From: a virus
Taxonomy: Duplodnaviria; Caudoviricetes
DNA: 35,876 bases
Direction: 5' to 3' (one strand)
IMG/VR virus record: IMGVR_UViG_3300017565_000340
Span: 1 to 35,876 of that record
Shown here: one piece after another, positions 1 through 35,876 of the stretch
Layout: every line of letters begins with the position of its first letter
Numbering within the stretch: position 1 is the first letter of the stretch
The notes under the pieces: generated by a model
Told to the model about the DNA's origin: nothing
Seen by the model: only the letters and a program-made list of their open reading frames with translations
Databases searched by the model: none
Program-made: the position numbers and the translations under genes

Positions 1-201
1 ATGAGCATCATCGAAAAAATCAACGCTGCGACGAACACCAACGAGCTGAGCGCCGCTGTCGAGGCGTATCTGGCGTCCATCGGCCAGGACGAGTTGGCGC
101 GCGGCGAGTCTTACGGTGAGACGGCCGCCAGGCTGGGCGGAAACGACATCCTGGAGCGCGCGGAGGCTCGCTGGTTTGAGATCGAGGGCGGCGCGGCGTA
201 A
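1..201 (+). CDS. Small acidic hypothetical protein, candidate anti-CRISPR/anti-defence protein
   Basis: 66 aa, D/E-rich; first of four tightly packed co-oriented ORFs that include an AcrIF11 homologue; TAATG overlap with the next ORF. Confidence 0.7.
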   Translation: MSIIEKINAATNTNELSAAVEAYLASIGQDELARGESYGETAARLGGNDILERAEARWFEIEGGAA

Positions 202-431
202 TGCCCCAGTTCCCCCGCCAATCATCCCGCCCGCTGAGCCCGGTATCCATCCGAGCCTCAGCGCGGCGCGCTCGTGCCCTGCTGGATCAGATCGATCACT
301 ACGCCGACCCGCAGGACGCCAGGGAGCGACAGCGACTCACGCGCGCCATAAACGGCCTGGCGCATGCCGCTCGCGATCTGTCGCGTCGGCACCGTGGGCA
401 ATCGGTCGCTGAGTCGCTGGAGCCGGAGTAG
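201..431 (+). CDS. Small basic hypothetical protein in the acr locus
   Basis: 76 aa, Arg-rich; ATG overlaps the upstream stop (TAATG); ends just before the acrIF11 start. Confidence 0.55.
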   Translation: MPQFPRQSSRPLSPVSIRASARRARALLDQIDHYADPQDARERQRLTRAINGLAHAARDLSRRHRGQSVAESLEPE

Positions 432-438
432 CACATCA

Positions 439-831
439 ATGTTCCACGGCAGTCTCAACATCATCAGCGAAATCACCGACGCGGGATTGTTCGGCGGAAT
501 TTTCGCAACGTCGAATGAATCCGCTGCTCGCAGTCATGGCGACGTCCTGCACGTCATTGAGTCCCCGCGACCGCTCAGCAACTACGCTCTCAACTACGAA
601 ATCGAGGGCGCGTATGAAACCGCGCTCGAACTGTGTGACGGCGATGAATCGCGCGCAGACGCGATCATGAGCGTCGGATGCGAATCAGATGACGGGGAGG
701 ATGGATGGGAGTTGCAGCGGCTGCGCGGAAAGCTGGCCGCCAGGCTGGGATACACGAGTGTTGAAATGCGGGACGAGCATGGCACGACGTGGCTCTGCCT
801 GCCGGGCTGCGCTATCACTGTGATCGAATGA
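439..831 (+). CDS. acrIF11: AcrIF11-family anti-CRISPR ADP-ribosyltransferase
   Basis: FHGS..ISEI.D.GLFGGIF, SHG..LH.I.SP.PL..YALNYEIE and GWELQRLRG.LA.RLGYTSVEM.DEHGTTWLCLPGC match the Pseudomonas AcrIF11 sequence as recalled. Start set to ATG 439 (GGAG at 425-428). Confidence 0.9.
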   Translation: MFHGSLNIISEITDAGLFGGIFATSNESAARSHGDVLHVIESPRPLSNYALNYEIEGAYETALELCDGDESRADAIMSVGCESDDGEDGWELQRLRGKLAARLGYTSVEMRDEHGTTWLCLPGCAITVIE

Positions 832-1058
832 TGCGTCCCGTCCGCCACCCCATCGTCACCGCCGATACCGCGCTGGCCGCTTGGCGCGCTCGCATTGGCC
901 TGACCCAGCGTGCCGCAGCTACAGCCCTCGGCATGAGCCTGAGCGCGTACCAGGAGCAGGAGCGCGGCGCCTCGTTCGCCGGCGAGCCGCGCAAACCGTC
1001 GCGCACCCTGCTGCTCGCGTGCGCAGCTGTCGAGCACGGGCTGGAGCCTATCGCGTGA
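828..1058 (+). CDS. XRE-family HTH protein, Aca-like (anti-CRISPR associated) regulator
   Basis: LAAWRARIGLTQRAAATALGMSLSAYQEQERG HTH motif; ATGA overlap with the acrIF11 stop; last gene of the acr operon. Confidence 0.8.
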   Translation: MMRPVRHPIVTADTALAAWRARIGLTQRAAATALGMSLSAYQEQERGASFAGEPRKPSRTLLLACAAVEHGLEPIA

Positions 1059-1497
1059 CCTCTACCGCCCATCGCTGCAGCGCCGTCAGTTGCTGCCGGA
1101 TGCGCTCGCAGTCGCGGCCGTACACATGGAGGGGCGCTGTAATATCTCGCCCAGGCGACAATACATGTCCTGGCTCCACGGCTGCATCGCCGCTGGTGGT
1201 GGGGGCGGGATTTGCGGGCGCAGCTGGGGCTTGCTCACACAGGCGGATAGGCTGAGGACGAGACAGATTGACGATGAGGCGCTGATCCAGCGCCTGCCGT
1301 TGCACATTGTCATTGGCGTCGATCTCCAGGGTTTTGTGGCGTAGCTGGGATTCTGCCGCCTGTGCGCGCTGGGTCTCTTTCAGCATCGCTGCCGCGTTGG
1401 CGTTCGCTTCCTGGTGCCGGCCGAGGAAATAGCTGCCGGCTGCGACGGCGATCACGGCTCCAAGGATGGCGAGCCATAGGCTACTGCTGCCCAGCAT
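1048..1497 (-). CDS. Rz: Inner-membrane spanin (Rz-like)
   Basis: N-terminal TM helix, Ala/Gln-rich coiled coil, Pro-rich linker, two Cys; last gene of the lysis cassette. Confidence 0.8.
   Translation of the reverse strand: MLGSSSLWLAILGAVIAVAAGSYFLGRHQEANANAAAMLKETQRAQAAESQLRHKTLEIDANDNVQRQALDQRLIVNLSRPQPIRLCEQAPAAPANPAPTTSGDAAVEPGHVLSPGRDITAPLHVYGRDCERIRQQLTALQRWAVEVTR
1086..1313 (-). CDS. Rz1: Outer-membrane spanin lipoprotein (Rz1-like), embedded in Rz
   Basis: Lipobox LSAC followed by Pro-rich PQIPPPPPAAMQP; nested in another frame of Rz. Exact start (1313 or 1307) uncertain. Confidence 0.8.
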   Translation of the reverse strand: MTMCNGRRWISASSSICLVLSLSACVSKPQLRPQIPPPPPAAMQPWSQDMYCRLGEILQRPSMCTAATASASGSN

Positions 1498-1687
1498 TGG
1501 TGTCGTCCGGGCTCTTGCCGCGATAGATATGATTCAACGCGACATCGCCGGCAGTGAACGCACCCAGGATCACGCCGACCAGCGTCACGAATTCGCCGCC
1601 CGTGAGTTTCGCGGAGAACGCAAATACACCGCAGCCGGTGATCGTGAACAGCAATGCAAGGATGAATTTTCGGCTCAAGTATTTCAT
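1481..1687 (-). CDS. Holin-like two-TM membrane protein
   Basis: 68 aa, SRKFILALL N-terminus, two hydrophobic segments, charged tail; lies between endolysin and Rz. Confidence 0.65.
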   Translation of the reverse strand: MKYLSRKFILALLFTITGCGVFAFSAKLTGGEFVTLVGVILGAFTAGDVALNHIYRGKSPDDTNAGQQ

Positions 1688-2031
1688 TTCACTCCACCTC
1701 TTTCCAGCGAATAGTGATTGCCATCCGGTTTGCGGAAGTCACCGCCCCATCGCGCAAGCTCGTGCATGGACTTCCATTTCTCACCGAGCGGTGCATGCGC
1801 TTCGCTGCGTGTCTGATACTTGCCGTCGATGTACAGGTCGAAGTCCACCGCGAGCCCGAGTAGATGCAGCGAATTCTTGATGCCCTTGCCGGCTTCCGCA
1901 TTAGCCTTCGCCTGCTGCGGGCTTCGCTTGGTCTCGCCGAACGCAACCTCGTAACCCGGCTGCGTGAATACCCATAGGCCGAATTCGCAGACCAGCCGGG
2001 TGAACAGACAGCGCTGTTCGCGTAGAGTCAT
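1684..2031 (-). CDS. Endolysin, M15-family Zn peptidase (L-Ala-D-Glu peptidase type)
   Basis: RS..QQA, SLH..GLAVD and WGGDF..PDGNHYS motifs; start ATG 2031 overlaps the upstream stop (ATGA). Confidence 0.9.
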   Translation of the reverse strand: MTLREQRCLFTRLVCEFGLWVFTQPGYEVAFGETKRSPQQAKANAEAGKGIKNSLHLLGLAVDFDLYIDGKYQTRSEAHAPLGEKWKSMHELARWGGDFRKPDGNHYSLERGGVK

Positions 2032-2210
2032 TTCCGCCCCAGCAACCGCTGCACGGTGTCGGTCTCGTAGATGCGGATCGCAACCCAGATGACCGAGAGG
2101 ACCGTGGCAACGTGAGGAAGCCAGCCCAAAAATGTTGCCACGATGGTTCCTATTGACATGCCGTCCAGTACGCTTTTGAACGGTGCGGATAGATGCTCGT
2201 AAGCGTGCAT
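2028..2210 (-). CDS. Holin-like small membrane protein
   Basis: 60 aa, hydrophobic core GTIVATFLGWLPHVATVLSVIWVAIRIYE; GGGGAG RBS; immediately upstream of the endolysin. Confidence 0.7.
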   Translation of the reverse strand: MHAYEHLSAPFKSVLDGMSIGTIVATFLGWLPHVATVLSVIWVAIRIYETDTVQRLLGRK

Positions 2211-2221
2211 CGCATGCTCCC

Positions 2222-2356
2222 CTAACGAGGCCGCTTCGGGCCGCTGGGCTTTCTGCCGCCGCCATACCCGTCGTCGTCATCATTACGACGAATGGCCCAC
2301 AGCACCAGCCCCACGAGAATGACGGTGCCAACGATTATCGCCAACGTGCTGTTCAT
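2222..2356 (-). CDS. 44-aa single-pass membrane microprotein (absent from ORF track)
   Basis: MNSTLAIIVGTVILVGLVLWAIRRNDDDDGYGGGRKPSGPKRPR; AGGAGA RBS; fills the gap in the late operon. Confidence 0.7.
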   Translation of the reverse strand: MNSTLAIIVGTVILVGLVLWAIRRNDDDDGYGGGRKPSGPKRPR

Positions 2357-2366
2357 GATCGATCTC

Positions 2367-2498
2367 CTACTTCAGACCGCTGCCAAAGCCATTGCCGGAG
2401 CCTGTGCCGCCCGGTTTCACCTTTTTACTGCGCCGAACCAACCAATAAATCATGCCGGCGAATGCAAGCGCGGTGACGATGCCGAAAAAGATTTGCAT
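2367..2498 (-). CDS. 43-aa single-pass membrane microprotein (absent from ORF track)
   Basis: MQIFFGIVTALAFAGMIYWLVRRSKKVKPGGTGSGNGFGSGLK; starts 2 nt after the upstream stop. Confidence 0.65.
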   Translation of the reverse strand: MQIFFGIVTALAFAGMIYWLVRRSKKVKPGGTGSGNGFGSGLK

Positions 2499-2500
2499 GG

Positions 2501-3022
2501 CTAAAATCCTACGACGTGAGTGGTGGTGAGGGTGATATCAACTGAGTCAGACAGCCCCGACCCCGCGTCGGTCGCGGTGCATCGAAACGTGCCTACATAA
2601 ACGGACCCAGCACCGCCAGAGGCTGGAGCAGATCGACTGAATGTCGTCGAAGCGGATGACGGCGATGCAATCGTCGCGTTCGTGCCGCTCACATAGGTCC
2701 ATGCGTAGGTGACCGAGCCCACCGGGTTATTACCGGTGCAGGTGATGGACGGGACAAATGCCGTGCATGAGCCCGCCGACGGCGTCACGCATGCGCCAGT
2801 GCCCGTGCTGTCGTCTACGCTGACCGAGAACGCACTGAAGACAAGCCGCTGAACGCCAGCGCTCTCTATATATGTACGCTTGATGTCGAGGTTCGCCCCG
2901 CCGCTTTCGATGAACAGCCGAACCGTGGGGCGGTTGACGCCGGAACTCTCGACGATGGTCTGCTGACCGTGTGCCGCCAGGCAAACGACGCATGCGACCA
3001 GGGCTGTGAGCAACTTGCACAT
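2501..3022 (-). CDS. Putative tail-fibre tip adhesin (PKD/Ig-like C-terminal domain) with Sec-type signal peptide
   Basis: Follows the fibre gene; three-fold (I/F/Y)(V/I)ES.G repeat near the N-terminus; TYAWT..ATIASPSSASTTF..GTFRCTATD Ig-like pattern; signal MCKLLTALVACVVCLAAHG|Q. Confidence 0.6.
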   Translation of the reverse strand: MCKLLTALVACVVCLAAHGQQTIVESSGVNRPTVRLFIESGGANLDIKRTYIESAGVQRLVFSAFSVSVDDSTGTGACVTPSAGSCTAFVPSITCTGNNPVGSVTYAWTYVSGTNATIASPSSASTTFSRSAPASGGAGSVYVGTFRCTATDAGSGLSDSVDITLTTTHVVGF

Positions 3023-3023
3023 G

Positions 3024-3986
3024 TCAGTAGCAGTAGGTGATTCGGCCGTCCTCGCCGCTCACGGATGGCGGGCACGAGGAATTAGGAAGGAGCTGCTTGG
3101 TGGTCCCGACCTTGCCGGTGATGTTCCTGGCGTAGCCGGCCCCCATGTGTTGGGTTACGTTGGATTGCACGATCCGTGCGTCTGGCATATTCCCGGTGAG
3201 CTGAGACGCGGCAATCGCCAGGGCTGCTTGATGCTGGGTGACCGCCGCTTGAGGCACCCGAGCGCTGGGGATCGAGCCTGCATTGAGATTGCTCGCGCTG
3301 AGGTAGTATGCCGAACTCTGGCCGTCGAGCAGATCAGCGTCGAGACCGCTGCCGGAACCATCCACGGTCAGCAGCAGCGACAGGATCTGGGCTGCCGTCA
3401 TTTCTGTGAGTGGATTCACCAACACGAACTGCGTGCCAGAGGCCACCAGAAATGCCGGGATACCGGCCACCAGGTCATTGGCAACCAGTGCCGTGCCGTT
3501 GCGCTTGACGATGGCGCGGGCCGTGAGGCCGTTCACCGATAGCGTCGCCGCACCAGTATTGCTGTTCGTCGGCACGAATGAGATAGGCATGCCGGTGGTG
3601 TAGGACGAGATTGACGGCACCAGGCTACCCACGTAGGTATCGGTGCCCGAAACGCTCGTCAGCGTCTGCATTGAGAAGTTCTGGACTTGCCCGGCCGCGG
3701 CGTACTGGTTACCCGAGGTCGCGTTGGCCACGTTCGTGTGCTTGAACCCGCCCATCGGCAAGTTGGCGCTCGGGACCGTCTGTCCGTCCTTGGAAAGGCT
3801 GTTGGTGAGCGCTGTAGCGATATCAGACAGGGTCGTATTCGCCCAGGTCGAATCGATGGTGGTGCCGGTGACGACGGGGTTGCCGGCCGGCAGGCTGTAG
3901 GTGCCCGAGCCGTCCCGGCTGGCCCAGGTGATGCCAATGGCCGCAACCGCGAGTGCGGCCATGCTGGACTTGATGTAGGATTTCAT
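3024..3986 (-). CDS. Tail fibre protein with an N-terminal Sec-type signal peptide
   Basis: SRDGSGTYSLPAGNPVVTGTTI.STWANTTLSDIA podovirus fibre anchor; VDGSGSGLDADLLDG fibre motif; 22-aa leader ending T-W-A. Confidence 0.85.
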   Translation of the reverse strand: MKSYIKSSMAALAVAAIGITWASRDGSGTYSLPAGNPVVTGTTIDSTWANTTLSDIATALTNSLSKDGQTVPSANLPMGGFKHTNVANATSGNQYAAAGQVQNFSMQTLTSVSGTDTYVGSLVPSISSYTTGMPISFVPTNSNTGAATLSVNGLTARAIVKRNGTALVANDLVAGIPAFLVASGTQFVLVNPLTEMTAAQILSLLLTVDGSGSGLDADLLDGQSSAYYLSASNLNAGSIPSARVPQAAVTQHQAALAIAASQLTGNMPDARIVQSNVTQHMGAGYARNITGKVGTTKQLLPNSSCPPSVSGEDGRITYCY

Positions 3987-5692
3987 GTTCCCGTCTCCAA
4001 GATAATCCCTTGCCGCGCAAGGGCAGCGGCCAATGCCCGGCGACGAGCGGCTTCGCGAGTTTCGTTACGCACCGTGCCGCCGGTGCCAGTAGCTGAGCCG
4101 GATGCAGTGCTCTGTCCTGCGGCTGTTCTGGTAATCGCTTGACCCAGGCGATCGCCGGCGCGGGACGCTGCGCGCGCCCCGGCCTGTGCACGCACGGCGA
4201 GGTCCACCGCAGGAGTGCTCGTGTAGGCGCGACTGGCGAGACTCATGGGAATCCGTGCGACCAAGTCTGTCGCGCTTTGCAGCGGCATGCGTGTTGCTGT
4301 ACCGGAGTCACCGACAATCGGCGCGAATGCCTGAGAGAAGCGCGCCGCGTCGTACATCGGCGATTCGTTCTCTCCGAACATGTAGCCGCGCCGATCCTTC
4401 GACTGCAGCAAATTGGCGAGCGAACGGCCGCTCACATCGCCTTTGGCTGGGTTTACAACGCCGACGCGCTGTGTGAGCAGCATCAAATTGCGGTATTGTT
4501 GGCGCGCGGTACCCAGCGCAGCAGCCCTCTCAGGCGACAGCCCTTGCCCAAGCAGATCGTCCACGTAGTCCTTGACCCGATACAGAGCAATGCCGAGATC
4601 TCGGTCTCCGCTCGGCGTCGTCATGCTCTTGTAGGCAGCCTTTCCGAGCTTGCTGCTCAGCGAACTGAGCTGCCGACCGTCTGCGGTGCCTTCCTGAGCG
4701 AATCGAACGACATCTTCGACGAGTGGATGGCTGTCGAGCCCTTGCACGAGTCCGCGCATGTCGTCCTTGAGTCCAGCATAGAACTGCAGGAACTGACGTG
4801 GCTCGATCGTACGCGGTACGTCGTCAGCAACATCCTGAAAGACATTGCCAATGCGATCCGCGGCACGCGCGAGCACGCCAGCATCGACCACATCCGCGGA
4901 CTCACCGATAGCCTCGGCCGCGCTCCTATTGAGCACAGACGCGTTGTTGGCCTTCAGTGCATTGAAGGGCCCAGACGTCATCGGCTGGGACTCAAGTTTG
5001 GCTTCAAACTGCTGAAGGGCCCTTGATCCCGTAGCCTGCCCAGGCGTCAACCGCATGCCGAGTTCTCGCCCACGGTCCGCAATGCGCTGCATAGTCGGCG
5101 TCAGGCCGGCGGACTCGTCGGCACCGACGCTGCCGAACGTGGAGCCGCCGCCGGTGGTGCGTATCTCTGGAGCCACACGCGCCTCGGCTCCGGCTGTCGC
5201 TTGGCCGGGTGACAGGCGCGCAGCGGCCTGCGCATCCGCCGCGCTTGATGAGCTTGCCGTCGATGCGGCCGGGCTACGTACTGGCACAGTTAACGACGCT
5301 GGCGCACCCTTGATCTGGGGCACGGGCAGACGCGAACCGGCGATGGCGCTCCCAACGATGTTCACGCCCTTCTCGATTCCTGACTCCGGAGTCGGAAACA
5401 CACGAGACATTGCCTGCTCGTACATCTGCGACGGCAGTTCGTAATCTTCACCAGCGATCGCATTGCGAGTGGCGACGCCGGCATTTGCCGCCAGCAAAGG
5501 TAGTGCCGTCAGGGCGTCGATGGGCAGCCTGGCGGTAAGACCAAACTGGCGCTTCACCTGATCGAGAAAGTTGGGCGCCTGCTGCTCCGCACGCTCGTTC
5601 GTGGCGTACTTCTCCCAGGGCTTAGCATCGTTGCTGTTTCCAGCATCGTGCAGATCGCCCTGCTGCGCATACCTTGCCCAGGGGCCGCTCAC
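3983..5692 (-). CDS. Internal virion / DNA ejection protein
   Basis: 569 aa, Ala-rich helical; N-terminal PW..Y motifs; third of three genes between nozzle/GNAT and fibre. Confidence 0.7.
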   Translation of the reverse strand: MSGPWARYAQQGDLHDAGNSNDAKPWEKYATNERAEQQAPNFLDQVKRQFGLTARLPIDALTALPLLAANAGVATRNAIAGEDYELPSQMYEQAMSRVFPTPESGIEKGVNIVGSAIAGSRLPVPQIKGAPASLTVPVRSPAASTASSSSAADAQAAARLSPGQATAGAEARVAPEIRTTGGGSTFGSVGADESAGLTPTMQRIADRGRELGMRLTPGQATGSRALQQFEAKLESQPMTSGPFNALKANNASVLNRSAAEAIGESADVVDAGVLARAADRIGNVFQDVADDVPRTIEPRQFLQFYAGLKDDMRGLVQGLDSHPLVEDVVRFAQEGTADGRQLSSLSSKLGKAAYKSMTTPSGDRDLGIALYRVKDYVDDLLGQGLSPERAAALGTARQQYRNLMLLTQRVGVVNPAKGDVSGRSLANLLQSKDRRGYMFGENESPMYDAARFSQAFAPIVGDSGTATRMPLQSATDLVARIPMSLASRAYTSTPAVDLAVRAQAGARAASRAGDRLGQAITRTAAGQSTASGSATGTGGTVRNETREAARRRALAAALARQGIILETGT

Positions 5693-6963
5693 TGAACCGG
5701 CTCCCAGCTATTAGGATCCGCGGGGTCACCGCCCTTGAAACGATAGCCGCCTTCCTCGGCGCCTATGGCGGGCGCGCCGTCCGGCGCTGCAGGCGGCGAA
5801 GACTGAGCAGTTCCGGCTCCGAGCAAATTCGTATAGCCGTTCTCAATCAGCGCCAGCATGTCCTCCAGGCCCTGGATCTTGTCGGCCGTCGTGGTCTCGT
5901 AGTCCGAGCGCGACGGAAATTTCGACTGATCGAGCTTTGTTTCATAGTCGGACATCGAGCCAACGCCCGGCACACGAGTGAGTGCGGTCAACGTGCTGCG
6001 CATCTGATCGACGCGCCCGTCGAACAGCTTTCCGGCTTGGGTCGGCAGCATTCCTTGTCCAGGACCAAAAGCGTTGATGCCCTGACGACCCTGCTCGAAG
6101 GCTTCCTTCACCTTGGCGAGCTGCTGACGCGCAAGTGCAACCGTATTCAGCTTCATCCGCGCCGTGGTCGCGTCCCTCTGACTCAGCACGCCGGTGTTGT
6201 CGCGCTTGGAGATCACGCTGATCTCGCCAGTCTGCGGGTTCCTCTGCGCCGCCGTGCCGGCCGGCAGTCCGGCTGTCACTATTTCCTCTGGCGTCAACGA
6301 TACCCACGTTGCCGGCGCCTTCTCAGGCTTCGGCGCGACGCGCTGCAGGTCGCCGATGTTCCCGCTTTGCATGTAACGCGCGAGCGATTCAGTCGTGAAG
6401 TCGGAAGGGTTTATGTTCCCAATTTGCGCGCCAGCCCGTTCCGCTGCCGGAAGCGAAGCGACGGGCTTACCGTCTGCGGTGAAACGCTGCTCGCCAGGCT
6501 TGAGCGTAAATCCTTCCTGGGGCTTCTGGGCAGGCGGAAACAACGACCGAAGCGCCTGCCCGCCCACGATCTGCCGGTACTGATCGAGTGGCAGTCCTTC
6601 CATCAGCTGAGCCGCGGCACGCTCACGCGCGGCGGGATCACCGGTGTCGACCAGGCCGGAAGGCGATGCCGAGGCCGGCCCTTGTTGCTGCGGCTGCGCG
6701 CCGCCACCCCGCATCTGGCCCAGCGCATCGGTCAGTCGCTTGCGCTCCGCGTCGTCGGCCGCCGTCTGGTCCTGGTCGGCCTTGTGTTCCGCATAGGCGC
6801 CGCCAATGCCCGCCGCGAGCCGACCAAGCGCCGAAAACGGTGTTGGGCCGACGTAGAACCTCCCGCCCTGCTGCTGCGGCTGCGTGTTGGCCTGCTGCAT
6901 GAGCATCTGTGCGATCTGGCGGCGGCGATCGATCTGCCGAGTTTGCTGGTCGTAGGTGGGCAT
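5689..6963 (-). CDS. Internal virion / DNA ejection protein
   Basis: 424 aa, Gln/Ala-rich; FTLKPGEQRF motif; C-terminal GGYRFKGGDPADPNSWE. Confidence 0.7.
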   Translation of the reverse strand: MPTYDQQTRQIDRRRQIAQMLMQQANTQPQQQGGRFYVGPTPFSALGRLAAGIGGAYAEHKADQDQTAADDAERKRLTDALGQMRGGGAQPQQQGPASASPSGLVDTGDPAARERAAAQLMEGLPLDQYRQIVGGQALRSLFPPAQKPQEGFTLKPGEQRFTADGKPVASLPAAERAGAQIGNINPSDFTTESLARYMQSGNIGDLQRVAPKPEKAPATWVSLTPEEIVTAGLPAGTAAQRNPQTGEISVISKRDNTGVLSQRDATTARMKLNTVALARQQLAKVKEAFEQGRQGINAFGPGQGMLPTQAGKLFDGRVDQMRSTLTALTRVPGVGSMSDYETKLDQSKFPSRSDYETTTADKIQGLEDMLALIENGYTNLLGAGTAQSSPPAAPDGAPAIGAEEGGYRFKGGDPADPNSWEPVQ

Positions 6964-8159
6964 TACACTGCCTCCAGCAAATGCTCAGCGCCGATGGCCG
7001 CATAGTTCACCCGGTCATAACCGTCATCGCCAACAGTGACGGCATCCGGCCTGATCTGACGCACGTCATCCGACATGACGCCCAGCCGCTCTTGCGACTC
7101 GCCCTTGTAGCGATACCGATAGGTCGGGATGCCGTTCGGCAGAATTCCGACACGCGCTATGCTCTCCTTCGCTCGACGGTCAGAACTCATCGCCATCATC
7201 GCGGCAATGCTCGCCAGGCTGATTCCGGTCTGCGTATTCTGCGCGTTGCGCTGCTGTCGATAGTTGTACATGTCGGTCTGGGCGCCATACTGGTTGTTGA
7301 TCGCCCCCATGTAGTCAACGGGTGCTGGGCTGCCAACGTTTGCCGCGGCCCCTGAGTTCATCCCCTGACCCGCACCGCCGCCGCCATACAGCTGCAAGAA
7401 TTCCTGCATCGGAATGTTGCGCTCCGTCAGCCGCTCATTGATGCCCGTGGCGCGGCCCTGGTTTGTCAATTCGGCGTTGGTGATTCGCTCGCCGAACTGC
7501 TGTCCGGCGCGGTCCATGTCGCTCTGACGCACGCGCAGCGCATCTGAGAGCATGCGTGACGCCTCGCTGCCGCCGGCTTGAATGGCCCGGTCTCGCGCAT
7601 CGCCGTAAGCGGCCTGCTTGGTTCGATCGAGGGCGGCCATTTCATTGTTCCAAGCCTCGCTGCCTTCCCGCAGGCCCTGGTTGAGCAGGCGCGTGCGTGT
7701 TGCTTCCCCCTGCTGCTGGAACTGAGGGTCGAGCATTCGCGTCGCTGCACCATAGGTCGCGTCCTCAGCGCGCTGGCGAGCGCCGGCAATATCGCGCTGC
7801 TCGACTGGAATACCACCAACATTCGATTCCTGGACGCCAGTGACCTGTGACGGCAGGCCATTGAGGTTGAACGCGCCTTGGTTTGCGACCTGGCCCAGCC
7901 GGCCAGCTGCGGCCGATCCCATGTTGGTCTGGTTCTGCTGCTGCAGGTCGAATATGGCCTGCTGCTCAGGAGACAGTTCGGTAGTTTGCTCCCAGCGATC
8001 ACCGCCGAGATCTTTGTAGGTCGTGGATCCGAACGGGTTTCGCTCGTTGACGCGATTCAGCGCCGCTCCAGCGCGCAGCGCCTCCAGGTTCAAGCGCCCT
8101 TGTTCGCGCGCGGCCCCGACGTAATCGGGGGCCGGAGGCGGGCTGCCACCACCACTCAT
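6963..8159 (-). CDS. Ejection/pilot protein with C-terminal peptidase S74-like intramolecular chaperone domain
   Basis: N-terminal SPPPAPDY, Gln-rich body; C-terminal SSDRRAKESI..Y.Y.YKG..GVM..V..PDAV..GY..VNY. Confidence 0.75.
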   Translation of the reverse strand: MSGGGSPPPAPDYVGAAREQGRLNLEALRAGAALNRVNERNPFGSTTYKDLGGDRWEQTTELSPEQQAIFDLQQQNQTNMGSAAAGRLGQVANQGAFNLNGLPSQVTGVQESNVGGIPVEQRDIAGARQRAEDATYGAATRMLDPQFQQQGEATRTRLLNQGLREGSEAWNNEMAALDRTKQAAYGDARDRAIQAGGSEASRMLSDALRVRQSDMDRAGQQFGERITNAELTNQGRATGINERLTERNIPMQEFLQLYGGGGAGQGMNSGAAANVGSPAPVDYMGAINNQYGAQTDMYNYRQQRNAQNTQTGISLASIAAMMAMSSDRRAKESIARVGILPNGIPTYRYRYKGESQERLGVMSDDVRQIRPDAVTVGDDGYDRVNYAAIGAEHLLEAV

Positions 8160-8163
8160 GATT

Positions 8164-8586
8164 TCACCTTAGCCACTGACAGTCCTTCGCGTGCAGCGCG
8201 TAGACGAACATGTCGCCGTCCGGTGCTGCGTGAGCGAGGGTGGCCTCGCGGTGAAAGCCCAGGCGCGTCAGAAAGCGTTGCGAGACCGTGTTGGCCTCGT
8301 ACACCAGCGCGGAGATACGCTGGCACCCAAGCTGTCTGAAGGGATAATCGAAGATGACCCGTAGCGCGTGCCGGGTTGCCCAGCGACGCTGGAATGCAGG
8401 GTCAACGGCGATTGCCGCCCAGACGTTAGCGCCGTTGTACATCGTGTAGGCTACGCCCGCAACAAGTGATTCTCCACAGGTGAAGCCTATTGCCGCGCCC
8501 TGTCCCTTGACCCATTGCCCCCGAGTGCGCGCGAATATCCAAGTACCAACATCATCGTCCGCCCCGACCAGGGCATTCAGGTTCAT
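8164..8586 (-). CDS. GNAT-family N-acetyltransferase (tail-module associated)
   Basis: IFDYPFRQLGCQRISALV..N..SQRFLTRLGFHREA; start set to ATG 8586 (ATGA overlap with the nozzle stop). Confidence 0.85.
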   Translation of the reverse strand: MNLNALVGADDDVGTWIFARTRGQWVKGQGAAIGFTCGESLVAGVAYTMYNGANVWAAIAVDPAFQRRWATRHALRVIFDYPFRQLGCQRISALVYEANTVSQRFLTRLGFHREATLAHAAPDGDMFVYALHAKDCQWLR

Positions 8587-10163
8587 ATCTCGCCCGGTTC
8601 GAAGACATAGGAGATCGCAGACAGATGCACGTTGGATTTGCTGCTCTTGATGGTCATGTGGAAGGCACCGGTAAACCCGATGCCCTCGGCGCCATACCAA
8701 TCCTTGAGCAGTTGAATTTCGCCGCCCCACTGCGACTGATCCCACGTCCCAGCATCCCATTGCGCGCCGGTTGACTGTGGAAGCGTTACGGCTCCAGTGG
8801 GCGCGGTGGAAATGAAATCAACATCGACGCCAATCAATATTTCTGCGGGGTTCGAGTCCCATCCGATGATGGGTCGCACCATCGTGAAATGCTTGGTCAC
8901 ATTGGAGTTACTGAACGCGCTGAATGCGCACAGCACCTCCGACTCAATGGCAAGCCCAAGGTCCGCGGTGCCGGTCCAGGCTTTGCAGACAGCGCCCTTC
9001 GCGCCAAAATACAGCTGACCGTTGAACACCTCGAAGCAGTTGGCCGGCCAGCCAGGGTTTGCGCCCATCGGGCGGAACCGGCACCAGCGCTTCGTCACGG
9101 TGTTCATGACGAACTGCTGCTGCAGACCGGAGGCAACTGGCACATTGACCAACAGCATGGTGCCGGCCGGGAACAGCGTGGCCTCCCAGCCAAACGTCGA
9201 TCCGTACAATTGCACGGCAGTCGCCATGGCAGTTTGAATCGCATCCGTGATGGCAACCGTCCGATCCTCTTTCGCCTTCGCCAGACGTGAACAGGGGATG
9301 ACACCGTCCGTCGTGATAATCAGCAGATCACCGCCCAGTTGCTCCAGGCAGCGCCGACCAATGGGCGTACCAATGGTGTAAAGCCCGACTTTGGCCCACG
9401 TCGAGGACGATGCGGGGTCTGTGCCGGCATAGACGGCCACCTCGCCCTCGCTCGTCACGAATACCGCCAGGTCGTCTGATCCGTCGCCGCCATCGAGCGT
9501 CCAGGTGCCCATGGCCATCAGGTAGCCGCCCTTCTTGAACACGGAGCCCAGCGGAAACTTAGTGAGCGCCCCAGCGAACGCCCCCGCATCCGAATACCAA
9601 ACATCGAGCGAATTCGCCGGGATGTACCAAACGCGCTCCTTATGTACATGGATGCCAACCAGGGTATTTGTCGCCACGCTAGTGATCGCGGGACTGGTAC
9701 CAGCGTCGATGGTGGTCCAGGACGACCCGTCATAGCGCAGCATGTCATCAGCGCCATTCACGCACAGCAGCTCGTGACCACCGCCGCTCGCGGTGAAATT
9801 TACATGCTGCCAGCGCGCATGCGTCAGACTACCGACCAGCGCCGAGCCGACCGTTCCCGCGCTCGATACGTCGTAAAGGGAGTCTCCGGCCCAGCCAAAT
9901 AGTTTCTGGTTGCCGGACTCGGGCCGATATGCCGCGAGCGTTTGCACCTCAGCACCACTACCGATGTCGGTAACATGCGCCGCTGATCCCTTGCGCAGCA
10001 TGATGTCCGAGGCCTGCGGAAACCAGTTGTCCAGAATGACCGCGTCTGCCTCGTGCATCGAGGCAATCGAATCGTGCGCGTTCCAGCCGCGAACCGGCGC
10101 TGGCTTGGTCCTCGCTATCGCGACCCGCTTACGCCCGGAACCGCCCCCGGCTGGCGTTCTCAC
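8583..10163 (-). CDS. Tail nozzle / head-closure protein (P22 gp10 / tail tubular B-like)
   Basis: 526 aa, beta-propeller-like composition, PAPVRGWNA N-terminus; follows the adaptor gene. Confidence 0.8.
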   Translation of the reverse strand: MRTPAGGGSGRKRVAIARTKPAPVRGWNAHDSIASMHEADAVILDNWFPQASDIMLRKGSAAHVTDIGSGAEVQTLAAYRPESGNQKLFGWAGDSLYDVSSAGTVGSALVGSLTHARWQHVNFTASGGGHELLCVNGADDMLRYDGSSWTTIDAGTSPAITSVATNTLVGIHVHKERVWYIPANSLDVWYSDAGAFAGALTKFPLGSVFKKGGYLMAMGTWTLDGGDGSDDLAVFVTSEGEVAVYAGTDPASSSTWAKVGLYTIGTPIGRRCLEQLGGDLLIITTDGVIPCSRLAKAKEDRTVAITDAIQTAMATAVQLYGSTFGWEATLFPAGTMLLVNVPVASGLQQQFVMNTVTKRWCRFRPMGANPGWPANCFEVFNGQLYFGAKGAVCKAWTGTADLGLAIESEVLCAFSAFSNSNVTKHFTMVRPIIGWDSNPAEILIGVDVDFISTAPTGAVTLPQSTGAQWDAGTWDQSQWGGEIQLLKDWYGAEGIGFTGAFHMTIKSSKSNVHLSAISYVFEPGEI

Positions 10164-10876
10164 AGCGGCCAGCTACCAGGTGACACGGCAAAGCGCCGCT
10201 CGCGCGTCGGCGTACCGGCAGCCAGAGACAGCGCGCGCTTGGTGCCGTCGCGGTCCATGGCCACGGCGACCAAGCGTTCGTAGGAATTGAATTCCTCTGC
10301 GTAGCTCAGTCCCTTGGCTTTCCGCCATCGCCAATCCAATCCCGCGATCATGATTTCGGCGTCGAGGACCACCTCGTCCTCATCCTTCGTGATCGCGCTG
10401 CGCTGCTCCTGTCCGTCGTCGGACGTGCACCAGTTCCGAGTCACATACTCGAATGCGATTTCCTCACCCGCGCCCGGAGCCGGTAATAGCAACAGATGAC
10501 TGCCGCGGATTCGATACTCAGTGTACGGGCCCGTGCGGCCAAGCGTCTTCGCTACCTGCCAATCCACCGAACTTTTCGGACCGTAGATTGGCTGATTCGT
10601 GGATCGATTCCACAGCGTATCGTTGAGGATGTGCCGATAGGCGTTCGGTGCGCCGATGATGTCCGTGAGCGACCCCTGGTCCTCAGCTGCCGCCGATGGG
10701 AAGGTTTTCTCACGGACGAGAACCTCCCAGTCGTAACGCACGGAAAGCTGCCGGCCTTCCGAATTCAGCAGACCCAACAGCTGCCGGATCGAGGTATCGC
10801 TCGACCCGGTGACAGTATTGGGTTGCGGCAATCCGATGTTCTGGCAGGCCGCGCGGACAATCTCAAGCGCGTTCAT
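10160..10876 (-). CDS. Head-tail adaptor (tail tubular A-like)
   Basis: MNALEIV..AC..IGLP.P, LN..G..L...YDW..L and W.WRKAKGLSYAEEF..YE patterns; synteny. Confidence 0.8.
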   Translation of the reverse strand: MNALEIVRAACQNIGLPQPNTVTGSSDTSIRQLLGLLNSEGRQLSVRYDWEVLVREKTFPSAAAEDQGSLTDIIGAPNAYRHILNDTLWNRSTNQPIYGPKSSVDWQVAKTLGRTGPYTEYRIRGSHLLLLPAPGAGEEIAFEYVTRNWCTSDDGQEQRSAITKDEDEVVLDAEIMIAGLDWRWRKAKGLSYAEEFNSYERLVAVAMDRDGTKRALSLAAGTPTRERRFAVSPGSWPL

Positions 10877-10882
10877 GGGAGG

Positions 10883-11518
10883 CTACGCTGCGGAGCGACG
10901 CCGCGGCTTCTCGGCCTGATCGGTCGGCTGCTGCCGTTCGATGGCTGCAGTCAGCTGATCGATCCTGCCCCGCAGTTCCGCGACTTCGGCCTTGAGGTTC
11001 ACATTCTCATCGCGCAACAGCGCGAGTTCCTCCGCGCCCTTGCCGGCTTCTGCCGAATCGAGATAAGCCTGTGCTCGCCGCTTCAGATCCCGAGCACCCA
11101 TGCCGATTCGCTGCAACGCCTGCTCGGGTGCTGCCGCCAAATCCTCCACCGAGCGAATGCCTGCACCAATGAGCGTTTCCGCTGTTGCGCGTGAAATCGC
11201 CGCCCAGTTGCGCACATGCAGTCCGATGACCTTGTCGGGGTCTGCGCCCTCCTTCCAGTCATTGTACTGCTCGCGAAAGAACTTCGCCCATTCTCGTGAG
11301 TAGTCTCCGCGCTGAGATTGACGATCGATGTAGTCGAGCCATTCGGTGGCGACTTTCTCGACCGTGTCCTTGGAGCCCAGGGGATGCAGGATGGCGAAGT
11401 CCACCGACTTCATGACCAGGCCGCCTTGCGCAATCGTTTCGGCGCGATCTTCTACCGCGCGTTCCTCGAACTCCACAAACGGAGGGCGCGCCTGTTGTGT
11501 TGCTTCACGTAGGGACAT
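10883..11518 (-). CDS. Conserved phage protein with helix-hairpin-helix-like segment and C-terminal coiled coil
   Basis: AETLIGAGIRSVEDLA..LQRIGMG motif; heptad tail; located between decoration and adaptor genes. Confidence 0.7.
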   Translation of the reverse strand: MSLREATQQARPPFVEFEERAVEDRAETIAQGGLVMKSVDFAILHPLGSKDTVEKVATEWLDYIDRQSQRGDYSREWAKFFREQYNDWKEGADPDKVIGLHVRNWAAISRATAETLIGAGIRSVEDLAAAPEQALQRIGMGARDLKRRAQAYLDSAEAGKGAEELALLRDENVNLKAEVAELRGRIDQLTAAIERQQPTDQAEKPRRRSAA

Positions 11519-11588
11519 ATGGGGTACTCATTCCGCGCGTCCCTGCAAAGGGGGTGGGGAGGCGTCCCTGCCTACCCCATGGGACGAG

Positions 11589-12077
11589 TTACGCCGCGGA
11601 ACCGTCGTCAACGAACGGGCGGTCAATCTCGATCTCAGCCAGGCCGGCGGAAGGCGTGCCATCGGCAGAGGCGAATTTCGCGTTCTTCACGCGATCACCG
11701 GCCACCACGGCATCGTCGAGCTGGCCCGGAGTTGCGGTCGCATACACGAGCGCGCCGTCAACCACCGTGCCGGCCTTCGCAACTGCCTTACCCTTGATCT
11801 GGTACCAGCCGTATTGATCGGCGACGTTTGCCGCCATCGCAAAGCTGACTGAACCAATATCGTTCGCCACTAGCAGCGACGTGGACCAGTCGTCGGGGGC
11901 ATACAGCGCCACCGAACCAATCGCGGTATTGGCTGCGCCCTTCAGGTAGATGAACTCGCCTGCGCCGTACACGGGGTCCACCGCGCTGACGACCTGGCCG
12001 AGCGGATGATGCTGCACCGTGTCGGTCTCATGGATGCCCTGAGAGCCGATGATGCTGTCTACGATTCGAAATGACAT
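11589..12077 (-). CDS. Capsid decoration/cement protein
   Basis: 162 aa immediately after the MCP; HPLG..GEFIYLKG and QYGWYQI.G motifs; AGGAGAG RBS. Confidence 0.7.
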   Translation of the reverse strand: MSFRIVDSIIGSQGIHETDTVQHHPLGQVVSAVDPVYGAGEFIYLKGAANTAIGSVALYAPDDWSTSLLVANDIGSVSFAMAANVADQYGWYQIKGKAVAKAGTVVDGALVYATATPGQLDDAVVAGDRVKNAKFASADGTPSAGLAEIEIDRPFVDDGSAA

Positions 12078-12093
12078 GTCACTCTCCTGGGCT

Positions 12094-13092
12094 TCAAGCC
12101 TTCATGACGCCCTGGTTGCGGCGGTTGGAACAGGCCAGATTGCCCTGGAAGATCATCGGAATGATGATGGCGTCCTGATCGACGGACCGAAGCTCTTCCA
12201 TCAGCTCCATGTCGGCATCCTCGTGCACGCACAACTCCAGGTTGTCCGTGTTCACAAAGTAGCCGTGCGCGGTCGGGATGCCAGACGCAGCCGAATCCCA
12301 GAACACATCCGAGCCCTTGTACTTCATCCGCACAAAGCCGGCATCCGCTTCCTCGTCCGAGCTGGCATAGCGCTTGTTCGGCGTTTCGCTCTGCTCGAAG
12401 AAGGTGAAGTAGTCCTCCGACAGGGTGATGAAATCGGGCACCTCGCTGCCATGCGTCAGCCGCAGGTACAGCGGCAGCATGAGCGATTGAATGGTGGCCG
12501 CACTCACCGTGATTCCCGCGCCACCTTGCAGCGGCGAAGCGGCGGACTGAACGACGTTCTTCCAGAACTCGCCCAGTGTGGTGCCAGCATTGATGCCGCC
12601 AACCGTGCCCTGGCCGTTGTCCGCAATCAGCGCCTGCAGACCGTTGATCTGGTTGGTGGCCGCGCCGTCCGAGTACAGGTCGCGCGACAAGCCGTTAGCC
12701 ATCGACTTGCGGCAGTTGTTGATCTTGGTCTTGACGAGATTAACCATGCGGTTCTCGCCCTTGTTGTTGCGGATTTCGCCGCCGTTCGCAGCCACGTTGG
12801 CGCTGACATACCGCCACGGATATTCCGCAGACGTGATGACATCCACTGCCTGGATGTTCAGCTTGTCGTAGCCGCTGTACCGCAGGTACGTCGAGTTCTC
12901 GGCGTATTCCAGCGGGCGCACGATGGACAAGCCACCGTCGAGCCGCGTATAGCGACCCTTCTTGTACAAGCGCCGGAACAGCGCATTGTGATTCGACATG
13001 TTGTCGGCGACTTCCGTCTTGTGATTGCGGTGAGTCGTCGACACCATTTCGGTGAAGACATTGAAGAGACTGGACTGGCCGGGTGACGGCAT
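12094..13092 (-). CDS. Major capsid protein
   Basis: 332 aa after the scaffold; ADN..NHNAL..L..KG..GG..I..PLEYAEN, LYSDG..NQINGL and GNLACSNR..QG motifs. Confidence 0.9.
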   Translation of the reverse strand: MPSPGQSSLFNVFTEMVSTTHRNHKTEVADNMSNHNALFRRLYKKGRYTRLDGGLSIVRPLEYAENSTYLRYSGYDKLNIQAVDVITSAEYPWRYVSANVAANGGEIRNNKGENRMVNLVKTKINNCRKSMANGLSRDLYSDGAATNQINGLQALIADNGQGTVGGINAGTTLGEFWKNVVQSAASPLQGGAGITVSAATIQSLMLPLYLRLTHGSEVPDFITLSEDYFTFFEQSETPNKRYASSDEEADAGFVRMKYKGSDVFWDSAASGIPTAHGYFVNTDNLELCVHEDADMELMEELRSVDQDAIIIPMIFQGNLACSNRRNQGVMKA

Positions 13093-13139
13093 GATGTTGC
13101 TCCGCGAAAATTCCTACTCCGCGAACGCCACCCGGTTCT

Positions 13140-14279
13140 TCAGTGCGTACCCATTGCTTTGCGATACGCCGCTCGGGCGGTGTCCTCCATTGATCCGGGC
13201 TTGGCGGGTGCCGGGGGTGTCCCACGGCGATGCACATTTGCACCGGAGGCCTTGCGGGCAGCGGCGGCTTCCTCCGCTTCCTTCTTGCGGCGCTCGGCTT
13301 CTTGTTTGGCAAGGAGCTTTGCGCGCACTTCGGGATGACTCCAGATCGCTTTTTCGTAGGCTTCCTGGAGATTGGTTGCCCGGCCGTTGACCAAAAGCGC
13401 GGTCATGTCCTCCGCGACGGTACGCGCGTGTTCGTTCTTGGGGTCGTTGAGAAACGCCAGGACGGTACGCTCGTCTTCGTCGCGCAGTTCTTGTTCGCGC
13501 TGCTGGTCGGCCTGCTGGATGCGGGTTTCGAGCTGCTGCACCCGTTGTAGAACGGGTGAGAAGTCGGGAGCCGCCTGTGACGGTGCACGTTGGCGCAGCG
13601 ACATCACAGTGTCGATATTGATACCGTAATCGTCGGCCATCTTCAAGAAGACTTGCGCTTTTGATTCTTCATTGCCGGTGACCATGGTATTGAGCGAAGC
13701 CATGATGTCGCGCACCACGGTCTGCGGCGTGACGCCTCGCTGCTGCATGATCCGCTGGTACGGCAGCATTTCCTGTGCGATGGTGGAGCCAAAGCCCGCG
13801 GCGTCCTTGTACTGCCGAATGCCGTCGTGGAATTGCTGTTCGCGCCGGTGGACCTGCTCGCGGACGTTCTCGGGCAACGCTGACCACGTTTCGGACAATT
13901 CCTTGCGCCAGGTACTCGGAAAGGCGTCGTGAGGCTTGGCCTGCGCCGCTGGGTCAGTCGCAGCCGGGGCGGCGCCTTCGGGCTTGTCTGCAGCAGCGGC
14001 AACTTCAGTGCCAGCTTGCTTCGCGAACCGGCCATCAGCACCGCGGGCCTTGCCGGTTTGCTTTGCTGCAGGGTCGCTGCCCTCGCCAGTTTCTTCGTCA
14101 TGGCCGCCCTCAGCCATCAGGGCGCGGTAGGTTTCGCGCGCCGTGTCCTCCAGGGTGGGCGCAGCGCCACCGGCTTCAGCTTCTGAAGTGGCAGCGCCTA
14201 CAGCATCGGCTTCGCCGCCACCGCCGCCCAAGTCGCCCTCAGGCGCCAGCAATCGCATGGTCAGAAATCGGGGATTCAT
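13140..14279 (-). CDS. Capsid scaffolding protein
   Basis: Acidic low-complexity N-terminus, RGADGRFA and PSTWRKE..W..LP..V.....RRE motifs, coiled coils; directly upstream of the MCP. Confidence 0.85.
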   Translation of the reverse strand: MNPRFLTMRLLAPEGDLGGGGGEADAVGAATSEAEAGGAAPTLEDTARETYRALMAEGGHDEETGEGSDPAAKQTGKARGADGRFAKQAGTEVAAAADKPEGAAPAATDPAAQAKPHDAFPSTWRKELSETWSALPENVREQVHRREQQFHDGIRQYKDAAGFGSTIAQEMLPYQRIMQQRGVTPQTVVRDIMASLNTMVTGNEESKAQVFLKMADDYGINIDTVMSLRQRAPSQAAPDFSPVLQRVQQLETRIQQADQQREQELRDEDERTVLAFLNDPKNEHARTVAEDMTALLVNGRATNLQEAYEKAIWSHPEVRAKLLAKQEAERRKKEAEEAAAARKASGANVHRRGTPPAPAKPGSMEDTARAAYRKAMGTH

Positions 14280-14282
14280 GTT

Positions 14283-14666
14283 CTATTCGCTCCCGTCGAG
14301 AGCCGCGCGTTTCTGCGGCGGCAGTTGGTGCCACGCTCGATGCGCGGCGTCGGTCAATTTCGTATCGTCCTTGGCCTCCTTGTAGGCGCGCTGTCGCGCG
14401 GCCTCCTTGCGCTCCTGATCGAACCCTTCCCATGGGCGTGACCTTGAGCGCTTGAAGTCGTCACGCCGTGCTGTGCGCGTACCGATCACGCGCCCCGTCG
14501 TAGGCGAGACATACGCCTGAATATCGTCCTGCACGAATGAGCCACTGATAATTCGATTCATCCGCTGTCCGCAGCAGCTCGGCACATGATCATTGCGCTC
14601 ATCGACGATGGCGAAATAGTCGGCCCGCCGATGGCAAACACCGCATTCGGCCTCGTATACCGGCAT
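14283..14666 (-). CDS. FmdB-like zinc-ribbon protein
   Basis: MPVYEAECGVC...PSCCGQRMNRIIS, then YVSP.TG..I.TR..RR. Confidence 0.8.
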   Translation of the reverse strand: MPVYEAECGVCHRRADYFAIVDERNDHVPSCCGQRMNRIISGSFVQDDIQAYVSPTTGRVIGTRTARRDDFKRSRSRPWEGFDQERKEAARQRAYKEAKDDTKLTDAAHRAWHQLPPQKRAALDGSE

Positions 14667-15121
14667 CAGGCAGCCTCGCTCACGCAGACGTCGCCGGCCT
14701 GCTTCAGTCCGATGCCGCCCAGCACCAAGTCAGGTGTACCTGTGGACACGATGACCTCGCCCCGCGCCGTCATGCCCCAGCCCGCAACATGACAGGCAAT
14801 CGCCCCCGCAAGCAGCACGCACATGGCGCCATCGGGCCGGCGAGCAATGCCACCGTGGTGGGTCACTGCTCCGCTCGCAGGCCAGGGGCAAACGTAGCGC
14901 TGGCCAGTCTGTGAGTGAGCGAAGCCGTTGATGTAGACCGCCCCGGCCGGCACAGGCACGCCATCGCCCAGATAGATCGTGCCGATGACGCCGGTATCGT
15001 CAACGGCAGTCCCGCCGACGAAACCGCCACCGCCCGCGGGGGGCGGTACGCTGTCGTCCCTCCATAGGCCGTCCTTCCAGAGGCCCTCCTTCCAGACGCC
15101 ATCTGTCCAGACCTTGGACAT
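14666..15121 (-). CDS. Hypothetical virion-associated protein with N-terminal Trp pentad repeat
   Basis: 151 aa; VWTDGVWKEGLWKDGLW then PPPAGGGG linker; coupled to both neighbours. Confidence 0.7.
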   Translation of the reverse strand: MSKVWTDGVWKEGLWKDGLWRDDSVPPPAGGGGFVGGTAVDDTGVIGTIYLGDGVPVPAGAVYINGFAHSQTGQRYVCPWPASGAVTHHGGIARRPDGAMCVLLAGAIACHVAGWGMTARGEVIVSTGTPDLVLGGIGLKQAGDVCVSEAA

Positions 15122-16056
15122 TACGGCACCACATCAAACGGATTGGCCGACCCGTCGCCGGTCAGGGTCTTGCCGTTGATCTTGCTGATATTCACGCCGA
15201 TCAACAGCTGATCGACAATGCCGTCAATGACTGCGGTCGCCGACGACAGGCCACTCAGCTGGGTATCCAGATTCGCCGACGACAACCCCAATGCGGTGCG
15301 CACATTGCCCTGCGCCGTCGAGGTGAGCCCATTGACCGTGCCTCCCACGTTGCCCGTTACAGAGCCCACCGAGCCCGACAGGCTGCCAGTGATATCACCC
15401 ACAATGTCGAACGTCTGCGTGCCGGTAATCGTGCCTGAGGGCGTGGGCCACAGCTCCCAGTAATCGCCGTTGGTCAGCGTGAGCGCGGTTGACGGAGCGA
15501 ACGTCGCAACACCCGTGCCCGTGTCGTATGACGTGATGACTGCCGCAAAATGACGCGCAGGGATCACCAGTGTCATGCCGGCAAGCTGGCTGGTGGATCC
15601 AGGTGCATTGGTGCCCAGATCGGCCGTAGTGGAACTGTGCGTGCCGCTCAACGTACCGCGCGCGTCTTGGCCGGCATTGACCTTGCGCAGGCTGAAACTG
15701 CACACCGGCTGGCCGACCACCGATACGCTATCTACCGTACCCGTGGTGATGACCGCCTCATAGTTGGAGCCCGGCGTATATGCTGCATCCGTGGTCACAA
15801 CTCGCAGATGATTCAGCCCGGTGCGCGCGTCAAAATCGGCCGTCAGCGTGACGCCGGCCGTGATCTCGGTCGTGCCGTTGTCCTTGTAGATCGACACCAC
15901 CGGGGTGCCGGCCAGCGTATAGCTCGCGCCCGTGCTCGGACGGACCGTGCCGAAATTGCAATCGACCGTATCACCGGGCGCGTAATCACCCACGTAGCCG
16001 CCGGCAAATGCGCTGGCAGCAAACAGCAACCCGAGCAGCGTGATGTAACGTTTCAT
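15121..16056 (-). CDS. Thr/Gly/Ser-rich fibre-like protein with Sec-type signal peptide
   Basis: Start set to ATG 16056 (AGGA RBS): MKRYITLLGLLFAASAFA|GGYVGD; GSVGSVTGNVGG fibre-like repeats. Confidence 0.75.
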   Translation of the reverse strand: MKRYITLLGLLFAASAFAGGYVGDYAPGDTVDCNFGTVRPSTGASYTLAGTPVVSIYKDNGTTEITAGVTLTADFDARTGLNHLRVVTTDAAYTPGSNYEAVITTGTVDSVSVVGQPVCSFSLRKVNAGQDARGTLSGTHSSTTADLGTNAPGSTSQLAGMTLVIPARHFAAVITSYDTGTGVATFAPSTALTLTNGDYWELWPTPSGTITGTQTFDIVGDITGSLSGSVGSVTGNVGGTVNGLTSTAQGNVRTALGLSSANLDTQLSGLSSATAVIDGIVDQLLIGVNISKINGKTLTGDGSANPFDVVP

Positions 16057-16066
16057 GACTGATTTC

Positions 16067-16660
16067 CTATCGCGTGATTGGAGCAGCAGCAGGACCGCAG
16101 CGGCCGGAAATTGGGTTGCAGACGGTGCCGCTTGCGGCATCAGTGATGGCAAAAACGCCGTACCGGTTGCCGGTGCTGGTGCTGATAACGAATGGATCGG
16201 CCAGCGGGGTGGCGCCCGTCGCCGCACTCAGCTTGGCATGACCTGACGCAACGAATTCGCGGGCTGTATTCACGGTGTTAATGAATCGAAATGCGACGAT
16301 GTATTCAATGCCCGGCGTGAGCGCCCAGCTGACCGAAGCGATCGCACGCTCATCCCCGCCGCCGATTACTCGAGAAACGGTCGCGCTGCCAATTTCGGCC
16401 AGCGTGTCCTTTCGGTAGACGCCAACTTCAACCTGCTCACCGGATGGAAAGTTGCCGACAAACCAGAACCCGACTGCCGTTACGTTCTCCCCTACAACGG
16501 CAACCCTGGATTCGCTGGTCGCGTAACTCAGGTAATGGGCATCGGAGGAACTGCCGGTATAGCCACTGGCAAACCTGACGTCGTTTCCAATCGTTGCCGC
16601 GAACGACAGCGACGCAACACACCACAGTAAGGCCGCCAGGAGAACCTTTTTGGCTATCAT
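16067..16660 (-). CDS. Beta-rich protein with Sec-type signal peptide
   Basis: MIAKKVLLAALLWCVASLSFA|A; VEVGVY and ALTPG.EYIVAF beta-sandwich-like pattern; ATGA coupled to the upstream gene. Confidence 0.75.
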   Translation of the reverse strand: MIAKKVLLAALLWCVASLSFAATIGNDVRFASGYTGSSSDAHYLSYATSESRVAVVGENVTAVGFWFVGNFPSGEQVEVGVYRKDTLAEIGSATVSRVIGGGDERAIASVSWALTPGIEYIVAFRFINTVNTAREFVASGHAKLSAATGATPLADPFVISTSTGNRYGVFAITDAASGTVCNPISGRCGPAAAPITR

Positions 16661-17718
16661 GCGAGGTCATCCAGGTTGATGAATTTGTTACCGAACTCGT
16701 CAATGCCCGTGAGGGTGGCGAGGGTCTTATGGAAGGCCATCAACTGGGTGTAGCATTTTTGATCTTGCGTGGGATAGTCAGGAGGGTGTCCACCTGGACG
16801 GTCGCCGCCATTCCAATACGTGAATATCAACACGCCACTGAGCCACGAATCTGCGAAGCCCAGGTACTTCTTGGGGGTCCCGCCGCTAACAGTAATATCC
16901 TGGGTCTTCCACTCACCATCTTGAAACCAGTTGATGTACCTGTCGCCCAGGTACTCCATCGCAAGCTGATTGTCGTACCACAGCCTCCAGACTTGACTGG
17001 CTATATCGCTGTAAGATGGGGTGATCGCGACGCAAATATCATGGTACTGCCCATCCACCTCCAGGCATCTGTCGCACACCTTCAGAAAATTATCTTGGTT
17101 ATGCAGCCCAAGCTCGCTGTACATGGTCCAGCCATTAGGGACGCCGCCTGATCCCCACGCAATGTGATTATCCAGGCGACCAACACCGGTCGCAGTGGGA
17201 TCGCTCTGGCTACCACGAAGGAATTTTGTGAAGCCAGCCAAATCTGTAGTGAAGTCGAACCCCACAGGAAATTTCATGCGGACCGCATACCACATGGTTT
17301 CGCCGGCATATACCTTCGGGACCCCGGCGCTGGTGGAGATGCCCCCACCGAAACCTCCGTTTGTGGATGGACTGCCGCCGTTCCAGCCTCCACTGGAATT
17401 CTTTTGAATGCTGTATTCTGCGCAAGTCGTCTTTCCAGCCGCGGCCTCCCCGGACACTGCTCTAGCCCCATAACCGTTCGTGTACCTGCCCCAATAGGAA
17501 TGGCGCTTCCCTGCTACCCCAGTCCCTTCGTCCACTGAGCCAATCGCATTCCCAGGTGTTAGCCCATCGAAATCGATCAGAAGGTCGGGCGTGAACGATC
17601 CACCACCCCCGCCCCCCGGCGTCGGAAACAGCCGCGCCCCGCTCTGTATGATCGGCCCAGCCATGGCGGCGGGGATAAACAGGCCAGAGGTTGAGGCGAG
17701 GAATTGGCGGCGGTTCAT
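16657..17718 (-). CDS. Tat-signal protein, putative jelly-roll polysaccharide lyase / lectin-like domain
   Basis: MNRRQFL..AMA|G twin-arginine signal; Gly linker; GETMWYAVRMKFPVGFDF..KFLR, GQYHDI.V, RLWYDNQL and FTYWNGG patterns. Fold call is tentative. Confidence 0.7.
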   Translation of the reverse strand: MNRRQFLASTSGLFIPAAMAGPIIQSGARLFPTPGGGGGGSFTPDLLIDFDGLTPGNAIGSVDEGTGVAGKRHSYWGRYTNGYGARAVSGEAAAGKTTCAEYSIQKNSSGGWNGGSPSTNGGFGGGISTSAGVPKVYAGETMWYAVRMKFPVGFDFTTDLAGFTKFLRGSQSDPTATGVGRLDNHIAWGSGGVPNGWTMYSELGLHNQDNFLKVCDRCLEVDGQYHDICVAITPSYSDIASQVWRLWYDNQLAMEYLGDRYINWFQDGEWKTQDITVSGGTPKKYLGFADSWLSGVLIFTYWNGGDRPGGHPPDYPTQDQKCYTQLMAFHKTLATLTGIDEFGNKFINLDDLA

Positions 17719-19928
17719 GCCTTGCCACCCTGCGGCGACTGAATCGCGGTGATCACCGCGCGCATCGTCTCGCCAATGGATGCGACTTGCTGCTGCATGC
17801 TCGCTGCTGCCTGAGCGAGCTGCTGCACAACAGGCGCGAGCTGCTGAAGGATTTGCTGACTACCCTGCGCGACCTGGTCAACCTGCGCGATCTGCTGAGC
17901 GCCCACTTGTGCCGCTTGACCAACCTGACCCAGCGTCTGCTGAATCTGCTGGTCGTACTGCTGCAGGCCGGCCTCGTGCTCGGCGACTGCGTCCTTCTCG
18001 CGCACCTGCTTCTCGCCCTCGCTCTTGATCAGGTCGAGGATCTGTTGCTTCGTGACTTCCAACTGCTGCCCAGCATCGGGCTCAGCGGGCGGCGGCGCCT
18101 CGAAATTCTCCAGCGCATCCTCGACAGCACTGCCCAGGCGCGCACGCCGCACGATGGATAGCGCCACTTCCTTGGCTACCTCAACGGGCAGCCCCGTATT
18201 GACGGCACCCAGCACCTGACCAACCGCCCCAATAACTTCAGCCAAACCGGCCATGTCGCGCTCGACCGTTTCAGCCACAGTCGAGTCGGTTTCGACATCA
18301 ACCCGATAGCTGCGCAGTGCGTCCGAGCGCATGACGTCCATCACCTCATCCCACGAGGGCGACTTCAGCGCCTGCTCGACTTCCGGGGGCGGCGGCTGGC
18401 CGGTCGTCTGTGCCTGTTGCACGGCCGCCTGCGCCTGCTGCTTCTGCTCAGCCGTGGGCAGCTGCACGTTGGTGATTGATGAGAGCTGCTCGGGCGTGAA
18501 CTGCTGGGCAATGACCTCGGCCTTCAGCCGCATCAAGTCGCGCACCATGCGCTGAATCTGCCGCTGCATCTTCTGCACCCGGATCGAGCCCCATTGCGAT
18601 TTGATGCGCTGGGCACTCGCGGTCTCGTTGGGGTCTGAAGCACCGCGCAGAATGTCGCCGATGCCGATGATTTCGTAGATCGCCTGTTTGACCTGGTCTC
18701 GCGCTTGGTACAGGTTCTGCAATGCAGCCTGCAGCTTGTCAATCGGCATCAACCAAATGCCCTTGTCGAGTCCGCCCATGGCGGCGATCTCAGGCGAATT
18801 CTCGACCGGCACCATGACGTTGTCATCTGCCTCGATGACGCTCGCCAGCTCTTTCAATTGCGAGGCGTATGCGCCACGGACCTTCAGCGCATTGACGATC
18901 TTGTTGATGCGCGTGGAAATGCGGTCGAGCTCTTCAGCCTGCTCCGCATACAGTCGATACAGTGGGGTCGGGACGAAAGACCGGGAGTTCTGCACCGCGT
19001 ACGCGGGCCGCGGCATGGGCCAGAAGTCTTTCAGCTGGAGCGGATCGGGCACCACCAGACACGGCTGATGCTTGTACGTCGGCGACACAAACAGCACTCG
19101 CCGCTGGTCCTTGTCCCAAATCTCCCAGACTTCGCAGACCTTGAATATTTCGCGGACCTGCCTGTCGTCGCTGGACCTCTCGCTATCCTTGCCCTGGGTG
19201 TACTTCAGGGCGGCAGCGATCTGCGGGCCAAACTTTTCTTCAGCCATCTGCATGGTGAATTCGTGACGGAACGCGATCCAGGGCAGATCATTCCAGCGCT
19301 TGCCGGGACCGCGACGGAAATCATCCCATTGCACGTGCTCGCAGGGTACGTGTTGATCGGCAACGCGCTCGTAGGTGCCGTCACCCTCTTGCGGCGGGGC
19401 GGACTCAGCTGCCACAGGCTGGGGCTCACGATACGCACCGGCAGGCAGCGCAGGAGCAACACCATCAGCCTCCACTTGCACGAACTTTGGCTCGTACTTG
19501 ATGCGCGGAATACCTCGCCCTACCAGCAGCACATCGAGAACGACATCGGATATCTCGAAATCGAAATCGTAGTCGTCTATCTCGTACGACAGTGCGCGCT
19601 CCATGATGGTCGATACGGCCTTGCCGACGGGATCAGCATCGCGAAATCGGCGACGCACGTCCGGCTGCGGCGTCGAGTTGTAAACCGACGCAGACAGAAT
19701 TTCCGTATTGCTCCACAGGATGTTGAAGCTATTGGCCCTGGCTTTCTCGGCTTCGTACTTCTTCCAGATCGCCTCGCATTCCTTGCGCCATTCGCGCTCG
19801 GTTTCATCAGCAATATTGAGTTCAGCGAGCCAGCGCTTGACGATGCCGGCCGGCGTACTCTCAACGTCAGACGGACGCGTAAGCGTGCTCTCGGTCACGT
19901 CCTCGCCCTTTGTTTTGGGCTTGGCCAT
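17715..19928 (-). CDS. Portal protein (P22-like, long Gln-rich C-terminal barrel)
   Basis: 737 aa after terL; FNILWSN..P.PDVRRRF.D.DP, IYEI.GI.DILRG.S...ETASAQ.IK and YRVDVETDST motifs. Confidence 0.9.
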   Translation of the reverse strand: MAKPKTKGEDVTESTLTRPSDVESTPAGIVKRWLAELNIADETEREWRKECEAIWKKYEAEKARANSFNILWSNTEILSASVYNSTPQPDVRRRFRDADPVGKAVSTIMERALSYEIDDYDFDFEISDVVLDVLLVGRGIPRIKYEPKFVQVEADGVAPALPAGAYREPQPVAAESAPPQEGDGTYERVADQHVPCEHVQWDDFRRGPGKRWNDLPWIAFRHEFTMQMAEEKFGPQIAAALKYTQGKDSERSSDDRQVREIFKVCEVWEIWDKDQRRVLFVSPTYKHQPCLVVPDPLQLKDFWPMPRPAYAVQNSRSFVPTPLYRLYAEQAEELDRISTRINKIVNALKVRGAYASQLKELASVIEADDNVMVPVENSPEIAAMGGLDKGIWLMPIDKLQAALQNLYQARDQVKQAIYEIIGIGDILRGASDPNETASAQRIKSQWGSIRVQKMQRQIQRMVRDLMRLKAEVIAQQFTPEQLSSITNVQLPTAEQKQQAQAAVQQAQTTGQPPPPEVEQALKSPSWDEVMDVMRSDALRSYRVDVETDSTVAETVERDMAGLAEVIGAVGQVLGAVNTGLPVEVAKEVALSIVRRARLGSAVEDALENFEAPPPAEPDAGQQLEVTKQQILDLIKSEGEKQVREKDAVAEHEAGLQQYDQQIQQTLGQVGQAAQVGAQQIAQVDQVAQGSQQILQQLAPVVQQLAQAAASMQQQVASIGETMRAVITAIQSPQGGKA

Positions 19929-21322
19929 CAGCGCTCACCCCGTCGTGCGCGACGATGAGCGGCAATGATGTCCTGGATGCTCTGGCCGGATTGGCCATCA
20001 GACGCAGCCGGATATTTCGGTTCCTGCGGTTTGGCCTCCGGAAATTCCTCGCGCCACACCCGGCCAATGATTTCGTAGGCGTCGCAGGCATGCGACGACC
20101 AGTCATGCACGGGCTGAGCTGAGAGGATACGTAGGTCCTTGTCCCAGTCGTAGTGATACTGCCGCAGAGCATCCAAGCCGGTCTCACAGGCAGCCGCATC
20201 GATATGCGTGAATTCGAGCGACTTGCGCGCAGCCGCAATGCTGTTTTGCATGCTGGTGGCGGGCAGCACGGTCATGTGCACTCCATGCTCACGCAGCTGA
20301 GCGACAATCGAGCGACCGCCAGCGGCCAGCAGCTTATTTGCAGCATCGTGCGGGCCGTAGTGCTTTGAGTTGGCGTAGTCGTACGGCTTGCCGTGTAGCA
20401 CTTCGGCGTAGTGCTCGATGGGCTGGCCGCTCGCCTGGTAGTAGTCAATGAGGTGCACCTCGTTGCCTGAGACTTGCCACCACCAGATAGCCGTGAGATC
20501 GTCATAGCCCAGGTCCCACGCAGTGCGTACCGGCAGCTCTGGGTCGTACGGAACGACGCCAATACGTCCCGACTGTTCAGCTTTCTGAATCCACGCGGCA
20601 TACACCGCGCCAAGAATCGCAGCATCGAATGAGCAGTAATATTCCTGCTGGAATAGCGCCTCGCCCTCGGTACCACCAAACTCTGCGATGAGTTCGGCAC
20701 GTTCGGCAGCCATAGTCTGGCCACTAAATACGTCCGTATCGCCCACCGTGAGACGCTGGGCGAACCATTGCGGGTTGGCCTTGGCGGCCTCGTGGCCCCG
20801 GTACGCGTGGTTCTTGCCACGTGGCGTATAGATGCGAATGCACCAGCCACCGTTTTCAGCGAGGATCGGGCGAATGAGCGCCCAGGCTTGCGGGTTAGCC
20901 AGCGACCATTCCGAGAACACCACGCCACGGGGCGGCGAGCCCACCAATGAGTTGAAGTTGTCGCTGCCGACGACCTGCCATACCGAGCCATTAACAAGCT
21001 CGATCGACATTTCCTGTTCACGCGTGCGCTTGCGGATCGCCGGTGGGAATGCTTCGTCAATTCGGCGCATGCCGGTGTGCGGGTTGATAGCTGTCCAGAT
21101 CGCTTTGCGCGCCTGGGTAGCCTCTGGAAGCATGTGCCAGTACGTTGCCGGGTGCTGGAGCCCGTCAACACAGGTCCAGTGCAGCGAGATGTCATCCTTG
21201 CCTGATCGGCGATGCCAACACAGGTCAGCGCGCTTTCCTCCGCGCTCAAGGTAGTTCCATGCCGGTTGCTGGTAACCACGGGGGCGCCAGTTATGCGGGA
21301 TTCGAATCCGCAAAGCGGACAA
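19928..21322 (-). CDS. terL: Terminase large subunit
   Basis: PRGYQ, WHRRSGKD Walker A, VVFSEW Walker B, TPRGKNH, AWDLG, PHDA and HDWSSHACDA nuclease motifs; TTG start. Confidence 0.95.
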   Translation of the reverse strand: MSALRIRIPHNWRPRGYQQPAWNYLERGGKRADLCWHRRSGKDDISLHWTCVDGLQHPATYWHMLPEATQARKAIWTAINPHTGMRRIDEAFPPAIRKRTREQEMSIELVNGSVWQVVGSDNFNSLVGSPPRGVVFSEWSLANPQAWALIRPILAENGGWCIRIYTPRGKNHAYRGHEAAKANPQWFAQRLTVGDTDVFSGQTMAAERAELIAEFGGTEGEALFQQEYYCSFDAAILGAVYAAWIQKAEQSGRIGVVPYDPELPVRTAWDLGYDDLTAIWWWQVSGNEVHLIDYYQASGQPIEHYAEVLHGKPYDYANSKHYGPHDAANKLLAAGGRSIVAQLREHGVHMTVLPATSMQNSIAAARKSLEFTHIDAAACETGLDALRQYHYDWDKDLRILSAQPVHDWSSHACDAYEIIGRVWREEFPEAKPQEPKYPAASDGQSGQSIQDIIAAHRRARRGER

Positions 21323-21563
21323 GCTCTACGATCAGCGGACTATCGGGATCGCCGGCAATTGGTTGGGTCGCCTTGCCGTAGCCGCGGTCCAACAACTCGC
21401 GGCCCGCGGCGACTCGGGTCATCTCGCTTTTAGCCTTCAGCGCGAGGCGAGCAAGCTCCTTGATGGTAGCTTCACCATGATCCTGAGCCAGCGCCTTTAT
21501 TTCGGCCGTCGCCCTATTGGGCGTGCCCTTCTTGCGACCACCAGTTTTGCGACCGACTGCCAT
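21291..21563 (-). CDS. Terminase small subunit-like protein
   Basis: GRKTGGRKKGTPN and ELLDRGYGKATQ motifs; directly upstream of terL. Confidence 0.8.
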   Translation of the reverse strand: MAVGRKTGGRKKGTPNRATAEIKALAQDHGEATIKELARLALKAKSEMTRVAAGRELLDRGYGKATQPIAGDPDSPLIVELVRFADSNPA

Positions 21564-21686
21564 CTATTTTGCTCTACCTTCGACGCCACACGTGGGTGTG
21601 CTTCGGTGAGGGTCATTTCTACCGACGAATGATGGCTGCGTCTAAAAGTGATTCTTCAGAGGGGATGCGTGTTCATGTACACTTCG

Positions 21687-21714
21687 ATTGTGTCGCACGG
21701 ATCTGTGGTGTCAA
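21687..21714 (-). promoter_or_regulatory. Putative sigma70 late promoter
   Basis: Minus strand TTGACA-N16-CACAAT in the ~230-nt gap upstream of the terminase genes. Confidence 0.4.
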
Positions 21715-21795
21715 AGGCCGAAAGGCGTTCATAGCATACGGGGAGTGATGGGCGGTCCTTGCGCAAAGCTCAAAGACCTACAGAGCCCGCATTCA

Positions 21796-22044
21796 CTAGG
21801 GTCCGGAGAGTGGCCGGCTGATTCGTGCGACACCTCGTACACCGCACTCTCGCATCTTTCGCGTGAGCTCGTATTGTTCACGCTTCACCACGTTGTTGAT
21901 CGTGCGCACGTCGACGCCATGCTCCCTGGCTTTCTGTCGGACCGATCCCAGCCCATGCAATTGGGTCAGTGCGTCCTGATAGAGCACGTACCACTCGCGG
22001 ATTGCCGCTTCAGCCTCCGGAGTCAGTTTTCGTGGAGCACTCAC
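21796..22044 (-). CDS. Small HTH protein, possible late-gene regulator
   Basis: RKLTPE..AIREWY and SVRQKAREHGVDVRTINNVV HTH; last gene before the late operon. Confidence 0.65.
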   Translation of the reverse strand: MSAPRKLTPEAEAAIREWYVLYQDALTQLHGLGSVRQKAREHGVDVRTINNVVKREQYELTRKMRECGVRGVARISRPLSGP

Positions 22045-22062
22045 GCCTTTGCCCTCGCTCGT

Positions 22063-22449
22063 TCATATGGCCCTCACCACCTGCACTTCGATCCCATACC
22101 GCGCCGCCATCTGCCTGCGTTTGATCCTAAATTCCTGAGTCTCGAATCCCTTGGTGTCGATGACCTCGACCATGCCACCGGGACGCACCACGAGGAAATC
22201 CGCTCGGTAGATCACGCCGCCCTCCAGGTCGAACTGCGGCTGCCGCACGAACCACAGCACGTCGCCGGCTTTCCATCGCAAATGCAGCTGCTCGTAGTAG
22301 TCGCGCTCCAATTGGCTGGCAAAGTTCTTGCCGTCATGCGACTGGCAGCGGATGTTCTTGAACTTCGCTTTCTTGGGCTTCGGCCGCTGTTGATGCTCGG
22401 CGACTCGTCGGCCCATGAGGGACATGTACTCCTGCTCACTCAGGCGCAT
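22063..22449 (-). CDS. DUF1064-like PD-(D/E)xK endonuclease
   Basis: KFKN..DG..FASQLE..YY, RQPQFDL, YRADF.V, VIDTKG..T..FRIKRR. Confidence 0.85.
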   Translation of the reverse strand: MRLSEQEYMSLMGRRVAEHQQRPKPKKAKFKNIRCQSHDGKNFASQLERDYYEQLHLRWKAGDVLWFVRQPQFDLEGGVIYRADFLVVRPGGMVEVIDTKGFETQEFRIKRRQMAARYGIEVQVVRAI

Positions 22450-22622
22450 TTCGCCTTCCTCGCGTGTGCCTCTGCCTGACGCTTTGCCTCGTCGCGATCC
22501 TTGGCATAGCCCAATAGCGCGCCCTTGTGCCGTAACAGGCTCAGCGTGCCGGTGTGCGCGTACTGAGTATCAATGCGGTAGTCGCCACTGGTCTCGTGGT
22601 AGATGTCGCCTTCCCAAATCAT
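22440..22622 (-). CDS. Hypothetical protein
   Basis: 60 aa from ATG 22622 (ATGA overlap with the helicase stop); EAKRQAEAH ending. Confidence 0.55.
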   Translation of the reverse strand: MIWEGDIYHETSGDYRIDTQYAHTGTLSLLRHKGALLGYAKDRDEAKRQAEAHARKAKCA

Positions 22623-23566
22623 GATTCCCACCGAGATTTCTGCGACGTGATGAACTGCAGCGGTCGGTCCGTCTTGTGCCGCAGGAACTGCCCGCTCTGG
22701 TGCATGTGGAGCTGGATTTTCCCTATCCAATTCGCTGGTCTCAGCCCGCGATTTTTGGCAACGACCAGCAGGCCGTCAGGTGCGTCGAACGCTTTCTGCT
22801 CGGCAACATCGCGCCAGACGATGAACACATGGTCAGCCTGATCTGTGATTGCCCCAGTGCCGCGGATCGAATCCCGGCCCGGTACTTGGGTTTCATCCAC
22901 CTTCACGATGTGATGCACGAGGTGAATGTGAATACCGAGCTGGCGCGCGTAGTTGGTCAGGTGATTAACAAACACCCGCTGTCCCTCGTAGTCGTCCTGG
23001 GCCAAGCCGGTGCGCATCAGTGAATCCAGGATGAAATGCGTGCATCGCTTCTCTTTGGCCGCGTAGGCGATTAGCGCCAGCACCCGCTGGGTGTCCATCA
23101 TCCGGGTTTGGTTGTACAGCCAGAGCTTGCCGGAGACCCATTCGCAGACGAACTCGATCCAGTCATCGTGCTCGAGAACGTTTTCATCCGGCAGCGCGAG
23201 CTGCACCATGTCCGCCATGGTTTCCTCGGGCGATTCCTCCAGGCTGGCAATACAGACGCGCTGGCCAGCTCGAGCTAGATGCAGAGCCAGCAGTTTCAGC
23301 ATGGCCGTCTTGCCGTGATGGTTGATGCCGGCCCACAGGCTGAGTTTGCCACCACGCAGTCGCACCTGCGTCTCCAAGCCCGGCCACGGCAGCGGCACGC
23401 CCTCTCGAGCACCTCGGCAGTGCAACACGTCGCTGATCTGCGCCGTCAACGACATCGGGTCCACAAACCGCTGGATGTCGTCGTCGCTGAGGACATACTT
23501 GCCCCATTCGATGGGGGTTTCCTGGATTTTGACCTTAGCCAGGATGCGGTCGACGGCGGCGCTCAT
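22619..23566 (-). CDS. DnaB-like (SF4) replicative helicase
   Basis: Walker A variant WAGINHHGKT, IASLEE, Walker B FILDSL, HIHLVHH, IRGTGAITDQAD, VAKNR; start set to ATG 23566. Confidence 0.9.
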   Translation of the reverse strand: MSAAVDRILAKVKIQETPIEWGKYVLSDDDIQRFVDPMSLTAQISDVLHCRGAREGVPLPWPGLETQVRLRGGKLSLWAGINHHGKTAMLKLLALHLARAGQRVCIASLEESPEETMADMVQLALPDENVLEHDDWIEFVCEWVSGKLWLYNQTRMMDTQRVLALIAYAAKEKRCTHFILDSLMRTGLAQDDYEGQRVFVNHLTNYARQLGIHIHLVHHIVKVDETQVPGRDSIRGTGAITDQADHVFIVWRDVAEQKAFDAPDGLLVVAKNRGLRPANWIGKIQLHMHQSGQFLRHKTDRPLQFITSQKSRWES

Positions 23567-23958
23567 GGCGAAAACCATAGTTTTTGCAGCAGATCGCTGC
23601 GCCGATGCCGGGCCATGATGTCGTTGGACCACCGTCCGTCATCGTCCACGACGACATCCCCCCAGCAGGTCTGCCGCAGCGTCTCCAGCACCGCGGGGTT
23701 CGCCGTCAGCAGCGCCTGAGCCAGCCGCGCGTCCTGCGCCAGTGACGTGCGCCACTGCGCCAGGATGACGTGCAGGCCGGCCACCGGAGACCAGTCCCAG
23801 GCGTGATCCTCGGTTGGCCGCACGCGGATTGCCAGACACCCCAGGTCGTCGAGTTTCCCCGCGAAACGCCAGTCGTCCGTGACGAAGACCGTCATCGCTG
23901 GCGCAAGCTGCCTCGAGCGCAGGATGGCCAGCGCCTGAAGCTCAGATGGCGCCGGCAT
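23563..23958 (-). CDS. Hypothetical replication-module protein
   Basis: 131 aa, overlaps both initiator and helicase genes; DWSPVAGLHV motif. Confidence 0.65.
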   Translation of the reverse strand: MPAPSELQALAILRSRQLAPAMTVFVTDDWRFAGKLDDLGCLAIRVRPTEDHAWDWSPVAGLHVILAQWRTSLAQDARLAQALLTANPAVLETLRQTCWGDVVVDDDGRWSNDIMARHRRSDLLQKLWFSP

Positions 23959-24649
23959 ACGGGTCCCTCCCAGGCGGTTTGCCGTTCACAGTGGGCGGCG
24001 GTTGCCATGCCTCGAGGAACGGTTTATCAGGGCCGAGAAACGAAGCAGCCTGCTTGACGTACTCGGTTCCTGATTTGCCCGTTGCGGCGACAAACGCCGC
24101 GTAGCGTTTCGCGCCCGCGATGAATTCATCTGGCGTATGCCCTTCCGATTGCCGCGCATTCGCTGCCTTCTGCGCTCTGCGCCATCCCTGGTCGCCAGCT
24201 CGGGGTGGGTACGCCAGTTTGAAATCCAGCCACCACTCGGGGTCTGTTCCCCGTGGAACACGCCCCCTACTCTGCCTCTCCTCTGCCTCTCCTCTCGCGA
24301 GCGCGCGAGGGCTAGCATCTTGCTCGCACTCTGCTAGCGTCTCGCTATCATCTTGCTCCGCTTCCGGTAGCTCTTGAATCCATTCAATAAATTTCACATC
24401 GAACAACGGTTGCAAGTCTGGCTCTTGCTTCAGGCTTGCACGCTCCGCGATCCATTCAGGATCAGCCGGAATTTTGTTGTCGGAGCGCGCCGCTAGCAGA
24501 ATGACGCAGTATGCAAGCAGCTTGCTAGCATCCTGCAAGCGCGAGAATTCATAGTTGTCCAGCAGCTCAGTGTGAAGCTTCACCCAAGGAGGGTTACGGT
24601 CTTTGTAATGCTGGAACGTGGTCCAATTGCGAAGGCGAAAATACTTCAT
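23942..24649 (-). CDS. Replication initiator protein (lambda O-analogous)
   Basis: NW..FQHYKDRNPPWVKLH N-terminus; C-terminal F..AYPPR..A.K...Y...YVKQAASFL; internal iterons; start set to ATG 24649. Confidence 0.85.
   Translation of the reverse strand: MKYFRLRNWTTFQHYKDRNPPWVKLHTELLDNYEFSRLQDASKLLAYCVILLAARSDNKIPADPEWIAERASLKQEPDLQPLFDVKFIEWIQELPEAEQDDSETLAECEQDASPRALARGEAEERQSRGRVPRGTDPEWWLDFKLAYPPRAGDQGWRRAQKAANARQSEGHTPDEFIAGAKRYAAFVAATGKSGTEYVKQAASFLGPDKPFLEAWQPPPTVNGKPPGRDPYAGAI
24311..24357. repeat. 11-bp tandem iterons, probable replication origin
   Basis: gctagcatctt/gctcgcactct/gctagcgtctc/gctatcatctt/gct within the initiator gene, next to a pyrimidine-rich tract (~24264-24296). 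Confidence 0.7.
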
Positions 24650-24831
24650 CGCAGACCCCGCTCTACTTCCATACTCTCGACCTGCTCCGCACTTCGCTGA
24701 CTCACCAGGTCCTCCAGGACAGTCAGCCACTCACGGCGAGCCTCGGGCGTCTCAGCCGTGCACAGCGCCAACATGGCGGCGTCTATGCGCTGCTCGAGCT
24801 GGGAGTCAGGGGATAGCGCCAAGGTGGTCAT
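24646..24831 (-). CDS. Hypothetical protein
   Basis: 61 aa, ATGA-coupled on both sides; RSAEQVESME.ERGL. Confidence 0.7.
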   Translation of the reverse strand: MTTLALSPDSQLEQRIDAAMLALCTAETPEARREWLTVLEDLVSQRSAEQVESMEVERGLR

Positions 24832-25046
24832 GCGGCCTTCCGTGCTCTTCCGTCCAGGTAATAGGACATGTACCGCTTGCCGTGGCGACGCACCGGCAGG
24901 CGGATGATGAGATAGCCGTCCTGCTCCAACTCCCGTATGCGCTCCGAGAGGCGGCAGATGCCGTAGCGGCCGAATGCCGTCAGGGTGGTCAGCGATCCGC
25001 GTGTCTGCAGATGGCGCAGGACCTGCTGCTTGTGCGTGCTGCTCAT
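24828..25046 (-). CDS. Winged HTH protein
   Basis: QVLRHLQ..GSLT.L.A...YGI.RLSERIRELEQDGY.I; GAGGTG RBS. Confidence 0.8.
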   Translation of the reverse strand: MSSTHKQQVLRHLQTRGSLTTLTAFGRYGICRLSERIRELEQDGYLIIRLPVRRHGKRYMSYYLDGRARKAA

Positions 25047-25360
25047 GCTGTCACCTCAAAAGGGACGCCACCGGCCCGGCAGAACGACCCTGCGACCTAG
25101 CTGCGGGGACCCACAGCACGCACTCCAGAGGGAGCCAGTTCGGATTGCAGAGCCGGCCTTGACATGAGCCGGGCTCGGTGGCGATAGATGGGGACACGAG
25201 GAAATGGGATGAAAAGGCGCGGCCCGCGCATCCAGGGGTACCCGTGTGAGGCGCATGCGCCACTGGCGGAGATGAGTGCTTGGCGTGCGCGAGGCACCGT
25301 AACTCATGCTGGCTTGCCAGGCGGGAGCGGTCTGGATGGACGGGCCGCATTGATCGATAC

Positions 25361-25735
25361 CTACAGGCGTTCGAGGCGGGTGATCTGGTTATGCAGGTCG
25401 CTCAGGCTTTGCGACAGGAAGTCGGACACGTCACAGAGTTTCGCCAATTGGGATATGGCCTGAGGCGCTGAGCCGGCGACATTGCTGGTCTGCTCTGGCT
25501 CTGAGCCAAGAAGTCGGTCAGCAAGCGCACGCGCCCGGCCTACGAGTCCGTCGGCGTGCACAGCTTGGTTGCGGATCAGTTTTTCAATCTGCTCCAGCCT
25601 GCCGGGCTCATCGGGCGGTACCGCGTTTACGTCCATCATGTTGACGTAGTGCTGCTTCGCGATGGACTCCTGGATGCCGGCTCCGGCGGGCAAGGGTCCC
25701 AGAGAAGCCAGATTTCGAAGGTCATGCTGACTCAC
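25361..25735 (-). CDS. Hypothetical coiled-coil protein
   Basis: GTG start at 25735 with AGGAGA RBS, just downstream of the tRNA; the longer ORF-track version runs through the tRNA. Confidence 0.65.
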   Translation of the reverse strand: MSQHDLRNLASLGPLPAGAGIQESIAKQHYVNMMDVNAVPPDEPGRLEQIEKLIRNQAVHADGLVGRARALADRLLGSEPEQTSNVAGSAPQAISQLAKLCDVSDFLSQSLSDLHNQITRLERL

Positions 25736-25761
25736 GTTGATATCTCCTGTGGAAATGGAAA

Positions 25762-25836
25762 TGGTTGCAGGGGCCGGATTCGAACCGGCGACCCTCGGCT
25801 TATGAGGCCGATGAGCTGCCACTGCTCTACCCTGCT
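25762..25836 (-). tRNA. tRNA-Met (CAT), initiator-like
   Basis: AGCAGGG TA GAGC AGTGGCA GCTC A TCGGC CTCATAA GCCGA GGGTC GCCGG TTCGAAT CCGGC CCCTGCA A CCA: complete cloverleaf with encoded CCA. Confidence 0.92.
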
Positions 25837-25877
25837 GCTGATTCATTCGTCATCGCTCCTGATAAGCGACGCGCCCA

Positions 25878-25907
25878 GAAAAAAACCCAGCGCCGAACGC
25901 CAGGGCG
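25878..25907 (-). terminator. Intrinsic terminator (tR-like)
   Basis: Minus strand CCTGGCG-TTCGG-CGCTGGG followed by a T7 run. Confidence 0.55.
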
Positions 25908-25932
25908 AGAGCGAGGTAGATGAGGAAGGGGG

Positions 25933-26178
25933 TCATCGGCGCGCCTCTTGCCTTCGCAAAGGCATTTGCGATTCAAAATACACGCAGAATATCGGCGTAT
26001 TCAGGCCGCAAATTCGGCTCATGCCGCCGATCGTTGGTAGGTTGTAGAACCCATTGCGGCCGCCCCGGCCGGCCCAGGCGCAAATGCTCCATGACCACGT
26101 CAGTGACCACGCCCAATGCCAAGCAATGAATGGATGGCGCGAACTGTCCAGCCCGATATGAAGCGCTCCAATTTTCAT
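25933..26178 (-). CDS. Trp-rich hypothetical protein
   Basis: 81 aa, ATGA-coupled to the cII-like gene. Confidence 0.55.
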   Translation of the reverse strand: MKIGALHIGLDSSRHPFIAWHWAWSLTWSWSICAWAGRGGRNGFYNLPTIGGMSRICGLNTPIFCVYFESQMPLRRQEARR

Positions 26179-26567
26179 CGCCGCGCCCCCTTTGCCGGCG
26201 CGCCCGCATCAGCCAGCAGCGTCGCGATCTGCGGCAGTAGGATAGCCAGCTGGTCGACGGCGGCTTGCTTGCGGGTCTCCGAGTCCCGCAGGAATCTGGC
26301 CATCAGCCAATGCAGCGGCGTCAGATCCCCGGTGGCATCCACGATCTGGACCATGAGGTTCACGTCGCAACTGCGCGGGTCGCCCTCACTCGGATTCAGT
26401 CGCCGAGTCAGTTCTGACTCGGACAGGTCCAGGTCGGCGGCCAGCGCTTTGATGCCCCTGGTGTAGTTCATCGCTGAGTGGTAGAGGCATTGCCGCAACG
26501 TCGTGTAGCGCTGCAACAACCCGGGCTGGAGCTCTAGGGTTAGCTGGGTACCGGAAACTACCCGCAC
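26175..26567 (-). CDS. CII-like phage regulatory protein
   Basis: Directly after cro; QLTLEL.PGL..RY and KALAADLDLSESELTRRLNP HTH; GTG start at 26567 with GGGAGA RBS (ORF track starts at 26624). Confidence 0.75.
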   Translation of the reverse strand: MRVVSGTQLTLELQPGLLQRYTTLRQCLYHSAMNYTRGIKALAADLDLSESELTRRLNPSEGDPRSCDVNLMVQIVDATGDLTPLHWLMARFLRDSETRKQAAVDQLAILLPQIATLLADAGAPAKGARR

Positions 26568-26658
26568 GACGTTCTCCCGGTAGTTTCCAGTACCACCGCA
26601 AAAAAACTCGGCACCATGGCGCAATGGAAAAATCGTCGAAAATTCATTGCAGTAGCCA

Positions 26659-26880
26659 TCACGCGGACGCCCGATGGTTTACCCTGGGGTATATGTCAGG
26701 GCGCAATTCATGCCGGCTCACGCCGGTTTCTCGCTCTATATCGAGAACCCGTTCAGCGGGGACCGTATTGCGGCGGATCCATTCGGATACCGATTGCTGT
26801 CGCACGCCAAGTTTTTCCGCCAGAGCGGACTGGTTGCCAGCTCGCCTTATTGCAGCGCGGAGACCTGTTTCATTGCCCAT
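26659..26880 (-). CDS. cro: Cro-like repressor (YdaS family)
   Basis: GNQSALAEKLGVRQQSVSEW..VPAERV..IE..TGVSRHELRPDIY; divergent from the repressor gene. Confidence 0.9.
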   Translation of the reverse strand: MGNETGLRAAIRRAGNQSALAEKLGVRQQSVSEWIRRNTVPAERVLDIERETGVSRHELRPDIYPRVNHRASA

Positions 26881-26894
26881 GGGCGAGCATGATT

Positions 26895-26949
26895 ACAGGA
26901 ATTACCTGTCAAGGCAAATCCTGTTGGAATGGATACAGGTTTAGCTTGT
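26895..26949. promoter_or_regulatory. OR operator region: three ACAGG-N5-CCTGT-type sites overlapping divergent promoters
   Basis: ACAGGaattaCCTGT 26895-26909, CAAGGcaaatCCTGT 26910-26924, ACAGGtttagCTTGT 26935-26949; TTGACA on the minus strand at 26912-26907. Confidence 0.85.
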
Positions 26950-26960
26950 AGCCTTTCGAC

Positions 26961-27389
26961 ATGAAGCGGGGGTCGAAAAACAAGCCTGAGAATGTTGCCA
27001 TTGGCGAAGCGATCAGCCGTGCCAGGGAATTGGCTGGCCTCACTCAGGCGGAACTGGCGGAAAAAATGGGAGTAAAGCAACAGTCCGTAGGCGAGTGGGA
27101 GCGAGGCAAGACGGCTCCACGAGCTGCGCGGCTTGCTCAGTTATCCAAATTTCTGCCGGACCTGCGTAATCTGCGTAAGGAGATGGAGGCTATTCCTCAT
27201 GCGCACCGCAGCCTCTCGTTCACGGATATTCGCTTTTCACTCACGGAGAGCGATTTTCAGCTATTGAATGCCGACCAACAACAGCATGTCACAAGCCTGA
27301 TTGGTGTAATCGAGGAGACGGTGAAGAGGGCCGGTAAAAAGTCCGGTCGCCTCAAACCAGCCATGAAAAGCTACGGTGGCCACGGATGA
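26961..27389 (+). CDS. cI: CI-like immunity repressor (XRE HTH, no S24 peptidase domain seen)
   Basis: ISRARELAGLTQAELAEKMGVKQQSVGEWERGKTAP HTH; 142 aa; divergent from cro. Confidence 0.85.
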   Translation: MKRGSKNKPENVAIGEAISRARELAGLTQAELAEKMGVKQQSVGEWERGKTAPRAARLAQLSKFLPDLRNLRKEMEAIPHAHRSLSFTDIRFSLTESDFQLLNADQQQHVTSLIGVIEETVKRAGKKSGRLKPAMKSYGGHG

Positions 27390-27446
27390 CAACTTCGGAA
27401 GCACCTTAACGAATACAGCAATTTTGCGATTATTAGGGGAGGAAAT

Positions 27447-28100
27447 ATGAGATGGCCATTGGCGTGCCTGGCTTTCCTAGCGCTGGGCGGCTGCGCTACT
27501 TCCTACCAATCAACAGGCTTCACTGGCGGCTTTTCCGAAACTCAGCTGGCGCCAAACATCTTCCGGGTGAAGTTTCGCGGGAACAGCTATACAAGCGATG
27601 AGCGCACGTCTGATTTCGCGCTGCTTCGTGCCGCCGACCTCACGCTCCTGAATGGATATAAATACTTCGGCGTTGCCGCTGAAGGTACCAACTACTCATC
27701 TCAAGCAGTGACGATGCCGAGCACGTCATCAACTGCAATTACCACGTCCTCAACGGGCAATTGGGCATACGCAACGACCACGACGACTCCAGGTCAAACG
27801 CTATTTTTCCGCTTCCCCTCATCTACCAGCACAATCATTTGCTTCAAGGAAAACCCGAACGGCGATTTGTTCGATGCCACCTTTGTGGCTCGATCAATCC
27901 GTCAGAAGTATCGGATTAAGACTCCGCCGCCGAAATCTGATGATGAGCTGGATGCAGAGGCGCGCGCATTCCTTGCTGATCCGCGCTACCCACACGCCAG
28001 GGAGGTCTCCAAAACCATGGTGGAACTCCTCAACTCTGGCCAAGCAAATACCCTCCAAGAAGCTTACGCCCTCGCGGTGAAACAGGCCGGGCTTAAATAG
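27447..28100 (+). CDS. Lipoprotein (CC0125/CC1285-like) with C-terminal scaffold-homologous segment; candidate lysogenic exclusion factor
   Basis: Lipobox LGGC; GG.SETQL..N.FRV.FRGN.YTS..R..DFALLRAA.LTL..GY.YF; GGGGAGG RBS; lies between cI and OL. Confidence 0.8.
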   Translation: MRWPLACLAFLALGGCATSYQSTGFTGGFSETQLAPNIFRVKFRGNSYTSDERTSDFALLRAADLTLLNGYKYFGVAAEGTNYSSQAVTMPSTSSTAITTSSTGNWAYATTTTTPGQTLFFRFPSSTSTIICFKENPNGDLFDATFVARSIRQKYRIKTPPPKSDDELDAEARAFLADPRYPHAREVSKTMVELLNSGQANTLQEAYALAVKQAGLK

Positions 28101-28158
28101 AACGCCCGGCCTGCCTCCGGTTCGATTGGCTAGCCGGTCAGACAATGCCATCCAAATA

Positions 28159-28202
28159 ACAGGATTTTCTTGTTGACAGACAACAGGCAATACCTGTAAT
28201 GT
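28159..28202 (+). promoter_or_regulatory. OL operators and pL-like promoter
   Basis: ACAGGattttCTTGT 28159-28173 and ACAGGcaataCCTGT 28183-28197 flank TTGACA (28173-28178); -10 candidate TAATGT 28197-28202. Confidence 0.85.
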
Positions 28203-28242
28203 CTCCCCCACGCCGCCACCCTGGCGGATGGGAGAGACAGGT

Positions 28243-28326
28243 GACGCACATAGCTGAACAGGTACAGCGGCCCGATACCCTTCAATGGGCGGGTAGGGAT
28301 GCAGGTTCGAATCCTGCTGTGCGTCT
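28243..28326 (+). ncRNA. tRNA-like RNA with 8-bp acceptor stem and extended anticodon arm (UCA in the apical loop)
   Basis: GACGCACA/TGTGCGTC acceptor, GCTG/CAGC D arm with GG loop, GCAGG-TTCGAAT-CCTGC T arm, GCCCG/CGGGT stem enclosing ATACCCTTCAATGGG; no encoded CCA. Confidence 0.75.
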
Positions 28327-28464
28327 CTCGCTTATCCCCCGCCGTGGCCGCTTCGCATTCGCGTGGTGTGACGCTCAGGGCGCCCCCATTGCGTACCTGG
28401 GCACGTCCGGGGCGTGGCGGCCGAGTGTTTACAGGCCGGTGCGGTAATTGATCGGGAGATGAGC

Positions 28465-28695
28465 ATGCTGACCAACGAAGACCATATGATTTTTCGCGCC
28501 CGGATGAGCGTTCAGGCGCAGGCGGCTCTTCACAAGGCAGATCGCGCGGACGCTCGGCTGATGACGCCACGGGCTCACGACTGGATCGGACCTGATCGGG
28601 TGAACAAGTACGTCCGCTGCGCCAACTGCGGAAAGCACTTCGATATCGGCAAGGCAAAGGGCGTGTGCAGCCCTCGCAACTTCATCGCCGCCTAG
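28465..28695 (+). CDS. Small Zn-finger-like early protein
   Basis: GGGAG RBS; HDW...RCANCG...C; first ORF of the pL operon. Confidence 0.6.
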   Translation: MLTNEDHMIFRARMSVQAQAALHKADRADARLMTPRAHDWIGPDRVNKYVRCANCGKHFDIGKAKGVCSPRNFIAA

Positions 28696-28733
28696 CCCGC
28701 GCACAAATCATTCCTGACTCTCGGAGTTAACAG

Positions 28734-29135
28734 ATGAGTGGATATCAACAAGCACTCGAAGCGGCCGGCGCAGTCGTCCACGAGTTCAAGGAATTCGGCT
28801 CGTACCAGGGCGAGTGGTTCGCACTCATCACCTACAACGGCGAGAAGGGATGGGTCACAGGCAGCTACGGCTCATGCAGTGGCTGCGATTCCTTCGAGGC
28901 TGAGTTCGGCTGGGCGGACGAGGATTGCAGCGAGCATCGCTATCGCCACGTCGCTGAGTGCATCGGCTGCCAGGAGGCGAAGGCCAAGCATCAGGCAAAG
29001 CTCGCCGACTTCGGCAAGACGTACTGCGAAGGCGTCGGGTCGCTCGATGGCGTCCTCGCGCAACTCGACAAGAACGGCGAATGGGATTCCGACAGTCGCG
29101 AGGCTGCCGAATGGATTCGCAGCCTCAACTCCTAG
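28734..29135 (+). CDS. Acidic Cys-rich early protein
   Basis: 133 aa; GGAG RBS; SYQG.W, YGSCSGCD and C..H..H..EC.GC motifs. Confidence 0.75.
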   Translation: MSGYQQALEAAGAVVHEFKEFGSYQGEWFALITYNGEKGWVTGSYGSCSGCDSFEAEFGWADEDCSEHRYRHVAECIGCQEAKAKHQAKLADFGKTYCEGVGSLDGVLAQLDKNGEWDSDSREAAEWIRSLNS

Positions 29136-29472
29136 AGCGTTCGCGAGACCAATCATGCAACCGAATGCGCCAGCCCCGCTATCCATGCACTGCGTTGTAC
29201 ACAGTGGTTTGAGCATGGTGAGAGCATCGAACCGCGCGGGGACGAGTGACCGACGCTCGATTAAATCGTGGTCTGAACGCCGGGAGGCTCGGCGTGACAG
29301 TCGGGAGAGACCGGCGCCTGAATACACCGTGAGAGCGAAGCTGGAACGCCCGATCCGTGGCGTTAAACAAGTAACGAGACACGCGCAGGGTGACCGTGCG
29401 TCGGCGGCCGCGGCCGCAAGTCCAGAAAGTATCTGGTCGAGTCACAGCTACCAACAGAGCGAGGGCGCCAAC

Positions 29473-29658
29473 ATGAGCAAGAAAGAAGCCATCAAGCACC
29501 TGCAAGACGCCATGCGTATCTACGACCTACCGCGTTCCGACTCAACCGTCGAGGACGAAAACGGCAGGACCATCTCAGCGACCTCCGCATACAAGGTCGG
29601 ATACATGGGCGCCGCCATCCTCGATGCGCTGGCCGCGCTCGGCGTCCCGAACGAATAG
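29473..29658 (+). CDS. Hypothetical protein
   Basis: 61 aa MSKKEAIKHLQDAM..; GAGGG RBS. Confidence 0.65.
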   Translation: MSKKEAIKHLQDAMRIYDLPRSDSTVEDENGRTISATSAYKVGYMGAAILDALAALGVPNE

Positions 29659-29686
29659 TCATCGCACCCTCAGAGAGATAACGAAC

Positions 29687-29959
29687 ATGAAAATCGCACT
29701 GTTCAAAAATGCCGGCTATGAATTAGCCACGCCAGTGCCTGCCGGTGGCTGGATGGAGGGTGACAAAATTTTTATTCGGATCTCTGAATACGTGGACGTC
29801 GAATTCCCGCCGATTTCCGACGGCGAGATTATACAGAAGCGCCTCGACGCGCTCGATCATGCCGAGACCGAACTGCGCACCAAATTCCAGGATGCACTTG
29901 GCGGTATCGAGCGTCAGCGCCAGGAGCTGCGAGCGATCACGTTGCAGCCTGCTGTGTAG
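29687..29959 (+). CDS. Hypothetical protein with C-terminal coiled coil
   Basis: 90 aa; RISEYVDVEFPP then a helical region ending LRAIT. Confidence 0.7.
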   Translation: MKIALFKNAGYELATPVPAGGWMEGDKIFIRISEYVDVEFPPISDGEIIQKRLDALDHAETELRTKFQDALGGIERQRQELRAITLQPAV

Positions 29960-29968
29960 GAGCAGGTC

Positions 29969-30133
29969 ATGCCCGACACCGTACACAACGACACCGGCGA
30001 ATTCCTCGCGCTCATGGCCGACGAATCTCACCCGCTCGACTGTCGCTGTGCGTGCGGCGCGGTGCTCGACGATCCGTGGGAAGAAATGTGCGTCGAGTGT
30101 ATCGCTGAGGCATTGGAGGGTTGTTGGAAATGA
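29969..30133 (+). CDS. 54-aa Cys-rich protein (absent from ORF track)
   Basis: AGGAG RBS; MPDTVHND..CRCACG..MCVEC..; ATGA coupled to the next gene. Confidence 0.6.
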   Translation: MPDTVHNDTGEFLALMADESHPLDCRCACGAVLDDPWEEMCVECIAEALEGCWK

Positions 30134-30477
30134 GCGCTGTACCGAAATGGGCATCCATGCGTCAGACCGTGCTCGACGATGCGCGGCTGGCGAATGGCGA
30201 GGCTCACATTGAGCCGCATGAAGTGCCGCAACTCATTGACGAGGATATCCGGGCTGGCGGATGCGATGACCTGGGCTCAGTGCTCAGTCACGCGGTGAGC
30301 GACATCGAGGACGGCGAGCGACTGAAACTGACCGCTCTACTCGCTCGGCTACTGCGCGACGGCGAGAAATTCCCGCTGGAGTCCGCGCTCGATCTGCTGG
30401 GTCAACTGCGCACAGCGATGACCGCGCATTGTCTGGCCGATCTGCAGGCCATGGTTGATAGGGAGCTGTACGCATGA
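30130..30477 (+). CDS. Hypothetical acidic protein
   Basis: ATG 30130; ATGA overlaps at both ends. Confidence 0.65.
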   Translation: MSAVPKWASMRQTVLDDARLANGEAHIEPHEVPQLIDEDIRAGGCDDLGSVLSHAVSDIEDGERLKLTALLARLLRDGEKFPLESALDLLGQLRTAMTAHCLADLQAMVDRELYA

Positions 30478-30656
30478 TCGCAGCAATCCGCAGACATTTT
30501 GACCGCATCTCTGAATGGCGGGCGCGGCAGCTACTGGAGGCCGATCTGCCAATCATCAACCGGTGGCGCGTCGGTGTAGCGCATCGGCTGGACATCCGGC
30601 GTGGATACCATTTTCACCTCGCTGGTGTTCGCAATCCTGGGGAGTACGCAGCATGA
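30474..30656 (+). CDS. Hypothetical basic protein
   Basis: 60 aa, ATGA-coupled on both sides. Confidence 0.55.
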   Translation: MIAAIRRHFDRISEWRARQLLEADLPIINRWRVGVAHRLDIRRGYHFHLAGVRNPGEYAA

Positions 30657-31570
30657 ATGCCGTAGTCGAAGTCATGCCAACGAAGTCGCTACCTGAGCCG
30701 GTGTCCCGTCGCGGGATCACCGAGCCGCAGTGGCGCACGTTGATGAATAACCTATACCCAGGCGCGGACTCGAATTCCGTACTGATGGTGTGGGACTACT
30801 GTGTTGCGCGTCAGCTCGACCCGCTGAAGAAGCCATGCCACATCGTACCGATGGAGGTGAAGGACTCGAAATCGGGCAACTATTTCTGGCGCGATGTCGT
30901 CATGCCCGGCATCTACGAGTATCGCGTTACCGCGCATCGCACCGGCATGTACATGGGGCACAGCAAGCCCACCTGGGGGCCAATCATTGAGCACCTCGGG
31001 CAGATGGTCCCGGAGTACTGCGAGATCACGATCTACCGATGGAACCCGGAAGCGAAGGAGCGGACCGAATATCCGGTACAGGTGTTTTTCGCTGAGATTT
31101 GCTCGACGCGGAAGGACAAGCGCACCCAGGAATTCGTTCTCAATGCACGCTGGTCGAAAGCGCCGCGTCAGATGTTGGCGAAATGCACCGAGGCCGCAGG
31201 ACTGCGCGAGGCATTTCCAGAGGCCCTGGGCGGCACGCATACGGTCGAGGAAATGGAAGGCAAGGCGTTGGATGAGGATGTCGTCGCGACGGTCAGCTCC
31301 CGCCCCGACCCGCGCGGTGACCTGTCTATTGTCGATAGCGACACCCTATTGACCGCCTATTCCACCGTGGTGGACATCCTGAACCAGGACAAGGAAGAGA
31401 ACGACATCGCCGACCAGCTGCGCGAGTACGAGTCCGAGCACCTGCAGAAATTCCCCGAGCTGTACATCGCGCTGCAAGACAAGCTCGCGAAGGACGGGAT
31501 TATCAGCAAGGCCAACTGGCGCAAGTACCTCAAGATCGGATTGGATCGCGGCGAGGGGCATACGGCATGA
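30653..31570 (+). CDS. bet: Red-beta (Bet/RecT family) single-strand annealing protein
   Basis: LYPGA...SV.MV.DYC.ARQLDPLKKPCHIVPM, VMPGIYEYR..AHRTG.Y.G and W.KAPRQMLAKC.EA..LR.AFPE motifs; start ATG 30653. Confidence 0.92.
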   Translation: MNAVVEVMPTKSLPEPVSRRGITEPQWRTLMNNLYPGADSNSVLMVWDYCVARQLDPLKKPCHIVPMEVKDSKSGNYFWRDVVMPGIYEYRVTAHRTGMYMGHSKPTWGPIIEHLGQMVPEYCEITIYRWNPEAKERTEYPVQVFFAEICSTRKDKRTQEFVLNARWSKAPRQMLAKCTEAAGLREAFPEALGGTHTVEEMEGKALDEDVVATVSSRPDPRGDLSIVDSDTLLTAYSTVVDILNQDKEENDIADQLREYESEHLQKFPELYIALQDKLAKDGIISKANWRKYLKIGLDRGEGHTA

Positions 31571-31875
31571 GCCGATACGCCCGAAAGCCCTGCAAGCAAT
31601 GCGGCACGGTAAAAGCCCTGCGCGGCTTCTACCGTCACCCAACCTATCGCGATGGGCACATGAATACCTGCAAGGCATGCGTCATAAAAAACGTCGCCGA
31701 GAATCGCGCCCTCAAGGCGGACTACTACCGCGAGAAGAAGCGCGAATGGTCCGCCCGCCCGGAGAACGTCGCCAAACGCAAAGCCAACCGACAGACGCCG
31801 CACGGCCGCGCATCGCATCGCGAGAGCAACCGAATTTACCGCGCGTTCAAGCGCGCAGTCGAGGCGCGGGTATGA
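31567..31875 (+). CDS. Basic Zn-binding protein (like the N-terminal domain of HNH nucleases)
   Basis: KPCKQCG..K....FY.....DG....CKAC. Confidence 0.7.
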   Translation: MSRYARKPCKQCGTVKALRGFYRHPTYRDGHMNTCKACVIKNVAENRALKADYYREKKREWSARPENVAKRKANRQTPHGRASHRESNRIYRAFKRAVEARV

Positions 31876-32333
31876 AAGACCAATCCTTCATTCTTCGCAA
31901 GGGCCCACGCAACTTCACGTCGCTGATGGCGTTCCTGTCGTCCCTTCCAACCGACCGGGAATTTCAGGTCACCATCGGCGGCGTGAAGAAGGAGCGCAGC
32001 GATCCGCAAAATCGTGCGCTGTGGGGTTGCGCCTATCGCACGCTGTCTGAGGCCACCGGCAACGATCCAGAAGATTTGCACGCCTACTTTTGTGGGGAAT
32101 TTTTTGGTTGGTCCGAGTATGAAATCCTCGGCCAGCGCCGCAAGCGGCCGCTGCGAACGACGACGAAAAACGAGCGCGGCGAGCGTGACGTTATCAGCAC
32201 GCTGCAGTTGTCGGACTTCTATTCGTTCATTCAGAGGCGCGCCGCCGAAACCGTGGGCGTGTTTGTTCCCGATCCTGACCCCATGTGGCATGCCGACATG
32301 CGAGCCATGGAGGACAAGTGTCGTGCAGCGTAA
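31872..32333 (+). CDS. NinB/YbcN-like recombination protein
   Basis: RSDPQNRALW..Y..L, LH.YF...F.G and T......S.F...I patterns; start ATG 31872. Confidence 0.75.
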   Translation: MKDQSFILRKGPRNFTSLMAFLSSLPTDREFQVTIGGVKKERSDPQNRALWGCAYRTLSEATGNDPEDLHAYFCGEFFGWSEYEILGQRRKRPLRTTTKNERGERDVISTLQLSDFYSFIQRRAAETVGVFVPDPDPMWHADMRAMEDKCRAA

Positions 32334-32643
32334 CCGCCTCTCCCTGCTGCATGACCTGCCCTGCATCGCCTGCACACTGGAGCGATGCACCCAGCCGCTT
32401 CGCACCGAAGCTCATCACATCGTGAGCCAGAGCTACCGCAAGCACTCCGGTGGCGATGCGGCGACGATCCCGCTCTGTAGCTGGCATCATCGCGGCGAGC
32501 TGCTCTATCCGCTGTCCAGCCGGGAAATGACCGAGCTATACGGCCCATCGTTCGCCCGACAGAAACGCGCGTTCATCGCGAACTATGGCACTGAGCGCGA
32601 GCTGTTGGCGCTCACGAACAAGCAACTGGAGCGCGCGGCATGA
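32323..32643 (+). CDS. Ref/DUF968-like HNH-fold nuclease
   Basis: LPCIAC..EAHH..TIPLCSWHHRG..YGPS..F...YGTE.ELL; GTG start with GGAGGA RBS. Confidence 0.8.
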   Translation: MQRNRLSLLHDLPCIACTLERCTQPLRTEAHHIVSQSYRKHSGGDAATIPLCSWHHRGELLYPLSSREMTELYGPSFARQKRAFIANYGTERELLALTNKQLERAA

Positions 32644-32891
32644 ACACACGGAAGCGCGACCGAAAATACCCGTTCGCAGAAATGGTACCCGGCGAGACCT
32701 GCATCATTGAGACGCCGGTATCTCCGCGCAATTTTCGCTGCTACCTGTATCAGCGCTCCAACTCATTGAGCCGTCGATTCCTGAGTCACCACATGGGCGA
32801 TGGGAAATTCATCGTGAAGCGCATCGATGGGCTGCCGAATGAAGATGAGATTGCCGGGAACTGGTGGAAATCTGTGGAGGCAGCGGCATGA
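32640..32891 (+). CDS. Small putative DNA-binding protein
   Basis: RKYPFAEM.PGE...I..VKRI pattern; ATGA-coupled. Confidence 0.65.
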   Translation: MNTRKRDRKYPFAEMVPGETCIIETPVSPRNFRCYLYQRSNSLSRRFLSHHMGDGKFIVKRIDGLPNEDEIAGNWWKSVEAAA

Positions 32892-32928
32892 GCGACTTGG
32901 ACCACGCCGAGCAGAAGGCACATCTGTA

Positions 32929-33147
32929 ATGGACCCCGCAATTCTCGGTTTCCTTCTCGGCTTCTCCATCGGCGGGATCATCCAGAGCGCGTTGTACAAG
33001 CACTGGGTGATCGCTGAGAAGGCGAAGCACGGCACCGCTGAGTACATCCGCGGCAAGGCGCACTACATCATCACGGATGAGGACTGGAAGATCCTGGAAG
33101 CATGCCGCTCGACACAGCGCGACTCGGGAGATATCGATGGACCTTGA
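32929..33147 (+). CDS. Small membrane protein
   Basis: MDPAILGFLLGFSIGGIIQ N-terminal hydrophobic segment. Confidence 0.6.
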   Translation: MDPAILGFLLGFSIGGIIQSALYKHWVIAEKAKHGTAEYIRGKAHYIITDEDWKILEACRSTQRDSGDIDGP

Positions 33148-33349
33148 TCCAACCGAGCAGCAGGCGCTCTGCCGCGACTATCCCCGCGGCTGTCTGCCAC
33201 CGGCTGACGTCGGTCTAAACCGCGCCCGCTGGGCTGAGGCGCAGTTCATCCAGGGGCTGCGCACCGAGCCGTGCCGCGTATGTAGCCTGTCACGATTCCC
33301 GCAGGAACTGGACGGCGGCAAGTGCATTGATCGGAGTGAGTGCAGATGA
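33137..33349 (+). CDS. Small Cys-rich protein
   Basis: GGGAG RBS; WAEAQ...GLR..PCRVC....FPQEL. Confidence 0.6.
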   Translation: MDLDPTEQQALCRDYPRGCLPPADVGLNRARWAEAQFIQGLRTEPCRVCSLSRFPQELDGGKCIDRSECR

Positions 33350-33537
33350 GTGACCCACGCACCGCAGATGAGAAGGTTCGCGCAAGGGCACTGGAGTATT
33401 TTACCAGGTACTTCGAGGACAACTATCCAGGACCGAGCACGATCATTCACAACCCGCGCTGGCACGCGCCCAAGATTTTTCGTGCGGCGGAATGGGCGTT
33501 GCTGCAGGCGGCGAAAGACGTGGAGGCCACATCATGA
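33346..33537 (+). CDS. Hypothetical protein
   Basis: YF..NYPGP.TII.NP.WHAPKIFRAA; ATGA-coupled. Confidence 0.65.
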   Translation: MSDPRTADEKVRARALEYFTRYFEDNYPGPSTIIHNPRWHAPKIFRAAEWALLQAAKDVEATS

Positions 33538-33680
33538 CGCCCCCGAAGGACGATCTGCCGCAGTTCCTGGTGAAGTGTGGCGTGGTCCTCATTATCGCGT
33601 CACTGACCACCGCCGTGCTCAGCAACTGCAAGGTCACAATCACATGGGAAAAGCCGAAGCCAGTCGAGGCACGATCATGA
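33534..33680 (+). CDS. Small membrane protein
   Basis: 48 aa with one hydrophobic segment; GGAGG RBS; ATGA-coupled on both sides. Confidence 0.55.
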   Translation: MTPPKDDLPQFLVKCGVVLIIASLTTAVLSNCKVTITWEKPKPVEARS

Positions 33681-34225
33681 CAAAAGAGAAGGTCATTCTC
33701 ATCACCGATCCAGAAGCCGCCAGCGAACGCACGCTAACTGGCTGGGTCAGCCGCGACGGCCACTTCTGGGGCAAAGATGAACGCATGGCGCGTTGGTCTG
33801 GATGCACGCACATTATCTGCGAGTGCGGCAAGCCGACTCCGAAGTCATATACAAAATGTGACGACTGTCGAGAGAAGGCGTATTGCGAGCGGTATCTGGC
33901 CCTTCCCGTGGCCGATGCCGGAGATGGTCCGTTCTGTGTCTACCAGGACGACCGCTACTTCTGGAGCCTACAGGAGGTCTACGACTACTGCTACGACGAG
34001 GACATCAAGCCAAGTTCGCTGATGCTTGTTCTCGCGGAACCTCACTACGCGCGCCAAGTGGACGAGGACTACTGGTCCGATGACTTGCCCGAGGATGGCG
34101 AGTTGCCAGACGACATCGCTACGGCGCTTAAGGCATTGAACGACGTAATTCGCGCTCGAAAGGAGCCGAGCTGCTGGTACGCCAGCGACAAGCGCGTGAC
34201 CGTTCCTGACGAGGTGCCGGCATGA
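33677..34225 (+). CDS. Conserved phage protein with Zn-finger
   Basis: TGWVSRDG.FWG.DE.MARW.GCTH..CECG..C..C; acidic C-terminus; start ATG 33677. Confidence 0.8.
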   Translation: MTKEKVILITDPEAASERTLTGWVSRDGHFWGKDERMARWSGCTHIICECGKPTPKSYTKCDDCREKAYCERYLALPVADAGDGPFCVYQDDRYFWSLQEVYDYCYDEDIKPSSLMLVLAEPHYARQVDEDYWSDDLPEDGELPDDIATALKALNDVIRARKEPSCWYASDKRVTVPDEVPA

Positions 34226-35706
34226 ACGACGTCACCCGGACATCGAAAGAGAAGGCCTCCGAGGAACGGCTACGCAACACCCGCGATTGGGCCGCCGCCC
34301 GACTCGGTCAATTGTCCGGCGCTGAAGTGATCGTCAGCGCAATCGACGAACTGTTAGAGATGCGGGAGGACTGGAAGACGATCTGCGACGCCGCCGACGC
34401 AATGCCAGAAACTGGCTGTGGTCGGTGCGAACGGTATCGAAATGAAACTGGTCACTACCCATACTGCCCTGTCGGCGAAGGCACGCAGGCCGGAATATGC
34501 AGCTGCAATCTGAGGCCAACTCCCGAACCGCAGCCGGCCGCTGAGGTAGAGATCGATGCCGCTGCAATCTATCTACCGGGCCGGGCCGCGATCCAGGGCG
34601 AGTGTATCCCCGACAACCCGATCCCATTCGGTGACGGGATTCCACGATTTGGCCGCGTTGCGCCGTGTCGTCGAGAGCCGGTTACCGTCGATGCGTCAGC
34701 TCCCGAACCGGCGGCTGCTCCGCGCGATCCCGACGGCTACGCCTATAGGTACGCAACCGACGGCGGCGACGTAATCAGATTCAACGGCGGTGGGCGGGTA
34801 AACGACAGGGACCCAGTAGAGGCAATCCCGTATTTTTTCGGGACGCCGCCGGCCAGCGAGCCGATGCGCCAGGGTTTCGCGCATATTGAGCGACAATCGC
34901 AACCGCATGCAGCGCGATCGGAAGACGACGAGGGACTTGTCTGCGTTGTCGCCTGTCGCCTTGCCGAACTGGACGGGCACGATGATCCGCATCATCTGAT
35001 CTGGTCGGGCGGGCCGGTGCCCGAACCAGAAGGCGAAGTGTGGTGCCGATATGAAGGCACCGCGAAAAAACTGCTGCGCCTAATTGGTGATCACAGAGCC
35101 GCGCAAACGGCGGCCCTGCCGAAGGGAATCGCGGCCATGCGACCCGCCCCCCGCCATGGAGCGGACCGCATTGACGCCGAGCGGTGGCGAACGCTGACGG
35201 CGGGCATGCACGGCGGCGAGCATGACGAATTTATCGTGCTGTGGAACGATCCAGAGGACGGAGACAGCTATCCGATGAGCGGAGACGACCTCGCAAAGAG
35301 AGTCGATACCCTGCGCTCGTCATCGGAAGCGACCGGCAGGCCTGCTCGAACGCTGTGCGAGCGCGCAGACGTACTACCCGAGGGGTTCGCGCCAATCACT
35401 GATGTAGCGCTTGCTGAACATCGACTCACTGCACAGAGTGTGACACTACGCTCTGCACTGATCGAGCTGCAGATGCGCAGAGCAGCCAACCGGCAGGGCC
35501 GTGATGCAGAGGATGCGGCTCGCTACCGCTGGCTCCGAGAGCGTCATGAATTCCCGACGCCCGCACTGACGGGAATCCCTTGGTCCGTTCATATCGTGAT
35601 CGAGCACAGCATGCCGACCGTGCAACCGTGCTGGGGTACTCAGCTCGATACCGCAGTTGATGTTCAGCGATCTGCGTCATCGGAAACGAAGGGAGAAGGT
35701 CGATGA
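34222..35706 (+). CDS. Mosaic Ead/Ea22-like accessory protein
   Basis: 494 aa of short modules joined by Ala/Pro linkers; DAERWRTL and DAARYRWLRE motifs. Confidence 0.65.
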   Translation: MNDVTRTSKEKASEERLRNTRDWAAARLGQLSGAEVIVSAIDELLEMREDWKTICDAADAMPETGCGRCERYRNETGHYPYCPVGEGTQAGICSCNLRPTPEPQPAAEVEIDAAAIYLPGRAAIQGECIPDNPIPFGDGIPRFGRVAPCRREPVTVDASAPEPAAAPRDPDGYAYRYATDGGDVIRFNGGGRVNDRDPVEAIPYFFGTPPASEPMRQGFAHIERQSQPHAARSEDDEGLVCVVACRLAELDGHDDPHHLIWSGGPVPEPEGEVWCRYEGTAKKLLRLIGDHRAAQTAALPKGIAAMRPAPRHGADRIDAERWRTLTAGMHGGEHDEFIVLWNDPEDGDSYPMSGDDLAKRVDTLRSSSEATGRPARTLCERADVLPEGFAPITDVALAEHRLTAQSVTLRSALIELQMRRAANRQGRDAEDAARYRWLRERHEFPTPALTGIPWSVHIVIEHSMPTVQPCWGTQLDTAVDVQRSASSETKGEGR

Positions 35707-35876
35707 GCGAAAAGCTGCAGGATCTGCGTCTGCAGGCATCTGTACTGCAAAGCCAGATTTGGGAACTGGAGGCGACCGAGCGGCGCAAAGCCAGCGATCG
35801 TCTCGTCGGCAAGTGCTTCCTGTACCGAAATTGCTACTCGTGCCCGAAGGGGCCAGAGGACTACTGGAATCTGTAC
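35703..35876 (+). CDS. Hypothetical protein, truncated by the window end
   Basis: ATGA overlap; MSEKLQDLRLQ..VGKCFLYRNCYSCP open to the end of the window. Confidence 0.65.
   Translation, partial: MSEKLQDLRLQASVLQSQIWELEATERRKASDRLVGKCFLYRNCYSCPKGPEDYWNLY

Follow-up and report, generated by a model that had tools for sequence, protein, structure and literature searches.

Late genes of the prophage

The window, by which we mean the whole 35,876-nt stretch of DNA that was analysed, contains an Mx8-like podovirus prophage whose host flank is that of a diderm. Five late genes of this prophage carry export-type leaders, four of the Sec type and one of the Tat type, and all five open reading frames lie on the minus strand where a sequence-only reading had placed them. 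The features that the discussion requires are as follows (arrows mark predicted cleavage sites throughout).

1048..2210, minus strand: lysis cassette
1048-1497, minus strand: Rz-like gene of the lysis cassette, with a nested lipoprotein gene at 1086-1313
1481-1687, minus strand: small membrane protein of the lysis cassette
1684-2046, minus strand: M15 endolysin of the lysis cassette
2028-2210, minus strand: holin-like gene, its putative role read from size and position
2501..3022, minus strand: 173-aa protein following the fibre, Sec-type leader of about 19 aa, 4 mature Cys, PKD/Ig-like C-terminal part
3024..3986, minus strand: tail fibre, 320 aa (tail-fibre PHROGs; shaft like the 9B45 gp47 tail fibre)
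3921-3986, minus strand: Sec-type leader of the fibre, 22 aa, from alignment
8583..10163, minus strand: tail nozzle (tubeB), leaderless, predicted partner for docking of the fibre anchor (phiGT1 tubular tail B, E 4e-62)
10160..10876, minus strand: tail adaptor (tubeA), leaderless (phrog_6013; 29% to Mx8 p51)
14666..15121, minus strand: 151-aa protein, leaderless and with N-terminal repeats rich in Trp, candidate for an anchor made in the cytoplasm that would carry the appendage cassette
15121..16056, minus strand: 311-aa putative appendage hub, 18-aa Sec-type leader (model of pLDDT 81.5, homologue alignments)
16067..16660, minus strand: 197-aa DUF4082-like jelly-roll, 21-aa Sec-type leader
16657..17718, minus strand: 353-aa polysaccharide-lyase-like protein, twin-arginine leader (RRQFL, AMA↓G), 5 Cys
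21687..21714, minus strand: match to a sigma-70-like promoter (10/12 positions) ahead of the small terminase, a weak candidate for the late promoter

The leader genes are embedded among the structural genes. Junctions are -4 between portal and 16657, -4 between 16657 and 16067, +10 between 16067 and 15121, and -1 between 15121 and 14666; in the tail region the last ejection gene and the fibre are separated by -4, and the fibre and the 2501-3022 gene by +1. These overlapping or abutting junctions confirm the proposed coupling to late genes. A sigma-70-like scan, itself weak (3 sites found where 5.3 are expected by chance), gave no promoter match inside the five leader genes or ahead of them, and their sequences contain no lipobox at a usable position. 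With late-gene overlap, no promoter match of their own and no lipobox, the five do not look like morons or superinfection-exclusion lipoproteins. An assembly artefact was rejected, as the identical fibre protein occurs in JGI/IMG, Logan and ENA and the parent contig (L058) agrees; ARAGORN found no whole tRNA in that contig.

Export leaders and their start sites

Leaders were called by a rule-based caller that scores the n-region, h-region and cleavage residues, together with sites defined by alignment; the cleavage site given by the rule is frequently a few residues off the one read from the alignment. Six of the 33 window genes were positive, namely the five leader genes and the small membrane protein at 1481-1687. 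The caller flagged 64 of 65 homologues with an alignment-defined leader, 2 of 175 homologues binned as leaderless (one of which, P0130, is truly leader-bearing), and none of the 45 Mx8 coding sequences tested at 1-24000. Export-type leaders on these five proteins, and their absence from the core head, tail and ejection genes, thus stand as first described from sequence, caller and alignments. The mature Cys counts, 2, 4, 2 and 2 for the Sec-type chains and 5 for the Tat-type chain, also agree with the first reading.

The fibre and the 2501, 15121 and 16067 proteins each have a positive n-region, a hydrophobic h-region, small residues at -3 and -1, and no Pro at +1. Their N-termini read MKSYIKSSMAALAVAAIGITWA followed by SRDGSG for the fibre (TWA↓S), VVCLAAHG↓QQ for 2501-3022, FAASAFA↓GGYVGD for 15121-16056 and ASLSFA↓A for 16067-16660, and that of the Tat-type protein begins MNRRQFLA and ends AAMA↓G. 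No later hydrophobic segment is present in the other three Sec-type proteins; the fibre has one such window, which, read by eye, belongs to a conserved shaft that leaderless homologues share. Initiation at internal codons had been named as an outcome that would speak against export, and neither the fibre, the 2501-3022 protein nor the 16067 protein has an in-frame start codon at its mature N-terminus. There is a GTG at codon 22 of 15121 and an ATG at codon 19 of 16657, both without a Shine-Dalgarno sequence. Mis-called starts were rejected as an explanation, as the leaders are conserved in kind over dozens of homologues and the starts overlap upstream stops. A search with the DNA pattern of the leader junctions matched 1 stretch of viral, 0 of genome and 5 of metagenome sequence.

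The tail fibre

The fibre gene comes after the ejection-protein genes in a tubeA/tubeB tail module, as in the phiGT1 gp21 type, and its product is made up of the leader, a conserved tail-anchor domain from S23, a shaft, and a C-terminal Cys pair (C305/C319). The leader directly precedes the anchor domain with which most homologues begin. A canonical cytoplasmic fibre has its anchor at Met1; here 22 residues come before it and no start codon lies near it. Among the best 120 homologues, 36 have a leader of 21 to 28 aa and 84 begin at the anchor (in one case with the start called six residues upstream). If cut at TWA↓S, the fibre would have an N-terminus of a small residue followed by R-D-G, which is that of the leaderless fibres once Met is removed. 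The record holds a single copy of the fibre anchor and no leaderless one.

Across 41 leader-bearing fibres, median identity is 0.36 in the leader versus 0.75 in the anchor. In 30 of them the last leader residue is small and position +1 is not Pro. The other 11 have the sequence L/I-M-A/G↓P-R, in which Pro occupies +1, where it blocks signal peptidase I, and an internal Met stands at the place of the ancestral start. The tree shows three or more changes of state for the fibre leader, with leaderless fibres nested among those that have Pro at +1; the trait was thus not gained a single time.

Among fibres with any Cys, 18 of the 19 leader-bearing proteins have an even mature count, against 25 of the 67 without a leader, and the pairs of the leader-bearing fibres lie at many different positions. 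Six further leader-bearing fibres have 4, 6, 10, 2, 2 and 0 Cys, with even counts in 24 of 65 leaderless ones; 16 of 35 leader-bearing fibres have no Cys whatever. Fisher p-values overstate these associations because the relatives are not independent and the leader of the 15121 family (below) arose once. Only four independent pairs lie on supported branches, and these run the right way 2.5-3.0 times on average and the wrong way 0.0 times (p 0.25-0.5, with significance out of reach at n = 4). The AlgoCIS particle is built in the cytoplasm. Disulfides alone are no proof of export, since one is also present in the AlgoCIS baseplate protein Alg11 (PMC13314943).

The protein encoded after the fibre, at 2501-3022, was first described as a tip adhesin, a name that exceeds its matches: a PKD-like one under the cut-off (PF22352, E 2e-5) and the phrog_25859 profile, which starts at residue 21. 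A role on the fibre tip is a guess. Its Cys at position 11 is too early for a lipobox, and a lipoprotein reading was rejected; no relatives were found in viral contigs or cultured phages.

The head-region cassette

The 15121 protein is predicted to consist of an Ig-like domain (21-123), a second β domain, a Thr/Gly linker and a helical stalk. In the model, C33 is on strand 30-36 and C119 on strand 117-123 of the same Ig-like domain. In all 30 leader-bearing members of the family the leader is short and its last residue small, the number of Cys is even, and C33 and C119 are both present; 17 of the remaining 60 are even, and the mean Cys count is 6.7 versus 1.1. The leader in this family has a single origin. 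Matches in the genome collection amount to 6 genes, all leaderless, and no homologue was found in cultured phages. Small Trp/Phe-repeat genes resembling 14666..15121 follow the 15121 family in many loci, as read by eye.

The 16067 protein has a C-terminal tag resembling that of the leaderless neighbours of the 15121 family, with two extra Cys, and has no relatives in viral contigs. The 16657 protein looks like a polysaccharide lyase by predicted fold only: it matches a PL14 model with features of 0.92 and a TM of 0.60 (Atlas model), its single-sequence fold has a pLDDT of 30, and there is no Pfam match (PF14099/PL14) at E 0.05. RRxFL is the Tat consensus, and the motif is present together with a weak h-region and an A-x-A site. 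The putative Tat assignment comes from one sequence; neither of its two homologues has a twin-arginine leader, and the proteins in the same slot of two other loci (L048 and L050) have Sec-type leaders and a mature N-terminus like that of 16657.

The cassette as a whole is found across unrelated phage types and has no cultured homologue. Five records with a leader-bearing cassette lack an anchor-type fibre and two with a leader-bearing fibre lack the cassette, all of them incomplete. Sequence searches for solved relatives of the nozzle, the adaptor, the fibre anchor and the 15121 family returned none.

A probable periplasmic branch of virion assembly

Tailed phages are taught to complete their assembly in the cytoplasm, their fibres normally have no signal peptides, and disulfides form in the periplasm. 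Here the fibre, the 2501 protein and the three appendage-like proteins of the head region would be secreted to the host periplasm in lytic growth. Their leaders would be removed there and the paired Cys of the four Sec-type chains oxidised, and the exported parts would dock on completed particles as lysis breaches the inner membrane, or shortly afterwards. This sequence of export, oxidation and docking is probably correct. As for its parts, Sec export of the fibre and the 2501, 15121 and 16067 proteins is very probable, Tat export of the lyase-like 16657 protein is moderately probable, and DsbA-type oxidation is highly likely. Attachment of the fibre to the nozzle and adaptor is likely. It is also likely, at a weaker grade, that 16657, 16067 and 15121 link up through short tags at their termini into a chain that sits on the leaderless 14666 protein and forms an appendage of the head or neck. 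The probable gain is a set of disulfide-stapled, tougher receptor-binding parts, with sugar-binding and sugar-cutting proteins kept outside the cytoplasm.

The periplasmic fibre of the sequence-only reading fares unevenly. Comparison strongly supports export and oxidative folding: leaders are added before otherwise leaderless domains, vary in sequence while keeping signal-peptide anatomy, and accompany paired Cys. Virion attachment is supported indirectly, through the anchor homologue gp21 of phiGT1 (leaderless, E 1e-9), found in virions by mass spectrometry (PMC10386132, Table S3), the single anchor copy here and in Mx8, the annotations of phi19:1, and a complex prediction. The prediction for an anchor trimer with nozzle and adaptor scored 0.45 against 0.00 for the best control and lends weak support, the job being unlike the calibration set, in which 116 of 157 solved and 2 of 215 mismatched pairs reached the mark, 18 of the solved pairs and both mismatches at 0.60 or below. 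Runs share at least 74% of contacts, and partner pLDDT is at least 83.

The proteins may instead be exported and never join the virion, serving as decoys, receptor masks, or matrix-clearing enzymes or adhesins for progeny release. Bdellovibrio bacteriovorus secretes phage-fibre-like trimers with signal peptides, the MAT fibres, for use on its own surface (PMC10769870, in the text available), and a lyase-like protein with a Tat leader could be a free enzyme, a reading that for 16657 alone is possible, if doubtful. For the full set it is unlikely: the leader genes overlap or abut late structural genes, unlike the lipoprotein gene at 27447-28100 beside the repressor, the anchor is kept at 75% median identity, and no leaderless anchor copy that could be the true fibre exists here or in Mx8, an infectious transducing phage according to the accessible part of PMC6070905.

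Alternatively, the leaders could stay uncut and tether the fibres to the inner membrane while assembly proceeds, or they could belong to a dual-start design in which an internal start yields a cytoplasmic form. The Pro-at-+1 fibres with their internal Met, the leaderless fibres nested among them and the ATG in 16657 would suit such a reading. It is improbable all the same: the TWA↓S site of the window fibre is clean, with no start codon around residue 23, and all 30 leader-bearing 15121-family proteins have short leaders with small-residue ends as well as paired Cys, the latter being needless in a protein facing the cytoplasm. Partial membership, with the fibre on the particle and the cassette off it, or export mainly as a way of hiding from cytoplasmic defence sensors or proteases and not for oxidation, would suit the Cys-free leader-bearing fibres (nearly half) and a cassette that moves between unrelated phage types, but is most improbable given that gains of leader and Cys go together in the 15121 family and that the portal-scaffold slot of phiGT1 encodes virion proteins, gp4 and gp5 (PMC10386132), which are not homologues of the cassette.

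Export, oxidation and docking at lysis is the reading we prefer, and it may extend further. It is fairly probable that several unrelated tailed-phage lineages, Mx8 included, have a second, periplasmic branch of morphogenesis with Sec/Tat export, disulfide-stapling and stockpiling, infectivity arising only once lysis mixes the compartments and the leader being reversibly gained and lost. If so, lysis would be an assembly step, and such phages would depend on host Sec, Tat and Dsb, which defence systems could possibly target. Plaque counts taken inside cells would understate particle number, their fibres would have to be expressed in the periplasm when made recombinantly, and annotation pipelines would misfile signal-bearing late genes as morons.

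Comparison with known systems

Filamentous phage pIII and pVIII, spanins and SAR endolysins use Sec, signal peptidase and periplasmic disulfide formation, but filamentous phages are extruded without lysis, and spanins and endolysins are not virion parts. Attachment of the P22 tailspike occurs in vitro. MAT fibres are, as described in the available text, bacterial surface adhesins with a conserved 130-aa β-rich domain and no virion, whereas the window fibre is a phage late gene product with a phage anchor behind its leader. The fibre of Legionella phage LME-1 (ALK43937.1), a podovirus trimer touching adaptor and nozzle (PMC12407071, in the part available), has the geometry assumed for the window fibre; it was rejected as a precedent, being leaderless, with 0 Cys and no match to the anchor profile.

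Sec-type leaders do occur on fibre- or lyase-annotated late proteins of other cultured tailed phages. Cellulophaga phage phi19:1 gp101-gp104 all pass the leader rule and are annotated in their records, from MS/MS proteomics, as virion proteins, gp101 and gp104 having odd mature Cys counts by the rule (1 and 11). Burkholderia phage BcepC6B gp19 is a second case, although that phage also has a leaderless fibre, gp18, and none of these proteins has sequence similarity to those of the window. Two fibres of Mx8/Pr-like tails, gp21 of Sulfitobacter phage phiGT1 and QQM14856.1 of Stenotrophomonas phage BUCT555, have a homologous anchor in the slot after the ejection genes, but these differ in having no leader and 3 Cys each and in being made in the cytoplasm.

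No description of exported tailed-phage fibres was found in the literature searched; bioRxiv supplements and the phi19:1 proteomics paper lay outside its scope and may bear on novelty. In the portions available, neither PMC6070905, where "signal peptide" is absent, nor PMC10386132, with one unrelated "signal", mentions a fibre leader. The leader trait is not private to this phage, as cultured Mx8 and Mx9 carry it. Their fibres, p64 (AAK94399.1) and p14 (WFG54121.1), have 2 Cys, and the whole Mx8 genome contains no anchor copy besides p64. Shaft, tip and host phylum differ and the 15121-type cassette is lacking, but the virion gene set and order are equal, the fibre anchor is 65% alike over residues 22-69, and the leader is a Sec-type one of 28 aa. 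Mx8 is a standard tool phage of Myxococcus xanthus, a non-pathogenic and tractable host, and with its leader-bearing fibre the question is testable now.

The prophage and its host

The appendage proteins of this Mx8-like podovirus prophage are probably exported, oxidised in the periplasm and docked onto virions; the steps beyond the sequence are what we infer. The record is a 35,876-base provirus with a completeness of 96%, and its late operon runs as follows.

Podovirus late operon, minus strand: terminase, portal, scaffold, major capsid, decoration protein, adaptor, nozzle, GNAT
Further members, minus strand: three ejection proteins, fibre, lysis genes
3024..3986, minus strand: tail fibre, Sec-type leader followed by a tail-anchor domain (the anchor)
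2501-3022, minus strand: protein after the fibre, Sec-type leader
15121..16056, minus strand: Ig-like appendage hub, Sec-type leader
16067..16660, minus strand: jelly-roll protein, Sec-type leader
16657..17718, minus strand: lyase-like protein, twin-arginine (Tat-type) leader

Myxococcus phage Mx8 matches the portal, scaffold, capsid, decoration protein, adaptor, nozzle and first ejection protein in the same order, and the nozzle also matches tubular tail B of phiGT1. The first ejection protein (6963-8159, minus strand) ends in a Peptidase_S74 chaperone domain, as does phiGT1 gp17.

The host is a diderm, judging from the genes adjoining the provirus on its parent contig (a TIGR03013 glycosyltransferase and a bacterioferritin) and from the Rz/Rz1-like pair that the prophage encodes. 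A single labelled homologue (P0128) hints at Steroidobacteraceae, which is no more than a lead. By eye, a partial tRNA-Glu-like 3' end lies immediately outside the left end of the provirus (5653-5700 of the contig), beside the bacterioferritin and PrsK/TIGR03013 genes, and is likely the attachment site; ARAGORN found no whole tRNA in the contig. A second tRNA-like stretch, resembling by eye a T-arm and anticodon-arm remnant, lies at 25775-25840 (minus strand), within ORF 25361-25846. Directly after a repressor-like gene is a CC0125/CC1285-family lipoprotein gene (27447-28100, plus strand), a probable lysogen-expressed moron, whose product resembles the scaffold protein (13140-14279) at its C-terminal end by eye.

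Export leaders on late proteins

The sequence-only reading had assigned export leaders and cysteine counts to these five proteins, and the translated ORFs bear out both. The five genes overlap or abut their neighbours, in keeping with the claimed coupling to the late genes. Our own leader rule (charged n-region, hydrophobic core, small residues at -3/-1) flags 6 of the 33 window genes, namely these five plus the gene of a small membrane protein. No core virion gene, a class that was said to lack leaders, is flagged. It flags 0 of 45 Mx8 genes at 1-24000.

Fibre homologues number 4,197; among the best 120, 35 carry a leader, 82 start at the anchor and three fall outside this pattern (P0006 leader-bearing, the other two leaderless). 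This share is not a prevalence, because scoring covered only 7,999 candidates and the leader was part of the query. Nearly all of the 82 start M-[ASP]-R-[DN]-G, and cleavage of the window fibre between TWA and S would yield the N-terminus of this form after Met removal. Across 41 leader-bearing fibres, median identity is 36% for leaders and 75% for anchors. For the hub, the best 120 of 1,072 homologues comprise 30 with a leader and 90 without, one of the latter being an N-terminally cut record. By these comparisons, the leaders are additions to phage domains that are leaderless in most homologues.

The lyase-like protein resembles polysaccharide lyases in its features (0.92) and, by prediction, in its fold (TM 0.60), has no Pfam match, and has two homologues, both without a leader. 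The jelly-roll protein is DUF4082-like, and viral clusters are its closest neighbours. Protein 2501-3022 has a PKD-like match below cut-off, and its PHROG family starts where the mature chain starts.

Do the appendages reach the virion?

Evidence that they do is indirect and comes from four lines. First, the leaderless homologue phiGT1 gp21, whose first 40 residues match the anchor (E 1e-9), is reported in virions with 20 spectra and 18 expected copies (PMC10386132, Table S3); the same source reports gp4 and gp5, which come from the slot between portal and scaffold, in virions. Second, in the cultured phages Mx8 and Mx9 the anchor follows a 28-aa leader that ends in ASA before T, and the protein has 2 Cys. 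No second copy of the anchor occurs anywhere in the Mx8 genome or in the window record, and the Mx9 search covered 15.6 of 53.5 kb. Mx8 is described as an infectious P22-like phage (PMC6070905). Third, phi19:1 gp101-104, annotated in RefSeq from MS/MS proteomics, all pass the leader rule, whereas six upstream structural-region genes do not; the leaders of gp101-104 are predicted ones, and these proteins are not homologues of those in the window.

The fourth line is a predicted complex of an anchor trimer with nozzle and adaptor, which scored 0.45 against 0.00 for the best control (nozzle-replaced control included), a value weak by the tool's scale in a job unlike its calibration. In that calibration 116 of 157 solved pairs and 2 of 215 mismatched pairs attained the mark, 18 of the solved pairs and both mismatches doing so at 0.60 or under. 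Runs shared at least 74% of contacts with partner pLDDT of at least 83. The LME-1 fibre is reported to contact adaptor and nozzle (PMC12407071), although it is leaderless, unlike the window fibre.

It is improbable that the proteins are instead free decoys or enzymes; the lyase likeness would suit a free enzyme.

Genes after the fibre in Mx8 (p66 and p67, L142:15308-16506) and Mx9 (p15, L145:6467-7192) also have leader-like N-termini and are Cys-rich; by eye, p67 and p15 resemble SGNH hydrolases. In BcepC6B, gp19 likewise carries a leader, with 4 Cys, and its neighbour is a leaderless fibre.

History of the fibre leader

On a quick tree built from 133 fibre domains, the leader state changes 8 times; supported branches force at least 3 of these changes, and leaderless fibres sit nested within leader-bearing groups. 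A FastTree of 202 domains gives 9 changes. Signal peptidase I should not cut before Pro at +1, and 11 of the 41 leaders end in L/I-M-A/G with P following, the Met being kept at the ancestral start.

M-A-P or M-G-P leader ends directly preceding the anchor (Pro at +1, internal Met): P0006, P0009, P0027-P0029, P0035, P0048, P0067, P0092, P0255, P0259

These may be anchors that stay uncleaved, dual starts, or intermediates in evolution. Extending the first two explanations to the leaders at large is less plausible still than free decoys, given the TWA site of the window fibre and the cysteine counts below.

A 666-aa leader-bearing fibre (L059:5678-7678) ends, by eye, in a coiled stretch of the kind seen in self-cleaving chaperones; one protein may thus undergo both export and processing by an intramolecular chaperone.

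Cysteines and leaders

Where fibres have any mature Cys, the count is even in 18 of 19 leader-bearing and 25 of 67 leaderless ones (Fisher p 1e-5), with 16 and 15 further fibres having none. The pairs occupy many different positions in unrelated distal domains. A profile search gave 114 new proteins, of which 24 lacked the anchor pattern and 3 had false anchors, and these were set aside; the six true leader-bearing fibres have 4, 6, 10, 2, 2 and 0 Cys, and the 81 leaderless ones are even in 24, odd in 41 and without Cys in 16. In the hub family, all 30 leader-bearing members have even counts and share C33 and C119, which the predicted model places within a single Ig-like domain, each on its own strand. 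The other 90 are even in 17, odd in 43 and without Cys in 30, and only the N-terminally cut record has both residues.

The association of even Cys counts with leaders should not be over-read, as the hub leader arose once (support 99) and no more than 4 independent pairs lie on supported branches of the fibre tree. Those pairs point the same way but are too few to reach significance. Tat moves folded proteins, which fits the odd count of the lyase-like protein. Disulfides alone are no proof of export, since AlgoCIS Alg11 is reported to have one (PMC13314943).

The head-region cassette

The hub sits in a cassette of variable payload gene(s), the hub and often a small leaderless Trp/Phe-repeat gene. 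The C-terminal tag of the jelly-roll protein matches those of leaderless same-slot genes in three loci (L081, L106, L112), plus two Cys. Upstream neighbours pass the leader rule in 4 of 9 cases at six loci flagged leader-bearing versus 1 of 108 at 62 leaderless loci. Only L048 and L050 (4 of 4) are clean, because L064 was wrongly flagged, L049 has spurious neighbour calls and the L094 neighbour is cut by the contig end. By eye, L048 and L149 place the leader-bearing cassette in an HK97-like long-tailed phage, L050 and L066 place it in other podoviruses, and L049 places it in a Mu-like element.

Across L051-L141, a leaderless three-gene appendage cassette, undescribed, is widespread; its variable payload, which ends in a Gly-rich tag, is accompanied by an Ig-like hub and a small Trp/Phe-repeat protein. 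The long-tailed phage L149 combines its leader-bearing cassette with a further leader-bearing gene (10262-10765, 4 mature Cys) directly after a distal tail gene.

A possible assembly route

During late transcription, core parts would be made in the cytoplasm and appendages sent to the periplasm, where leaders would be cleaved and cysteines oxidised. Lysis by holin, endolysin and spanins would then mix the compartments, allowing the anchor trimer to dock on nozzle and adaptor, either in the lysate or while still within the dying cell. Fibre attachment is the last, spontaneous step in P22 and T7. T4 long fibres are likewise reported to be added last (PMC3185693). Partial attachment, or export for hiding, is the least probable reading.

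The searched literature on precedents and nearest phages, with subscription journals largely outside coverage, holds no description of exported tailed-phage fibres. If true, the assembly route is new, while the component protein families are known. Among the nearest known things are filamentous coat proteins, spanins and SAR endolysins. The Bdellovibrio MAT fibres, as reported in PMC10769870, also belong among them.

Follow-up and report, generated by a model that had tools for sequence, protein, structure and literature searches.

The window, by which the whole stretch of DNA analysed here is meant, is a provirus of 35,876 bases that is 96% complete, Mx8-like and podoviral. Its minus strand encodes terminase, portal, scaffold, major capsid protein, adaptor, nozzle and an acetyltransferase, as well as three proteins of the ejection type, a single fibre, a protein of 173 residues (2501-3022) and a lysis cassette that includes spanins. 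The adaptor, nozzle and first ejection protein fall into the same PHROG families as Mx8 p51, p52 and p54, and the fibre gene lies behind the adaptor, nozzle and ejection genes and before the lysis genes, which is the slot of the Mx8/Pr lineage. The features that bear on the fibre are as follows.

3983..3998, minus: ribosome-binding site GGAG (3995-3998), and ATGA, in which the start overlaps the stop of the ejection-type gene upstream
3921..3986, minus: predicted Sec-type signal peptide of 22 residues, site T-W-A / S, replacing the fibre's Met1 (from leader scoring and homologue junctions)
3681..3920, minus: N-terminal anchor domain (residues 23-102), conserved in podovirus tail fibres of the Mx8/Pr lineage and present once in the genome
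3411..3665, minus: beta domain, about residues 108-192, related to the Pseudomonas phage Pa193 gp47 tail fibre, PDB 9b45 (E 2e-9; Foldseek E 5e-5)
3117..3410, minus: fibre shaft repeats (PHROG tail-fibre matches, residues 190-290, best E 1e-10)
3024..3116, minus: C-terminal motif preceding the tip-adhesin gene, here with Cys305/Cys319
2501..3022, minus: tip adhesin-like protein with its own signal peptide (predicted A-H-G / Q, residue 19), a triple repeat as in leaderless adhesins, a PKD-like domain and 4 mature Cys
3983..8159, minus: three leaderless ejection-type proteins, the first with an S74 domain like phiGT1 gp17
8583..10876, minus: leaderless tail nozzle (tube B) and adaptor (tube A), of the PHROG families of Mx8 p52 and p51; presumed docking site
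15121..16056, minus: second leader-grafted fibre-like protein, with an Ig-like N-domain and Cys33/Cys119 where leaderless homologues mostly have Phe/Gly
16067..16660, minus: protein with a Sec leader and a Cys pair at the C-terminus, family unknown
16657..17718, minus: polysaccharide-lyase-like protein with a twin-arginine (R-R-Q-F-L) leader
1048..2210, minus: lysis cassette of holin-like ORFs, an M15 endolysin and a spanin pair, as for a diderm host

On the minus strand, positions 3986-3921 read MKSYIKSSMAALAVAAIGITWA, followed by S-R-D-G-S-G-T-Y-S-L-P, in which the anchor consensus x-R-[DN]-G-x-G-x-Y-x-L-P is present. The leader is 22 residues long and stands on the provirus's single tail-fibre gene (3024-3986, minus). 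A sequence-only reading had described a 22-residue leader ahead of this anchor start, and all of the elements that it described are present. It had also held that the codon before Ser is no start codon and that the ATG has a GGAG ribosome-binding site and ATGA coupling, and each of these points is borne out: the codon at the leader/anchor junction is GCC, GGAG lies 8 nt upstream of the fibre ATG, and the upstream gene (3983-5692, minus) terminates in E-T-G-T-stop, with its TGA overlapping that ATG. Met1 and Met9 are the only in-frame ATGs within the leader. No sigma-70-like site was found in 2300-6000, where 0.8 were expected, which is a weak sign; together with the ATGA coupling, it fits late-operon expression. 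A 7-bp hairpin at 4007-4023 (minus), just upstream of the fibre ribosome-binding site and inside the upstream gene, is not above chance.

By a crude signal-peptide heuristic of our own, the fibre leader scores 4.75, with the site after residue 22, and none of 3478 background windows, drawn from eight of this phage's cytoplasmic proteins, reaches 4.3. At the called starts of 19 late-region genes, five pass this crude heuristic: those of the fibre and adhesin and three that lie between portal and scaffold. The fibre's T-W-A / S site has the Sec and signal peptidase I features of small residues at -3 and -1 and no Pro at +1, with Trp at -2, and no R-R of a Tat signal occurs in the leader. That the leader is a start-calling or assembly artefact is scarcely credible, and this explanation was rejected: there is no alternative start, the ribosome-binding site and ATGA serve Met1, and a leader is found in 33 other homologues and in two cultured phages, Mx8 and Mx9. 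One contig covers the whole stretch with 0 differences, and since it may be the source of the window this agreement is not independent; among contigs of three other runs, none spans the leader junction.

A homologue search gave 3175 relatives, of which 120 were listed and classed by their starts: 82 begin at Met, 34 (the window included) carry a leader, 3 have a leader joined to an anchor of another type and 1 has an unrelated N-terminus. The 116 listed homologues that bear the anchor are thus either Met-start or leader-bearing, with none intermediate. The leaderless start that the sequence-only reading had given is right, being M-[A33/S30/P17]-R-[D47/N35]-G among the 82, two of which begin M-R, and the outcome that it named as refuting, a similar uncleaved extension in homologues generally, was not found, given that 82 of 116 start at Met. 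The window's fibre, with its 22-residue leader, differs from the leaderless cytoplasmic synthesis of the cultured alpha- and gammaproteobacterial members. The three proteins with the other anchor type (P0007, P0022 and P0041; x-N/S-Y-S-T-T-P) have a window-type fibre body and also signal peptides, and they represent a separate graft.

Tabulation of homologue N-termini, a check that the same reading had proposed, showed that the leaders, of 22-28 residues, end exactly in place of Met in all 34 leader-bearing homologues. Each has K or R within its first 7 residues, and the best 10-residue hydropathy has a mean of 2.81 and a minimum of 2.28 (n=34). Residue -1 is Ala in 29 and Gly in 5, residue -3 is A/T/S in 22 and L/I in 12, residue -2 is Met in 11, and residue +1 is A/G/P/S/T in all 34. 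A lipoprotein or Tat signal on the fibre was rejected, since Cys, the lipoprotein residue, never occurs at +1 in the 34 and the window's leader lacks R-R. Because a predicted secretion signal stands exactly where most relatives start at Met, the fibre is likely to fold outside the cytoplasm. Methionine aminopeptidase removes Met before Ala, Ser and Pro, so that the first residue would be the same after Met removal as after cleavage by signal peptidase, which would explain the exactness of the graft. The claim that cleavage regenerates the native N-terminus stands as regards exact replacement of Met1 (34/34), but not as a universal rule, given that Pro occupies +1 in 9 of the 34.

These junctions also bear on the reading that the leader is an uncleaved or slowly cleaved tether, such that the fibre would stay attached at the periplasmic side of the inner membrane until a late release or a cut at another site, with its N-terminus not exactly regenerated. 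The nine leaders with Pro at +1, which have L/I at -3 (L/I-M-A/G then Pro), would agree with it, as would the other instances of L/I at -3 and the window's Trp at -2. According to the accessible part of one study of the E. coli enzyme, signal peptidase I is impaired by Pro at P1', and in one of the contexts tested a Trp at P2 made cleavage slower (PMC10269814). The tether is nevertheless quite unlikely, in that it needs no such exactness as Ala or Gly at -1 in every leader, A/T/S at -3 in most and a fixed position relative to the anchor, and the peptidases of the hosts may differ from that of E. coli. The subclass with L/I-M-A/G before Pro (P0010, P0011, P0013, P0014, P0043, P0046, P0053, P0081, P0089; L048, L050, L179) is expected to resist signal peptidase I.

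Both kinds of start were also found by further searches. With a leader-blind profile, 15,326 representatives were found, the best 150 of which comprise 16 leader-bearing proteins, 124 Met starts, 2 longer called starts with short extra residues and 8 repeat proteins. Fetched DNA gave 193 distinct anchors, with 158 Met starts, 14 extended (13 without L218, which is leaderless), 20 divergent or partial and 1 unclear, in a set that is enriched by the search patterns and is not an estimate of frequency. Patterns applied to viral-contig DNA gave 4 leader-type stretches and about 400 Met-type, the two patterns differing in strictness. A hidden, uncalled leader in the leaderless homologues was rejected, given that an in-frame stop lies within 15 codons upstream in 127 of 158 leaderless loci and that none of the 12 most hydrophobic stretches upstream of such loci is a Met-started leader.

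The anchor is retained behind the leader. Of 30 columns with a conservation of 80% or above in 232 leaderless anchors, 26 are equally conserved in 45 leader forms and the remaining 4 stand at 62-76%. A profile search finds one copy of the anchor in the window and one in the entire Mx8 genome. Seven leader-bearing phages require 5 changes on a tree of 39 adaptor proteins, on which the nearest neighbour of the window (L198) is leaderless. A single origin of the leader was rejected on this tree, where one clade of leader-bearing phages has an AU p of 0.00019 (quick, LG+G4). An anchor-only tree gives 12 changes, 4 of them forced by well-supported branches, and since it has few columns the question of origins rests on the adaptor tree. 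By the tree, the second anchor type and the second-family cassette in other layouts, the graft was gained or moved more than once.

Structure prediction gives an AlphaFold fibre monomer of pLDDT 65 and pTM 0.37 with a largely helical anchor, and the beta domain is the only part of the model with a Foldseek match (E 5e-5). Solved structures provided no match for the anchor by sequence or Foldseek, and no sequence match for the adaptor or the 151-residue ORF described below. Prediction of a complex of two adaptors with three anchors gave a score of 0.00 and a mark of 0.32, which weighs neither for nor against docking, and a single-sequence fold of the N-domain of the second family was poor (pLDDT 51). 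No Pfam or NCBIfam model matches the fibre, and the Pfam S74 model has no match in it.

The parity of the cysteine count differs between the two classes of fibre. The count of mature Cys is odd in 1 of 34 leader-bearing fibres (16 have none and 17 an even number) and in 42 of 82 leaderless ones, with a Fisher p of 5e-6 for parity in Cys-bearing fibres, relatedness being ignored. In the leader-blind set, odd counts occur in 0 of 16 leader-bearing and 64 of 121 leaderless fibres, and the Cys305/Cys319 pair of the C-terminal motif is confined, among the 120 listed homologues, to leader-bearing fibres. A second family, that of the protein at 15121-16056, behaves similarly: its best 120 relatives comprise 30 leader-bearing, 88 leaderless, 1 truncated and 1 with a miscalled start, and the Cys33/Cys119 pair and an even Cys count (2-10) occur in all 30 leader forms. 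The pair is found in none of the 88 leaderless forms, where the commonest residues at these columns are Phe and Gly. Although the counts in both families ignore kinship, the pairing suggests that the leader-bearing proteins pass through an oxidising environment. Disulfides seem to follow from export and are unlikely to be its original cause, since 16 of 34 leader-bearing fibres are without Cys.

A dual fate for the fibre may be weighed here, in which some of the fibre stays in the cytoplasm, through inefficient export or an internal start, and arms the virion, while the exported fraction has another role. It would retain textbook cytoplasmic assembly, and Met9 in the window's leader and the Met at -2 in other leaders could be taken as internal starts. 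The junction of the window has no start codon, however, a start at Met9 would leave 14 hydrophobic residues, and the -2 Met in L047 and L048 is not preceded by a Shine-Dalgarno-like run. The strict Cys pairing further suggests that the oxidised form is the working one, and we regard a dual fate as very unlikely.

The gene behind the fibre is also leader-bearing. The C-terminal motif of the fibre precedes a small repeat-bearing adhesin in many phages, and 107 loci fetched by the motif gave 75 distinct pairs with a recognisable adhesin, all of the adhesins being leaderless, although the pattern demanded Trp and the Cys variant of the window was outside its reach. Where the start of the fibre is visible, both partners start at Met in 38 of 38 pairs and none is mixed. 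Pairs in which both have leaders were seen at the DNA level only in the window and L002, and two close homologues of the adhesin are also leader-bearing. The motif and triple-repeat adhesin form a widespread two-gene module (L270-L376) that is joined to many unrelated fibre N-termini, some of them in proteins of about 1540 residues. In L180, a leader-bearing fibre with 8 Cys is followed by further large Cys-rich or leader-like ORFs (about 2800-10000, minus).

Between portal and scaffold (14666-17718, minus) lie the Tat-leader polysaccharide-lyase-like protein, a Sec-leader protein, the Sec-leader Ig-anchor fibre and a leaderless 151-residue protein with W-x-x-G-x-W repeats, which may be a docking base made in the cytoplasm. 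As judged from ORF sequences, the same leader-bearing cassette is found in other layouts, with T7-like tail genes in L262, with an HK97-like head and long tail in L263 and in a Mu-like transposase region in L265, as well as in L264. A leaderless ORF with aromatic repeats again comes after the cassette in L263 and L265. None of the four phages with the second leader family has a match to the window's fibre, in records that are 26-77% complete.

The same graft is carried by two cultured phages. Mx8 p64 (AF396866, AAK94399) and Mx9 p14 (OQ709411, WFG54121) have the anchor of the window (profile E 2e-24) behind a 28-residue leader with the junction A-S-A / T-R-N, as well as 2 mature Cys, a leader-bearing next gene on the same strand, and adaptor and nozzle families shared with the window. 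They differ from the window in body and C-terminus and have no repeat-type adhesin, and, unlike in the window, inverted (opposite-strand) ORFs separate their fibre genes from the late genes. Being cut off in this way, the Mx8 and Mx9 fibre genes may have a promoter of their own. The fibres are annotated as 'p64' or 'putative tail fiber protein', and the leader is unmentioned in the feature tables examined. The fibres are followed by Cys-rich leader-bearing proteins (L266:17308-18506 and L267:6467-7192), and Mx9 p15, which matches a PHROG 'lipase' family, overlaps Mx8 p67 in sequence.

Leaderless relatives indicate what the family does. Sulfitobacter phage phiGT1 gp21, Stenotrophomonas phage BUCT555 and Brucella phage Tb ORF22 have the same anchor domain and the same slot behind the ejection genes, but, in contrast to the window, their Met directly precedes the anchor and as a class they show no Cys pairing. 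The phiGT1 protein matches the anchor profile (E 6e-9), and mass spectrometry found it in virions at 0.64 spectra per kDa, with 18 copies expected (PMC10386132 Table S3); the S74-bearing gp17 is given there as an ejection protein (PMC10386132). Presence of gp21 in virions implies that the leaderless form of this fibre family is a virion fibre. Cellulophaga phage phi18:3 gp085-087 (KC821620) have signal-peptide-like leaders, as in the window, and their record reads 'structural protein ... MS/MS proteomics', although mass spectrometry of particles can include co-purifying proteins. They are unrelated to the window's fibre, with no anchor match, a Bacteroidota host and few Cys.

Tailed virions are built in the cytoplasm, which counts in favour of a fibre that is exported without becoming part of the virion, whether as a receptor-masking decoy or as a surface adhesin of the infected cell or lysogen. 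The record of Mx8 is compatible with such a role, in that it gives a virion structural label to p45, p48, p49, p56 and p57 and none to p64, and the exported cassette includes the polysaccharide-lyase-like protein. The nearest published analogue found, the MAT fibres of Bdellovibrio bacteriovorus, consists of phage-like trimeric fibres that are displayed on the cell surface behind signal peptides, according to the accessible part of the source (PMC10769870). The MAT fibres are bacterial genes with their own conserved beta-rich N-domain of about 130 residues, often an S74 C-terminus and, as far as that part of the source goes, no virion anchor (PMC10769870), whereas the window has a phage late gene with an anchor predicted to be largely helical and no Pfam S74 match. 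A decoy or adhesin is unlikely, because neither the window nor Mx8 has another anchor-bearing gene, so that the particle would lack a side fibre. Against it also are the continued conservation of the anchor, the translational coupling of the fibre gene behind an ejection gene and the listing of leader-bearing phi18:3 proteins among virion proteins.

Direct observations are the leader and its exact position in place of Met1, an intact anchor in single copy, late-operon coupling, leaders on both fibre and adhesin, paired Cys and the same graft in Mx8 and Mx9. We favour, with fair confidence, a route of Sec export, cleavage after Ala22, periplasmic folding and docking on the tail at lysis. In short, a Sec signal peptide would send the fibre, and the likewise exported adhesin, to the periplasm, where signal peptidase would cut the fibre after Ala22 and the fibre would fold and oxidise with its tip adhesin. 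Holin and spanin action would then mix the compartments, such that the fibre could dock on a tail hub built in the cytoplasm. In P22 and T4, fibres and tailspikes can join the particle last and spontaneously. Export with oxidative folding of the fibre is highly probable, cleavage to give S-R-D-G is likely, and docking on the virion at lysis is reasonably probable. We lean slightly towards the broader view that a second, extracytoplasmic line of assembly operates in many tailed phages. On this view, fibres, adhesins and lyase-bearing accessory fibres made via Sec or Tat would fold and oxidise in the periplasm before arming the finished particle at lysis, and the Met1 graft would be a repeatable evolutionary switch, used by Mx8.

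The fibre family is known, and the export step is new as far as the literature was searched. A search that covered few subscription journals found no report of exported tailed-phage fibres, and the text of the Tunturi paper contains 0 occurrences of 'signal peptide'. The pIII and pVIII proteins of filamentous phage are virion proteins made with signal peptides; they are membrane-embedded coat proteins of a non-lytic, extruded particle rather than parts of a tailed phage. If the only tail fibre is secreted, the last assembly step comes after the inner membrane fails, disulfides could become available to receptor-binding proteins, and particles would be unarmed while still inside the cell. The protein belongs to a known fibre family, of which it is a variant, and the assembly route, if shown, would be of a new kind. 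Leader-bearing fibres, now easily dismissed as lysogenic extras, would be annotated differently, and their expression for structural work would change. Mx8 p64 and Mx9 make the export route testable in a cultured phage with a standard laboratory host.

The host of the provirus can be approached from the flank of the source contig (L183), which encodes PrsK, a TIGR03013 glycosyltransferase and bacterioferritin, and these genes point to a diderm with an XrtA/PEP-CTERM system; no tRNA was called in L183. The leader-type DNA pattern gave 2 stretches in 185,579 genomes, both chance matches in unrelated genes, so that no named host among these genomes carries it. Two single-helix membrane peptides of 43-44 residues with basic Gly-rich tails are encoded between the adhesin and lysis genes (2367-2498 and 2222-2356, minus). 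Directly behind the repressor, a lipoprotein of the CC0125/CC1285 family (27447-28100, plus; NCBIfam E 8.5e-25) is a candidate superinfection-exclusion gene.
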